From assembly GCA_946965045.2 (NCBI GenBank), contig OX337230.1, forward strand, positions 3,658,001-3,722,000: 64,000 nucleotides of DNA, in the 5' to 3' direction. The notes beneath the pieces are model-generated. The model saw only the letters and a program-made list of their open reading frames with translations, had not been told where the DNA came from and ran no database searches. The position numbers were made by a program, and so were the translations under genes. Positions 1-64,000 of this stretch are shown here, piece after piece. Numbering within the stretch: the stretch's first letter is position 1; every line of letters starts with the position of its first letter. This DNA comes from Epithemia pelagica. Its lineage: Eukaryota; Protista; Bacillariophyta.

Positions 1-1
1 C

Positions 2-256
2 AAGACCTGCTATTGTCGCTCCCGTTGTGGTGCCAACTTTCACACAGCCTGCATTCAGCATTGGCTGCGATCGCAACGCAGTGAACCAACCTGTCCCATG
101 TGTCGTGGTCCATGGGAAGATCCAGACAAGAAAAAGACTAGCGGCGACGACGAAGGCTATACCAATTTGGGACGCCTACAAGGACAGTCACCGGATCGTG
201 ATACGAGCACCTATCATTACGAGTACAGAGGGTACAAGAGATACCGACGCTGGTAA
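2..256 (+). CDS. 3' end (partial) of a RING-finger protein, SWIM/RING (ZSWIM2/MEKK1-like) type
   Basis: Not in the ORF track. Frame +2 reads KTCYCRSRCGANFHTACIQHWLRSQRSEPTCPMCRGPW...EGYTNLGRLQGQSPDRDTSTYHYEYRGYKRYRRW* (TAA 254-256). C-x-H-x2-C-x3-W...CPMCR is a RING C-terminal half; the EGY.N...RD.STY tail resembles SWIM-RING proteins as I recall them. Confidence 0.8.
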   Translation, partial: KTCYCRSRCGANFHTACIQHWLRSQRSEPTCPMCRGPWEDPDKKKTSGDDEGYTNLGRLQGQSPDRDTSTYHYEYRGYKRYRRW

Positions 257-672
257 TAGTCGATGTGGCCCACTCTATCGTATAGAAAGTCAAAGCGAAC
301 GAAAAGACTTGAAAACTTGACTACGAAAAACTGGCATATTAAAAAGGAGTCACCGGATCGTGATACGAGCACCTATCATTAGGAGGACAGAGAGTACAAG
401 AGATACCGACGCTGGTAACAGTTGATGTGGCCCACTCTATCGCATAGAGAGTCAAAGCGAACGAAAAGACTTGAAAATTTGATGGCGAAAAACTGGCATA
501 ATAAAAAGGAGTCACCGGATCGTGATACGAGCACCTATCATTACGAGGACAGAGGGTACAAGAGATACCGACGCTGGTCAAAGTCGATGTGGCCCACTCT
601 ATCGTAGAGAGCCAGAGCGAACGAAAAACAAAACTTGAAAAATTGATTGCGAAAAACTGGCATATTAAAAAG
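187..672 (+). repeat. Three tandem copies of a 162-bp unit spanning the RING gene stop codon and 3' UTR
   Basis: GTCACCGGATCGTGATACGAGCACCTATCATT recurs at 187, 349 and 511 (period 162). Confidence 0.95.
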
Positions 673-1379
673 GCTTCCATATGTCTTGTCGTGAAAGATA
701 CTTTGAAAGCTGGAGATGAAAAGTACCCACCGACGCTAAATGACAATGGTTCGAAGTCAACACCCAACTTCCCGCAGACGAATTTCCGACACCAAGGACA
801 GGAACAGGCAAAATACCTCAAGTATAAACACGTTGTTTGTCTGAAATCTCAAGTCCTGGTTGTAGTCTTTGGTGCCAGTGACACGGGCCAATCTGTGGAA
901 CTGATGGCACGAAGTGCGTACACGTGGTCAGCTCTCATCTGTCCAAAGTAGGGTGGTCTCGTTGGGATGAAACGTAATTATAGTGAGACACACACTGACA
1001 AGGAGCAACGGTATAGGAGGACACTTTCGAGCTCATGAAGAAACTATGCACAATGATAACGAATGGGAATCTTCAATCTTTGATGACAGATACGTCCAGT
1101 GTGTGAAGGGGGTTAATGAGCTTCGAATTGTCTTGTGTCTAGGTAGATGAGATTTGTGGGCGCTGATTGCCAATGACAGCACTTTTGCTTAAAAAGGCTT
1201 GTCAGTGTCTGTGTGGGGCAAGGCCCACACCATCACCTTGTCCCGCAACTCTTGTGCCCACATTTTTCGGGTGGAAACAAGGGCCGCGTGCCTCATGGAC
1301 CCAAAGAGCCCAAACAATGCCCTGCTGCTCGGTTTCCTCCTAGCACAATAGATGTGTTGTTCTATGATGATGATGATGA

Positions 1380-2789
1380 TTATTCCTCGACCCGATGAAT
1401 CGGACCATTGGGAATCCCTGCCAAACGACTGCGTTGGTACAAGTGTTCGTCCTGCACCACATCTGTCGCAGTGGTCCACCAAACGGGTGCACCAGCGTGT
1501 CCTGGCTGTTCTTCTTCTTCTTCTTCGTGGCTGTTGTTGTTGCTGTTGTTGTTTTGGTTGCCCTCCAATGGTTCCTGTAAAGTCCCGAGTACTGGCAAAA
1601 GGATTGGGGGGACAATCTGACTCCAACGATGGACTTGCTGTTCCATTGTCTCGTGATCAAAGGGAGATTCGTCGTGTAGTGTATACGTACGCTTCAAACT
1701 CGGGGCACAACTACTACTCGTACTAATAGAACTTTGCTGCTGCTGCAAGAAGGAGTAGGGTTGGTCAATGAGGATCCACGGAATGACAATCTCGGGATAA
1801 TCACGGCCTCCAGAACCGGGAGGACTTGCATAAGAAAAGAGAAAGGCACCCGCCTCTTGGTATGGATCGCGCAAAAAAGGTGTATCATAGACAAGACATC
1901 CCTGATAGTGTCCGCGAGTGGAGACAATGGGTTTCCAATCCACCAGTCGACATGGCACCAACGGTGCATGGAAAATCGTTCGACGACGATACATTGGATC
2001 GGTCCTTGTCGTCGTACTACGACTACTGCTTTGACGGAGTGACGCTCCTTGCCAGCACAAGGTGGACAGTTTGGCATGTCTCAAATCGGCTTCGCCTCGG
2101 GCATCGACATGAATTCGTACTTGATGACGACAATTGTCGTATTGCAAGGAATGGACCTGACAGGCATAATAGTTGTGGTTGGTCAACTGTCGATTGTGGG
2201 CCTGATTCTATTTCCAAAAGCTTGTTTCATGCACCGTCAGGGTGGGAACCGCACCCCGACGATTGTCGTCCACAATCATGGCGCGCCAGCAATTGTAATG
2301 ATGATGCTTCGGATGAGTTGTGGTTCTTTTAGTTGTTGTTGTTGTTGTTGGAGGACACTTTTTCTTGCGTTTTCTCTTGTTGGTTGGCTGGTCATTCTCG
2401 GACTCCTCCTCCTCTTCCTTGTCTGCATTGGTATTGTTGTCGTTGTCGGTAGTGCTGTTGTACAAGTGAACCGTGGCAGTGGCCATGCGTCGTCCAAAGC
2501 ATTCGTATGCTGCCGCTTTCCATACCTCGGGATACTGAACCGTCAAGGAATAAAAGGTCTTGTTGACTCTGGCACACGACAAGGCCAAGTCTCGGACCGT
2601 ACCAAAGGACAAGACCTGGACCAACAATTCCACGGGCACAATCTGCAACAACAAGGAAGAAGAAGAAGAAGAGGAACTTGATGAGGATGATGCAGCGTCG
2701 GTTTCATTCGACGTTGGAGGAGGAGAAGGAGGAGGAGACATCGTCGTCGTCGTCATATGGCAACTACTATCTAGAGGATCAGCCATCAT
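1380..2789 (-). pseudogene. F-box protein gene interrupted by one in-frame TAG (2210-2208)
   Basis: F-box-like LLQIVPVELLVQVLSFGTVRDLALSCARVNKTF. ORFs 2208..2837 and 1380..2186 are in the same frame: TTT TGG AAA TAG AAT CAG GCC. Likely ATG at 2789. Confidence 0.7.
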
Positions 2790-2938
2790 GGATTCATGGT
2801 CTCTCCACAAAAAAGTGTGAAAAAAAAAGATCGTCACGATTCACGACTCACGACTCTCACGAAACGCGACTACTTTCTTTGGAGCGACCTACAAGCGGTC
2901 TAAACGTGACTAAAGAATGAGTCCTGGACGGTGGAACA

Positions 2939-5749
2939 ATGGCCATTCGATGCTTTATTCCTTTCAACGGGCCAAACCAAAGAATGTGGCGCATCCCGAG
3001 GTGGTTGTTTCTTCGGGTGCTCTTTGTACTGGCATGGACCAAGGTCCTATTGGTACACCGACAACCACAGGACATGGCACAAGCCGCAAACGTGCCAGCC
3101 GCCATTCGTGCCGAAAAAAGTGTCAACGATGATCCGATTCGTACGATCGAGCAATCCATCCTGGAGGGAGAACCGACGAAACCCCTGCCCTTTTCCTTTT
3201 CGTCTCGTGTTTCCACAACGGCTCCCCTTGTGAGTAGTCTTGTCGTCGAGGACGACCCTTATAACAAGACGACGACAACGACGAATCCATACCATTGGAA
3301 GATTCAAGACAATCACATTTTGATTGTGGAGAATACCACATGGAGTGCCGCTTCCATTGTCCAAAATGCCTTGGTCTTGGACAAGACCATCCTAGTCTTT
3401 CCTGGAGCCACCTTGACCATTCAAGGACGGCCTCTTGGGACCTCCGAAACAACCAACGACCACCTACAAGAGGAAGAAGAAGAAGTGAACAGTCAGCAAG
3501 AGAAAAGTTTCAACAACCAGGAGGATGATCGTCCAATGGACCCATTTGTGGTTGTATTTTTGGACGACACTTACGACGACGTTAGTATTACCCTGCACCC
3601 TGGTGCCCATATTGTCTTGGACCATGTCGTCTTTTGGAATCCCAATCAGGACAAGAACGAGACCAATTCTAGTGATTTCAGTAGTAGTGACATGTACAGC
3701 GTGCCCTCTCGAGGTCCTGCCTTGCAAACAATGGGCGATTCCTTTGATTATGTGGATATTCTCAAGAATGATCCAAGACCTACAATTTGGGCCCGACATT
3801 GGGAGTGCCACTTGGTGTCGTCGCAGTGTTTGTCCAGTTGGGGAAATGTGGAGATTTCGCACAGTCGCTTTCACGTGTCGGGTCCCACCTCCTATGCGAT
3901 TGCCGCATCGTGGGGAAAGGTGCACATTCATCATTCTAGGTTTGTCACGACGCAGGGCGCTTGTGGTCTTGTTCCCAATCAGCCAGGATCACCGAGCAAT
4001 GGTCTCGGCGTGACGATTGTACAGTCACAGTTTGATGCGGGCGACACGGGCTTTGACGATTCCTATTTTACATCGGAATGGTACGATTGTATCGATTCCG
4101 TCAACACGTACAGTACCGCGGTTCAAGTACCCGAGGCGGTTTCCTTGACCATTGATCAAAGTACCTTTGTGGGCTACCACAAGGCCATTGTGGCGGGAGG
4201 TGAGGGTCAAGCTGTGGTGACCAATTGTACCTTGATGGGCAACAAATTTGGCTTCATGGGGTACGACAATGGCTACCTAAGTCGAGGCCGAATCGAGGAT
4301 TGTTATTTTTGGCGCAATGGAATTGCCCAAATTGGACACGATGCCGCTCGAAACTTGTATGTAGAAAATGTCGTGGCCTATCAAGCCACACGGTCCGCGG
4401 TAGACTTGTTGATGTATCGCAACATGGTGGGATTTTGGATTTCCAATGCCAATGATTATACGAATAATCATGGTGTTTTGGTACCCTATGCATGGAAAAC
4501 CTGGGATGATATATCCCCGGATGCCGGACGACACGTGTCGAATCTCACCTTTCTCGGCAATGGTGTGGCCGTCCTGGGGACCATTTGGATCCCCCCTCGT
4601 GGTGGAAATGTGAATTTTATGAATTCTGGTTGGTATCACATTGATTATACTGGAACTGCCACGGTGCCCTTGCTCGAGGACATTATGTGGAGCAATACTG
4701 GACAAGCTCGTACCGTTTCCGAACAGGCTGTTCGCGAAAAGATTCGCGATGGCTTTTCCGGTGGTGGTCCGGGCATTGTCCAAATCAATGTGACTGGTGC
4801 TCCCGTATCGCCCTTTCGGCATTCCATGTTTTCGCCAAGCTCATTTACAGCTCCGTACACTCCGCCCACCTTGGCGGAATGGTTTCAAACCAAACAATTC
4901 CAGCCAGTGGACCCCACCATTGTGCATCAAACACCACCTCTACCCAGCACACAATACCTTGATCTGCCGGAGGAATTGGCAAAGCACAACATGTCCGACT
5001 GGTTGGGATTGAACGAAACCAAGAACGTCACGTCCAACGAAAATGCACAGAGCCACAATGACGACGACCACCACAAGATTGTTTGCAATCCTCGTACTGA
5101 CAACAACCACAAACAAGAGGTACAAGAGGATGATCCTCTAGCCGTCATTGTGAAGATCCATACAGCATGGTCTACCTGTGCCCAGCTTTCCGCCTCCTCT
5201 GAGGAAGAATGGCAGAGGTGGTGTTTGGCTCCCGATTCCATGGCTGCCATGGTTTGTCCTCGCTTATGTGCCTGTGGACCCATGATTCGTAATCATTCAG
5301 ACTCTTCGGTTGGTATCTCTGAACCGCCGATGCTCGAGGAGGAAGGACCACCACCCACGGTCGCCATGATGACGGCCACTGCTAGTACTACGCTCTTTCG
5401 GCCCGACGACGGCTTGGCGGATCCCACCACAACAGGAGGAAACGCTTCCACGACCACGGGAAATGCGGCGGACGACTTGTCGGGGATAAACACACCGCCG
5501 AGCAACGCGTTTCTGGACAGTCTCGTCCATTCATGGTGGTTCGTTGGAATGTGTTGCGTGTACTTGACTGTGCTTCATTTGCTCTTGGTGTTTCTCGTAC
5601 GACACTGGTGGTTGTCGTCGTCATTGCCGTCGCCACTGTTGCCAACACAGGACTGTTGCACAACGACTCATCCAACGGATCATCTGCCAATCCAGTCCAG
5701 TAGTAGTACCAGACGTGGTGGTTACACGTCGGTACCAACCAGCGAGTGA
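2939..5749 (+). CDS. Secreted, membrane-anchored protein with a pectin-lyase-like right-handed beta-helix region (paralogue 1, 936 aa)
   Basis: Hydrophobic N-terminal signal, beta-helix-like repeats (ISHSRF, IHHSRF, IVQSQF, IDQSTF, VTNCTL, IEDCYF), Cys-rich motif TCAQL...WC...CPRLCACG, C-terminal TM segment WWFVGMCCVYLTVLHLLLVFLV. Confidence 0.7.
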   Translation: MAIRCFIPFNGPNQRMWRIPRWLFLRVLFVLAWTKVLLVHRQPQDMAQAANVPAAIRAEKSVNDDPIRTIEQSILEGEPTKPLPFSFSSRVSTTAPLVSSLVVEDDPYNKTTTTTNPYHWKIQDNHILIVENTTWSAASIVQNALVLDKTILVFPGATLTIQGRPLGTSETTNDHLQEEEEEVNSQQEKSFNNQEDDRPMDPFVVVFLDDTYDDVSITLHPGAHIVLDHVVFWNPNQDKNETNSSDFSSSDMYSVPSRGPALQTMGDSFDYVDILKNDPRPTIWARHWECHLVSSQCLSSWGNVEISHSRFHVSGPTSYAIAASWGKVHIHHSRFVTTQGACGLVPNQPGSPSNGLGVTIVQSQFDAGDTGFDDSYFTSEWYDCIDSVNTYSTAVQVPEAVSLTIDQSTFVGYHKAIVAGGEGQAVVTNCTLMGNKFGFMGYDNGYLSRGRIEDCYFWRNGIAQIGHDAARNLYVENVVAYQATRSAVDLLMYRNMVGFWISNANDYTNNHGVLVPYAWKTWDDISPDAGRHVSNLTFLGNGVAVLGTIWIPPRGGNVNFMNSGWYHIDYTGTATVPLLEDIMWSNTGQARTVSEQAVREKIRDGFSGGGPGIVQINVTGAPVSPFRHSMFSPSSFTAPYTPPTLAEWFQTKQFQPVDPTIVHQTPPLPSTQYLDLPEELAKHNMSDWLGLNETKNVTSNENAQSHNDDDHHKIVCNPRTDNNHKQEVQEDDPLAVIVKIHTAWSTCAQLSASSEEEWQRWCLAPDSMAAMVCPRLCACGPMIRNHSDSSVGISEPPMLEEEGPPPTVAMMTATASTTLFRPDDGLADPTTTGGNASTTTGNAADDLSGINTPPSNAFLDSLVHSWWFVGMCCVYLTVLHLLLVFLVRHWWLSSSLPSPLLPTQDCCTTTHPTDHLPIQSSSSTRRGGYTSVPTSE

Positions 5750-5784
5750 ATCGAGCCGCCCAACAAGTCCCTGAGGAGCCATCC

Positions 5785-6085
5785 ACCGCGGCGAACGACT
5801 AGTTGGGCATAGCCAAACAGCCAGTACCATCGAGCAACGAGCTTCTTGACGAGCCTGGTCCATTCGTGGTGGTTCGTTGGGTGTGTTGCTTGACTGTCCT
5901 CCATCCTCCATGTACGTTTGGTGTTCCTTTTACGACAATGGTAGTGGTCGTCGCCGTTGTCTCCGCCGGCACAGGATTCTACAGCAACAACTATACTCCA
6001 ACACTACATCCGTTCCAGTCCAGTCCCGACGTGATAACACTTCGGTACCAGCCACCGAGTCGATGGACACCCCTACGGCTTGTGC
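5785..6085 (+). pseudogene. Decayed extra copy of the beta-helix gene 3' end (TM and cytosolic tail)
   Basis: GTCCATTCGTGGTGGTTCGTTGG...CAGGATTCTACAGCAAC...ACCGAGTCGATGGACA aligns to the 3' ends of both paralogues, with frameshifts. Confidence 0.75.
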
Positions 6086-6304
6086 CTCGACCAATCTTCT
6101 TGTGACTCCAAGCATATGTTGAATTATTTATTTTTCAGAGAGCATTGCCAATCCATGAGAATCGGAAAGCGCTCCCCGAAAGAACCATTTCATGAATATT
6201 AGCGCTTAAAGAGTTTCTCACACATGTATTACTAACTAGTACTCATACGGATGAATGGCGGGTTCTTCTTTGTTCATTTCTGCATCTCCCATTCCATTCC
6301 TGCT

Positions 6305-9300
6305 TTAGTCGAAACCACTTCCCACGGCCGGGTTGGACCACGGTTGTTCTCCTCCAGTTGGCGGCCAAGGCACCTGATTGTTGTTGTAATTGTCCACGCC
6401 ACCAGTACTTCGCTGGAGAGCAATGCGTTCATTGACTACAGTCACGACAATGGTGTCACCTTCGCTCCATTCTCCATTGAGAATACCACGTGCAATGACA
6501 GTCTCTAATTCACGTTGCAAGGTTCTCTTCAATGGTCGAGCACCGTAAATAGGATCAAAGCCAACATCGGCCAAGAAATCCAATGCGGCATCCGTCATGT
6601 GCAAGGTCAACTCGCGTTCGGACAAGCGCTGTTCCAAACGACGACATTCCAACTTGACAATCTGGCGCAAGGCAGTCTTGGACAAACTGTTGAAAATGAC
6701 GTATTCGTCAATGCGATTCAAGAATTCTGGTTTGAAATGATTCTTCATGGCCGTGGTGACACGTTCGCGCATCAAATCTTGTTGTTCGGGGCCGACATCT
6801 TCGCCAGTGCTGGTGGTACCCAAATCCAGAATATCTTGGGAACCAATATTGGATGTGAAAATGACAATGGTATTGCGGAAGTTGACCGTGTTGCCCTTGG
6901 AATCGGTTAAACGACCATCATCTAAGAGTTGGAGCAAAACGTTGAAGACGTCGGGATGGGCCTTTTCCATTTCATCCAAGAGCAAGACGGCATAGGGTTT
7001 ACGACGGACCGCATCGGTCAATTGTCCGCCTTCGTCGTACCCCACATAGCCGGGCGGGGCACCCAACAAGCGCGAAACCGTGTGCTTTTCCATATATTCG
7101 GACATGTCAATTCGGATCAAGGCATCTTCACTGTCAAATAGGAAATCCGCAAGGGCCTTGCAAAGTTCTGTTTTTCCAACTCCGGTTGGACCCAAAAAGA
7201 TGAGGGAGGCAATGGGTTTGGACGGATCGTTGAGACCGGCGCGTGATCGTTGGACAGCTTCGGTGACGACTTGAATGGCTTCGTCTTGTCCCATGACCCG
7301 TTCGCGCAACTTTTCGCCCATGTTCAAGATGCGGTCCTTTTCGCTTTCCAAGAGTTTTTGAGGCGGCACACCGGTCCAGACTGCCACCACGGCGGCAATG
7401 TCATCGGCCACGACTTCGTCGCGCAACATTTTTTCTCCATTGTCTCCCACCGCATCGGCCTTGTCGCTATTAATGGCTTCCATTTGCGTCAATTCTTGTT
7501 GCAAGGCCGGCAGAGTCTTGTATTTGAGTTCCGCGGCCTTGTTGAGATCATATTCTCGTTCAGCCTTTTCAATTTCCAAATTGACGGCCGCAATGCGTTC
7601 CTTCAACTCATTGCTGGTATCGACGCCGCCCTTTTCGGCCTGCCAACGACGATTCAATTCTTCTTGTTGACGCTTGAGAGAATTGAGCTCTTCGTCAATC
7701 TTTTCAATCCGGGCCGCTTCTTCCTTGGCGGCGCGACTGCTGTACCCGTCATCGGCGTCGATACTTTCAAAGTCAGATTGCAACGACAGACGTTCCATTT
7801 CCAATTGAATAATGCGTCGATCAATTTCATCCAAAACGGTTGGTTTGGATGTGATTTCATTCTTGAGTTTGGCACAGGCTTCATCGACCAAATCAATGGC
7901 CTTGTCCGGCAAGAATCGATCGGGAATGTACCGATGACTCAATTTGGCCGCAGCCAAGAGGGCTTCGTCCCGAATGCGGACTCCATGATGCAATTCGTAG
8001 TTGGGTTTCAATCCTCGCAAAATACTCACGGTATCTTCCGGCGACGGTTGATCAATCATGACTTGTTGAAAGCGTCGTTCCAGGGCCTTGTCTTTTTCAA
8101 TAAATTTGCGATATTCATTCACGGTCGTGGCCCCAATACAGCGCAATTGTCCGCGGGCCAGGGCTGGTTTGAGCAAGTTGCTGGCATCCATACTCCCCTG
8201 GGCGGCGCCGGCCCCCACGACGGTATGCATTTCATCAATAAAGAGAATAATTTCGCCATCACTCTTGGTGACTTCTTCCAAGACGGCCTTGAGACGTTCT
8301 TCAAATTCTCCTCGCATACTGGCACCGGCCACGAGAGCGCCCATGTCCAATCCAATCAAGCGACAATCGCGCAAACTTTCCGGGACATCGCCATCTACCA
8401 TGCGCTGGGCAATGCCTTCGGCGACGGCCGTCTAAATATAGTGTAGAGAGGTGGAGAGAGAGAGAGAGAAAGAGAGCAAAAGAAGAAGGAATCGAATGCC
8501 AGTAAAGAGAATGAATCACATTCGAACAAGCACAAAGGAAACAAGCTGGAGTGAGGCTTTTTTGTTTCATTGATTCATCTCCAACAATTCCAGACAAGAC
8601 CAGGATCGTCTGGAATCCTCGTCGTCGTCCTTGTCGTCCTCGTCGCCCATTCGTTGGTTCGGTATATCACACACGCACCTTTCCAACACCGGGATCTCCA
8701 ATCAAGACGGGATTGTTTTTGGTCCGTCGACTCAAAATTTGAATGGCCCGTCGAATTTCATCGTCTCGTCCAATGACGGGATCGAGTTTGCCCTCCTTGG
8801 CCTTTTCGGTAAAATCAATGCCATATTTCATCAAGGCTTCGTACATGGTTTCGGCGCCGCGACTATTGGCCGGTCCCGATTTTTCTCGCATGGATTGGAC
8901 AACTTTCAACAAATCTTGGTAGCTGACACCCTGTGCCTTTAATGCGTCTTGGAAAAATCGATCGTCTTCCTTGGCCAAGGCCAACAACAAGCCTTCGCTC
9001 GACACAAAGGAATCCTAGAGAGAGAGGAATACGAAAACAGCAACAACAGGCAGAAAAAAACACACAAAACACAGTTAAAACAAACAAACAGACCATGAGA
9101 AACTCGAACCAGTCACGTGCCAACCGTGCGAATCCTTCCACACCAACAACAAACATCATCACTACTACCAAAAGAGGCATCGCCACCTCTCCCCCATTGG
9201 TACCACCTTCACAACCACAATCACCACCAAAAGAGAAAAACGACAACCACACTTACTCCCAAGACTGTTTTGCCATCGCGTGCCGTTTCCAAAACTTTTT

Positions 9301-9844
9301 GGAGGGATCGTGCCATGGTTTTTTGTTGCGCACTGCCCTGAACCTTGGGTTGTTTGCTCAAGTAGGTTTCCAACGAGGCTCGCAACACTTTGAGATCAAG
9401 GCCCGTCTTGGCCAAGGTGGTTTCGACGACGCGTTGGGCCGATTGGGCTGCTTCGCCAGCGCCATGCTTGGCTGGATTCAACAGTACATCGAGCAAAATG
9501 ACGGCTTCCACCGTACTGGCTTGATAATAATCGGCCGCCTTGGTCAAACTGGCAATCGCCGCCCACGCCGCTTCGGTATACTTGTTTTCACTAAAATCGT
9601 CCGACGACGACAAGTGCAATCGACTGGACGACGAACGAGGACGGAACCGAAAGGATGGTGGGGACACTGCCAGTGGACTTGTCGTCGTCGTCGTCGTCAC
9701 GAGGGACGATGACGACGACAAGGTTCGAGAGGGAGGAGCATACTGAGGATGGGGAGGACAAAAGGCATGACACGTCAATGTCGTGGTCGTCGTCGTGAGG
9801 GTGGCCACCGCCACCCAAGAATAAGTGGAGCCTGAAATCTTCAT
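6305..9844 (-). CDS. clpB: ATP-dependent disaggregase ClpB, plastid-targeted; exons 9844-9257, 9014-8679, 8431-6305 (1016 aa)
   Basis: Walker A motifs GDPGVGK|TAV and [35 protein letters not shown], and a coiled-coil middle domain. Two phase-0 GT-AG introns (GTAAGT at 9256, GTGCGT at 8678) give an intact frame. Signal peptide ends TCHA-FCP, consistent with the diatom ASAFAP rule (F at +1). Confidence 0.95.
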
Positions 9845-10749
9845 GAGGAATCAGCAAGGCGTTTCTGGTTCGTCGTCGTCAATAGACGAGGGATCTTCTT
9901 GTTGTCTGAAAAAATGAGGGACCACAGAGTGACACCCAATCACACACCAACCAAAGAGTCAAGGAAGCAACGAAGGAAGCGAATCGAATCTCAAGGAGGA
10001 ATCCAAAACTAATGAGAGACAAGAGAAAAACGAGAAGCTCTCACAACGACAGGTGTTGAGTTGAATGAATAACAAGACAACACAGAAGAGAATGGGATTG
10101 CGAAAAGATCCGCGAGAATCTTGTTGTCGTTGTCTTTGGTGTGAGTTTGGATGGGGGTGCACGGCGCGGTTTTGACACCATGGCACGCCCAATTTTCCAC
10201 GTGGAACTCTTTATGGGACTGATTCATCCGCGCATTGGTGGGAGGGTGCACGTCTGGCTCGTTGGTGCATGTGGTGGGGTGGAAAGGGTGCGACACCTCC
10301 CCACCACATCGGCAAAAAACTACTCCTATGGGACATATCTTCTCACAAACCATAGTTCCACGAATGCGTTCCAAGTTCCCATCATGGAACGATTCCTCCA
10401 TGTTGGTTGATTGTTGAAACTAGAAAATCATCCTCATTCCATCATCCAAAAGACCTACCTGCCTACCTAGTTTGTTCCCCCAACGACGCTTGTTCGCGCG
10501 GGGGGTTGTGGAGAATGCGGCACCTCCACAACAGGACAAGTGTGATTGGTATGGGCCACCTATATATTACCCTTAGCTACAGTGCTCTCACATTCCTATC
10601 CTGCAGAAGAAACCGTGTGCTGAATACAGGGAACCCAGTTCTTGCCAACACCAAGGATATCGCAAAAGCCCTCACACACAGCACAGGAATGAGTCCACAA
10701 CGAATGCTGCGTGTCAATGGCGGCGGGGACTTCATTCGAACAAAACAGG

Positions 10750-10990
10750 GTCGATTCACTCGTGTACCGACGGGTGAAATACTGTCTGCTAGTACTACTA
10801 CCACTGGACCGCACCGACAAATGGTCCGTGAGTTGTGCAAGAGTCCTGTGTTGGCCATATAGTGGCGACGGCAATGACAACCACCACCATTGTCGTAGAA
10901 AAAAAAACACCAAAACCACGGGAAGGACAATCAAGTATACACGCGAGACACACATTTCCACAAACCACCACGAGGAAACGACCAAAAATA
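10750..10990 (-). pseudogene. Decayed extra copy of the beta-helix gene 3' end downstream of paralogue 2
   Basis: Minus strand TCATTGCCGTCGCCACT...CCAACACAGGACT...GTAGTAGTAC...GAGTGAATCGA matches the end of paralogue 1 (about 5620-5755). Confidence 0.75.
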
Positions 10991-11086
10991 CCAACAAAGG
11001 CCTAATACGTACGTGCATAAAGGGTCTCATAGAATCCGGTTGCCAACCGATATCCAAAGCGCCCTCCCACACACACATGACATGAA

Positions 11087-13648
11087 TCATTCCACAAATC
11101 CTTGGTGTCTGTGGCGGAAAAGTCGTGGCACTCGCCGCATGTGATGGCTGTCCATGGACTCGGTTGTGGGAACGGACGTGTAATCACGTTGGCTACTGGA
11201 CTGGAGCGGCAGATGGTCCGTTGGAGTAGAAGTTGCTGCAGAATCCTGTTTTTTTGCGATTTGCAATGGCGGCGACAACCACCGTTGTCGTATATGGATC
11301 ACCAAAACCACATGGAGCACAGTAAAGTACACGCAACACATACCAACGAACCACCACGAATGAACCAGGTACACGCCGTCTTTGGGTGGCTCGTCGTCGA
11401 GCGCCGGCTCATCGATTACAGCCGAAGAGTCGGAATGATTACGAATCATGGGTCCACAGGTACACACACGAGGACAAACCGTGGAAGCCATGGAATCCGG
11501 AGCCAAACACCACCTCTGCCATTCTTCCTCGGAGGAAGCGGAAAGCTGGGCACAGGTAGACCAAGCTGTATGGATCTTCACAATGACGGCTTGAGGATCA
11601 TCCTCTTGTACCTCTGGCGTGTGGTCGTTGTCACTATGAGGATTGCAAACAATCCTGTTGTTGTCATTGTGGCTCTGTGGATTTTCGTTGGACGTGCCGT
11701 TCTTGGTTTCATCCAATCCCAACCAGTCGGACATGTTGTGCTTTGCCAATTCATCCGGCAGATCAAGGTATTGTGTGCTGGGTAGAGGTGGTGTTTGATG
11801 CACAATAGTGGGGTCCACGGGCTGGAACTGCTTGGTTTGAAACCATTCCGCCAAGGTAGGAGGAGTATAGGGATTTGTAAACGAGGTTGGCCAAAACATG
11901 GAATGCCGAAAGGGTGTTTCGGGAGCAGCGGTCACATTGATTTGGACAATGCCCGGACCACCTCCGGAAAAGCCATCCCGAATCTTTTCCCTCACATCCT
12001 GTTCGGAAACAGTACGAGTTTGTCCATCATTGCTCCAATAAATATCCTGGAGCAAGCGTACCGTGGCGAGTTCGGTGTAATTTATATGATACCAACCGGA
12101 ATTCATGAAATTCACATTTCCACCTCGAGAAGGAATCGGAATTCTATCACCAAGGACGGCCACACCATTGTCGAGAAAGGTGAGATTCGTCACGTGTCGT
12201 CCGGCATCCAGGGATATATCATCCCAGGTTTTCTTGGTCGTATCGTCCCATGTTTTCCATGGCTCCGAAAAAGCAATCCAAAATCCCACCAGGTTGCGAT
12301 AGATCAACAAGTCTACCGCGGACCATGTCTTATGATAGGCTACAACGTTTTCCACATACAAGTTTCGAGCGGTATTGAATCCAGTCTGGGCAATGCCATT
12401 GCGCCAAAAATAGCAATCCTCGACTCGTCCTCGAGTCCGGTCTACAAGATCGTAGTCGTACCCCATGAACCCGAATTTGTTGCCCATCAAGGTACAATTC
12501 GTGACCACAACTCCCTCACCTCTTGCTGTTGCCACAATGGCCGTGTTGTAGCCAACAAAGGTACTTTGGTCAATGGTCACAACGTCACCAGAGACTTCAA
12601 CAGCCATATTGTGTGTGTTGTACCGTCCCAAGGAAACGCCAACTCCCAAGTTTACCGCATCGAACTGCGATTGTGAAATTCTTACATCTAATCGACTTGA
12701 ACCGCATTTTCGGTGCTTTACGAGACCACTGGCGCCCTGTGGCGTAACAAACAAGGAACGATGAATGTGCACTTTACCCGCCGAGGCTGCAATCGCATAG
12801 GAGGTGCGACCCCGACCCGACACGTGAAAGCGACTGTGCGAAATCTCCACATTGCCCAAACTATCTAAACATCGCGACAAGAATTGGCACTGCCAATGTC
12901 GGGCAAGAATCGTAGGTTGTGGATCATCCCTGTTGTTGCTCTTATAATCACGCAATTCACCCAGGGTTTGCAAGCCAGGACTTTGTTTGTCACCACGTCT
13001 CTCATTCGTCTCGGTCTTGTCATGACTGGCATTCCAAAAGACGACATGGTCCAAGACAATATGAGCTCCAGGGTGAAGGCTAATACTCACATCGTAATCG
13101 TCCAAAAATACGATCACAAAGGGATCCATTGGAATAGTGTCCTGCTCTTGGCTACTGGAACTATTGTTCCGGCCGTGTTCTTGTTCGGTGGTCATTTCAG
13201 AAACAAGCAACGGTCGTCCTTGAATGATCAAGGTTGCGCCCGGAAAGACCATGACCGTCTTGTCCAAGATCAACGCATTTTCGACAATCTCGGCACTCCA
13301 CGTGGTATTTTCGAGAATCAAGATGCGATTGTCTTGCATCGTCCAATGGTTTGGATTCGTCGTCGTCGTGTTGCTGATATTGTTTTGCTGGCGGACAACG
13401 AGACTACTCAACAGGGGAGCCGTGGAAACACGAGACGAAAAGGAAGAGGACATTGGGTTCGTTTCTTGATGGTTCGAAGGTTGGACCGGATCGTTGACAT
13501 TCTCGGCACTGCCTGTTACTTCTGCGGCTTGTACCATGAATTGGTTCTGATCCTCTGTCACTTTGGCCCATACTAGGACCAAGAAGAGCAGCCTAAGAAA
13601 CATTCGCTGGATCCACCACATTTGGTTTTGCTTGTTTTGAAGGACCAT
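11087..13648 (-). CDS. Secreted, membrane-anchored beta-helix-like protein (paralogue 2, 853 aa)
   Basis: Colinear with 2939..5749, with long identical blocks such as YTPPTLAEWFQTKQFQPVDPTIVHQTPPLPSTQYLDLP and REKIRDGFSGGGPGIVQINVT. Confidence 0.75.
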   Translation of the reverse strand: MVLQNKQNQMWWIQRMFLRLLFLVLVWAKVTEDQNQFMVQAAEVTGSAENVNDPVQPSNHQETNPMSSSFSSRVSTAPLLSSLVVRQQNNISNTTTTNPNHWTMQDNRILILENTTWSAEIVENALILDKTVMVFPGATLIIQGRPLLVSEMTTEQEHGRNNSSSSQEQDTIPMDPFVIVFLDDYDVSISLHPGAHIVLDHVVFWNASHDKTETNERRGDKQSPGLQTLGELRDYKSNNRDDPQPTILARHWQCQFLSRCLDSLGNVEISHSRFHVSGRGRTSYAIAASAGKVHIHRSLFVTPQGASGLVKHRKCGSSRLDVRISQSQFDAVNLGVGVSLGRYNTHNMAVEVSGDVVTIDQSTFVGYNTAIVATARGEGVVVTNCTLMGNKFGFMGYDYDLVDRTRGRVEDCYFWRNGIAQTGFNTARNLYVENVVAYHKTWSAVDLLIYRNLVGFWIAFSEPWKTWDDTTKKTWDDISLDAGRHVTNLTFLDNGVAVLGDRIPIPSRGGNVNFMNSGWYHINYTELATVRLLQDIYWSNDGQTRTVSEQDVREKIRDGFSGGGPGIVQINVTAAPETPFRHSMFWPTSFTNPYTPPTLAEWFQTKQFQPVDPTIVHQTPPLPSTQYLDLPDELAKHNMSDWLGLDETKNGTSNENPQSHNDNNRIVCNPHSDNDHTPEVQEDDPQAVIVKIHTAWSTCAQLSASSEEEWQRWCLAPDSMASTVCPRVCTCGPMIRNHSDSSAVIDEPALDDEPPKDGVYLVHSWWFVGMCCVYFTVLHVVLVIHIRQRWLSPPLQIAKKQDSAATSTPTDHLPLQSSSQRDYTSVPTTESMDSHHMRRVPRLFRHRHQGFVE

Positions 13649-13892
13649 TTCGGTCCTCTCTCACTTATTCGGTTCGTACCAAAAGCAAGTTCTAGAAAAG
13701 ACTGAGATTATCCACTATAATCTACTAGGGACCTCCTGTCGAGTAAGGAGGTATCCAATAATGACCGACAAGATCCGATTCGGCATGACTTCCCCCAGAA
13801 CAATCCCAACGACCGGGATCCGTGAGTCACGCTCTGACCACCTGAATGAAACATCTCAAATCTCAACACACAAATTTTTTGTCACTCTCGTC

Positions 13893-14004
13893 CAAGAAAT
13901 GGTCGCGGTTATGGGCGAGATTTTAGCGAGACATAGACCTCTAGGTTAGAGGTTCCTAATGGTCACTCTTTTAGTTTATGAGTTAATGACATGACCGTAT
14001 TTTG
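13893..14004 (+). repeat. 5' LTR of Copia element 1 (CAAGAAAT...ATTTTG)
   Basis: Identical to 20086-20197 by visual alignment. Confidence 0.95.
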
Positions 14005-14018
14005 GTTTATCAGACCCA
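14005..14018 (+). other. Putative primer-binding site complementary to a tRNA-Ile anticodon arm
   Basis: GTTTATCAGACCCA; reverse complement TGGGT-CTGATAA-AC reads as 5' stem, loop with GAT anticodon, and the first 2 nt of the 3' stem, which pair with the 5' stem. Confidence 0.7.
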
Positions 14019-14441
14019 AGACTCTGATTCGTAAGAAGAAACGATGGCACAATGGGCCTGGGAAGGTCGAGAAATATCTGGATCGGACACACATGGTCCC
14101 ATTTGGATCCGCCCATAGAGAGACATAACTAGTCTCCTACTAACCACGAGAATATCCGACCTGCAACGGGGTTTGGACCGGGTTAGTTTAGAGGTACGGT
14201 CTGCACATGCGCGAACCTCGGGCAATGGCGGACGCGCCACTCTTTGCCGTTGAAAAGAGAAGCCTGCCATGCGACCATGCGGTTATCACAATTATGTGAC
14301 GCTGGACGATAATGAATGCAGCTGTGCACGCTTTCTACTTACGAATCGCCAGCATGACAAACAGAAAGATTGAAACAAAACCACACTTCCGAATAACCGG
14401 AAAGTCTGAAAGAGTCCTGAAAAAGCAAACAATTGGTAACC

Positions 14442-15959
14442 ATGGCAATGCCTGCGCCTCCTGGACCCGTCGTTCCCCCGGCACCTCCAACTCCTCAAGA
14501 ACTACTTCAACAGCTAAATACCTACTTCCAAGGCACGTTGTTGATTAACCAGCAGAACGTACGAGACGCGTTGAATGCACAAGGGCTGATCTCAATCGGC
14601 GATTTCGAAGGTTTGACAGAAGATGACATCGCTGAAATATGCTCCAATGCTAGGAAACCTGGAGGGACGATAGTAAACCCTGACTACGACCCTGTGAATC
14701 CAGTTGCCGGTGTACCTCCTAATATTACTAACCCAGGAGTCCTCGTTGGGCATGTGATAGAGAAACGGTTGAAGATGCTACGTTATTACGTTCATCACCT
14801 GAAGAAGATCTCCCGCAAGTTCGATCCCAACGCAGCGCACGCATCGTTAGAAAACCTCCAAGATTTGTACCGCTTCAAGACGAGTGAGGAAGAATATGAC
14901 AACGACATTGACCTACCAGAACGCTTGACGACTGTCGAGAACATCAGAACCGTCTTAGAAGACCTAGACGATTATTTGGAGAGGAAGCGAGGGTGTACAG
15001 GGATCCCACTGGCTGCGTATACTCGAACGATGCAGACGATCCCTCCAGTGAACATGGACCCTGGATTTGCAACTCCGAGTATTATCCAGGAACTTATTCG
15101 TCGAGCACCTCATTCTGGTCCAACGGCTCTCACGGATAATGAAGCCGTATGGGACGCAGTGCGTCATGTGACACATGATGGACCAGGATGGGGTTGGGTC
15201 CAGTCTTTTAGTAAATCAAGAAATGGACGACAAGCGTATCTGGCACTCAAGACACACTACTTTGGAGATGCCTACCAGACTAGGCTTAGAGCTAAGGCCG
15301 ATCAAGCTCTCGAGACAAATTACTACGACGGTACCAAAAGGAATTTTACTTATGAACGGTACATTGAAACACTACATAGGGCTTTTGCTGACTTGGAATC
15401 CACTGGTGAATTCGTCAGCCATGAGAGAAAAGTCCGTGTTCTGATGACCGGGGTACATGATCCAAGATTGGAAAGTGCCAAAAACACGATTCTGGCAACC
15501 CCAGATTTAAGGGCCACTTTTGAAACAGCGGCAAACTATATGGCCGAAGTATTGGACAACAAGGTCTCATACAGCGCGACGACTCGTAAAGCTCGAATCT
15601 CAGCTGTACAGACAAACAAGAATAGCCAAAATGGGAACGGAAGTAACAAGAAAGGGAAGAATGGTGACAATAAGACCTTCAACCCGAACAAGTACTATCC
15701 ATTTCGCCAATGGATTAAGTTGACCAAGGAGCAGCAACAGATGGTACGAGAAGTACGCGACTCCCAAAATAGCAGTACTAAGAAAAGGGCCACGTCGGCC
15801 ATAAAATCTGGCAAGAGTAATAAGAAGAGGAAGAACGAGAATGGCTCGACAACTTCAACTGCAGAGGATTCATCCAGCAGTGACGGTGATGAAAGCAAGG
15901 AAGCCGGAATCGGAGCCGTCATGAGTCAAAGGAAGAAGAAAGGAAAAGACCGTGTCTGA
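14442..15959 (+). CDS. gag: Gag of Copia element 1
   Basis: ATG at 14442. Gag-like motifs (W.W......GR.A..AL..HY, Y.G..RNFT.E.Y, KVR.L..G..D..L) and a basic C-terminus; ends in TGA at 15957-15959. Confidence 0.9.
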   Translation: MAMPAPPGPVVPPAPPTPQELLQQLNTYFQGTLLINQQNVRDALNAQGLISIGDFEGLTEDDIAEICSNARKPGGTIVNPDYDPVNPVAGVPPNITNPGVLVGHVIEKRLKMLRYYVHHLKKISRKFDPNAAHASLENLQDLYRFKTSEEEYDNDIDLPERLTTVENIRTVLEDLDDYLERKRGCTGIPLAAYTRTMQTIPPVNMDPGFATPSIIQELIRRAPHSGPTALTDNEAVWDAVRHVTHDGPGWGWVQSFSKSRNGRQAYLALKTHYFGDAYQTRLRAKADQALETNYYDGTKRNFTYERYIETLHRAFADLESTGEFVSHERKVRVLMTGVHDPRLESAKNTILATPDLRATFETAANYMAEVLDNKVSYSATTRKARISAVQTNKNSQNGNGSNKKGKNGDNKTFNPNKYYPFRQWIKLTKEQQQMVREVRDSQNSSTKKRATSAIKSGKSNKKRKNENGSTTSTAEDSSSSDGDESKEAGIGAVMSQRKKKGKDRV

Positions 15960-18900
15960 CGGACGGTTAGTACCCTGACAAGTGAGATTGAAACCGAGTC
16001 ATCCACTTGTGAATTGGATAGCCATGCAGACACGTGTTGCCTCGGTAGTGTCTGTCTTGTCTTGTACGAAACGGACAAAGCAGAAGTGAGCGGATTCACT
16101 AATACGCTCGGAAGCATCAAAGAAACACCGATTGTTACCGGAGTAGTAGCATATGACGATGAAAGGACAGGAGAAACTAATCTTCTATATTTCCACCAGT
16201 CGCTACACCTTCCGATGATGGAGAAATGCCTTTTGAACCCAAACCAAATGAGAGAGGCTGGTCTCATAGTCAACGATGTACCGTTGAAATATTTGAAGGA
16301 AGACCAAAGAGAAGCCACTTCACATTCAATAGTTGCGCCTCTTGAAGACAGAAGCGACAACCTCATCATCCCATTCAACTTGGTCGGTGTAATGAGCACT
16401 TTCTCAGTAAGGAAACCGACATGGGATGAAATCCGTGACGTGGAACCGTCGAATAGGATCCAGATGACCAACCAGACACCCGAATGGAGTCCGAATGACT
16501 CAACTAATGATGTTGACGAGAGTAAACTTCGTTTGGATCTGGGGAGCGGTTCGATCCGACACAAGGAATCAAGAACTTTACACCAAAGGATGGCCTGTAT
16601 GGTGCGTGTAAATTCAAGGACGATTGCAGATATTCGGCATCGTCGAAAGGGGACAGTTGACCCTTTAACACTGTCAACAAGGTGGGGAATAGGAATCCCA
16701 ACAGCAGAGAAGACATGTGCTGCAACGACCCAATTGGGAGTGAGAGATTTCTCGGACACGGTCGGCAGCAAACGGTTAAAGCATACGGCGTATCAGTTGA
16801 AGCACCGTAGATTAAGAGCAGACGTGTACACTGATACCCTGTTCTCCGATGTCAAGTCTTTGGCCCAGAATACATGTGGGCAGATATATGCAACGGACTT
16901 CGGATGGGTACAATTTTACCCCATGCAGAGGAAGAAAGAAGCCCATCGGACTCTAGAGAAAGTCTTCAACGATTTCGGCATCTTTAACAGTGTCATTCCC
17001 GATAACGCTCCGGAGTTGACGAGCGGGGAATTTAGAAAGACCGCACATAAGTTTGGTTGTCGAGTAAAGCCTATCGAGGCTTGGACGCCAAATCAGAACT
17101 TAGCGGAAGCCAACATCCGGGAGCTCAAGCGCATGTACAGGCGCGAGATGAGAAGGACGAATTGCCCGGCTGTTCTGTGGGACCATTGCTTGGAGCTTAT
17201 GGCCAGAAGAAGATCCCATACGGTACTGACGACCAGTCCGTATGTTGAAGGTCCGCCAATGAAGGTTCTTACAGGGGACACACCCGACATATCCCATTTG
17301 GTGGAGCATCGTTGGTATGACCCAGTTTGGTATTCCAACCCTGGATTCGAGGGAAGGAAACTGGGACGATGGCTTGGTCCAAGTCATAGTGTTGGACAAG
17401 CCATGAGTTCGAAGATACTCACTGCGAAAGGAAAGATTGTACACAGAACGTCTGTTTGGCCGTTGTCCGTAGAAAAATCCCATGACGAGACCTTCACTGC
17501 GCAAAAGGAGCAATTTAATGATTCGCTCCGAGCAGCATTGGGAGCAAGAATAGAGGGTTTGCCACCGGAAGAAGACGATGAAGAACCTGACGAATATGAC
17601 AATGAAACCCCGCATTATGAACCTTATGAGGATGACGAGCAAGGGGACGTCAGGAAACCCGAGATGGATGAGCAGAAAGTAGATGCCTATGACAAATTGA
17701 TATCGGCGAAGGTAATGCTACCACTCGGCGACTCACTACGATCCGGTCAAGTGAAACGAAGGAAAAGGGACGCAGAAGGCAACTTAGTGGGCAAGGCGTC
17801 GGCAAATCCCTATTTAGACACGTCTATGTACGAAGTGGAGTTTCAATATGGGCATGTTGAAGCTTATGCCGCGAATATAATCGCGGAAAACATCTATGAA
17901 CAGTTAGATGATGAAGGCAACAAATACCGACTGATTGATCAAATAATTGATCACAAGAAGGATGCAACAGCAATCCCACTTTCTAAGGGGACGCTAATGC
18001 TAAACGGACGCGAACACAAGAAAAGGACGACGAGAGGATGGTCGCTCTGTGTTCAATGGCGTGATGGGTCGACGAGTTGGGAACTCCTTAAAGACCTGAA
18101 GGAGTCGAATCCCCTGGAAGTTGCTGAATATGCAGTAGCGAACATGATCGACAAAGAGCCGGCATTCGTATGGTGGGTCAACTTTACGCTTAAAAGGAGA
18201 GACCGCCTCATCAAGGCTGCCAAATCTACGAGGTATATGCGTAAATGGCAGAAGTACGGGATAGAAATTCCCAAGACGGTCGAAAGAGCGCTGCAGATCG
18301 ATAAAGAGACGGGCACAGACTTCTGGGCCAAAGCATTACGTCTCGAAATGTCCAAGATCATTCCGGCAGTCAAGATCCTTGATGAAGGGGCCGCACAACC
18401 TGTTGGGCACCAGGTTATACCCTGTCACATAGTCTTTGACGTTAAAATGGACTTTACCAGGAAGGCCAGGTTTGTTGCTGGAGGTCACAAAACACAAGAA
18501 CCCGAAACACCGACCTACGCGAGTGTCGTTTCGAGGGAGAGCGTTCGGATTGGTTTCTTGTTGGCGGCGTTGAATGGCATCGATGTCATTGCTGCGGATA
18601 TCGCTGGAGCTTATTTAAACGCTCCTTGTCATGAGAAAATCTGCATGAAGTGTGGGTTGGAGTTCGGAACGGAATTCGAAGGCCGATTCGCCATCATAAC
18701 AAAAGCTCTATATGGATTGAAGACCAGTGCATTCGCATGGAGGGAGCATTTGTCAACGACGCTCCAAGAATCTCTTGGTTTCAAGGCTTGTTGTGCAGAC
18801 CCTGATGTTTATATGAGACCGACAGCAAAGGCCGACGGGACTAGATATTACGAGCTGGTATTCATCTACATCGACGATGTTTTGGTATTATCTGATCAAG

Positions 18901-19946
18901 GAAAGAACATCCTCAACATGTTAGACCAGCATTATCTCTTAAAGCCGGATTCGATTGGACCGCCCAAAATCTACCTGGGCAATCAAGTAGAGACCTTCGA
19001 CGTGGACAATGACAGTTCCAAAAGATGTTGGGCATTGAGTTCTCGGAGGTATGCGAAAGAAGCAATCCGTAATGTGCAAACATGGATGGATAGTCGAGGG
19101 ATGCAGTTCAAAACACGTACAGCCGGTGTCCTCCCGAGCGGCTACAGGCCGGAGCTGGACACAAGTGCATATTGCGATCAAGAATGGATGAACTTCTACC
19201 AGCAACAGATAGGCGTTCTACAATGGTTAGTGGAACTTGGCCGGATTGATATTGCAGCGGAAGTTTCTATGTTGGCGGCTTTCTTAGCTGCACCAAGAGA
19301 AGGACACGTCCATGCAATGCTGCATGTTTTCGCGTATATCAATACGCACGACAGATCAAGATTGGTACTGGATCCCGATTATATAGTACATGGTGAGGAA
19401 CCTTCTGTGGATTGGACGGGGTTTTATCCGGATGCAAAAGAGGACATACCCCCAGATGCACCTGAACCACTGGGGAAGGCAGTGCAAATGACCGCCTTCG
19501 TGGATTCTGATCATGCTGGAGATTTGGTAACACGAAGATCCAGAACCGGCGTTTTGATTTATCTGAACCGAGCTCCCATAAACTGGTACAGTAAAAAGCA
19601 GACAAGTGTGGAAACTTCCACCTTTGGGTCTGAATTCATGGCTCTGAAAGTTGGAGTGGAGATGATAAAGGGACTCCGTTACAAGCTCAGAATGATGGGT
19701 GTACCTCTTGACGGCCACACCCATGTCAGAGTGGACAATATGTCGGTTGTCCAAAACAGTTCAAGGCCCGAGTCAGTGTTGCGTAAGAAATCAAATGCAA
19801 TTGCGTATCACTTTGTCCGTGAGAATGTGGCTAATGGTACCTGTCGAATCGCATATGAGCCGTCACGTACTAACCTTGCGGATCTTTTGACAAAGATACA
19901 AACAGGAACAGAAAGGACTCGGTTGGCTTCTTTGATATTGTATTAG
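15960..19946 (+). CDS. pol: Pol (protease, integrase, RT, RNase H) of Copia element 1, in frame with gag after one TGA
   Basis: LDSHADTCC (PR); YTDTLF, IPDNAPE, QNLAEANI (IN); KARFVAGGH, YIDDVL (RT); FVDSDHAGD, GSEFMA, VDNMSV, NLADLLTK (RNase H). The frame is open from 15960. Confidence 0.95.
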   Translation, partial: RTVSTLTSEIETESSTCELDSHADTCCLGSVCLVLYETDKAEVSGFTNTLGSIKETPIVTGVVAYDDERTGETNLLYFHQSLHLPMMEKCLLNPNQMREAGLIVNDVPLKYLKEDQREATSHSIVAPLEDRSDNLIIPFNLVGVMSTFSVRKPTWDEIRDVEPSNRIQMTNQTPEWSPNDSTNDVDESKLRLDLGSGSIRHKESRTLHQRMACMVRVNSRTIADIRHRRKGTVDPLTLSTRWGIGIPTAEKTCAATTQLGVRDFSDTVGSKRLKHTAYQLKHRRLRADVYTDTLFSDVKSLAQNTCGQIYATDFGWVQFYPMQRKKEAHRTLEKVFNDFGIFNSVIPDNAPELTSGEFRKTAHKFGCRVKPIEAWTPNQNLAEANIRELKRMYRREMRRTNCPAVLWDHCLELMARRRSHTVLTTSPYVEGPPMKVLTGDTPDISHLVEHRWYDPVWYSNPGFEGRKLGRWLGPSHSVGQAMSSKILTAKGKIVHRTSVWPLSVEKSHDETFTAQKEQFNDSLRAALGARIEGLPPEEDDEEPDEYDNETPHYEPYEDDEQGDVRKPEMDEQKVDAYDKLISAKVMLPLGDSLRSGQVKRRKRDAEGNLVGKASANPYLDTSMYEVEFQYGHVEAYAANIIAENIYEQLDDEGNKYRLIDQIIDHKKDATAIPLSKGTLMLNGREHKKRTTRGWSLCVQWRDGSTSWELLKDLKESNPLEVAEYAVANMIDKEPAFVWWVNFTLKRRDRLIKAAKSTRYMRKWQKYGIEIPKTVERALQIDKETGTDFWAKALRLEMSKIIPAVKILDEGAAQPVGHQVIPCHIVFDVKMDFTRKARFVAGGHKTQEPETPTYASVVSRESVRIGFLLAALNGIDVIAADIAGAYLNAPCHEKICMKCGLEFGTEFEGRFAIITKALYGLKTSAFAWREHLSTTLQESLGFKACCADPDVYMRPTAKADGTRYYELVFIYIDDVLVLSDQGKNILNMLDQHYLLKPDSIGPPKIYLGNQVETFDVDNDSSKRCWALSSRRYAKEAIRNVQTWMDSRGMQFKTRTAGVLPSGYRPELDTSAYCDQEWMNFYQQQIGVLQWLVELGRIDIAAEVSMLAAFLAAPREGHVHAMLHVFAYINTHDRSRLVLDPDYIVHGEEPSVDWTGFYPDAKEDIPPDAPEPLGKAVQMTAFVDSDHAGDLVTRRSRTGVLIYLNRAPINWYSKKQTSVETSTFGSEFMALKVGVEMIKGLRYKLRMMGVPLDGHTHVRVDNMSVVQNSSRPESVLRKKSNAIAYHFVRENVANGTCRIAYEPSRTNLADLLTKIQTGTERTRLASLILY

Positions 19947-20085
19947 TACGTTTCCCACTGACTGCAAAGCGGGTTTGGGTACGTCCTGCACTCATAAGAA
20001 TTGGGCTTTAAGCAGGTCATGAAGGAATATAATGATGAATGGGGACACGATTACCCTAGCAATGGCCAGAGAATCGTGAGGGGAC

Positions 20086-20197
20086 CAAGAAATGGTCGCG
20101 GTTATGGGCGAGATTTTAGCGAGACATAGACCTCTAGGTTAGAGGTTCCTAATGGTCACTCTTTTAGTTTATGAGTTAATGACATGACCGTATTTTG
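20086..20197 (+). repeat. 3' LTR of Copia element 1
   Basis: Identical to 13893-14004. Confidence 0.95.
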
Positions 20198-20453
20198 CGT
20201 CGTTGTCCTTTTCCACTTCTTGGGGGTGGGGGGCTCTGTTGTCATGATCAAGTAGATTCTTCTACGGATATTGGTAAGGAGGTAATAGGAGGTATCTGGT
20301 AAGGACCGTTCTTCCCAGAGTTCCCCAAGGACCGGGACTCAACTGAGTCATCATAGGGGTCGCACAACAGGCCCTTCGAATCGCGTTTCCGATTTTTTGT
20401 GACATCAGAAAAAATGGACGCCAACAAAACTCGACACGTCGGCGTCCTTGACA

Positions 20454-21979
20454 ATGAGCAGTAGACGGCGCTGCTGTTGCTGGAGGTGGATTTTCGTCCT
20501 CCTCCTAGTAGGTCGTGCCTCGTCAGTGGTATGCTTATGCTATCCATCCGTGACTAGCCCAAAACCAACCATAACGACGACGACGACGACGAGAGCAAGC
20601 ACACACAGTCGTCGTCCGCTTCCGCTCCGCATTGATGGCATATGGTACGATGTATCCGACTACGCGGAACAACACAAGGGCGGACGGTGGATACTGAACT
20701 ATGCCGCCGGTCGTGATGTGACGGCCATGTTTTATGCCATTCATTTGCATGGAGAAGTCAAGGCACGGGCCGTCTTGGATCGTCTTCCCAAATTGAAGGA
20801 AGAGCAGCTGCAACAACCGCCACTCGATCATGGCCCACACGTACTGGCCTTGGACCACAAGTTGGAACGAACCTTGCCACCTATACGTTCGCCACTTCGT
20901 AAAGATTTACAAGACATGCTTCGTCGACGTTTCCCGACCATTGAATCTACCAAAGCGACACGGGCCCATTGGGCACGCACTGCCCTCTTTGCTGTGGCAG
21001 CTCTAGTTTGTTGGGTAGGGTGGTCCCCGGACAGGTTGTCGCCACCCTGGTCTTACCACTGGCACAATGGCTGCTGGCGGCACATACCGTCCACGAAGCC
21101 ACTCATGGTGCCTCGAGCACTCATGCTGGCGTGAATTATTGGGCGCAATTTGTCGGTGCTCATCCACTCTTGTTCAATGTGCATGTATGGGTCTCTCAAC
21201 ACATTCTTTCGCATCATCCTTACACGAACGATCCACAACACGATGTTGATGTGCATCATTATGCTGCCGCACGTTTATCACGGGCTCAAGGGCCATATGT
21301 TCCACCGAAAAACAACGTGAACCCAGCCTGGAATTTTGTGTGGAAGGGTTGCTTGGCAACGTTGGGGACATGTATTTTACAGCCACTGCGAACCCTTGTT
21401 CAAAAACCCACGCCTCACTTTAACGACAACATCACCCCAGTTCCGCGGAGGGCCGTCTCCAAATGGACCTTGCTGGTCAGCATGCTCCCGTCCCTGTTTG
21501 TTGTCTTGTATCCAATGGTCGCTGCGACGGTGTGGCACACCATGAGTTGGTGGCGGGCGCTCTTGGCCACGATTTGGCCCTGGGTTGGCACATCGGTAAT
21601 TTGGACTACCATGACCCAAATATCTCATATTCAAGAGTCGTGTCAGTGGGACGATCCAACGAATGAAAATGACCACAACAACAGCACTGCGGCAGCACGC
21701 TGCTGGACCGCTCAACAAATTGGTACAGCCTTGGATTATTCCGTCCAAAATCCAGTCATGACGTGGGCGACGGCGGGTCTCAACCATCAAGGGTTGCATC
21801 ATGCCATGCCCACGATTAGTGCCAGTCACTTTTGTAGCTTGCAAGAAGAATACACCCAAATTTGTCACAAGCACGGTGTCCATCCTCGTCGATCGCCCAA
21901 TTTGCAGACTGCGGCGCGCACGTGCTTGGAGTTTGTCTTTGACTTGAACCGGCCCGTCGCCCAAACAGCACCACAATGA
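20454..21979 (+). CDS. Cytochrome b5-fusion (front-end-like) fatty acid desaturase with a frame break near 21015-21034
   Basis: Cyt-b5 heme motif HKGG (variant of HPGG), DVTAMF; His boxes HTVHEATH, QHILSHHPYTN and HQGLHH. The two halves lie in different frames (ORFs 20448..21134 and 20969..21979). Confidence 0.85.
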
Positions 21980-23394
21980 GAGATCTACCCAAAAACCAGG
22001 AGAAACATGCATCTTGTTGTGTGGCTCATGGCCTAGTATGTATTGCACCACTCAATCCTCTGGTACGCTTTTGGATCCATACATTTTTGTATGTTTGGAT
22101 TCATGCAATACTGCTGATACTTGTTGCGCAACTAGGTAGGCAAACAAGGTTTTCTGATGTTACTTGACTTGTTGACTCAATTGCTTTGGCCATTTCGAAC
22201 GAGATTGTCCAACAGAGTTTCTTTTCTATGCCCCGTCGTTTCGTAACGGTAACGCTGAGGGTGGTCCGCATTTGGGGCGACGACAAGTGTTGCAACACCG
22301 CCGACCACCGGCCGGAATCGTCTCGCCGAAGCGCGTAGTGTCCATCAATGCGACCGAGGTCGCCATCGAACCCATGTTTGTCAGATTTTTGTGTGGACAC
22401 AACGATCCAGAAAAAGATTCTTATGGAGACCGAGATGATGGCCGATCGTCTTTGTACTGTCATGCGACAACGTCTCCTCCACCGACGTCTTGTGTGGAGG
22501 GATGAGTAGGTCCAACCATGTAGCACCGACCGACAACAGGCCGTTTCTGGTTTGTTGATGTTTTGAGACAAGAAAGAAAGTGAATGCGAACATTTACGGC
22601 TCGTATCCGTCTGGCTCCAGTCGCGTCATCTGGAATCATTGGGGTTGGCCACCGCGTCTGCTTATGGGGGACCTTGGGGGACTCGTGGAGGCGACTGAAC
22701 CCTGAGCGCACGTCGGCCTCTAGCACCGTCACAAATGTCGGTTGTCTGTCAGTGAAAGTTTAGGTCACATTGATTTTCTTTGGACCATTTTGTCGGTGCG
22801 ATGTCGGTTACATCTGTCGATTAAATTTTTGTCCTATTTCCGGACATGCAGCATGCAGGCTCGCGATTCGCGATCGATTTCTGTGGGATGACGCAAGACT
22901 TTCTTTATGGGGAATCTTCGCATTGGTTCCCAGAAAGGTACTCGTTATCGCTCAGTAAGTTTCTGGCCACCTCCGCAGCGAATTCGGAATGGAAGAAGCG
23001 AACGATGACGAGGCACGAGTTTGAAGCAGAACTTCCCACTTCCCACACAAGTACGACTCTAGGCTCAAAGTGTACGTTCCAAATTCTGTGGTTTTCCAGC
23101 GGTGTTCGGGCTCCCACCATCTCCCATCTCACCCCCACAGCGTTTCAGTGGCACGATCTCCGGGCCAATGGACTCGGCTTGATCTCACAATTCTAAATTC
23201 TAGAAATTCGCACTTTGATCTTCGGATTTGGGGCGAGTGGGTGTGGGTGTATCCAAAAAAAGGCAGACACACGGACACATCTGTCTCGTTGTGACAGAAC
23301 AATCCATCAATCGTCGTCATCGACTCAGCGTGGTCTCATACGACGATCATACTAAACGAGATTGTCTGAGAAAAAAGAGAACCAAACAACCACC

Positions 23395-25431
23395 ATGAAT
23401 GTCAATGTATTTGACAATGTCCTCCAAGAGGACTACTTTGACAAACAACAACAACAGCACCATGGTAAAGAGAACCCTCCTCAATTGATTGGGTCGATTG
23501 ATCAGGGTACTTCGTCAACGCGATTTCTAGTCTTTACCAAAGAGGGTCGTATTGCGGCTTCGGCACAAGCCGAACACGAACAAATTTACACGGAAACAGC
23601 CGGATGGCATGAACACGATCCCCTCGAAATCTTTGACAAGACGCACGCTTGTATTCAAGCCGTGGGCGATGCCTTGCTCAAACATGGGATTGATTTGCGA
23701 GCCACACCGCTCGTGGCCGTGGGGATTACCAATCAACGCGAGACGACCATTGCGTGGAATCAACGCACGGGCATTCCCTATTACAATGCCATTGTGTGGG
23801 ATGATACTCGTACCCAAACGGTAGCCGATCACATTGCACAGGGAGATCGTGATCGACTTCGCGGACAGACGGGCTTGCCCCTGGCCTCGTACTTTGCCGG
23901 TACCAAGGTCAAGTGGTTGTTGGACAATATACCAGAATTGCGTGACGATTTGGCCGATCCGGTGGAGCAACACAATGTTCGGTTTGGAACGGTTGATTGT
24001 TGGCTCATTTACCAATTGACTGGAACTCCGGCGGAGGATGAATTTCAGGCCATTAATCAGGGTGGACTCTTTGTGACAGATGTCACAAATGCGAGTCGTT
24101 GGTTGCTCATGGATTTGCACACGGTACAATGGGATGCCGACTTGGTAGACGATGTGTGTTCTCCGCATCATGTTCCCCTCTCGTGTTTACCCGAAATTTG
24201 TCCCAGTTGCCACATTTTTGGTCATTGTCATCCCGAAAGTGGAGTCGAATATTTGGAGCATGTTCCCATTGCTGCCGTCCTAGGTGACCAACAAGCTGCC
24301 CTCTTTGGACAAACCGCCTTTTCACCTGGTGAGGCCAAGAATACCTACGGAACTGGTCTCTTTCTTATTATGAACACGGGTACCAAGGTTCCCAAATCCG
24401 AAGGTCTCTTGTCGACAGTGGCGTACCAGATTGGCAAGGACCAACCCGTCCATTACGCTCTCGAAGGCTCCGTATCGCATTCGGGCAGTACGATTCAATG
24501 GCTACGCGATCAATTGCAAATTATTCCATCGGCACCCGATTCCGAAGCCTTGGCCACGGTCCAAAACGATGGCCTCTACTTTGTTCCAGCCTTTGCCGGT
24601 CTCTTTGCTCCCCATTGGCGGAGCGATGCCCGAGCCTGTTTGGTGGGCCTGACCACCTCGCATCACAAGGGTCACGTGTGTCGGGCCGCCTTGGAAGCTT
24701 CAGCCTATCAAACACGAGAAGTCTTTAATACCATTGAAGCCGATTCCGGTGTGGAACTCCAATCCCTCAAGGTGGATGGCGGTGGTACGGCCAACAATCT
24801 CATGATGCAATTCCAGGCTGACATGCTCAATGTTCCCGTGGTCAAACCCAAAATCAAGGAAACCACGTCGCTCGGTGTCGCCTTTTGTGCCGGATTGGCC
24901 ACGGGCGTGTGGGACAGTGTCGACGAAATCAAAACCTTGTGGGCCGTATCCAAAACCTACCTGCCCCGCATGACGGAAGCGGAACGCCAACGCAATTGGA
25001 GTGGATGGAACAAGGCGGTTTCGAAAAGTTTGGGGTGGATCGATCCCAAAGATGAGGAAGAACAAGACCAACAACAACAAGAGACTGCGAGTACCGCTCG
25101 GGTCCCCACCGAAGCGCCACAAAAGCCCATCCTCAAGTTGCGTCCGGCAAGCAGCAAAATTGACAAGAGTCATTCATCCATGAGCAACAACCACCAAATC
25201 GACGACTCCAAAAAGCCAGCCAGCACCAAACCAGTTCTGGAGGAACCGGTTCTGATTGTCACGGGTGAATTGCTCCAACAGCGATCGTCATCGTCCAGCA
25301 ACAACCACCACCACCACCAGGACGACCTTTACTACAACAAGCACATGTATGGAGCTTCCACCGTCCTGTTCTGTTCGGCCATGGGTTTGGCCGTGGGAGC
25401 CTTTTTGGGTGGTCGACACCACAAGCAATGA
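23395..25431 (+). CDS. glpK: Glycerol kinase with a long C-terminal extension and hydrophobic tail
   Basis: SIDQGTSSTRF, GITNQRETT, TDVTNASR, GDQQAALFGQ, KNTYGTG, YALEGS, VPAFAGLFAPHW, LKVDGG; ATG at 23395. Confidence 0.95.
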   Translation: MNVNVFDNVLQEDYFDKQQQQHHGKENPPQLIGSIDQGTSSTRFLVFTKEGRIAASAQAEHEQIYTETAGWHEHDPLEIFDKTHACIQAVGDALLKHGIDLRATPLVAVGITNQRETTIAWNQRTGIPYYNAIVWDDTRTQTVADHIAQGDRDRLRGQTGLPLASYFAGTKVKWLLDNIPELRDDLADPVEQHNVRFGTVDCWLIYQLTGTPAEDEFQAINQGGLFVTDVTNASRWLLMDLHTVQWDADLVDDVCSPHHVPLSCLPEICPSCHIFGHCHPESGVEYLEHVPIAAVLGDQQAALFGQTAFSPGEAKNTYGTGLFLIMNTGTKVPKSEGLLSTVAYQIGKDQPVHYALEGSVSHSGSTIQWLRDQLQIIPSAPDSEALATVQNDGLYFVPAFAGLFAPHWRSDARACLVGLTTSHHKGHVCRAALEASAYQTREVFNTIEADSGVELQSLKVDGGGTANNLMMQFQADMLNVPVVKPKIKETTSLGVAFCAGLATGVWDSVDEIKTLWAVSKTYLPRMTEAERQRNWSGWNKAVSKSLGWIDPKDEEEQDQQQQETASTARVPTEAPQKPILKLRPASSKIDKSHSSMSNNHQIDDSKKPASTKPVLEEPVLIVTGELLQQRSSSSSNNHHHHQDDLYYNKHMYGASTVLFCSAMGLAVGAFLGGRHHKQ

Positions 25432-26069
25432 GACACGACGCACCTTCGACTTGACCACTTCCGAACAAGCCACGTCACTTGCACATCCAAGAACCGATAC
25501 ATTGCATGGTTTTGCATTCTATGCCAAGTTATTTGTGTAGGACGCTGTGGTTCTTTCATGTGTCTTACAGCGAAACGACTTGTCGAATCCACTTTTTCAT
25601 GACGAGAGACTTATTTGTCCCGAGCTCTGTGCCGCAAACCTTGCATCCTTGCTGCGTTTCCGAGCTCAACTGCATCCACCTGTTCCTGTCTTTTCTTACG
25701 TTACACTTCTACTATTATTTGAGAGATATTACTACTACTACCACTTTCTTGTCTAAAGCATTCCTATCGTTGAATCCTCATGGATGACCTTAGAGAAGCA
25801 GTCTGCGGAGCGAACACTTGCTGCGGTACAATTCTTGTTCAATAGCCACCAAACGCCATATTTGATATGCCTCGAACACAACTCCCCATTCCTACAACGA
25901 GAGAGTGCAACAGTGAGTTGGAGCTTTTCAGTCACTATAATATGATTGACAAGAACGTATCTGCGGAGTGATATGATTGTCCTACAAGCTGAGAATCTCG
26001 TGGCGCAAACATGACAACTGTTTGAAAGTAGAATTTCCATGAGATTGCTTCTGCAACCTGTTGCACATT

Positions 26070-27290
26070 TCAAGTGCCATCCTCCACTTCATCACCATGG
26101 CTTGTATTGGGCCTCGCTAGTTGACGAGCTAATGTCGAGGTGGAAAAGGGTGAAATATCAGCACCTCGGATAGACCCTCCTTCCCAAGAATGATACCATC
26201 CCTTTGGTGGTTGCTCACAGAGTCGACGAAAACACCACGAATTCCTGTCCATTAGTGGTAATGTCAGACAGGAAGGAGTGTTCCATCCACCAATGAGTGC
26301 AATTTGATCGGCAACAGTCACCACACTGCCGCTTGCAAGGCAATTTTCCAATAGCGGGAGATCCCACACGCGGTTTCGGTGCGTATCCAATACTTCCACG
26401 GTTCGTATATATCCTCCGGCCGCCACCAGACAAGATCCTACAGCAGCCACTTCACAAAAACCTCGAGGGACGGAAAGTGCCAGATCAGAGTGAGTCGTCC
26501 AGCCACACAAGGAGGACATGACCGTAGACAAAGCGTCGCCTTTGCTCTCCTCATTGTAACAGGGCTTGGCAAAGTCCAAATACTCCACCGAGTCTACTTC
26601 GTCGTTACAGCTTTCGCCTCCAACGACAAAGATGCGGTGACCAATGACCGCACTGCCAAAACCTGATCGTGGAACGTTCATGCATGGTCCCGTAGTGACA
26701 GTGTGATTGCAAGTATCAATTATCTCAACGGAAGACAAGTCCAGCCCATCGTCATAGCCACCCGTTACAACAATGTATCGATTGTGTACCGCAACAGCAC
26801 AACATGATTTTCTTCCTGTTACTAATCGACAGTTTAACGTCGTCCAATTGCTCTCATGCGTACTCATCGTTGTTAAAGATGATTTCAGCAAATCATTGGA
26901 ATCAATTCGTTCCATACAATCGAAACTTGAATCTAGATTGCTTGAATCTAGATGGTCTCCTCCTATAACGTAGATCCCTCCGTCGCACACAACAGCGGCA
27001 TGTTTGCCACGTTGCTTATTCATGGGTGGTCCTCGTCGCCACTGCTTATCTGGGTCTGCTAAATTTAGTACAAGAACGGAATTGGTAATGTCATCACCTC
27101 TGTAGTATCCTCCCGTCACGACGACGCTTTGTCCCTTGTTGTTGTTGTTATGGTCGTTGTTATCAAGTACGACCGTAGCATGATGAAAACGCCATGGTCC
27201 CTCAAGCGGAGGCCAGTCGTTTTCATTCCATTCTGGTGTCTCGTCCAAAAGGACAAGGCCCGATTGCCATGCTTGCTCTTTCAGTGTCAT
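26070..27290 (-). CDS. Kelch-repeat protein (406 aa)
   Basis: Repeated Kelch GG motifs (VVVTGG, IYVIGG, IVVTGG, IFVVGG, LVAAGG, IALIGG) with W/P-M-x3-R spacing. Confidence 0.9.
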   Translation of the reverse strand: MTLKEQAWQSGLVLLDETPEWNENDWPPLEGPWRFHHATVVLDNNDHNNNNKGQSVVVTGGYYRGDDITNSVLVLNLADPDKQWRRGPPMNKQRGKHAAVVCDGGIYVIGGDHLDSSNLDSSFDCMERIDSNDLLKSSLTTMSTHESNWTTLNCRLVTGRKSCCAVAVHNRYIVVTGGYDDGLDLSSVEIIDTCNHTVTTGPCMNVPRSGFGSAVIGHRIFVVGGESCNDEVDSVEYLDFAKPCYNEESKGDALSTVMSSLCGWTTHSDLALSVPRGFCEVAAVGSCLVAAGGYIRTVEVLDTHRNRVWDLPLLENCLASGSVVTVADQIALIGGWNTPSCLTLPLMDRNSWCFRRLCEQPPKGWYHSWEGGSIRGADISPFSTSTLARQLARPNTSHGDEVEDGT

Positions 27291-27397
27291 GGTGAATGGT
27301 GATGGCTCGTTGAAACTGTTTTAGAATACCTTTTTAAAACTATGATTGGAAAGTTGGATACGGAATACGGAGAGCATTATTTGGCGGAACATAATGC

Positions 27398-27871
27398 GCG
27401 GCTACCCCGCCTAGCCTAGTCCGCTCCGCTGCGGCCTACTATTAATGATGGGTGCTGGGCATGATGGCACTATAGGGTCCCACCCCTCTGCCGGGGTGTG
27501 CCCTGCCAGGGCCCAGAATGGCTTGCCTCCCATCCTGGCGCCGGGCGGGAGAGGTGGGTTTTAGACGAACCTAGGAATTGTTCAGTGGTTGGACCAACCC
27601 GAGAGGCTCTCGTTGAACAAATCTATGAGGAGAGATGCGCTGCGCTGCTGCTGCTGTTGCTCCCCTTTTGGCCCGTCCCGACCCGGTGGCGGCCAGACGT
27701 GTCCTTCGCTCCGCTGCCCAGGCACGGCGGCTACCCCGCCTAGCCTAGTCCGCTCCGCTGCGGCCTACTATTAATGATGGGTGCTGGGCATGATGGCACT
27801 ATAGGGTCCCACCCCTCTGCCGGGGTGTGCCCTGCCAGGGCCCAGAATGGCTTGCCTCCCATCCTGGCGCC
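27398..27871 (-). repeat. B1-A2-(15 bp spacer)-B2 terminal repeat block of the YR element
   Basis: Direct comparison of 27398-27542 with 27727-27871, and of 27558-27727 with 33344-33513. Confidence 0.95.
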
Positions 27872-27927
27872 AAAAGACCATGTGGGAGAGGGGGGAGGGA
27901 AAGAGAAGGGAGGAAGGAACTGAACGG

Positions 27928-29061
27928 TTAATGAAGAGGGACGGTGGCATCGGCCCGGTGGAGCCGATAGTTACCGCCCCGAAGCATGGTGCGGGCGAAG
28001 CCCCGCATGATAGGTTGGGCTTGGAGGTGAAGATATCTCATCATGACGTCACTCTGCCAGCGGCCCAGCAGGCGAATGAAATCAGTATCCACCTCAGCAC
28101 AAAGAAGAGCCATGGCCCCGCCGGCCCGTAGACTGCGAGCAGAGATGTCAGCAGGGACCAGTCCCACAGTAGGGCCAAGCATCGTCACAGACACACGCAG
28201 GGTATCGGTGATGTGGGAGGGAGTGACGGGCCGACGGCGGCCGTTGTGGACATAGGAGGCGAGGGGAGTGGTGGGAGGCATCCGGTGGGACCGGAGGTGA
28301 AGAACTTGGCGGGCAAGGGCCCGGACGGGGCAGACTAAGTCATGACCGCTGAGTCCATGGGCCACGACTTCGCCGGCAACGCCATTTTTCTGGGTGGTGA
28401 ATGTCAAGGATGCACCTGTGGCAGCCATAATATCAGCGCGGGACGAGGCAGTGGTGAGTACACGGTGCCCGAGGCGAAGGGTGACATCCTGCAGAGCAAA
28501 CGGGGTTGTGTCGGATGATAGGCCAGTATATTCACCCGGTCGGAGAAGAAAGAAATAGGCAACAACGATCATATTGCCAATGGCTTGGGTGCCAGAACTA
28601 CCAGCGGATGAAAAGGCAGCAGTTACAGCATGTTGGACAATCTGTACCGGGATTGGTCGAACGCGGTGTGGAGGCGGATCGACCCGAGTGTAGGATCGAA
28701 GCTGTCGTTGGATCCGAAAATCGATGGAACCTGTGCTGTCCTTGCGGATGTCCCGGGTCCCCACGCTGGCGAACGTCTGGCCCACCGAACGTAAGGCGTC
28801 CTCCACTGTACGAGATCGGACGGGGTGACGGCGTGGGGCCAGGCGTCCATCGCGATATTGCGCCCCGAAGACCTGGAGGACAGGAACGGGGTCTTCCATT
28901 TCTGTGAGCCACGGATCCAAGTTGTGCGCGGTACAAAAGGCCACCCAACGTGACCAGTGTTGTGTTGCGGCATTGGCGCGTGAAGAAACGACTCCGGCTC
29001 GGACCGCGTCTTGCACAGTGCCGAGGTCACGGCAGAAAGCATTGCGGTGCGTGGATGGCAT
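27928..29061 (-). CDS. Tyrosine recombinase of the Ngaro/DIRS element
   Basis: FFLLRPGEY (catalytic R), ARSLRAGGA, LLGRWQSDVMMRYL (catalytic Y). First ATG at 29061; overlaps the RT ORF end in another frame. Confidence 0.93.
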   Translation of the reverse strand: MPSTHRNAFCRDLGTVQDAVRAGVVSSRANAATQHWSRWVAFCTAHNLDPWLTEMEDPVPVLQVFGAQYRDGRLAPRRHPVRSRTVEDALRSVGQTFASVGTRDIRKDSTGSIDFRIQRQLRSYTRVDPPPHRVRPIPVQIVQHAVTAAFSSAGSSGTQAIGNMIVVAYFFLLRPGEYTGLSSDTTPFALQDVTLRLGHRVLTTASSRADIMAATGASLTFTTQKNGVAGEVVAHGLSGHDLVCPVRALARQVLHLRSHRMPPTTPLASYVHNGRRRPVTPSHITDTLRVSVTMLGPTVGLVPADISARSLRAGGAMALLCAEVDTDFIRLLGRWQSDVMMRYLHLQAQPIMRGFARTMLRGGNYRLHRADATVPLH

Positions 29062-31169
29062 AGCTGCCACGGTGTTGGCTGTGGATAGTGAGAGTCAAAA
29101 TAGGAGAGAAGTTCAGTGTCAGAGAGGTGCCAGAGACGACTACAATCATCTGCCATTGCGTTAACTGGGCCCGGGATGTAATCTTGGTGAGCAATGTAGC
29201 GGTGGAACCGCTGGTGGAGGGCTTTGACCCGCAGAAGGTAGGCGGCTGCATTGGAGGCTGACACAGATCCTTTGTGCTGCCAAAAGACAGTGGCCGTGTT
29301 GTCATGTAACGTGGTGACAGTGCGTTCCCGCACATCGGCAGTCTGCGCCATTACATCGAGATGGGTGACAGCACCCGCCAACTCAAGGTCACTGTTGGTG
29401 AGAGTGCCAGAAGGGTTGTCCCAAGTGACGAGACGCCGTGTGATGCTGTCGGGGAAAGGAGAACGCCACAGATATGAGGCATGGGTGCGTCCAACATGAG
29501 AAGATGGAACAAAGAACACCCCACCCATGCCTGGACCAGCCGCATCAGTTGTCCCCAGGATGAAGTCATCACGCTTAATGATTTCTGTGAGCCGCGTGGG
29601 TCGTGCAGTGATGTCACGGGCAAGCCATTTAAAGTCCCGGAGGAAGGCATGGATGTTGCGGTTGAGGCGTAGCCGCCTGCCGGTCACACTCTCGGGGTGA
29701 CGGAAGGCTTCTTGAAGTGTGCTGAATAGCCCTTGGCCCCCAGGAAGGGCCAGTGCCATGGACCGCAGCTCCCCCAAGACCTGATGCCAGGTTTTTGCAG
29801 CAATGCGTTTCTGAGATGGTTCGATGCTGTCGAGGATGGCATGGAGCCGGTCCTTGCGGTGAGGAGGCAGCTCCAATGTTCCAGACACCGTGTCAATTAG
29901 CCACCCGAGAATGACCTTTCGGGTGGTCCAGCAAGCGTCACCTTTTTTCAATTTTTTGATGGAGGCTGGCTCCTGGCGCTCGTCAGGGTCGGATGGCTGT
30001 CCGCCACGCATGACCTGATCGAGGGCATGGAACAATACGCGATGAATTTGTCGCAGTCGATTGGGGTTCCCTTGTGCTGCAACAAGAAAGTCATCCACAT
30101 ATACATCCACATAGTTGAGGGGTGCACTGGTGGAAGTTGGTGCTCGTTGCCACGGTCGGTCAGGCAGTGGAACTGCCACTGGAGTCTGAGGGGGAGTCAG
30201 TTGTACTGTGGACTTTGCCTCTGGCGCCGGAATCGTTTGAGCCAGGTTTTCCAGACGGTGTGGTGGTGCATGTTGCAGGTCTTGCATGCTTGCATTTGCC
30301 AAGTCCGCCACTGTTTCGGTCACAGCGCAGAAATATGGAGGAGAAAGCACCCAACCCATTGGCAGTGCCAGGGGAAATGCCAGTAATTGAGGCTGTCCAT
30401 CTTGCTGAGGGAAGGCGAGCCCCAATGCCATGGAGTCTCGAGGCAGGAGCCATATACGGTAGAAACCATCTGAGATATCAAGTTTGGCTAGAAATACCGG
30501 CCCAAACCTTGGATCTGCATCCACAATGCGCTGTAGGACCCGGAGAAGGGCCTTTCCAAATTGCATTGCCTCGGGTGGTGCTAGTGGTACGGTATCTGCG
30601 TTCACTGAGTGAAAGGTGTAGTCACAGATTGTACGGGGCCGCCTCTCCCGCTGGGGGACAACACCCAGGGGGCTGACCCTCAGCCCTGCTTGTTGACGTA
30701 CTAGGTCGGCTGGGAGTACTGTCCACTGACCTTTCGTCATCATGTCTTTGAACTCCTCAAAGAGAAAGTCAACATACTCCTGTGCAGAGGCATGGGCTCC
30801 CCGGGTGATGCACTGATCTACTTGTTGTTGAGTCCACGGTCGAGTTTTCATCCGGACAGGGGCTCCCTTCCGGAGACGGGCGAGAAAGTGTGCGGCTGGA
30901 TGTTGAATTTCACCCACCTCTTCCACTAGATCACTGGGACCCCGTTGTTGCTTGATAAAGGTCTCCCATGAAGGCGCGTTTAGGTAGGACAAGGATGCAT
31001 GTGTAACTAACTCACCTAATTCAGGGGGTAATTGGCGCAGTGACGCCAAACTAGACTTAACCAACCCCGCCGGCAGCTCTGGCCCAGAGGCCTGCCGAGC
31101 AGGTCTCTGCGAGAGAGGTGCAGGTGGGGATGGCTCCGGACAAGGCACTGCCGTGTCCTTGCCGAGCCA
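28623..31169 (-). CDS. Reverse transcriptase-RNase H of the Ngaro/DIRS element
   Basis: LAKLDISDGFYRI, LPMGW..SPPYF, YVDDFL, TDAAGPGMGG, NSDLELAG, HDNTA, NAMADDCSR. The frame is open from directly after the gag TGA. Confidence 0.93.
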   Translation of the reverse strand, partial: WLGKDTAVPCPEPSPPAPLSQRPARQASGPELPAGLVKSSLASLRQLPPELGELVTHASLSYLNAPSWETFIKQQRGPSDLVEEVGEIQHPAAHFLARLRKGAPVRMKTRPWTQQQVDQCITRGAHASAQEYVDFLFEEFKDMMTKGQWTVLPADLVRQQAGLRVSPLGVVPQRERRPRTICDYTFHSVNADTVPLAPPEAMQFGKALLRVLQRIVDADPRFGPVFLAKLDISDGFYRIWLLPRDSMALGLAFPQQDGQPQLLAFPLALPMGWVLSPPYFCAVTETVADLANASMQDLQHAPPHRLENLAQTIPAPEAKSTVQLTPPQTPVAVPLPDRPWQRAPTSTSAPLNYVDVYVDDFLVAAQGNPNRLRQIHRVLFHALDQVMRGGQPSDPDERQEPASIKKLKKGDACWTTRKVILGWLIDTVSGTLELPPHRKDRLHAILDSIEPSQKRIAAKTWHQVLGELRSMALALPGGQGLFSTLQEAFRHPESVTGRRLRLNRNIHAFLRDFKWLARDITARPTRLTEIIKRDDFILGTTDAAGPGMGGVFFVPSSHVGRTHASYLWRSPFPDSITRRLVTWDNPSGTLTNSDLELAGAVTHLDVMAQTADVRERTVTTLHDNTATVFWQHKGSVSASNAAAYLLRVKALHQRFHRYIAHQDYIPGPVNAMADDCSRLWHLSDTELLSYFDSHYPQPTPWQLCHPRTAMLSAVTSALCKTRSEPESFLHAPMPQHNTGHVGWPFVPRTTWIRGSQKWKTPFLSSRSSGRNIAMDAWPHAVTPSDLVQWRTPYVRWARRSPAWGPGTSARTAQVPSIFGSNDSFDPTLGSIRLHTAFDQSRYRLSNML

Positions 31170-33335
31170 TCAGGCAAATGCCACCTTGCACCATTGGTAC
31201 AGCTCTTTGTCTTCGGTGGCTGTGTGTGGTGCATGATCCAAACGAAGTCCGCACCGCGAGTTGCACACTCCTCGGAGGTGATAGGATCCACACATGTTGA
31301 CTTCAATCGTCTTTCCGTCTTGGTCCTGACGCTTGACCGCGGGTGGATTGCCCGCCTTCTTGATGGCATCATTGAGTTTTGTTTTGCCAAGGGCTTCCTC
31401 GAACTCCTTGAACATGGGATTGACCTGAGGGTTGATAACTTGGGCTGCTCTCTCCTTGCCTGCAGCCTTGGTGCCTCCATTGGATTCTCCTCTGCTCTCG
31501 GATCCCGTGGATGGTGCCATGGATGGCGGACCAGTCAGTGCACTGGCACTGCCATTGAACAGACTTGGCAGAAGATTGGGAAGGATTTGTTTTGGTAGGT
31601 ATCGGCTTGGAAGGCTTGGTGCCCAGCCCGTTGAGGCCAGGTCTAGGGCATCTAGCACTTCAGCAAAGTTGGGTGGTGACAATGGTGGCAAAGTGTCATG
31701 GACCCGCATGTTCCGCCACCAGATGCATAGCTGCAACTGGTTGTAACGTATCAGCTTGGTTGCGGCAAAGGGCAAGTTTAGAGAATAGAGGCGTGTGATA
31801 TAGGCTGTTTCCTTGTTGGTGAACCTCTTTACAAACCTGTCGTAAGCCACGTACACACCATGGGTGGGTCCTATGGCAGCCTTGAGCACCAAACGCATGG
31901 CCTGGAGGAGTGGACGGATGTGGTGGCCGTTGGCCGGAAGTGAGATCTTGGTGGTCGCTCGGAGCGTGCGTACATCTTGGAGGTCCGATGACACACTGCC
32001 TCCCATGAGCTGGTCGTATTCCTCTCCTGCCTTTCTGGCCTTGTTGGTGGCGTCTTCTGCTTCTGGTGACAAAAGATCAGCCAGTTGCAACGCAAATGGT
32101 TGCAAACCCTCTTCGAAATTGTCCATGTTGTCGCTGGCAAAACGTAGTGCGGTAAATAGTTTTGCAAGCTGTGGCGTGACAATAGGCAATTGTTCTACCG
32201 CATCTTCGTGACGTGCGACATCTAGCAATGTGGTTTCCAATGCGAGTCGATCCTTCTTAGCACCGGCTGCGGCCAGGCTGTGCCACAGCTCTGGCAGCGA
32301 CGATTCTTCGTGGACCCCACATAGAATGCACAGACGACGTGTGGCTGTCTCACCCCAGTATCCTGAGGGCATCTTTGGTGCCCTTGCCGCTCTTGCTTGC
32401 TCCCTGGCTTCGTCTCTAGCTTGCTGTTGGGTGTTGACCAGTTGGCCGACCAGGTTTACCAATTGTGTGGGGACATGGTCAGTCTGAGCTTTCTGACTTG
32501 GGTTTGCTCCAGGTACCTGTTGGTACAGGATAGACCGGCGATGCTTGTTAAGTGCTCCATCGGCAAGAGGAGGAGTCAAAGCTGCTTGGATAGACGCCGA
32601 GGGCTGCCCATCTGCGGTGCGCATTAGGGCTAGCACACAGAATTGAACTAGTTCTGTGCAGTCTCCAGCTCTGTTGTCTGCACGAATTGCTCCTACAAGG
32701 TCGGTCCAAAGCTCCCGTGGTGTTAGTCGGCGGTTGATGACGATGGGGAGATATGCCGGCGGCACAAACATGAGGGATCTGGTCCGGGCCTGTACAATAT
32801 TTGGTTCTCCATCTGCCAGTGGGGATAGTAACTGGGCTTCTTCACCAGCAGCTGCTAGTAATTCATCCACTCTCGCAACGGATCCTGGAATATTACTGTA
32901 GGTGACTCCTCGGGTGCGATTGAACATATTTTCAGTAATTTCCACGGAAGTGATGTCTTCACCTTCAACATCTTGCACAAATGCATAGGTCTTTCCATCC
33001 CATGGTGTTGGGCGTCCAAGCATTGGGGGATATGTTTTGAGTCCGTGAAGGACGAGGCTACGTCCACATTCTTCACCTTCGGATTCAAAAATTCCAATGT
33101 ATGCGTTGGGAGACTCTGTCCCTACATTCTTGGCAGCTTCATATAGTTGTGCACCTGTTAAAGGTCCATCTCCATCACGGAATGTACGCATGACTGCTTG
33201 GTATTGGCCTTGGTAGGGGTCACTGGAAGACAAGGAGTACAATGATGCAAATGTCTCGGGTGGAGCTGTTGGGATGGCGACACCACCGGCAACGGGGCCC
33301 GCAGCAGGTCCCATTGGTTGCGGGGGTGCTGACAT
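31170..33335 (-). CDS. Gag-like ORF1 of the Ngaro/DIRS element (721 aa)
   Basis: Starts 9 bp inside repeat A1; C-terminal Cys/His motif CGSYHLRGVCNSRCGLRLDH. Confidence 0.85.
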   Translation of the reverse strand: MSAPPQPMGPAAGPVAGGVAIPTAPPETFASLYSLSSSDPYQGQYQAVMRTFRDGDGPLTGAQLYEAAKNVGTESPNAYIGIFESEGEECGRSLVLHGLKTYPPMLGRPTPWDGKTYAFVQDVEGEDITSVEITENMFNRTRGVTYSNIPGSVARVDELLAAAGEEAQLLSPLADGEPNIVQARTRSLMFVPPAYLPIVINRRLTPRELWTDLVGAIRADNRAGDCTELVQFCVLALMRTADGQPSASIQAALTPPLADGALNKHRRSILYQQVPGANPSQKAQTDHVPTQLVNLVGQLVNTQQQARDEAREQARAARAPKMPSGYWGETATRRLCILCGVHEESSLPELWHSLAAAGAKKDRLALETTLLDVARHEDAVEQLPIVTPQLAKLFTALRFASDNMDNFEEGLQPFALQLADLLSPEAEDATNKARKAGEEYDQLMGGSVSSDLQDVRTLRATTKISLPANGHHIRPLLQAMRLVLKAAIGPTHGVYVAYDRFVKRFTNKETAYITRLYSLNLPFAATKLIRYNQLQLCIWWRNMRVHDTLPPLSPPNFAEVLDALDLASTGWAPSLPSRYLPKQILPNLLPSLFNGSASALTGPPSMAPSTGSESRGESNGGTKAAGKERAAQVINPQVNPMFKEFEEALGKTKLNDAIKKAGNPPAVKRQDQDGKTIEVNMCGSYHLRGVCNSRCGLRLDHAPHTATEDKELYQWCKVAFA

Positions 33336-33343
33336 CGTGTGTT

Positions 33344-33513
33344 GTTTTAGACGAACCTAGGAATTGTTCAGTGGTTGGACCAACCCGAGAGGCTCTCGTT
33401 GAACAAATCTATGAGGAGAGATGCGCTGCGCTGCTGCTGCTGTTGCTCCCCTTTTGGCCCGTCCCGACCCGGTGGCGGCCAGACGTGTCCTTCGCTCCGC
33501 TACCCAGGCACGG
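33344..33513 (-). repeat. A1 repeat of the YR element
   Basis: Matches 27558-27727 except A at 33502 versus G at 27716. Confidence 0.95.
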
Positions 33514-34419
33514 TAACATAAATTTGGGATGGAATCGTGTAGAACGAGAATGCAATAGAGAGTAGGAGACGTATTGTAGGATTGTCTGTCGTGCGTACGT
33601 CGTGACGCGGCAGGAGTTCGGGAGCAGATGTTCGGACATCAGATGGACGAGCACGCGCGGAGCGCGCACGCGGCCACGGCCAGCGCGCAACTTTGGTTTG
33701 GAGCTGGATGTGAGAACATCGGCATCAAAGTCGAGCTCACAATCTTGGGATAGTGAGCAGAGACACGATCACTGCCATCTCAAGTGGAGGTCATCAGACT
33801 AGATAGTTCTAAGACATTCAAAACTAGCCCCATACCCGCCCTTGGGAGCCATCTTGGTTCCGGGGCCTTTACGGCACACGCGTCTACTCCTAGCGTGCAA
33901 GAACTACTTTGTGTGAGACCTGCACGACGACAGAGCGCCACGACAGCTGCAGGATGTGGTCGCTGGGTCATCCCCTCGTCGTATGAAACCTCACACTCTC
34001 TGAACACAAACAAAACGAAAAGTGCGCTTTTGAGACGTGCTAGGACATGGCGTGTCTGTCGTCCGTGTGGGGTAGCAAATCGCACATAAACTACATGACA
34101 TAGACCCTGAGTATCTTTTTCATGTGATCGAATAGTTCTCACAAAACTCTTCTATGTTTGTCATGACAGATCCTTTTGAGGAACCGGTTCCGATTGTCAA
34201 TATCGGATATGCCTCGAGAACACAACAACTCCCTATTCCCACAACGAGAGTGCTACATAGAAACAAAAACGATGACCAAGTCGTAGAAGTTCGGTGACCT
34301 AGGACCAATCGCTTCTTCAAGATGCCATGACTATGACAATTGCTAAGTAGTTCTGTATGTGATTTCAATTGATGTTGTATTCACTGAATGTCTACAATTG
34401 GACGGCAACGACTATGGTC

Positions 34420-34930
34420 TTACTTGGTGGCAGGCGCCGTGTAGCTGTCCGTATCCCAATTGTGATCGGCCTTGACCTTGGTGGCAGGTTCATCTTGATT
34501 CCAAATATCCAAGGTATTCATTTCGGGACTCTTGAAAAAAAGAACAAGTTTCTTATCCTCTCCAACCAGCTTGTAGTTCAAGGGATCCACAGGAGTCAAA
34601 CTTCCATGAGCCATTCCAGTGCCACACCTGTGTCGAGAATGTGATGCAAAGATATGGAGTGAGACGAGACGAGTTTCCAGCATTTGCATCACGATAGGAA
34701 CCCTTCCTTGTCAATTGCGAGACGTACCATCCTCCATAGAGGGGAGCGTATTTGGCAGGGTTCTCATCAAAGAGCTTTTTGGCGTCCGTCGAGGCAAAGC
34801 GGTAGATGGCACCTTCGTATTCACTGACGTGATCGGGCAGACCCAGTACAGGAGGACCAAATTGGTAGGATACAGGACAGTAGCCTTCCATGGCCAGTTT
34901 TGAGTCGTTAACATTCATTACATGCGGCAT
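34420..34930 (-). CDS. YHS-domain protein (136 aa); exons 34930-34728 and 34627-34420
   Basis: GYCPVSY...YEGAIYRFAS...LFDENPAKYAPLYGGW|CGTGMA...VDP...KLVLF. A 100-bp GTACGT...CAG intron joins two ORF-track fragments in frame. Confidence 0.85.
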
Positions 34931-36392
34931 GATTCTTCAAGTTCTTTTTTGTGGTTGTTGTTTTCGATGGCTGTTTCGTTGGGTGCGATTGGGGGGGGGT
35001 ACCTTTGTTCGTCCGTCATCCGAAAGGAAAAAAATTGTCTCGTATTTTTTCCCAAAGCGCCAGCCGGGTATTATCGCCAGCCTCCCTTCGATCGTTCGAA
35101 ATCGACGCGCCGGTCACGCCTTGTATTGCTGGCACAAAAGGGCCAGGAATCGTCTCACTTTTCGAGCAACACCACAAAAGACGACCATGAGCACACCAAA
35201 AACCAAAAGAAAACCATCCAGCCGTACGAACGACCACAGTGACAACTTTGTGGTCAAAACCATCCACCTAGATCACAAGTGAAGGCGGAATGTATCAAAG
35301 GAAGGATGACAACATGAAACATGACAATCAACCACTGCAATGAACATTCAACCACTGCGCAATGATGAAGCCAAGGTTTGACAGCGTCATCATGGGGTAT
35401 ATAAGCCCAGGAAGCAGGAAGCCTAATCTAGTAGTGGACTATACTTTTATATTTCCCATAGACAAAGTGCCAGGAGCTTGTGTTCATACTCCTAGAGGTG
35501 CATTGCACTGTGTGTGTGTATTTCATGGTTTGGTGTGTGTGTGTGATGATTCCGTGAAGCTTGATCCACTACTGCGTAAAGAGTACTTGCTTCTGAAACA
35601 ATATAGACTATAGAGTACAAAATGGGCTGGTAGATTTCTTTCGTCAAGTCTCACGGCTCACAGTTCCTGTTTCACTTGCATGAGCGCAAGCGGCTACATA
35701 ATAGGGCAAAGCCAATTACAGTTGGCTTGGACGTAATAATAATGTGCTAAACCAAAAGAAATTTGACAGAAATATTTTTACATTTTTAGGAAAATTTGGG
35801 AATAACCGTATGGACAGCAGACGGGAGGTAAGGGCTGGGTAAGCCGATCCATGTTCGGCTAAGTAGGCTCAGTACATTAAGCTACGTAGTACTATTTTCA
35901 TCACAGTAACAAGTGGGGCGAATGGTCACAAATCGAAAACTTGCTGCCACGAGAAACAATGCAATCCGGAAACCATCACTCGACAATGGTCGAAGAAATC
36001 ACCCCCATGGCCATAACTTCCTCAATAATAGAGCTTGACTCGACCGCTTTGACATTAAGATTATTTACTACTAGAGTGACTATGCTTTCAATTCGGTCGA
36101 GTCACCGTTGAGAAATGAATGAGTTAGGAAGGTTTTTGGATTACATCACCAGTATACCTTTTGATCCAACGCGACAAATCTTCTGTGGCTGCAGAACACA
36201 GTAATACTAGCAAACTCAAACAACTTACAGTAGTAGGGTGTTGATGCGATGCATCGGTAAATGCATGCGGCATCAACGGATCTCGCCGTCATCGTGGAGT
36301 GTTTTTGCATTTTTCGGACTTCCCACCATTTCAGGTATGACGTGTACTTTGGGATTTTATGTACGCTACGTAGCTTTTGTACTGAACCTACT

Positions 36393-37158
36393 TAGTAGAA
36401 CTCTCACCGAAAATCATCGGTTAGGTTCGGCACCTCATCGGTTAGTCGAGTCCCGTGGCTTCAAACATCACCTACATCACCTACATCCACACTACATACC
36501 TAGCTTCGCGCTAGCTCAACCTATATTTCGGTCGCATATACCAAAAAGTGAGAACAGATTGACGAACGTGCTATCAAGAATCAACTTTGGTCTTGATATC
36601 GCATCAACGGATGATCATCCGTTGAACATCCGAGCCTGACCTATGCCCTAAGCGTGCGTGCCCAAATTCGTCAAGATGCGCGCAAGAACTATCCGAGCGT
36701 GGCGATCATGTATCCGACCCAACGGTCTAAGTACACAAGGCACGAATCACGATCACGCGAGACCATATCATCGTTCCCACTATTTCAAGATTGCAAACAA
36801 GAACGCGCCAACAAAACTACATATACCAACTTTAGCCAAGAATCGTTGAGGCTGTATATGATATACAAGCACATATACATGTTATATACCTCACATACAT
36901 CAACTCCAACCATTCCAGTCCTATCACCGCCAAGAACCTATTTCACACGATCAACAACAAGAATGGAAACCTCACACACCAAACCTAGTAGTAAGCTCAC
37001 AATCATTAACATTACCATATCATCACGTCTTCAGTGTCCTGACTATCCCTACGATAGAACCCTTGGGTTTCCTTTGTTCTCTGACCCGTGGAGAACTTTG
37101 GTATCAGTTGGTAATCGATTGTGGCTCTTCTAGAGCGTGTACTGACGGAATTCTACTA
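36393..37158 (+). repeat. 5' LTR of Copia element 2 (TAGTAGAA...TTCTACTA)
   Basis: Direct repeat of 43812-44577 (offset 7419; the ORF track gives identical peptides in both copies). Confidence 0.95.
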
Positions 37159-37173
37159 GATTAACAGTCTCAC
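37159..37173 (+). other. Putative primer-binding site complementary to a tRNA-Asn anticodon arm
   Basis: GATTAACAGTCTCAC; reverse complement G-TGAGA-CTGTTAA-TC reads as stem, loop with GTT anticodon, and 2 nt of the 3' stem that pair with the 5' stem. Confidence 0.75.
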
Positions 37174-37197
37174 CTGTCTCATTTCCCCGAAGTTTTC

Positions 37198-37977
37198 ATG
37201 TCCAGTGACTCCAATACTCCTGTCCGTCGGATCTACAACGCTTTCCAGCAGAGTGGTGACCCAACACAGCAGATTGCCGTCCACCCTGGCGAATTCCTCA
37301 TCGAGACGCCCTCTAACTCCCCGGAGAAGGCTAGCGCGCCTAATCCGTTCCAGACTCCCGATCAAGTCGTCCCTCCGCCGTCCGACCCGAATCGCCCGCC
37401 GAACACCCTTGCACGCCGACCGAGTACACCTCCTCGCCCGAACCCAACTCGCACCCGACGTACGAGCCGTCTCATCAACGCGCACCTCCGTTACTTCCGC
37501 GAGCCATCCGAGTATCAGAGCGACCCGGACCACATCCGTTCGACGCTCGAACACGAGGTCTCGTTCGAGTCCGTCCAACCCGTCGTCGACCTAGAGGATA
37601 TCCAACGACTCCTAGACTTGCTATACCAATCTCCAAGCTACCGATACATAGCGACGACCCTATCGACCACCCCATCAGGCTGCCTTCGGGTACGCTTCCT
37701 TACTTTCCAGCGTCCGGTCAATTACTTCCATACCATTTGGGTCGTGAACAAGACTAACCAACCTCTTCCTACCTTGACTACCCGTCTCGACGACTACGTT
37801 GGTTTCATCCACGTTATCAAGTTGCACCAGGACTTCCGTGCCACTATCTTCCCTCTACTCACCCAACCAGTGAACCACCTAGTTGAGGACCACAACGGCA
37901 ACGAAGAAGCTACCTCTATTACTGAGTCTCCGATTCAACTTGATTACCACAACGAGCCCAGAAGTGACCACGTTTAA
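37198..37977 (+). CDS. Extra 259-aa ORF of unknown function upstream of gag-pol in Copia element 2
   Basis: ATG-initiated, uninterrupted, Pro/Arg-rich N-terminal half; lies between the PBS and gag. Confidence 0.55.
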   Translation: MSSDSNTPVRRIYNAFQQSGDPTQQIAVHPGEFLIETPSNSPEKASAPNPFQTPDQVVPPPSDPNRPPNTLARRPSTPPRPNPTRTRRTSRLINAHLRYFREPSEYQSDPDHIRSTLEHEVSFESVQPVVDLEDIQRLLDLLYQSPSYRYIATTLSTTPSGCLRVRFLTFQRPVNYFHTIWVVNKTNQPLPTLTTRLDDYVGFIHVIKLHQDFRATIFPLLTQPVNHLVEDHNGNEEATSITESPIQLDYHNEPRSDHV

Positions 37978-38159
37978 GTAATTTTAAGTAGTTTTCACAC
38001 CAAACCAGAGACAAAACCGAGTTCCGCACATCCGGGTTACCTTTCGGACATCACATCACAAGGCACACCACACATCCTGGTTACAAATAATAACTAAAGT
38101 TTTCGACTAAGACATCACAGGACACATATCAACATATCTTATCACCAAGTCAAGCAATC

Positions 38160-41100
38160 ATGGAACCAACTACACCGATCACACCAGAGTTCAGCACCAA
38201 TCAAAGTATATCTGATCAAGAAGTCTTTGATCATATTACTCAGGTGTTGTTCAACTTTTCCAAGGAAAGGGTCGATGTACTCGTGAAATGGATGCACCAT
38301 CATGCTTTTGATGATATCCTTAGTATCATTGAACATATGGCAATTGACCCTGAGAAGAACATGGATAATATGACAAAATACAAGTCAGGAAAACAAATGC
38401 ACGACCTACATGTCAATACAAGCCAGCAGATCAAGTTGCTTGCCCACTGGTTCCGACAAACGAGTATCGACATTCAGGGTATACCTTCCAAGGCAACCTG
38501 GATGAATCTGACCAAGGCAGAATTTGATCTATGGAGGATAAACACTGACTTTCGCTCCGGAAGCCCTATCAATGACCCAGTATCACCTATGAAATCTCCA
38601 TCCCATTCGACGTCACCCAAATCGTTTAGTACTACTTCTGCTGCATCACAGTCCCAACTGGACCTAACCGCATTCAAGAAGGGAACCAAGCGTGACGCTA
38701 TGGCATATGAAACATTCAAGGATGAACGATACTACGACACGTTCTGGAGGACTTTCAAGACCACAGCAAAAGCCCAAGGTTTATCTAATGTTCTTGACTT
38801 CCGATACAAGCCGCCGACGAATGATACGTATGCAACAGAACTTTTCCAAGAGCAACAAATCTTCCTATACTCCGTCCTTGTGCGCATCATCCAGACTGAT
38901 CAAGGAAGAGCTTATGTTTGCGAACATGAACATGATGAAGACGCACGAGCAGTGTTACAGAAGCTTCACACATTGCATACGAAGTCAGACTTAGCAAAAC
39001 GAGAGGTCTTACGATTAACCAATTACATCTCCAACCTTCGCCTCGATGATACATGGCGTGGATCATCACGTCAATTCTTGCTTCATTTCCAAGACAAACT
39101 ACGTTTACTCGATAACCTTATTGATCTCTCTGATCGCATACCTGATCACACCAGGATGACGTTTCTTATGCAAGCTGTCGAGAAGGTACCTGATCTTCGC
39201 AGAGTTAAAATCTTGGACAACGTCGTCAACACGAAGTCTGGAGCAAAGTCTTTATGTTATCAGTCGTACTTCTCCATTTTGATGGACGCAGCATATGACC
39301 ATGATCAAGTCACGCAATCTTCTGCAACTGGTCGTCGTCGTAGTGTCAAGCAACACGAGCAACACGAAACACAACATGATATTGAGGGATCCCTTCAGGA
39401 AGACGATGCATATCAGATAAACAATACCAATGTCCAAGATGATAACACGGCATCTCCAAAAGCCAGTCTTCCTCGTGACCTATGGTTTAAACTTCCTGAG
39501 GATGCTCGCAAGATGATTGTTGAGTATAACAAGAACGTGCAAGCTTCTACTCCGAGTCCAAGAAAAGTACAGCAACACTCCCTTGACATTGATCCTGAAC
39601 CTGATCCTGACCCTGGTCAAGATGTTTTCGATGACCTGGACAACCCCACATATCCGCAGGATGATTCCGATCCAGCCACCCATCTCATCCATCAAGCAAT
39701 GACGTCAACCGACATCAATCACCCAGCTTCTGATTTGTCTAATGTTCTATCCAATGCCGCATCCAAGACGAGTAAGAAAATTAGTTTCAAACAGAATGAG
39801 CACAAGCAGAAGGTCCACATGACTCAATATATGTTCTCTCGAAAGTCGACTTATACTGGGAATCAACTCATTGATCGTGGTGCCAATGGTGGTTTAGCCG
39901 GAGCTGATATGCGTATCCTTTCCAAGACAGGTCGTAACATCACGATTGTGGGAATCGACAACCACGAACTTACTGGTCTCCCCATTGTCACTTGTGCTGC
40001 CAAGTTTGAAACTAATGATGGACCAATCGTTGGCATCTTCAACGAATATGCATACTATGGAAAAGGACAGTCTATACATGCGCCTTGTCAATTGGAACAT
40101 TATGGGCTATCTGTGGATGAACGTTCTGCCAAGGTGGATGGAAAGCAACGTATCACTACCCTTGATGGACGTGCTTTACCTCTATGTATCAAGGATGGAC
40201 TTGCCTTTATCCACTCATTAGGTATCCCTTCTGATGATGACATGGACCGATTGCCGCAAATCATCTTTACTTCGCCATCTACTTGGGACCCCTCTGTTCT
40301 TGACCGTACTCATTCAGATCCACAGCATGATGCTTCTACTGCATGGCATCAGGTTGCGACCGATGGCAGTATGGCACGTTATCCATATGACACGTATGGG
40401 GAGTACACTGATCGTGTTGTCTGCAATCTCAATCTTCTCCTTGACCTTCCTTATGACCACGGGCCCGACAACACCACATATTTCTCTATCTATGCTGATG
40501 CTAATGGTGAAGACCCAACCCTTCAACATGCATCTGTCCATCGTCGTTTTGTGGAAGAACATGATTGGAAACAATTTCGTCCCTTCTTTGGTTGGCAATC
40601 CGAGGAAGTTCTTGCCGATACTTTCAAGCATACTACCCGACATGCTAATGTGACTTTTGACTGTGACACTCTCAAGAAACATTTCAAGGCACGGAATCTA
40701 CCACGTCGTCATGAACCCGTTGCTACCGATTCGATCTTTTCTGATACACCTGCTGTTGATCATGGTGGAAAGGTGGCTCAAATTTTTGTTGGCCGCGATA
40801 CTCTTGTCACTGATATTTACGGTATCAAGTCTACCAAGCAATTTGTGAACACTCTTCAAGACAATATACGCATGCGAGGTGTTATGGAGACACTCATTAG
40901 TGATGGGGGTTCATCTCTTATTTCCCATAAGGTTAAGGATATCCTTCGCACCTTGCTCATCGGGGAGTATTGCTCTGAACCATACCACCAGCATCAGAAC
41001 AAAGCCGAGAATCGTTATCAGACCGTTAAACGAATGACGAACGCTATCATGAATGCAACTGGATGCCCGGCCAATGTTTGGTTACTTTGCCTTGAATATG

Positions 41101-43700
41101 TCTGTGACTTATTGAATCATTCTTCTTCACATGCACACTCTGGACGGACTCCTATTGAGGCTCTCACCGGTCACCCTCCCGACATTTCGCACCTCCTGTT
41201 CTTTCCCTTCTGGGATGAAGTCTACTATCGTGTTGACCCCTCCGAACCGTTGTCTGGTCCCTACCCTTCTTCGACCGATGAGAAACTTGGCCATTGGGTT
41301 GGTTTTGCTCACAACGTTGGTGATGCTTTTACATGGAAGATTTTGTCTGCTGACAACCATATCCTCTACCGTTCCGCTGTTCGCCGTGTCGCTTCCACTA
41401 CACCCAACCTTCGTGTGGATCGACCTTCAGGGGAGACGTCTCCGAAAGATGACACTGATAAGCAGGCTGACACTGTCTTCATTCGCAGTAAAAGTGAAGA
41501 TCCATCCAAACCAATGCCTACAATCGATTACGAAAACATGATAGGACGCACTTTCCTATGCGACACTGAAGAAAATGGGGAGCGTCATCGAGCACGCGTT
41601 GTCAAACGAGTTATAGATCTTAATGAAGAATCACTCAAGCAAGAAGAACGCATCAAGTACATCTACCGCAAGACAAATTCTGACGTTGATGAAATGATCT
41701 CTTATAACCAGTTGATGGAGTATATTGAGAGGGACAATCAAGCGCAGACCTTGGGAGATAATTTGTTCCGTTTCAGGGATGTTATTGCACATCAAGGCCC
41801 ACTGTCTTCAACTGACCCGGATTATAAGGGGAGTAAGTATAACTTGCTTGTGGATTGGGAAACTGGGGAGACAACCTATGAACCACTCTCCCTTATTGCC
41901 AATGACGACCCAATCACCGTTGCCATATATGGAAAGAAGCATGGGCTCCTCAACGAACCAGGATGGAAACACCTGAAACGCTACGTCAAGACGAGTAAAC
42001 GCCTGATACGTGCTGCAAAACAATCAAGGATCAAACAAGTACGTCGATCAGTCAAGTATAAGTTTGGATTCCAAGTCCCTCGAGATTACGCCGAGGCTGT
42101 CAATCTTGACAAACAAAATGGTACCACAAGGTGGCAAGACGCAACTGAATTGGAACTGTCTCAGATACAATCATATGAGACATTCAAGGACCATGGGAGG
42201 GCCATCTTCACAAATGGCAAGGTATCAAATGCACCTGAGGGATATCAAAAGATTCGAGTGCATCTCGTTTTTGATGTGAAACATGATGGTAGACACAAGG
42301 CACGACTTGTTGCAGATGGACACTTGACGAAGGAACCTGTGGAAACGATCTACTCTGGAGTTGTTTCTATTTGCAACCTACGAATTGCTTTATTCCTTGG
42401 ATCTCTGAACGATCTAGAAGTATGGGGAGCAGACATTGGGAATGCGTATCTTGAAGCATTGACTGGGGAGAAGTTATATATTGTGGCAGGACCCGATTTC
42501 AAGGAGCTAGAAGGTCACATCCTCATCATCTACAAGGCCCTCTATGGTCTCAAATCTTCAGGCGCACGATGGCATGATGTCCTTTTTGACGTCCTCACCG
42601 ATATGGGTTTCTCACCAAGCAAGGCAGATCCTGACATTTGGATGAGAAAAGCACCTGGGGAGGATTGCTACGAATATATCGCCGTATATGTGGATGACTT
42701 AGCCATCATAGCTACTGACCCTGGAAACATTTGCAAAGTCTTCAAGGAAAAGTACAACTTCAAGCTTAAGGGAGATGGACCTATTGACTATCACCTGGGA
42801 TGCCGGTACACCAAGGACCCTGACGGAACCCTAGTCTCTGATCCACGCCGATACATTAGCAAAATGATGGACACCTTCAAACGTATCTTCAAAGAGAAAC
42901 CCAAGAAGGCTAAAACCCCTCTCATTGCTGGTGATCACCCGGAATTGGACGACACCAAACTCCTTGATGAAGAAGGTACACAGCACTTCCAGACCTTGAT
43001 TGGACAGCTTCAGTGGGTGATTACAATTGGTCGCTTTGATGTTTTTACTGCTACGATGACCCTTTCCAGGTTCTGCGCAGCTCCAAGACAGGGACATCTC
43101 AACAGAGCTAAACGCATCTATGGATACCTTTTCAATCTTTCTGATGGTGCAATCAGATTCCGAATCAGAGAGCCCGATTTCTCAAGCATTCCAAGTCAAG
43201 ACTTTGATTGGAGTCGTACGGTCTATTTAGATGCCAAGGAATACATCCCTCATGATTGCCCAGAACCACTTGGACGATATGTGACGACAACGCATTATGT
43301 TGATGCTAACCTTATGCACGACATGATCACAGGAAAGTCTGTAACAGCCATCCTGCATCTCTTGAATGGGACACCAATTGATTGGTACAGCAAACGACAG
43401 AGCACTGTGGAAACGGCAACATATGGATCAGAATTTGTGGCAGCAAGGACAGCAGTCGACCAAATCACTGAATTACGGCATTCACTTCGTTACCTTGGAG
43501 TACCAATCAGGGATCGCAGTTATCTGTTTGGAGACAATCGATCTGTGGTTGTTAACGCAACAATGCCTCATTCTATCTTGTCCAAGAGACATTATCTCCT
43601 TTCATATCACCGGGTACGTGAAGCGATAGCAGCGCAATACGTTGCATTCTATTGGAAGGATGGGAAGACCAACCCTGCCGACATCCTCAGCAAGCATTAG
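38160..43700 (+). CDS. Gag-Pol polyprotein of Copia element 2 (1846 aa; probably truncated by TGG to TAG near the C-terminus)
   Basis: LIDRGANGGLAG (PR); ATDSIFSD, ISDGG, QNKAENRY (IN); KARLVADGH, YVDDL (RT); YVDANL, GSEFVA, GDNRSV, NPADILSKH (RNase H). Confidence 0.95.
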   Translation: MEPTTPITPEFSTNQSISDQEVFDHITQVLFNFSKERVDVLVKWMHHHAFDDILSIIEHMAIDPEKNMDNMTKYKSGKQMHDLHVNTSQQIKLLAHWFRQTSIDIQGIPSKATWMNLTKAEFDLWRINTDFRSGSPINDPVSPMKSPSHSTSPKSFSTTSAASQSQLDLTAFKKGTKRDAMAYETFKDERYYDTFWRTFKTTAKAQGLSNVLDFRYKPPTNDTYATELFQEQQIFLYSVLVRIIQTDQGRAYVCEHEHDEDARAVLQKLHTLHTKSDLAKREVLRLTNYISNLRLDDTWRGSSRQFLLHFQDKLRLLDNLIDLSDRIPDHTRMTFLMQAVEKVPDLRRVKILDNVVNTKSGAKSLCYQSYFSILMDAAYDHDQVTQSSATGRRRSVKQHEQHETQHDIEGSLQEDDAYQINNTNVQDDNTASPKASLPRDLWFKLPEDARKMIVEYNKNVQASTPSPRKVQQHSLDIDPEPDPDPGQDVFDDLDNPTYPQDDSDPATHLIHQAMTSTDINHPASDLSNVLSNAASKTSKKISFKQNEHKQKVHMTQYMFSRKSTYTGNQLIDRGANGGLAGADMRILSKTGRNITIVGIDNHELTGLPIVTCAAKFETNDGPIVGIFNEYAYYGKGQSIHAPCQLEHYGLSVDERSAKVDGKQRITTLDGRALPLCIKDGLAFIHSLGIPSDDDMDRLPQIIFTSPSTWDPSVLDRTHSDPQHDASTAWHQVATDGSMARYPYDTYGEYTDRVVCNLNLLLDLPYDHGPDNTTYFSIYADANGEDPTLQHASVHRRFVEEHDWKQFRPFFGWQSEEVLADTFKHTTRHANVTFDCDTLKKHFKARNLPRRHEPVATDSIFSDTPAVDHGGKVAQIFVGRDTLVTDIYGIKSTKQFVNTLQDNIRMRGVMETLISDGGSSLISHKVKDILRTLLIGEYCSEPYHQHQNKAENRYQTVKRMTNAIMNATGCPANVWLLCLEYVCDLLNHSSSHAHSGRTPIEALTGHPPDISHLLFFPFWDEVYYRVDPSEPLSGPYPSSTDEKLGHWVGFAHNVGDAFTWKILSADNHILYRSAVRRVASTTPNLRVDRPSGETSPKDDTDKQADTVFIRSKSEDPSKPMPTIDYENMIGRTFLCDTEENGERHRARVVKRVIDLNEESLKQEERIKYIYRKTNSDVDEMISYNQLMEYIERDNQAQTLGDNLFRFRDVIAHQGPLSSTDPDYKGSKYNLLVDWETGETTYEPLSLIANDDPITVAIYGKKHGLLNEPGWKHLKRYVKTSKRLIRAAKQSRIKQVRRSVKYKFGFQVPRDYAEAVNLDKQNGTTRWQDATELELSQIQSYETFKDHGRAIFTNGKVSNAPEGYQKIRVHLVFDVKHDGRHKARLVADGHLTKEPVETIYSGVVSICNLRIALFLGSLNDLEVWGADIGNAYLEALTGEKLYIVAGPDFKELEGHILIIYKALYGLKSSGARWHDVLFDVLTDMGFSPSKADPDIWMRKAPGEDCYEYIAVYVDDLAIIATDPGNICKVFKEKYNFKLKGDGPIDYHLGCRYTKDPDGTLVSDPRRYISKMMDTFKRIFKEKPKKAKTPLIAGDHPELDDTKLLDEEGTQHFQTLIGQLQWVITIGRFDVFTATMTLSRFCAAPRQGHLNRAKRIYGYLFNLSDGAIRFRIREPDFSSIPSQDFDWSRTVYLDAKEYIPHDCPEPLGRYVTTTHYVDANLMHDMITGKSVTAILHLLNGTPIDWYSKRQSTVETATYGSEFVAARTAVDQITELRHSLRYLGVPIRDRSYLFGDNRSVVVNATMPHSILSKRHYLLSYHRVREAIAAQYVAFYWKDGKTNPADILSKH

Positions 43701-43811
43701 GAATTTGCAACTATTTGGCCTCTACTCAAGCCCCTACTGTTTTGGAGAGGAGAAGTTCAAGATCTCTACGAATCCAGCGATGACAAGGCTGAACCAACGA
43801 GCTGTGGGGAG

Positions 43812-44577
43812 TAGTAGAACTCTCACCGAAAATCATCGGTTAGGTTCGGCACCTCATCGGTTAGTCGAGTCCCGTGGCTTCAAACATCACCTACATCACC
43901 TACATCCACACTACATACCTAGCTTCGCGCTAGCTCAACCTATATTTCGGTCGCATATACCAAAAAGTGAGAACAGATTGACGAACGTGCTATCAAGAAT
44001 CAACTTTGGTCTTGATATCGCATCAACGGATGATCATCCGTTGAACATCCGAGCCTGACCTATGCCCTAAGCGTGCGTGCCCAAATTCGTCAAGATGCGC
44101 GCAAGAACTATCCGAGCGTGGCGATCATGTATCCGACCCAACGGTCTAAGTACACAAGGCACGAATCACGATCACGCGAGACCATATCATCGTTCCCACT
44201 ATTTCAAGATTGCAAACAAGAACGCGCCAACAAAACTACATATACCAACTTTAGCCAAGAATCGTTGAGGCTGTATATGATATACAAGCACATATACATG
44301 TTATATACCTCACATACATCAACTCCAACCATTCCAGTCCTATCACCGCCAAGAACCTATTTCACACGATCAACAACAAGAATGGAAACCTCACACACCA
44401 AACCTAGTAGTAAGCTCACAATCATTAACATTACCATATCATCACGTCTTCAGTGTCCTGACTATCCCTACGATAGAACCCTTGGGTTTCCTTTGTTCTC
44501 TGACCCGTGGAGAACTTTGGTATCAGTTGGTAATCGATTGTGGCTCTTCTAGAGCGTGTACTGACGGAATTCTACTA
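43812..44577 (+). repeat. 3' LTR of Copia element 2
   Basis: See the 5' LTR entry. Confidence 0.95.
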
Positions 44578-44803
44578 CTACTTAGCCGAACATGGATCAG
44601 CTTACCCAGCCCTTACCCCCGCAATCGGAGGGTTTGTGAGACCAAGAGATGCACATTCGAATGGTGGAGCTCCTGAATTCCATGAATTCAATGGAACATC
44701 TCTTTGTAACCCGTCATTCATTCCCTTCGATCCAACATTGCTTGTGCCGCCAATATATCATCTGTTCCTCATGGTGGATTCGCAAACGGAAAATGGCTTC
44801 TCG

Positions 44804-45532
44804 TGCTTGAGGCGCATCGGGGTGGTAAAAAAAATTCGAGGCAAAAATCAAGATTCGAGTTTCGAGGTTGGTCTAATAGGTTATGAATAGGTTATGTGTA
44901 CCCTCGAATCTTGACCTCGACTTTTGACCGAGGCGCACTTTTAAAAATTTTTGGGCCAAAGTGCGCTCCGACCAAAAATCGAGGTCAAGATTCGAGGGTG
45001 CTCTTCTGTCGTACGTTTTCTCACAACTCCAAACTCCAAACATCATCCTCATCTCTTCTTGCTGTTGTCTTTGTCGAAATGCAAACTAGTTTGGGACCGT
45101 GTGCAAAGGCTGACAATACCAACAGACAAACTAGTATTTAGGGTATGTATGAAGCCCCACCCCAGTTGTTGTTGACTCTCCCCTTTCTCGTCATATCACT
45201 TTAGTGTAGTAACTGCTAGACAACACCATGGACATTTCTCCGTCATTGTCCGAACCTCTTCTTGTTGCTCTTGTCGCAGAGATGTTGCTCTTGTCGCAGA
45301 GAGTAGTGCGTACAGAATGGTTTGTGTCGTTTCCAATCTCGTTCTCGATTCTCGCACGTCGAGCACAGGAAACAGGCGAAACGCGACCTTGAAACTCGAA
45401 ACTCGAAATTAATCTTTTACCACCGTGAAAGATCCTAGGTTAAGAATTCGAGGCCTGTAGAAGACCCCACCTCGAAACTCGAATCTTGATTTTTGCCTCG
45501 ATTTTTTTTTACCACCCCGATGCGCCTGAGCA
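44804..45532. mobile_element. MITE-like element with about 70-bp terminal inverted repeats and an internal 100-bp hairpin
   Basis: 44804-44874 is the reverse complement of 45462-45532 with a few differences. Flanks TTCTCG and TTCTTG are a possible degenerate TSD. Confidence 0.65.
44900..44999. repeat. Hairpin with 42-bp arms (21-bp perfect outer stem, 5 mismatches) and a 16-nt loop
   Basis: ACCCTCGAATCTTGACCTCGA...TCGAGGTCAAGATTCGAGGGT. Confidence 0.9.
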
Positions 45533-45561
45533 TTCTTGTTTGGGGGATGTTCCATTTCCTC

Positions 45562-46043
45562 AGGCCGTTCCTTGATATTCTGCAAAAACAAAAGTTGGAG
45601 GGTGACACGTCACAAAAAACCCGGAAATATGGCGTCAAATCCGGGTTCGACGCTGTTTCAGCTTTTGAGGCTGGGTCCAACTTTTGCAGGCCGGCAAAAG
45701 CTGAACAGACATTAGGGATAGTGCTTTCTTCTTGCTAGTGTACATTGGGCCCTACAGAAACAAAAATGACGGTTTAGGATTTGAACGGCGCGCGTTCGAC
45801 TCCAACGGTCCCCCTAACCTCAATGAGGAGGAAGACGGAACGTCCTCCTAATGTCTTACTTTGATAATTGTAGTAGTCAAATCATCAAAGTGAATATGGG
45901 GACTATTGAGGGCCTTGGGGGAAAAAGTACGGTTATAGGTTTTGGTTTTGTAAATGCCAAAGGACGGCGTGTCGCGCAATTGTCTACAAAAAGGTGATGT
46001 CATGTGTCGATTTTTGTTTTTGCAGAATATCAAGGAACGGCCT
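45562..46043. repeat. Perfect 32-bp inverted repeat pair bounding about 480 bp
   Basis: AGGCCGTTCCTTGATATTCTGCAAAAACAAAA at 45562-45593 and its reverse complement at 46012-46043. Confidence 0.85.
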
Positions 46044-46518
46044 CAGTCGCGCAGCTATAGATTGCCCGAGAACAACCTCGCAGTTCCTTTTTGCGCCCGC
46101 GACTCATCACATTTTAATGCGACTGACTGTGTCTATGAGCGGAGCACATAGCGTTCTGCGTGAGATAGAGTCAACAGGCTTGGTGATCGCAACATCCGCT
46201 CGATCTGCAATGCCACGGACAATCTTATTAAAACAAGAAAGAATGATTCCTCCGTCAGATACTAATTGCCATCCTGACCTACAGGCAAAAACGTGCTCCG
46301 ACACATTTGTATACGAGACAAAACCGACCATGATCTCATACTTTTACCGTGAAACAATACTCCTGTTGTCTGTTGTAATCAAACTTGTCGCTTGTCTATT
46401 ATATCTTCTCTATGTTTATGTGTCTAGTGTCTTGCGACTTTCAAAAATGCAAGCTGCTTCAAGTCCATCCACTGAACTCGGCGAATCAGCTTTGTGTCAA
46501 ATGCGTTGCTCGACAATT

Positions 46519-47385
46519 TTAGTCCTCATTGTCACTATCTTCTTCTTCTGCGATACTGGCGTCGTATTCTTCATCATCGTCATCGCTGTCGTACTCGTCA
46601 TCATCGTCATCGTCGTCTTCTTCTTCCTGCAGTAACGAGGTATGCAAGGCCACGGCGATTTCGTGAGCAAACACTTGTGATCCTCTGGATACGGGCAGAA
46701 GAAGGTCGATCCGGTCCAAAGATTGACGGGTCACGCTTCGTCGTCGTGGTCGATTGGGAAGCGTCAAGAATTCTTCCAATCCGAGGAGTTGCGATCCCAC
46801 CCATTCGTACACTTGGACCAGCTTTTGATGCAACAAGGGAATTTCATCCAAACTGGTGCGATCGGTACACTCTTGATAGACACGATTCAGTATACGATGT
46901 CCCATGCTCCAAGCTTGTGCAGGAATTGGTTTGCCATTGTCGTCATGGAAGGAGCTGAAGTGAGAATTGGTGATACGACTGGCCAACAAAAACTGTCGGG
47001 CATCGTCCACGGCCTGATCACGAAACATGGCAATTTCCATGGGCGTGTACCACAATTCTCGAACTCGCGATATAGGAATAGCAGAATCATTGGTGGTAGT
47101 AGTGGAGTATCGCTCAAATTCGTGAACTTGATTCAAGTCGGTCCGAAACTGAACCGTGTGGCGTACTTTGCGACTTGTCGTTGTGACAGAGTCTTGTTGT
47201 TGTGGTTCCGCAGATGTGGTATGGTTCGTTTGGTGCATCAAGGCGCCTTTTCTTGGGGAGTCTTGCACTGCCGTCATGGTTGAGCCAAGCGAAGATGCAT
47301 CGTCATCATCGTGATTGTGTGGTTGCAGAGAAGCTGGAGGTTGGAGGAGTTGCATCCATGGTGCGGGTTCTGTTTCCAAATACAT
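46519..47385 (-). CDS. Hypothetical protein of a diatom-type family (V.F...V.....LWY...E...F motif), acidic C-terminus
   Basis: HTVQFRTDLNQVHEF...ELWYTPMEIAMFRDQA...LLGLEEF...SQVFAHEIA; ATG at 47385. Confidence 0.7.
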   Translation of the reverse strand: MYLETEPAPWMQLLQPPASLQPHNHDDDDASSLGSTMTAVQDSPRKGALMHQTNHTTSAEPQQQDSVTTTSRKVRHTVQFRTDLNQVHEFERYSTTTTNDSAIPISRVRELWYTPMEIAMFRDQAVDDARQFLLASRITNSHFSSFHDDNGKPIPAQAWSMGHRILNRVYQECTDRTSLDEIPLLHQKLVQVYEWVGSQLLGLEEFLTLPNRPRRRSVTRQSLDRIDLLLPVSRGSQVFAHEIAVALHTSLLQEEEDDDDDDDEYDSDDDDEEYDASIAEEEDSDNED

Positions 47386-47664
47386 GCTTTGAGTTGTGGC
47401 GTTTTGTTGTTCTCTTTTTTGTGAGACCAAAAAGGTTTTTTGGTTTGTCAACAAAGACGAAAAAGTTCTCGTTTTCCTCTTCAAAGTGTTTGTTTTGTGA
47501 GAGCAACGATGGTTCTGTTTCCGTGACTGACGATGCGATACGGCACATGCAGTATGCAGTGACTTCTTGCGAAGCACCTCTGTTCTTGCGGAAGCATCCT
47601 CGTTGTTCCGGAATCCCGGAAAAACCCCAAACCAGAAGACACCAGACGCGCTTTCAAGGATGCT

Positions 47665-48222
47665 TCTGTGACGACGTCACAATTGACGCACGTCACGTGA
47701 CGTGACGTAAAATTGACGACGTCACGTCAGGCCATCAGGCTGTGACGAATGACGGGAATGAAAAAAAGTGACGGGAAACAAAAAAATCTTTTGTGGATCT
47801 TTTGTAGTCAAACAGATACGTCGAGAAACGCACAAAAATGGCATCCAAAGTGATCCAAGGAATGAACAACAATCAACCATTGATGATCAAGCATGGTCGT
47901 AACTTTTATGTGTGCATGATCGATGTTGACTTATCGTGGTTGGATGTCAGAACCACTACTGTGACGGGACAAGGACAAACTTTGGGGATTCATCCTTGGA
48001 AAAGGAGACGAAGTGGAGCTTCCGTCCACTTCAGGCACCATTTACAGACATCAGAGACCATTAATCATGATACATACAGTCAAAACATCCTATTTCTATC
48101 ATACATCCCTATTGTCTTATCAATATCCCAAAATTGACGAAAGTGACGGGGAAAACCTGACGGGAACATATTCCCGTCATTATTTGACGGCGTCACGTCA
48201 CGGTTGTGGCCCGTGACGCGAC
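47665..48222. promoter_or_regulatory. Two dense clusters of TGACG/CGTCA motifs
   Basis: About 12 copies in 47669-47773 and about 8 copies in 48135-48218, counted by eye on both strands. Confidence 0.45.
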
Positions 48223-48605
48223 GTAGTAGCAACCTTGGCGCTTTTGCTCCATACCTTCCCCAACCATCCGTGTCTCTTTGAGGGCTTATGATTATTTAAC
48301 GAAAAGCATTCCGTCCCAACCGATATCAAGCAAGGGTCATGTCTTGAACATAAGCCTTCTTGATCCTGTACCGTTACTGAATGTATGGCCAGCTTTAAAT
48401 TCCAAAACCCCTACCACAAACCACGAGCCAATGGCTTAAGTCGAGGGAGGGAAATTTTCCATGATAATGCTCCGGGGAAGGAAGTAAAAGTCAAAGGGAC
48501 TTTTAGGGCAATAATAAGAAGCTCGCGCACCGTACCCCAAAGGTCAAGAAGGGACCGACGGACGAACGACGAAGAAGAATGACGTGTCACTCAACAAGAT
48601 CTCAT

Positions 48606-49040
48606 CTCCACGTCAGGATTGGTTGGTTGAAGTTGCAAGATACTTCCTCTACGAAAACAAAAGAATTCATAAGTTGACGAAAGGAAGCAACTGCAGTGAC
48701 CTTCTCTTGTCTCAAGAATGGTTGTGGATGTGGGGGAAATTCACCGAGAGACTCCACGTCAGGATTGGTTGGGTGAAGTTGCAAGATACTTCCTCTACGA
48801 ACAAAAGAATTCATCAGTTGACGAAAGGAAGCAACTGCAGTGACCTTCTCTTGTCTCAAGAATGGTTGTGGATGTGGGGGAAATTCACCGAGAGACTCCA
48901 CGTCAGGATTGGTTGGGTGAAGTTGCACGATACTTCCTCTACGAACAAAAGAATTCATCAGTTGACGAAAGGAAGCAACTGCAGTGACCTTCTCTTGTCT
49001 CAAGAATGGTTGTGGATGTGGGGGAAATTCACCGAGAGAC
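48606..49040. repeat. Three tandem copies of a 144-bp unit (first copy 146 bp)
   Basis: CTCCACGTCAGGATTGGTTG starts at 48606, 48752 and 48896. Confidence 0.95.
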
Positions 49041-49495
49041 AAACAGAGTGGGCGTTCTCACTATTTGGCGGAACAGAACAATGGGCAAGACAAACGGAGA
49101 CAGACCAACCACACACTGCCGATTCATTTTCGTTTTTCCTGAGCAAGACGGAACGAAAGCCAACCGGCCAAACCAAGAGTTACGATCACGTTTGCCTTGT
49201 TTCTGAAACGTTGATCGTGCTGACTACCTACGGATCGATTGTTTCGTCATGTCTTGTGACCAATGATATTGATACCACAAGTACGTAGTCTTGAGCTGCA
49301 CACAAGTTGGGAGATAGAGAAACTTATTAAGATCCTAGGCTTGTACAAATATAGGTGGCTCTCGTGACGACTGTCTTTTGGATGAGATTCATTTGCGAAA
49401 ACGTCAAAATGCAATAACAGTACATGTAATTTTCTAAATCTAATCAAAATCTTAAATACAAAACCAAACAAAAGGGAGCCACGACGATTGACACT

Positions 49496-50932
49496 TTACA
49501 AAGAAGCTTGAGCAAAGGCACGCACCAGCTTGGACTGAATTCCTTTCATGAGGATCTTGCGAAGAGGCTTTTCCATAGATTCATCATAGTCTTTAAGTAA
49601 GGAAAGGGTCGCATGTGTGTCAACCCGTAGAACGGTGGCACCGCCCGGACCCACTGTCCACGATTCACCCGTGTAGGCATTACTATCGTCGTGGAACAAT
49701 ACACATTCTTGATCCTCATCCTCCGACTGCATACATCCCAGAAAACTCAATCGATTCAAAATTCCAGACACGACCGATTCGGTCATGGTTCCATCCAGTA
49801 AGGAAGGCGAGGACGATGCTGAGGGAAAGTCCAGTTCTCCCAACATGTCCAAATCTCCCAACAGTCCTGCGTGCAAATCATTGCCCGTCCACTTTCGTGT
49901 AATGGCGTTGGATTTCACATTGTACGACGACTTGGACAATGGATTGTGCACTTGGACACTTCCCTTGTACAACCAAAAGAGCGACTCGGGCGATGTTTCA
50001 ATGACTTGACCTTCTTCCAAGGAAACCCAATCAATTGCAAAGGAGGAGAGTGTATTGTACTGGTGCACAGTCATACCACAGGGTTCAAACAGCAAGTGAA
50101 AGGCTCGATAATTCTTGGCCGAAGTGGACACTGTGCAACCCTGAGACAACCATTGACTAGCCGCCATGTGCGATATGTGTTTAAAGAGGCTCGAGAATGC
50201 CACGAAGAGCGTCACGAGTTGAATCACCCATTGTTCGGGTGCTGTTGCAGCCACATCTTGCACTTGAAACGCACCCGTGGCCAACAATTGACCCAAGACG
50301 GTCCATCCTCGAAATTCCATCGTGGCCGACTCGAAAAGTGCCGTACAAAGCGGGGCCACAACATCCAGGGCAAAATGACTCAAATCATTGAGCAGTTTGG
50401 ATTCCATCATGACTTCATTCACGGGGACTCCAGGAGGAAACATGGTGCCATCCGGGGCTATCATATACAAACTATCCATGGTACAGCTCCAGGCATCGCC
50501 TAGCTTATCCATGGCGGACTGGGCAAAGAGTGTTTGAACAGCAACGGCTCCAGCGGCCAAAGGATGACTCACATGGGACGCAATCTCTCGAGGATGAGGC
50601 ATGGTTAATCCGCCATTCATGGATCCAGCCGTCCACAAGTCTTTTGAAAAGGGTACCGTCCAGGCATTGTCCTCATGTCGTGGCGTGTCAGTCCATTCGG
50701 TGGGATGAGGGTGCTGGGTCACCAGTGCGGAGGTATAGGACCGTACATGTCCTGGAATAAAGGCACGAGAGGTTGGTTGTCGTCGATCAGAGGCCAAAAA
50801 GGCATTGCTGGGTGTCATCCACAAGAAACCAGCCAGAATGGAATGTTCTAGAGTATAGCGTGTCGACCAGCAGCACTTGAGACAGTCGAGGAAAGTTTGC
50901 GGTCTCTTGTTGTTCTCATGTGACAGAGTCAT
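49496..50932 (-). CDS. Hypothetical membrane protein, possibly with a C-terminal Popeye/cNMP-binding-like domain and a plastid-type presequence
   Basis: Long ORF, likely ATG at 50932. Signal-like ILAGFLWMTPSNA-FLA, hydrophobic middle, FHLLFEPCG...W...EEGQVI...LFWLYKGSVQV. The domain call is from memory and weak. Confidence 0.55.
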   Translation of the reverse strand: MTLSHENNKRPQTFLDCLKCCWSTRYTLEHSILAGFLWMTPSNAFLASDRRQPTSRAFIPGHVRSYTSALVTQHPHPTEWTDTPRHEDNAWTVPFSKDLWTAGSMNGGLTMPHPREIASHVSHPLAAGAVAVQTLFAQSAMDKLGDAWSCTMDSLYMIAPDGTMFPPGVPVNEVMMESKLLNDLSHFALDVVAPLCTALFESATMEFRGWTVLGQLLATGAFQVQDVAATAPEQWVIQLVTLFVAFSSLFKHISHMAASQWLSQGCTVSTSAKNYRAFHLLFEPCGMTVHQYNTLSSFAIDWVSLEEGQVIETSPESLFWLYKGSVQVHNPLSKSSYNVKSNAITRKWTGNDLHAGLLGDLDMLGELDFPSASSSPSLLDGTMTESVVSGILNRLSFLGCMQSEDEDQECVLFHDDSNAYTGESWTVGPGGATVLRVDTHATLSLLKDYDESMEKPLRKILMKGIQSKLVRAFAQASL

Positions 50933-51029
50933 GATCAAGCGTGGAACGTGAATGCCGAGAGGCTCTGGTGAAAAATTGTGAGTTGATTGCATGCAATCAT
51001 TCTTCTGAGTCATGTTGGATTCTCCAAAT

Positions 51030-51230
51030 GGATTTTTTGGTCTGTCGATCCATCGGAGATGGGTCCAATGGCGAAACCAAGTCAAGCCAGCACAATGCCA
51101 TAACAAGCGCTCCATGGAAGCCAGTTGGATTTTTGGTCTGTCGAACCATCGGAGATGGGTCCAATGGCGAAACCAAGTCATCCTACTAGAAGCCAGCACA
51201 ATGCGATAACAAACGCTCCATGGAAGACAG
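51030..51230. repeat. About 2 copies of a 96-bp unit plus a partial third
   Basis: GGTCTGTCGA(T/A)CCATCGGAGATGGGTCCAATGGCGAAACCAAGTCA at about 51039 and 51135. Confidence 0.85.
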
Positions 51231-51408
51231 TCGCTCTCCGTGTTGTGTGGAGGTGCGAACGTATTCAACGAATCATTCATGGACCATGACGCATAATACT
51301 AGGTTTGCATGGTTCGCATTCCCCCTCTCCTCCTCTTCTCAACGATGGCCTTTTTTCATGGTGCATTGCTCCACAAGATGTGGTCAAAATAGTCCGAAAG
51401 ATGATGCT

Positions 51409-51525
51409 GCATGCTCTGGCAACACGTCCGCGGTGAAATCATGCTGCTGATGTGGCATGCTCTGGCAACACGTCCGCGGTGAAATCATGCTGCTGATGTG
51501 GCATGCTCTGGCAACACGTCCGCGG
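51409..51525. repeat. 2.5 perfect copies of a 46-bp unit
   Basis: GCATGCTCTGGCAACACGTCCGCGGTGAAATCATGCTGCTGATGTG starts at 51409, 51455 and 51501. Confidence 0.95.
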
Positions 51526-52149
51526 CACGTGCCTATTCGGAACGCGAAACTACCGATAGATGCTTCTAAGCAATGGGTAGATGGACGACTCGATAGCAGT
51601 GAACGATGGGATATCCATTCGACATTCGAGTAAATCCACTATCGATCCACTGTCATCCAACCTGTAATGGAGAATCTTGAAACAACACCTCAGTAGCTCG
51701 ACCAGATGTTGGACCCTGAACGAGAACCTGCCGATAGATGCTTCTAAGCAAAATGGGTAACTGAAAGCGAAAGCAGATTCTCCCTATCAAACGAATATGG
51801 ATGGACTGGTAAAACGTGCGTTCGATCCGTTTATTACTCAAGTCTTCCACAGTGTATTTTACCTACCGTACACCGTTTGTATCAGGGATCATCCGTCGAC
51901 TCGAACTACCTAGGTATTAGTACTCCCATGTGTATTCGGCGAAGAGTCACATCAGAAGCCCCCCTTGAATCGCCATATCATATTCGAATCCGAGAGGTTT
52001 CAGTGGTGATACCGAGACAAGGGTCATTCGAATGGAGGAATCATTCCTCCATTCTCTCTACTAGTCTAGAGCGGCGCGAAGTGGTGGTATTCGCCTCGTG
52101 TCCAGTGGTTGGCGCTTCGACAACGACGTTTACTGGTCCATGCACGAGA

Positions 52150-52700
52150 GTGCTGGGCGTCGAGACCATTGGCACAATGCTGCTCCATTGATACAATTGC
52201 TACGAGACAGGATTGTGCATGTCCACCTTTTGGTTGTAGAGGATGGTAGGGAGATGACATGCTTTTGGATACCTAGAATAGACCCAACGTTGGACCGCAA
52301 ACTACGCCCCGATTGTGTGGTCGCAATTTCGGGGCCTTTTCTTATGGGAGTAGTAGATAGCGATACGGTCCGCATTGGCTGACATAGATGCAGTTAACCC
52401 ACAAGAGAGAAAAGGTGATCTTCATTGTCTCTCTATACTGATGGTAGAGCTACCATCGATCGAAGACAACCACCAATTCGTAACCCAGGCCTCGTGTGTG
52501 GACTTCCTAGTATGACTTGTCGAATGAAGGGGCAATCCTCCAGTGTGTGTAAAGGGATGCCCTTTGTTACTATCATCCCATGAATGATCATGCAGAGCTT
52601 CCATTGTATTTCTCTGCAACTTGGAAGAAATCCTTCTGGTTTCTAGGAGGAATTTTGGAGCTACTCCTGCTTCTATGATAGAGGAGTATATGATGGTCCT
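52150..52700. repeat. Diverged direct repeat of about 55245-55790
   Basis: Shared blocks GTCGAGACCATTGGCACA, TTGTAGAGGATGGTAGGGAGATGACATGC, CTAGAATAGACCCAACGTTGGACCGC, GCCCCGATTGTGTGGTCGCAATTTC. Confidence 0.85.
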
Positions 52701-52919
52701 AGTCTAGGTAGGTCAATGCCTTAAGTGAGTCACATTTCCTGATGGCATTCACGAATGCCCGGTCCTTTTTTTTGCACCCGTCGCGATAGAATGGGCCCTC
52801 AGTGGTTCTCTTCATCAGTTGAACTAAAACAACCCTGATTTCGACATTGGACGACGAGAGAGTGTGAAGAAGCCGCGTTTTGCTTTCTTAGGATATTCCC
52901 GTAAAAGAGAACAGGCGCA

Positions 52920-54530
52920 ATGTCGTTGAAGCGGCCGAAATTGGGTCAAGCACAGCACATGACTCTGTCGCACCTGGTGGTGGACCTCGGCGCTGTAATT
53001 CCAAACTTGTCACGGGACAAGGCAGGCTTGCAGAGTTCTGCTCACACCCAAGACACTGGGCATAAAGACGCCGCCATCCTGACAGACATGTACCGGAGAA
53101 AAGCGATTGATATTCCGCAGTTGCTGTCGGAGGGCAACATTTACACCGATTACACCGACACACAGCCGTCCAGTCTTTTGGATTGTCTCCAAAATAAACC
53201 ATCGCTGGTGTATCAGAACGAAACCGAAGTCCAACTTTTTGTTATGGACGCCCTAAGAGATGCAATCAAGTTACTGGGTCTCGCTAGTGATCTCACGGTG
53301 CGTCCAGACATTTCCCTCTTCTCCGACCGGCCCGACAGTGTCGTGGTGACACACTCGGTTTGGGGTATCATTTTAGTTGTTGAGGTCAAGAAGCTAGGCA
53401 TGGACGTATTTACATCGCACAGCGTTGGTGGGCAGATTTACGACCATCTGGTCGGTATGCTGGTCAGAGGAGTTTCGCGACCATTGGCAGTTTTGTCCTC
53501 CTATGAGCAAATGGTGATTGCTCACCTTGACGACGATGGTAGGTCCAGACAATTGCTAGAACAAGTTGCAGGCGCCATGGGGGATGATATGGCAGACGAG
53601 ATTTCCTTCTTGAGAAGAGACGATAGAAGCCCGTTGCCGAATGTAAATTCTGTGTTTTCGGGCGTCAGCCACCAAGCGGTAAAGATTGCAGCTTCTGATT
53701 GCAAATTCAAAGACACTCAGGACGATGACGATGTCAATGACGACGACGACGATTGGAATCGCGCTCTCTGGTACAGCAAAGTAGTTGAGCGGGATGACAT
53801 TTTGAAGAGCCTCTTACTGGCGAGTCGTTGCGGAATAAAATCGTGCATGTCGTCGCCACGGGTTCCGCTTCCTTTGCAAGGCGATTCTCCTTCCCTTGCC
53901 TGTATCCGAGTGAACGAGACTGGAATGATTTGGTGTGATTTGCCTTCAACAGTGGTAATTGACTACCATTTGTTTCCAGGAGAGCCGAGTGATAGTTTCT
54001 ACCTTTTGCGTGACCTTGGAAAAGGGAGTAGTGGACGAGCGTTCTTGGCGTGCAACTCTGGTGGAAAAACAGTGGTTGCAAAGTTTTTCCTTGTCAGGAA
54101 CAATGAGGCTCATAGAACTCGCGAAAGCGCTCACGTGCGCCAGCAGCAGCGTATGTTGCTCTTGGAAGTGAGGAAGGAGGAGGCCACGACAGAGATGAGG
54201 TATTGGGAGACTGTATACGGTGGAACGTATAGTGTTCGGATGATGAAACTGTATGGGCATTGGTGCCTGTTGCTTCCATATTTCGACTCCCTTGTAAGCG
54301 TCGAAGCGAGGAAGGCCGCTCTACCCCGTATTCGGTCAAATTTGGAACACTTCAAAAGGCTCAAGTTCCGGTACAAGACGGAAGATATCCATTGGCGGCA
54401 TGTCGGGACCCGAGGAGAGAACGAAATCTGCCTTTTTGACTTTGGATCCCTGGAGAAATGCGAGAATGCTGCGTCCATTGATGTAGAGGCACAGTTGCGA
54501 ATTCTCCAAGACACCGTTGAGACACCTTGA
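52920..54530 (+). CDS. Restriction-endonuclease-fold (PD-(D/E)xK) plus protein-kinase-like protein, Crinkler/CR-effector-like architecture
   Basis: E.EVQ..V...RPDSVVV...ILVVEVKK...GQIYDHL...VLSSYE in the N-terminal half. LGKGSSG, VVAKF, DIHWRHVG and FDFGS in the C-terminal half. Intronless, 536 aa. Confidence 0.65.
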   Translation: MSLKRPKLGQAQHMTLSHLVVDLGAVIPNLSRDKAGLQSSAHTQDTGHKDAAILTDMYRRKAIDIPQLLSEGNIYTDYTDTQPSSLLDCLQNKPSLVYQNETEVQLFVMDALRDAIKLLGLASDLTVRPDISLFSDRPDSVVVTHSVWGIILVVEVKKLGMDVFTSHSVGGQIYDHLVGMLVRGVSRPLAVLSSYEQMVIAHLDDDGRSRQLLEQVAGAMGDDMADEISFLRRDDRSPLPNVNSVFSGVSHQAVKIAASDCKFKDTQDDDDVNDDDDDWNRALWYSKVVERDDILKSLLLASRCGIKSCMSSPRVPLPLQGDSPSLACIRVNETGMIWCDLPSTVVIDYHLFPGEPSDSFYLLRDLGKGSSGRAFLACNSGGKTVVAKFFLVRNNEAHRTRESAHVRQQQRMLLLEVRKEEATTEMRYWETVYGGTYSVRMMKLYGHWCLLLPYFDSLVSVEARKAALPRIRSNLEHFKRLKFRYKTEDIHWRHVGTRGENEICLFDFGSLEKCENAASIDVEAQLRILQDTVETP

Positions 54531-54689
54531 ACTTTTTGCGTAGTGGTAAATGGTGGCTTTCAGTTGACGCTTCCGAGTACGTCTCGTACGAGAAATCACC
54601 TTTCTCCCTGGGAGGGCTTTATCGAGATTTCCCTCCAAAATCAGTGTAACGTTTGGCGAGTCCGCGCAAACGACCAACAACAACAAGAA

Positions 54690-55200
54690 GAAGAACAAAG
54701 AGCACCCAATGGGGAACAAGTCTGCGAAACCGGTTCCTGTACAAGGCGTGGAAACAGCGTTGTATCCCATCCAGTATGACTTAAAGTCCCCTTGATGATC
54801 GAAAGGCTCATCAAGGGGCCTTTACGTGATCCTTGATGGGTTGCAACGCTGTTTCCAAGTCTTGCAGAAAGTTGGTTCCAAAAGAAGGGGGGACTCGTGT
54901 CGCCAGGACAAGAACGGTGCCGATTCCAACGAATGGCGGCCACACGAAGTTAGAATGGGTCAGGCTGTGCTGGTCGTTACGAGGGAGGATGCGGCACCGT
55001 ACCATGTGAGTTTGGACGGACGCGCCTATGTGTTGGTATAGGTAGTTGCTGCTCGAACTGAAGGAACGGATTGTTCATTGTATGGAGGGTTTGAACCAGC
55101 AGCTTGCCAAAAATGTCGTCCATGACACCATCGACGACCAAGATTCGAGTCACCATGTTTGTTCTCGGCTCGGTAATACTACTTTGGCCATTTTCCAAAC
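54690..55200 (-). pseudogene. Decayed coding-like fragment, inverted copy of about 61237-61760; third partial copy at about 61960-62260
   Basis: Minus strand GGAAAATGGCCAAAGTAGTA...GACTCGAATCTTGG...GACGACATTTTTGGCAAGCTGCTGGTTCAAACCCTCCATACA matches the plus strand at 61240-61360; frames are broken in all copies. Confidence 0.7.
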
Positions 55201-56065
55201 ACAATCATCCAAAGCCCCGGAATCGCCATGTGATATTCAAAGTGGTTGTCGAGACCATTGGCACACTGGTCCAGTGATACAGCAAATGCTTTGATACAGG
55301 ATTGTGCACATCGATATGATCCGCCTTTTGATTGTAGAGAGGATGGTAGGGAGATGACATGCGTTTGGAGACCTCTAGAATAGACCCAACGTTGGACCGC
55401 CAAAGTCTATGCCCCGATTGTGTGGTCGCAATTTCCGGGCCTTATAGATAGCAATACGGTCCGCATTGTCTAACACAGATGTATCGTAGTTAACCCGCAA
55501 GTGAGACAAGGTTTTGTTGTTTCTTTGGATCCGCTAGTGACCAGCAAGAGCAGAGATATTGCAGAGCTACCATCGATCGGAGCCAACCACCAATTCGTAA
55601 AACGCCTGTTGTGTGGACTACTATCGCTTGCTGAATGGGGAGGCAATCCTCAAGTATGTGCAAAGGGTTGTCGTCGGTCCTTTACCAACATTCCGACCTT
55701 CCATGGTACTCCTAGGACAGTATTTCTCTGAAACTAAAAGAGCTAGTCTACTCCTACTCCTATATATGATAGTCCTACGAAAAAGTCTAGAGGACTTGCA
55801 TGCGTCACGTTTCGTTATGGCGCGCGCATGGCATTCACGAGAGTGACCGGTTCTATCTTTCGTATACTATATAGTGTACATGTAGACTGTAAATGTAAAG
55901 GTTTCGTTGGTTGGGTAAGATTCGGCCCAACACATACCGTCTCCATTTTCGTTTGGACAAAGGCGAAATCGTCTTTGGGGGTATATGCTGCTGATTGGCA
56001 TTTCGCCTTTCGCATTTCGTGGCTCTAGAGGTGTATTACTCGTAGGCCAAGAGAGGACCAGAACA

Positions 56066-57847
56066 ATGACAAGGACAAACGTCCAAGCACCCAACAGTGC
56101 GGAGTCCTTGTCCTTGTCCTTGTCGTTTGGCAATAAAGTCCATCGCAGCAGCAGCAACAAGGACAGCAGGACGTTCCAGGACGATGTCGAACAAGGACTG
56201 GGTTGGAAGCATCCACCAAAGACCAACAAGAAGGACAAGGACGACACGGCTGTCGTCATCTCTTCCAGTAACCATGACAGCAACAACCATAGCGACAACA
56301 AGGAACACGGCACAATCAGCAACCAGCAGGACAAAAAGGACCATAGGACGACGACGACGACGACGCCCATTCCTCCCCATGTCTACGTCTTGCTCGGTTT
56401 GTCGACCCTTTCCGTATCCGCCTGGGGCCCGTTATTGGAATTGCAAGGCTCTGTGGCATCCCCCATGCTTCAGGTGGTCTGGCACATGTCTGCGACTGCC
56501 CTTTTCGTGATTCCACTAGTCATGGGTCGATGGATGTACAAACTCTTGGGTTTCAAACAGCCGCATACTGGTTGCTGTCAGACCACGGACGTTCGCACCC
56601 GAACGACAGGATCGTCGTCGTCGTCGTCGTCGTCGTCTTGTGCGGTGTGTACTTCCTCCATGTCGTCGTCGTGTACGTGTTCTTCGTCCTCGTGTCCCTG
56701 GCCGACCTTTGCCTGGCTCGTACTGGTTTCGGCCCTTTGTTATACACTGGTCTGTCACGGCTTTGCCGTCGCCTTGCACTCGACAAATCTCAGTACAGCC
56801 GTGACATGGAGCAATTCCCATTCGGTGTGGTTGTTGGTGGGTCAGCACTATTATTATTTTGGAAACAACAAGACCAACAAGAAGCAGCAACAACCACCAG
56901 GTCGGTCTCAACAACAATGGGGTGCTGGAATGGCAATCGTGGGTGTCCTATTGCTCTGTCTCGCCTCGTCAGCCTCCTCTTCATCCTTGTCCTTGTCATC
57001 GGCCTCGGCCTCCCAGCAGTACCTGGTACCCACACAATGGGACGTCAACAACAACGAGGAAGCCGCAGCACTACCGTATACGACCGACGACTGGCCTGGA
57101 AACGACGAGTCTGCCGAATTCCCCACCACCAGCACTAGTGCCGCATCCTCCACCATACATTCGTCATGGTGGTGGGGTCATGGGGCAGCCCTGCTGTCGG
57201 CCATGGGAGGGGTGGGATATGGATGGTATGCTCCTCGTCTCCGATGTGCCACATGCAATCTGGTCGACTTTGGGGCCAGTCTCCTCTTGGTGAGTGCCGC
57301 GTGTTCGTGGCTCCTCTTCTTCTTCATGTCATCGTCTGGAGTCCAGTCGTGTACATGGGATTGGCATGTCCAACAGGGAATCTTATTTGGTTGGATGTCG
57401 ACCCAGGATTGGGATCGGTTGCCCTTGGAACTTGTGTTGGTGGTGGTCTGTCATGGTTGTGGTGTCTTGGGATATTGGTATTGTGTGCCCTATTTTCAAC
57501 CACCAGCACAAAACCCACAACAACCACCAGCACAACAACCACATCAACAACTGTGTCACAGGACCAATCATCCCAAGACGTCGCTCGTCTTGACCATGGC
57601 AGCTCTCTCGGAACCCCTACTGGCCCAAATCGTGTCGTTGTTCGTGTCGTCCTATGGGCGGTGGTCGGTGTCGTCGTCCACGGCGGCCACCACCATTCCT
57701 TGGTGGTCGTCCTTGTCCACAACGTGGATGGATCCCTGGACCTGGGTGGGCAATGTCATGGTCTGGATGGGAACCTATACCTTGGTGGTCAACAGCAGTC
57801 CATCCCCCTCCCATTCGTCGTGGGTGCGAACGCATCCTTCCCACTAA
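56066..57847 (+). CDS. EamA / drug-metabolite (DMT) superfamily membrane transporter with low-complexity insertions
   Basis: About 10 hydrophobic segments: LLGLSTLSVSAWGPLL, PMLQVVWH, FAVALHSTNLSTAVTWSNSHSVWLL, GHGAALLSAMGGVGY, LSEPLLAQIVSL, GNVMVWMGT. ATG at 56066. Confidence 0.75.
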   Translation: MTRTNVQAPNSAESLSLSLSFGNKVHRSSSNKDSRTFQDDVEQGLGWKHPPKTNKKDKDDTAVVISSSNHDSNNHSDNKEHGTISNQQDKKDHRTTTTTTPIPPHVYVLLGLSTLSVSAWGPLLELQGSVASPMLQVVWHMSATALFVIPLVMGRWMYKLLGFKQPHTGCCQTTDVRTRTTGSSSSSSSSSCAVCTSSMSSSCTCSSSSCPWPTFAWLVLVSALCYTLVCHGFAVALHSTNLSTAVTWSNSHSVWLLVGQHYYYFGNNKTNKKQQQPPGRSQQQWGAGMAIVGVLLLCLASSASSSSLSLSSASASQQYLVPTQWDVNNNEEAAALPYTTDDWPGNDESAEFPTTSTSAASSTIHSSWWWGHGAALLSAMGGVGYGWYAPRLRCATCNLVDFGASLLLVSAACSWLLFFFMSSSGVQSCTWDWHVQQGILFGWMSTQDWDRLPLELVLVVVCHGCGVLGYWYCVPYFQPPAQNPQQPPAQQPHQQLCHRTNHPKTSLVLTMAALSEPLLAQIVSLFVSSYGRWSVSSSTAATTIPWWSSLSTTWMDPWTWVGNVMVWMGTYTLVVNSSPSPSHSSWVRTHPSH

Positions 57848-58213
57848 TCCCAATACGGGCCTGGCAGCAGCAGCAAGAGTTGCCAAAAGGAACCAAAGAA
57901 CAACCCCGCATTGGTTGGATCGAAACGAGTATCGACCTGTCCCATGCAAGTGAGCTCTGGTCCAACGTTTGTTCCTCCCACGATCCTACTACTACAACGA
58001 AAGAACGAGCCATGACGGTTCATCGTTTGGAGAGACCAAATGGACCCGTGTCGTCCCTGTCGTCGTCGTCGTACCAGTATCCTCTGGGCATGAACTCGAA
58101 TATAATAGCTGGACGGATTTGCAAGCCGTATCGACCACAGCGCCGACAGGGACAGCAGCAGCATGACAGCAAACAAAACCAAGCTCCAAGCCTTGGAAGA
58201 GGACCACACTTGG

Positions 58214-58600
58214 TCATCCTCCCAGGGCTTGTCGGTGCGACCACGGTCCTTGCGACGACGACAAAATGGTTTGAAATTCAGTCGCTTCCTTCCAAACGTG
58301 TAGTGGTTGCCCAATAGCACCTTGGTCCTCGGTCAATCGACCAAAGACAAAGCGGGTTCCCGATGTTCCGCCCATGCCAATGCGAACTTGCGAATTGACA
58401 AAGGTGGTGTCCAATACGACACTACTGGTGGGACCCACTTGCCAATCCAACCAGGACCTTCTTCTTCGTCTTCTTGTCGTCGTCGTGGAGGCTCGACCCG
58501 GTCGGACCAGGATTCGAGGAGCATCAAACAAGGCTTGTACGGCCAATGGCGACCAGGGTCGTATTTGCAAGTTTGGAGGGTCCTCCCTGTTGTTGTTTTG
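58214..58600 (-). pseudogene. Displaced PAP/fibrillin core segment
   Basis: SPLAVQALFDAPRIL...QVGPTSSVVLDTTFVNSQVRIGMGGTSGTRFVF, which resembles the last strands of the fibrillin/lipocalin-like barrel. Confidence 0.6.
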
Positions 58601-59258
58601 CAAACTCATGTGGATGCCTTTTTGGAACAGTTCTGTTTGGAACATGTCTGGACGACGGTTCGACGACCTGTTGGGGACGACCGATTGCCACTTTGGTACG
58701 GACGGCGGTCCGTGAGAGATGGACCCTGCCACTGGAGGCCCGAGGCCGTGGAACTCCACACAGTGCCCACGGAGAGAGAGAGAGAGAGTCCAGAGTGCCG
58801 CAGTCCAGTTGGATCCAATTCTCGTGAGTTTCCGCGGCACCTCATCCAACACAAATGCCAATGCCGTCGTGTAGGACCCAAACGTGAAGGAATGGGCCGA
58901 CCTGTCTATGCCGATTTGCCAATGGAATATCTCGTATTGGTCCTTTCCAACAAGACAACAAACGAAGGATCAACCGAAGGACGGCGACGCGGCCAATGGC
59001 AGTAGCAGTGATAATTTCGACGTGGAGGACACTAAAGAGAGGTGGGTTCATCAAAATCATGTCTCGGAACAAGAGGAGGAAAAGCCTTTCCTGGAGGCCG
59101 TGACAGAAACAAACGTTTGGAACATATGGCGGAATAACTATTGTCGTGGCACACAGGCATCGGGTAACAAGTAGCTCTACGCTAGTTTCTCGTGCTCGTA
59201 ACGCATGTATTAGGTCAAAGTCCAACCACCGCATAGATATAGAACAGGGACTGGCATG

Positions 59259-60524
59259 TTAGGGGGAGTCGGTTGCGGCCGAGGATGGATTCCTCCTCCT
59301 GACTTGTGGTTGTCGTCGTCGTTGTTGCTGTTCAATGCCACCTCTCGACACGGCCAAGGCCAGGGTCAAGAGGGTTCCCACAGCCGTCATGGACCAGCCC
59401 AACGTCTGAATCAATCCCTGCAACCCGGTCACCACCAGCATGGAGGAGGGACGAATCCAACGACCTACCAGTGAGGCCACGAGACCTCCCGCAAGCGCCA
59501 GGACCAAGGCCGTCAGTACAGCACCCAAGAATGCCGTCGTGTTGTGGTTGTTGTTTGTCGGAGCAGCACTACTACTCGCAGTAAGGGTCTGCTGGGACGC
59601 CGGAATGCAATCGCCTCGCAACAAGACTAGGATTCGAATCCAATCCCCCCACACGGACAGGGACACGACATTGACAGCTTCGGCCACCACAGCAACATTT
59701 GGCTCTGGTTGTGGTTGTGAACTTGTTGTATCATTGGTGGTGGTTTCTCGTTCCAGGGCACCGATTCCAGTCGTATTGGGAGGCAGGACATGTTGAAACA
59801 AGTATCGCGTTTGGGGAATCCAAAAGGCTCGTGCCGACGCTCCAAACCGACGTAACCACCCAGAGGATTCTTTGGGTCGTTGTCCCTCTGGCTGCTTGGA
59901 TCGCCGCCGACGCGTCCATTTTCCTCCCACTGGATTGTTGGTATCATTCTTGGCGAGTGGCAAGACGTACGAGACATTGTACAAACCAAACACCGGTTCC
60001 AAGGACGACGACATGGTGCTGCCAGCTACCAAATCATCACTCGAGTGCTCCAGCTGTGCCACCAGGCGAGCGACAGTCTCGCGTTGCGACGGATCCTCCT
60101 CCGTGCCTTGTGGTTGTTTGTCCTGGTCTTTGCGTTCTTGCACCGTTTCCAGCAAGGCTTGTGCTACCATTTCCTGTTGTTGCTCGTCCATTATCATCCT
60201 GGTTGTGGTTTCGTCGTCGTCCGACGAGCGTCTTGTCGTAACGGCCAATGGCAGCCCTCGTGGATGCTCCTGGATGGTGGTCGTTCTCATTGAAACCGAC
60301 GATGGAGGATTCGTCCATGTGGTGGTGCTGGTGATCACGGGCCGTTGTTTCACTGGCGAGCCACTCCTTGATTTCGTTGGTATGGAGGATGACGATGATG
60401 CGATCCATCCAGCACCCTCCACAATGGACCACCACTCTGCAAACACAACCACAACAACAAGGACGACATGGTAATGCATCCTCCTCCTCGTTGGCAGTCT
60501 TCTCCCAGCCATGGACAACGACAT
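59259..60524 (-). CDS. PAP/fibrillin-like protein, N-terminal part plus hydrophobic tail
   Basis: Signal peptide, LVAQLE, GLYNVSYV, NPVGGKW, LFQHVLP, AVNVVSL, LLRGD, then TM-like segments ending SRGGIE. Confidence 0.6.
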   Translation of the reverse strand: MSLSMAGRRLPTRRRMHYHVVLVVVVVFAEWWSIVEGAGWIASSSSSIPTKSRSGSPVKQRPVITSTTTWTNPPSSVSMRTTTIQEHPRGLPLAVTTRRSSDDDETTTRMIMDEQQQEMVAQALLETVQERKDQDKQPQGTEEDPSQRETVARLVAQLEHSSDDLVAGSTMSSSLEPVFGLYNVSYVLPLAKNDTNNPVGGKWTRRRRSKQPEGQRPKESSGWLRRFGASARAFWIPQTRYLFQHVLPPNTTGIGALERETTTNDTTSSQPQPEPNVAVVAEAVNVVSLSVWGDWIRILVLLRGDCIPASQQTLTASSSAAPTNNNHNTTAFLGAVLTALVLALAGGLVASLVGRWIRPSSMLVVTGLQGLIQTLGWSMTAVGTLLTLALAVSRGGIEQQQRRRQPQVRRRNPSSAATDSP

Positions 60525-62855
60525 GGTGGCTCCTGAGTAGTAGAATCTCTCTCACTGGGAACACCCTGCAACGTGTGTGAGGGACAAGCTCCCCTTCGAA
60601 GTTGACTTGAGGAAGCAACAGCAGATTGAAGATTGTGATGTTTCCATTGCTACCCTTGCTATCCCAATACATCATTCATCAGTACTCCTAGCAATGCTCT
60701 AGATAGAGTAGGATTGCTATGCCATGTACCATCTTCGGTTGAAAGCGATTCAAATCTTTTGTCCATTGCGCCTCTGTTGTGCCATCGTTGAGATCCACCC
60801 CCAAGAACCGAATCGAAACAGCAACAGCAGCAGCAACAACAACAACTTGTGGTCGACGAGAGAACGTTGCTTTCGATTGGTTTCATTTCTCTATTCCCAC
60901 CGCCAGGCGTTCCGTTCCTGTGGAAACCCATTAGTGCAATGGATCTAGCTAGCCTCTCGCAGTTCGAATGTGCAATGAACCAAGTCAAAGATATGTTTAC
61001 AAAATGTGGACGAGACGTGTCTACCTAAAAGCTTAGGAAGGGGAAAACGATGATGGCTCTACCAAATAATGCTCATTCGCAACAACATTCTAGGATCCTG
61101 ATTTGGACCCACGACGACATTTTTCCACCAAACACGTGCATGCCGGTCCTATCGGTAGTTCTTCCATGCGATACAATACCCGGTGGAGTCATCTTCATTT
61201 GGTTGAGAGAAGTGAGATCTGGACCAAATCCACCAGGTGTGGAAAATGGCCAAAGTAGTAGTACCAAGCCGAGAACAAAATCGAGACTCGAATCTTGGTC
61301 GGCGATTGGGTCATGGACGACATCTTTGGCAAGCTGCTGGTTCAAACCCTCCATACAAAGAACAATCCGTTCCTTCGGTTCGAGCAGCATCTACCTATAC
61401 CACCACATACGCGCGTCCGTTCGAACTCGAATGGTACGGTGCCGCATCCTCCTCCCTCGTGACGACCAGCACAGCCTGTCCTATTCTAACATCGTGTGGC
61501 TACCATTCGTTGGAATCGGCACCGTTCTTGTCCAGGTGACACGACTCCCCCTGTTGTGGAACCAACTTTCTACATGACTTGGAAAAAACGTTGGAAACGA
61601 CCCAGAATGACTTGGAGGCCCCTTCAGGAGCCTCTCGATCATCTCAAGGGGCCTTCAAATCATTCTGGATGGGATACAACGCTTTTTCCACGTCTTGCAC
61701 AGGAACCGGTTTCGCAGGCTCATTCCCCATTGGGTGCGGTGTTCTGGTTCTGTTGGCCGGGTGTTCCTGCGGCGGGTGATTGATTGCTTTAACGATACAT
61801 CTATTTCCCTTGTTTTCTTCTTCGTATCCTCTCTTCGAACCTTCCCGGTCCCTGTTGTGGCCACAGTCAGTGACTCTTTGTGTTGATATCCACGAATTTC
61901 CAAACTCCAAACTCAGGACGGTACGTGGGCGTCACCCTTGATTTCAAACCCAAGTTCAACCTGCCTCGATCACTTGTTGCGAATGATTCTGAAGAACACT
62001 CCTATCCTTCGGTTCGAACTAGATACCAACCGACATGCGCGCGCGGCCAAACTCCAATACCTAGTACGTGGTGTTGCCGCATCCTCCCTCGTGACGACCA
62101 GCACAACCTGTCCCATCAACGCCGTGTTGCCGCCATTTTTGGAATCGGCACGGTTGTGGTCCTGGTGACACACGAGTCCCACTATTTGGGACCCAACCAT
62201 CAGGATGGCCCTTTGTGCAAGACTTGGAAAAAGCGCCAAAACCCATCAAGGATGACTTGAACAATGGCAACAGCAACGACGAAGATGACGGAAACGCTCA
62301 GGCAGCCTTTGTGACAGTTCCCTGAGTGATGATATCCGAAAATTTGCTGTTTACAACATTGTCATGGGATTATTCGAACTTGTTGTTGTTTGGGTAATTG
62401 GAGTTGAAGTCTTCTCACCAGACTGGCCGCATCGATGTGGGCTCTTTCTGGCAGGTGTAGTACTTTCATTCCGTGTGCCAATGGTCTTCCTTCCAAGTGA
62501 CTATTTTATGGTAGGATTTCGCTTGACCGACGGAACTGGCATCACACCGGTCTGAATGATCTTGTTTGCTTTCTACACAGCCTCCTGTTCCAAACGAGAG
62601 GAAGAGACTTCCGACTGGGATGACGTTGAGTCACTGGTAGAAGAATCCTCAGGCTCCCTGCTCGCCCGACGAATTTTGTGCCGCAAGGCTTTTATCCCTT
62701 TCTCTACTTTTTCCCCGTCTTGATTATCCTTGCTCGTCAAAAAGGTTGCTTCTTCAAGGTACCTTTCGAGCACAAACATTACCTTTTTGAGATGTTTTTC
62801 TGCTTTGCGTTCTACTTCGTTTCCGTCTGCATCAATCTCGGTAAGGCCTGGTAGT

Positions 62856-62944
62856 ACGTCATCAATGTCTGAAGTATTTTCCATGATCGGCCGGAAACCA
62901 TTGTTTTCACCGATCATGGAAAATACTGTAGACCTTGAAGACGT
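62856..62944. repeat. Foldback hairpin: 35-bp arms (18-bp perfect inner stem, 4 mismatches), 19-nt spacer
   Basis: AGTATTTTCCATGATCGG (62873-62890) and CCGATCATGGAAAATACT (62910-62927). Confidence 0.9.
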
Positions 62945-64000
62945 TTTATCGGTTCCGCCGGCTGGTAGACATTGGGTCTTTCCTAGAATTTTTTTTCATC
63001 TCTCTTTCGCTTCTTGGAGGATGTAGATTCGTTGGTATTCGCACCCCTGCTATTTTTTGTCGCTTCGGTGTGGTTCAAACCAGAGGAAAATGAGTTGGTG
63101 AGGTACGTTCAGAGTCTTCTCCATGACTTCACCCAGGACATACCAAATATTCTTTTTCATTGCCCACAGCTTTTCTTTTTTATCCCGCAATTGGTCTCTT
63201 TTCTGCAACATTTGGTTTTATTTTGCCAACGCCAAAACAATAACAGTGACGGGATAGGTGATGAATTAATTAAAGGTTTGATGGCCAGCAAACCTTTTTT
63301 CAATTGATCACTGATCCCGCCACTGTTGTCGTCGTCGCCGCTGGCGTTGAAAATCAGTCGGGCACGGTCATGGAATCTTCTGTGGTCGCCCAATTATGGT
63401 ATTGGTATCCTCTCCCTCCAGATTGATTTCCCCACCCGGCCAAATCTTTCTCCCACTTTCTTTCGTGACTTGAACTCTGACGGCAGAAAATCCACGAATT
63501 TTCTGGGAGCCTTGGGTATCTTGGCATCAATACCGAAATCACGTTTCTGTCGCTCGTTCAGTTGCTCCTTCCCAGCCATTCTTCTTTGCCCTCTGCTATT
63601 TTCTCTTCATCTCTCGTATCATCTGTGTCGCCAATAGTCCATGATATCGTGGGGTAGTTAGAGCGTCCGTGGCGTGACGGATTCTCCTTGGCAACGGCAT
63701 GTTCTTTCATCGCTTCCTCTGCCGAAGGCTCCTCCTCGTCATTAGACTCTTCTTCTTACGGTCATATATGTTTCCATCGTACAAAGAGGGCAAAAGTGGC
63801 TGAGCGCTCAGCCAACCACCGTCCAATACATTTCGCGTGCAAGGCGTGCAGCTCCAAGACACGAATGCGGTCCCCCGCTTTGTTGTTATCCAGACATAAT
63901 GAGCACATTGACAATTCCAAAGGTTGAGGCACCATCCATCATTGCGTGAACCACTGAAAATGAGGAAGAAAGAGCAACCACACGCACCCATTCAGGCTGC

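Follow-up and report, generated by a model that had tools for sequence, protein, structure and literature searches.

In the hemiviruses, cDNA synthesis starts from the 3′-OH of nucleotide 40, in the anticodon stem, of a half-tRNA primer (PMC1181622; PMC5371799). Elements of this type, which include Drosophila copia, yeast Ty5, Volvox Osser and 1731, share with the two diatom elements described here membership of the copia superfamily, a primer-binding site (PBS) that abuts the 5′ LTR and a site suited to a half-tRNA. The hemivirus-type elements use initiator tRNA-Met, whereas the diatom sites point to the elongators tRNA-Ile(IAU) and tRNA-Asn(GUU). Copia, Ty5 and Osser also lie in another branch of copia than the CoDi-like elements. 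The latter, which are found in diatoms, have been placed in copia branch 1 (PMC5445492).

Half-tRNA priming is not restricted to the initiator. In plants, the Ty1/copia lineage Bianca has an A-to-I edited half-tRNA-Ile as primer in 92% of 260 elements (Neumann et al., 2019, PMC6317226). Bianca is a close likeness to our element 1, being a copia lineage with a site for edited half-tRNA-Ile and averaging ~6.1 kb against the 6.3 kb of element 1; it differs in its green-plant host and in having two ORFs ~172 bp apart, whereas the diatom element carries gag, a UGA and pol in one frame. Among fungi, a half-tRNA-Arg UCU site is known from Candida Tca2/gamma (PMC4139406), an internal tRNA-Lys site from FunCo1 (PMC5445492) and anticodon-loop sites from Puccinia Copia elements (Copia-50/-18/-6: Tyr, Ile, Asp), where iMet is used as well (PMC10886601). 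In these fungal elements, as here, the PBS complements the internal or anticodon region of an elongator tRNA, but the tRNA species are others, with no Asn reported in PMC4139406, PMC5445492 or PMC10886601, and the hosts belong to another kingdom. Because the tRNAs used in Puccinia are of types that contain introns, the tRNA-Ile among them is probably not the inosine isoacceptor. Yeast Ty4 does take tRNA-Asn(GUU) as its primer, but through the CCA 3′ end of the uncleaved tRNA and not through a 5′ half. The self-priming elements of the Tf1 type, finally, also have a non-canonical PBS right after the LTR with no match to TGG/CCA; their sites pair with the start of their own RNA, whereas the diatom sites find their partners in host tRNAs and are not self-complementary.

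The mechanism considered here is thus not new, having been described in flies, yeasts, rust fungi and plants. An initial annotation of this locus had presented it as a candidate for an undescribed system that generalises half-tRNA priming to elongator tRNAs. The sites do fit tRNA-Ile and tRNA-Asn, but the plant and fungal precedents came first, and the suggestion of an undescribed system has to be given up because both priming from nucleotide 40 in hemiviruses (PMC1181622) and the edited half-tRNA-Ile of Bianca (PMC6317226) were already published. What is new is the diatom host and the half-tRNA-Asn as proposed primer. The CoDi elements were described by Maumus et al. (2009) without an analysis of tRNAs or PBSs, and our literature search found no PBS analysis of diatom copia elements. 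These elements now gain a defined, proposed replication primer; tRNA-Asn joins the list of candidate half-tRNA primers, and the use of inosine-edited half-tRNA-Ile, as inferred from the sequence of the site, would extend beyond green plants to a diatom.

Two intact copia elements

The window, by which we mean the whole stretch of 64,000 nucleotides of Epithemia pelagica DNA that was analysed, holds two intact Ty1/copia elements, each with a pair of identical LTRs and a target-site duplication (TSD). Both look active, and all of their features lie on the forward strand. Element 1 is bounded by the 4-bp TSD CGTC (13889–13892, with an identical copy at 20198–20201), and its 112-nt LTRs (CAAG...TTTTG; 13893–14004 and 20086–20197) are 100% identical. 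The PBS (14005–14018) begins at the base directly after the 5′ LTR, the limits of which are set by the identical LTR pair and the TSD. The gag ORF (14433–15959, from the ORF list) ends at a UGA that is in frame with the pol ORF (16014–19946), so gag, the UGA and the open pol frame form a single reading frame. Within pol, a weak integrase match (Pfam rve, E 0.005) lies upstream of an RVT_2 reverse transcriptase (E 1.8e-17), which is the copia domain order. A candidate polypurine tract, GAGGGGA (20078–20084), can be read from the sequence just 5′ of the 3′ LTR.

Element 2 is built in a similar way. Its 5-bp TSD, CTACT, is found at 36388–36392 and identically at 44578–44582, and its 766-nt LTRs (TAGTAG...CTACTA; 36393–37158 and 43812–44577) are again 100% identical. 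By the same delimitation, its PBS (37159–37173) starts at the first base after the 5′ LTR. A first, gag-like ORF (37198–37977) has no Pfam match and is 98% identical in another copy of the element (L032); the pol ORF that comes after it (38160–43700) has a weak rve match (E 0.001) and then RVT_2 (E 1.7e-24). The candidate polypurine tract, likewise read from the sequence, is GTGGGGAG (43804–43811). The pol products of the two elements are 31% identical over 1078 aa. The RVT_2 domain with a weak rve match on its N-terminal side places both in the Ty1/copia superfamily. The placement of the two putative sites right after the 5′ LTRs, already made in the initial annotation, is borne out by the identical LTR pairs and the TSDs.

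Complementarity to host anticodon arms

In both elements it is the anticodon stem-loop, and not the 3′ CCA end, of a cytosolic host tRNA that the PBS complements. The case of element 2 is the simpler one. Its site, GATTAACAGTCTCA(C), occupies the window sequence GATTAACAGTCTCAC, which is the reverse complement of GTGAGACTGTTAATC; it complements nt 27–40 of tRNA-Asn(GUU), and in the element-2 family G26 as well. The 15 nucleotides are the exact complement of nt 26–40 of two nuclear tRNA-Asn(GTT) genes (L031 1476–1548; L041 1468–1540). The exact complementary run to this tRNA reaches 16 nt (nt 26–41), against 7 nt for the runner-up in a comparison with 47 sampled host tRNA genes, an incomplete set.

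For element 1 the site GTTTATCAGACCCA, the reverse complement of TGGGTCTGATAAAC, complements nt 27–40 of two nuclear tRNA-Ile(AAT) genes (G000 C6:1614897–1614970 and C6:1790306–1790379; arm TGGGT CTAATAA ACCCA) with a single exception at the wobble position 34, where the genes have A and the site has C. A cytosine opposite A34 is what A-to-I editing of tRNA-Ile predicts, and the site therefore fits the edited mature tRNA-Ile(IAU) rather than its gene: all 14 nucleotides match if inosine 34 is taken as G. The C is kept in 251 genomic copies, one degenerate copy (L089) having T instead.

The initial annotation had read the two anticodons as GAT and GTT. The second is present as such in the tRNA-Asn genes; the first is not, the host tRNA-Ile genes carrying AAT, with inosine 34 standing for the apparent G. 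A host gene for tRNA-Ile(GAT) was sought with ARAGORN on 46 loci that hold the motif, and none was found; patterns in which the anticodon stem had to close, or a T-loop had to be present, returned transposon copies only, and the arm of the plastid tRNA-Ile(GAT) has another sequence. By sequence, then, tRNA-Ile(AAT) with I34 is the preferred partner of element 1 over tRNA-Ile(GAT). The earlier proposal that host tRNA-Ile and tRNA-Asn are the partners of the two sites is upheld by nuclear genes with complementary arms, position 34 of the tRNA-Ile genes excepted.

Conservation across families and assemblies

The Ile 14-mer has 251 exact matches in the genome and the Asn 15-mer has 39, whilst the reversed patterns, used as controls, have none. 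The 14-mer core of the Asn site adds 253 further matches, giving about 290 transposon matches in total. About 95 of the ~540 Ile and Asn sites were looked at individually. Among 45 sampled Ile-type sites there are 20 distinct LTR-end clusters, in which A or G precedes the site and any base may follow it; the Asn-type sites are spread over at least 8 types of LTR end, and pairing with G26 is lacking in 253 of the ~290. Across the LTR ends of dozens of families, only the segment that corresponds to nt 27–40 is conserved. In the Ile and the Asn type alike, nt 40 is the last position of the conserved core, as the initial annotation had noted for the two window elements, and the sampled families add a common 5′ limit at nt 27. 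Pairing with nt 41 occurs in only some families. It is possible in both elements of the window through the last LTR base, in element 1 the G at 14004 opposite C41 of tRNA-Ile, and the sequence therefore does not fix the exact end of the primer.

The coding regions have diverged much further than the sites. Gag identity in the Ile clade falls to 22–31% while the 14-mer stays exact, and of the 20 Ile-type family representatives that were sampled, 15 have a homologous gag 3′ of the same PBS. The two PBS types are cleanly separated by gag and pol homology, and related elements gave no sign of having recently exchanged an Ile for an Asn site or the reverse.

Relatives with intact motifs were found in three other public assemblies. 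The pol sequences of two of these (L114, L116) are 51–53% identical to that of element 1 and accompany an exact Ile 14-mer, which in L116 lies directly 3′ of an LTR; in the third (L136) the pol is 55% identical to that of element 2 and the exact Asn 14-mer adjoins a 591-nt LTR. Conservation in other copies, an expectation of the earlier reading, thus extends to hundreds of copies, dozens of families and other assemblies. The two exact 14-mers accordingly mark the boundary between the 5′ LTR and the internal region in roughly 540 copies here and in relatives elsewhere, and programs that find PBSs by their TGG/CCA ends would miss them.

The named homologues come from the diatoms Mayamaea and Cylindrotheca. 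A Mayamaea locus (L110) has only GTTTATCAGA (10/14), lacks a clear LTR and lies within a 169-bp satellite, and three further loci (L112, L113, L115) have no recognisable site or are truncated. Another (L111) seems to derive from this genome or from one very near to it. Four sequence runs contain the element, all as contigs and none recorded as RNA. There is also a repeat family with an iMet arm (L077–L086), which lacks ORFs and has a palindromic context; for these reasons it was not counted as a PBS.

Probable priming from tRNA halves, and other readings

We consider it very probable that both elements prime minus-strand DNA synthesis in the hemivirus manner, from 5′ halves of tRNA-Ile and tRNA-Asn. 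A mature cytosolic tRNA would be cut in the 3′ strand of its anticodon stem to leave a 5′ fragment with a 3′-OH at nt 40; this fragment would anneal through nt 27–40 to the 14-nt site right after the 5′ LTR, and reverse transcriptase would extend it into U5. The primer would be tRNA-Ile(IAU) for element 1 and its large clade, and tRNA-Asn(GUU) for element 2 and its clade. By the position of the site, the anticodon-arm complementarity and the end at nt 40, all of them sequence criteria, both most likely belong to the functional class of half-tRNA-primed Ty1/copia elements.

A site of this kind could instead serve packaging, translational control or host silencing, by binding a tRNA-derived small RNA or an uncut tRNA through its anticodon arm, and the true primer would be something else. 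Sequence alone does not show that a 3′-OH is made at nt 40, and regulation by small RNAs and pre-tRNAs that target the PBS is known from other systems (PMC13537249). We nevertheless regard this as improbable. In dozens of families whose LTR ends are unrelated, the site begins with the very base that follows U5, a position that is dictated by the 3′ end of a primer; no alternative PBS was found, either as a match to a tRNA 3′ end or as self-complementarity; and for copia and Ty5, experiments cited in PMC1181622 and PMC5371799 link this same architecture to priming. Self-priming in the manner of Tf1, in which the site would pair with the 5′ terminus of the transcript that carries it, is predicted by Neumann et al. 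for some plant copia lineages (PMC6317226). It would need LTRs that co-vary with the site, but identical 14-mers stand behind many unrelated LTRs, and in neither element does the PBS region complement a stretch of at least 7 nt in that element's LTR, which makes this explanation very unlikely here.

Classical priming from the 3′ CCA end of a tRNA deserves attention on account of the T-G-G that spans the LTR/PBS junction of element 1 (14003–14005). Read in this way, the junction TGG-TTTATCAG could pair with a tRNA ending in ...CTGATAAACCA, and the host would have to supply an acceptor 3′ strand ...TGGGTCTGATAAA. The junction also bears what we take to be a loose resemblance to plant iMet-type sites. 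When CCA was added to the 47 sampled tRNAs, however, none had a 3′ end that matched the site of either element beyond 7 nt. Most other families with the identical Ile 14-mer have CA, TA, GA or CG in front of it and no TGG, and all 14 positions are explained by the match to the anticodon arm. The initial statement that no TGG follows the LTRs holds for element 2, which has none at its junction; for element 1 it fails to the letter, the triplet being incidental. Priming from a CCA end is in our view highly improbable. That the motifs are chance resemblances, or functionless captured fragments of tRNAs, has nothing in its favour beyond their shortness, and can hardly be credited given that the genome has 251 copies of one and about 290 of the other but none of the reversed controls, with the exact motif beside fully diverged flanks and again in other assemblies; the initial annotation had judged chance unlikely from the two sites, and the 251 and 39 exact matches to them agree.

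If half-tRNA priming is accepted, the sharp 27–40 footprint bears both on the agent that cuts the tRNA and on the end point of plus-strand strong-stop synthesis. The cleaved 40-nt fragment would have to exist and to prime. The limit at nt 27 may reflect plus-strand strong-stop synthesis that copies the primer back up to a blocking modification at G26, which we take to be m2,2G, and with each round of such copying the site would revert to the sequence of the tRNA. An RNase P double-hairpin route to the cut between nt 40 and 41 found no support, minimum free energy folds of nt 41–76 of the Ile, Asn and iMet tRNAs starting a helix at about nt 45 and none at nt 41. The suggested coupling to stress-induced tRNA halves is speculative and unsupported; such halves are cut within the anticodon loop and not between nt 40 and 41. 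A wider conjecture, which we put forward as doubtful, is that the footprint, identical and sharply bounded although the two tRNAs are unrelated and the copia clades are two (~540 copies together), records a dedicated and conserved 40/41 cleavage, its 5′ edge arising from a block to reverse transcriptase at the modified G26. Cleavage, and not transcription alone, might then gate diatom retrotransposition, for example under the stresses that activate diatom copia elements, and the Ile trait might be shared with Bianca by descent. We also considered whether all half-tRNA primers decode ANN codons (U36, t6A37), an idea contradicted by the use of tRNA-Tyr and tRNA-Asp in Puccinia copia elements (PMC10886601).

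Two copia elements and the site behind each 5′ LTR

The plus strand of the window holds two intact LTR retrotransposons. Element 1 (13893-20197, 6.3 kb) has an identical pair of 112-nt LTRs (13893-14004 and 20086-20197) and a 4-bp target-site duplication, CGTC, whilst element 2 (36393-44577, 8.2 kb) has an identical pair of 766-nt LTRs (36393-37158 and 43812-44577; termini TAGTAG...CTACTA) and a 5-bp duplication, CTACT; a purine-rich tract is present directly before the 3′ LTR of each. In both, a reverse transcriptase of the RVT_2 (copia) type is encoded downstream of a weak integrase match and, to judge from a pol identity of only 31%, the elements belong to two distant copia lineages. Homologues bearing an organism name came only from two diatoms, Mayamaea and Cylindrotheca. 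The gag of element 1 stops at a UGA (15957-15959) and pol goes on in the same frame (...KDRV*RTVST...LDSHADTCCL), which suggests stop-codon readthrough, as in Candida Tca2; unlike those of element 1, the ORFs of element 2 are separated by a gap of ~117 nt and a frame change. Residues ~660-715 of element 1 pol (16014-19946), in the integrase-RT interval (…WSLCVQWRDGSTSWELLKDLKESNPLEVAEYA…), look chromodomain-like by eye, with no Pfam match to this stretch.

Immediately 3′ of the 5′ LTR we read the two sequences that the initial annotation had picked out, GTTTATCAGACCCA in element 1 (14005-14018) and GATTAACAGTCTCAC in element 2 (37159-37173). Across the whole 60.5-Mb assembly the first motif has 251 matches and the second 39, against 0 for the reversed control pattern in either case. 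These half-tRNA sites, complementary to a tRNA up to nt 40 in the anticodon stem, are a real, well supported and genome-wide feature.

Host tRNAs and the extent of the match

Two of the 39 matches to the element 2 motif are nuclear tRNA-Asn(GTT) genes (host loci L031, 1476-1548, and L041, 1468-1540), and the site is the exact complement of nt 26-40. If the last A of the LTR pairs with U41 as well, the run lengthens to 16 nt; the runner-up among 47 sampled tRNAs reaches 7 nt. For element 1 no tRNA gene was detected in 46 loci with the motif, nor was any gene found that joins it to a closed anticodon stem or T-loop. The plastid tRNA-Ile(GAT) was ruled out, as its arm differs (CACCC/GGGTG). Leaving position 34 free added three genome matches: contig 6 supplied two, both nuclear tRNA-Ile(AAT) genes whose arm reads TGGGT CTAATAA ACCCA, and the third (L089) is a transposon copy in which the C opposite position 34 has turned to T. 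The site is thus complementary to tRNA-Ile nt 27-40 except at the wobble base, an A in the gene that faces C in 251 transposon copies. Deamination turns A34 of eukaryotic tRNA-Ile(AAU) into inosine, a base that pairs with C (PMC6317226), so that the element 1 site, judged by complementarity, fits the mature edited tRNA-Ile, whose anticodon is really IAU. The Ile and Asn primers proposed in the initial annotation therefore both have nuclear genes with matching arms, but the Ile anticodon, read there as GAT, is AAT in the gene.

At least 26 eukaryote-type tRNA genes are packed closely together on contig C21 of the host assembly (12.9 kb; L133, L134). In the Ile(AAT) and Asn(GTT) isodecoders encoded there, the anticodon arms are unlike those of the chromosomal copies, and none of these arms matches a sampled transposon site.

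Amongst 45 sampled Ile-type sites there are 20 distinct LTR-end clusters, the LTRs ending in CA, TG, CG, TA or GA and any of the four bases following the site. The Asn 14-mer core has 253 further genome matches that do not pair with G26, for a total of ~290 transposon copies with at least eight LTR-end types, mostly CA or TA. Pairing to nt 41 occurs only in some families of either type. The conserved core common to both is exactly 14 nt and stops on the tRNA side at nt 40, the shared end proposed initially.

Proposed primer type across lineages and assemblies

Families with the Ile site have a gag homologous to that of element 1 (22-81% identity), the Asn-site families cluster with element 2, and cross-matches between the groups number 0; by these sequence comparisons primer type is a lineage trait, kept through deep divergence with unalignable flanks. 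The Ile 14-mer also stands unchanged upstream of gag at two loci from other public assemblies, L114 and L116, whose pol shares 53% and 51% identity, respectively, with that of element 1; in L116 a 77-nt terminal repeat ends at the base just before it. Of two relatives of element 2, L136 (pol 55% identical) has a 591-nt LTR followed at once by an unaltered Asn 14-mer, and L135 (62%) has the site with a one-base insertion in the copy examined. The initial reading hinged on conservation of the sites, and they are indeed present in other copies, families and assemblies (251 Ile and ~290 Asn copies).

In ENA ERZ25042306, the source of L135 and L136, relatives of element 2 are hugely expanded, one 90%-identity protein cluster (which includes L135) having >2000 members; their LTRs are ~595 nt and their primer-binding site (PBS) is of the Asn half-tRNA type. 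In Mayamaea pseudoterrestris (GCA_027923505.1 BROI01000010.1) a relative of element 1 with 45% identical pol is inserted in a long 169-bp satellite array; upstream of it lies GTTTATCAGATTCC, which has 10/14 bases in common with the Ile site.

Proposed priming, precedents and neighbouring repeats

We propose that the 5′ portion of a tRNA, with its 3′ end at nt 40, would anneal to the site through nt 27-40 and prime minus-strand synthesis, and that plus-strand strong-stop synthesis would copy the primer back as far as nt 27 and halt at G26. The modified base m2,2G26 blocks reverse transcriptase, and both tRNA-Ile and tRNA-Asn have G26 with G10-C25 and C11-G24, the features required for it. Such copying, with a stop at G26, would explain the fixed 14-nt length and the perfect upkeep of the site, including the C opposite inosine. 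In stress-induced tRNA halves the cut falls within the loop and not at 40/41, so the coupling to them suggested initially is unsupported. RNase P has been cited for the cutting of tRNA in Ty5 (PMC5371799); here a folding test gave no helix that begins at nt 41.

Self-priming, in which the site pairs with the element's own LTR, is not supported, since in neither element can the site region pair with that LTR over 7 or more consecutive nt. Element 1 has a TGG at the junction that could be read as a conventional 3′-CCA primer site, but this reading is rejected, as the TGG is missing from most families and none of the 47 sampled tRNAs matches by its 3′ end. Less probably, the sequence is purely a regulatory tRNA-binding site, which leaves unexplained why in every family the match should start immediately 3′ of U5.

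Half-tRNA priming itself is a mechanism of known kind. The hemiviruses copia, Ty5, Osser and 1731 start cDNA from the 3′-OH of nt 40 of a half-tRNA (PMC1181622); in 92% of 260 elements of the plant Bianca lineage the primer is a ‘post-transcriptionally edited 1/2tRNA-Ile’, its wobble A changed to I (PMC6317226); the primer of fungal FunCo1 is an internal region of tRNA-Lys (PMC5445492); and Puccinia copia elements and their Helenus TRIMs use the anticodon loops of tRNA-Tyr, Ile, Asp and iMet (PMC10886601). Given these plant and fungal precedents, both elongator half-tRNA priming and the inosine feature of the Ile type are already published, and the candidate undescribed system of the initial annotation, a generalisation to elongator tRNAs, is not new. 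The novelty here lies in the host lineage, in tRNA-Asn as the primer and in the cleanly bounded 27-40 footprint. We found no report of a half-tRNA-Asn primer or of PBS types in diatom copia elements, in a search that does not prove absence; the CoDi paper never mentions tRNA.

Elsewhere in the genome, nine loci (L077-L079 and L081-L086) belong to a repeat family with GGGTTATGAGCCC, which is complementary to nt 29-41 of the initiator tRNA-Met arm; adjoining it are an incomplete second copy, GGTTATGAGC, and, close by, a palindrome on the same word. This family has no long ORFs, which makes GGGTTATGAGCCC a doubtful PBS candidate. A third retroelement in the window (27398-33513, minus strand) has split direct repeats, B at 33344-33513 and 27558-27727 and A at 27727-27871 and 27398-27542, and thus the order B-ORFs-A-B-A seen in DIRS/Ngaro-type elements. 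Its only match is a weak one to RVT_1, and its first ORF begins 8 bases past the repeat, leaving no space for a tRNA PBS. Between the retroelements a host gene (23362-25431, plus strand) encodes a carbohydrate kinase of the FGGY family, and short tandem arrays of three copies each occur at 186-671 (162-nt units) and 48656-49087 (144-nt units).
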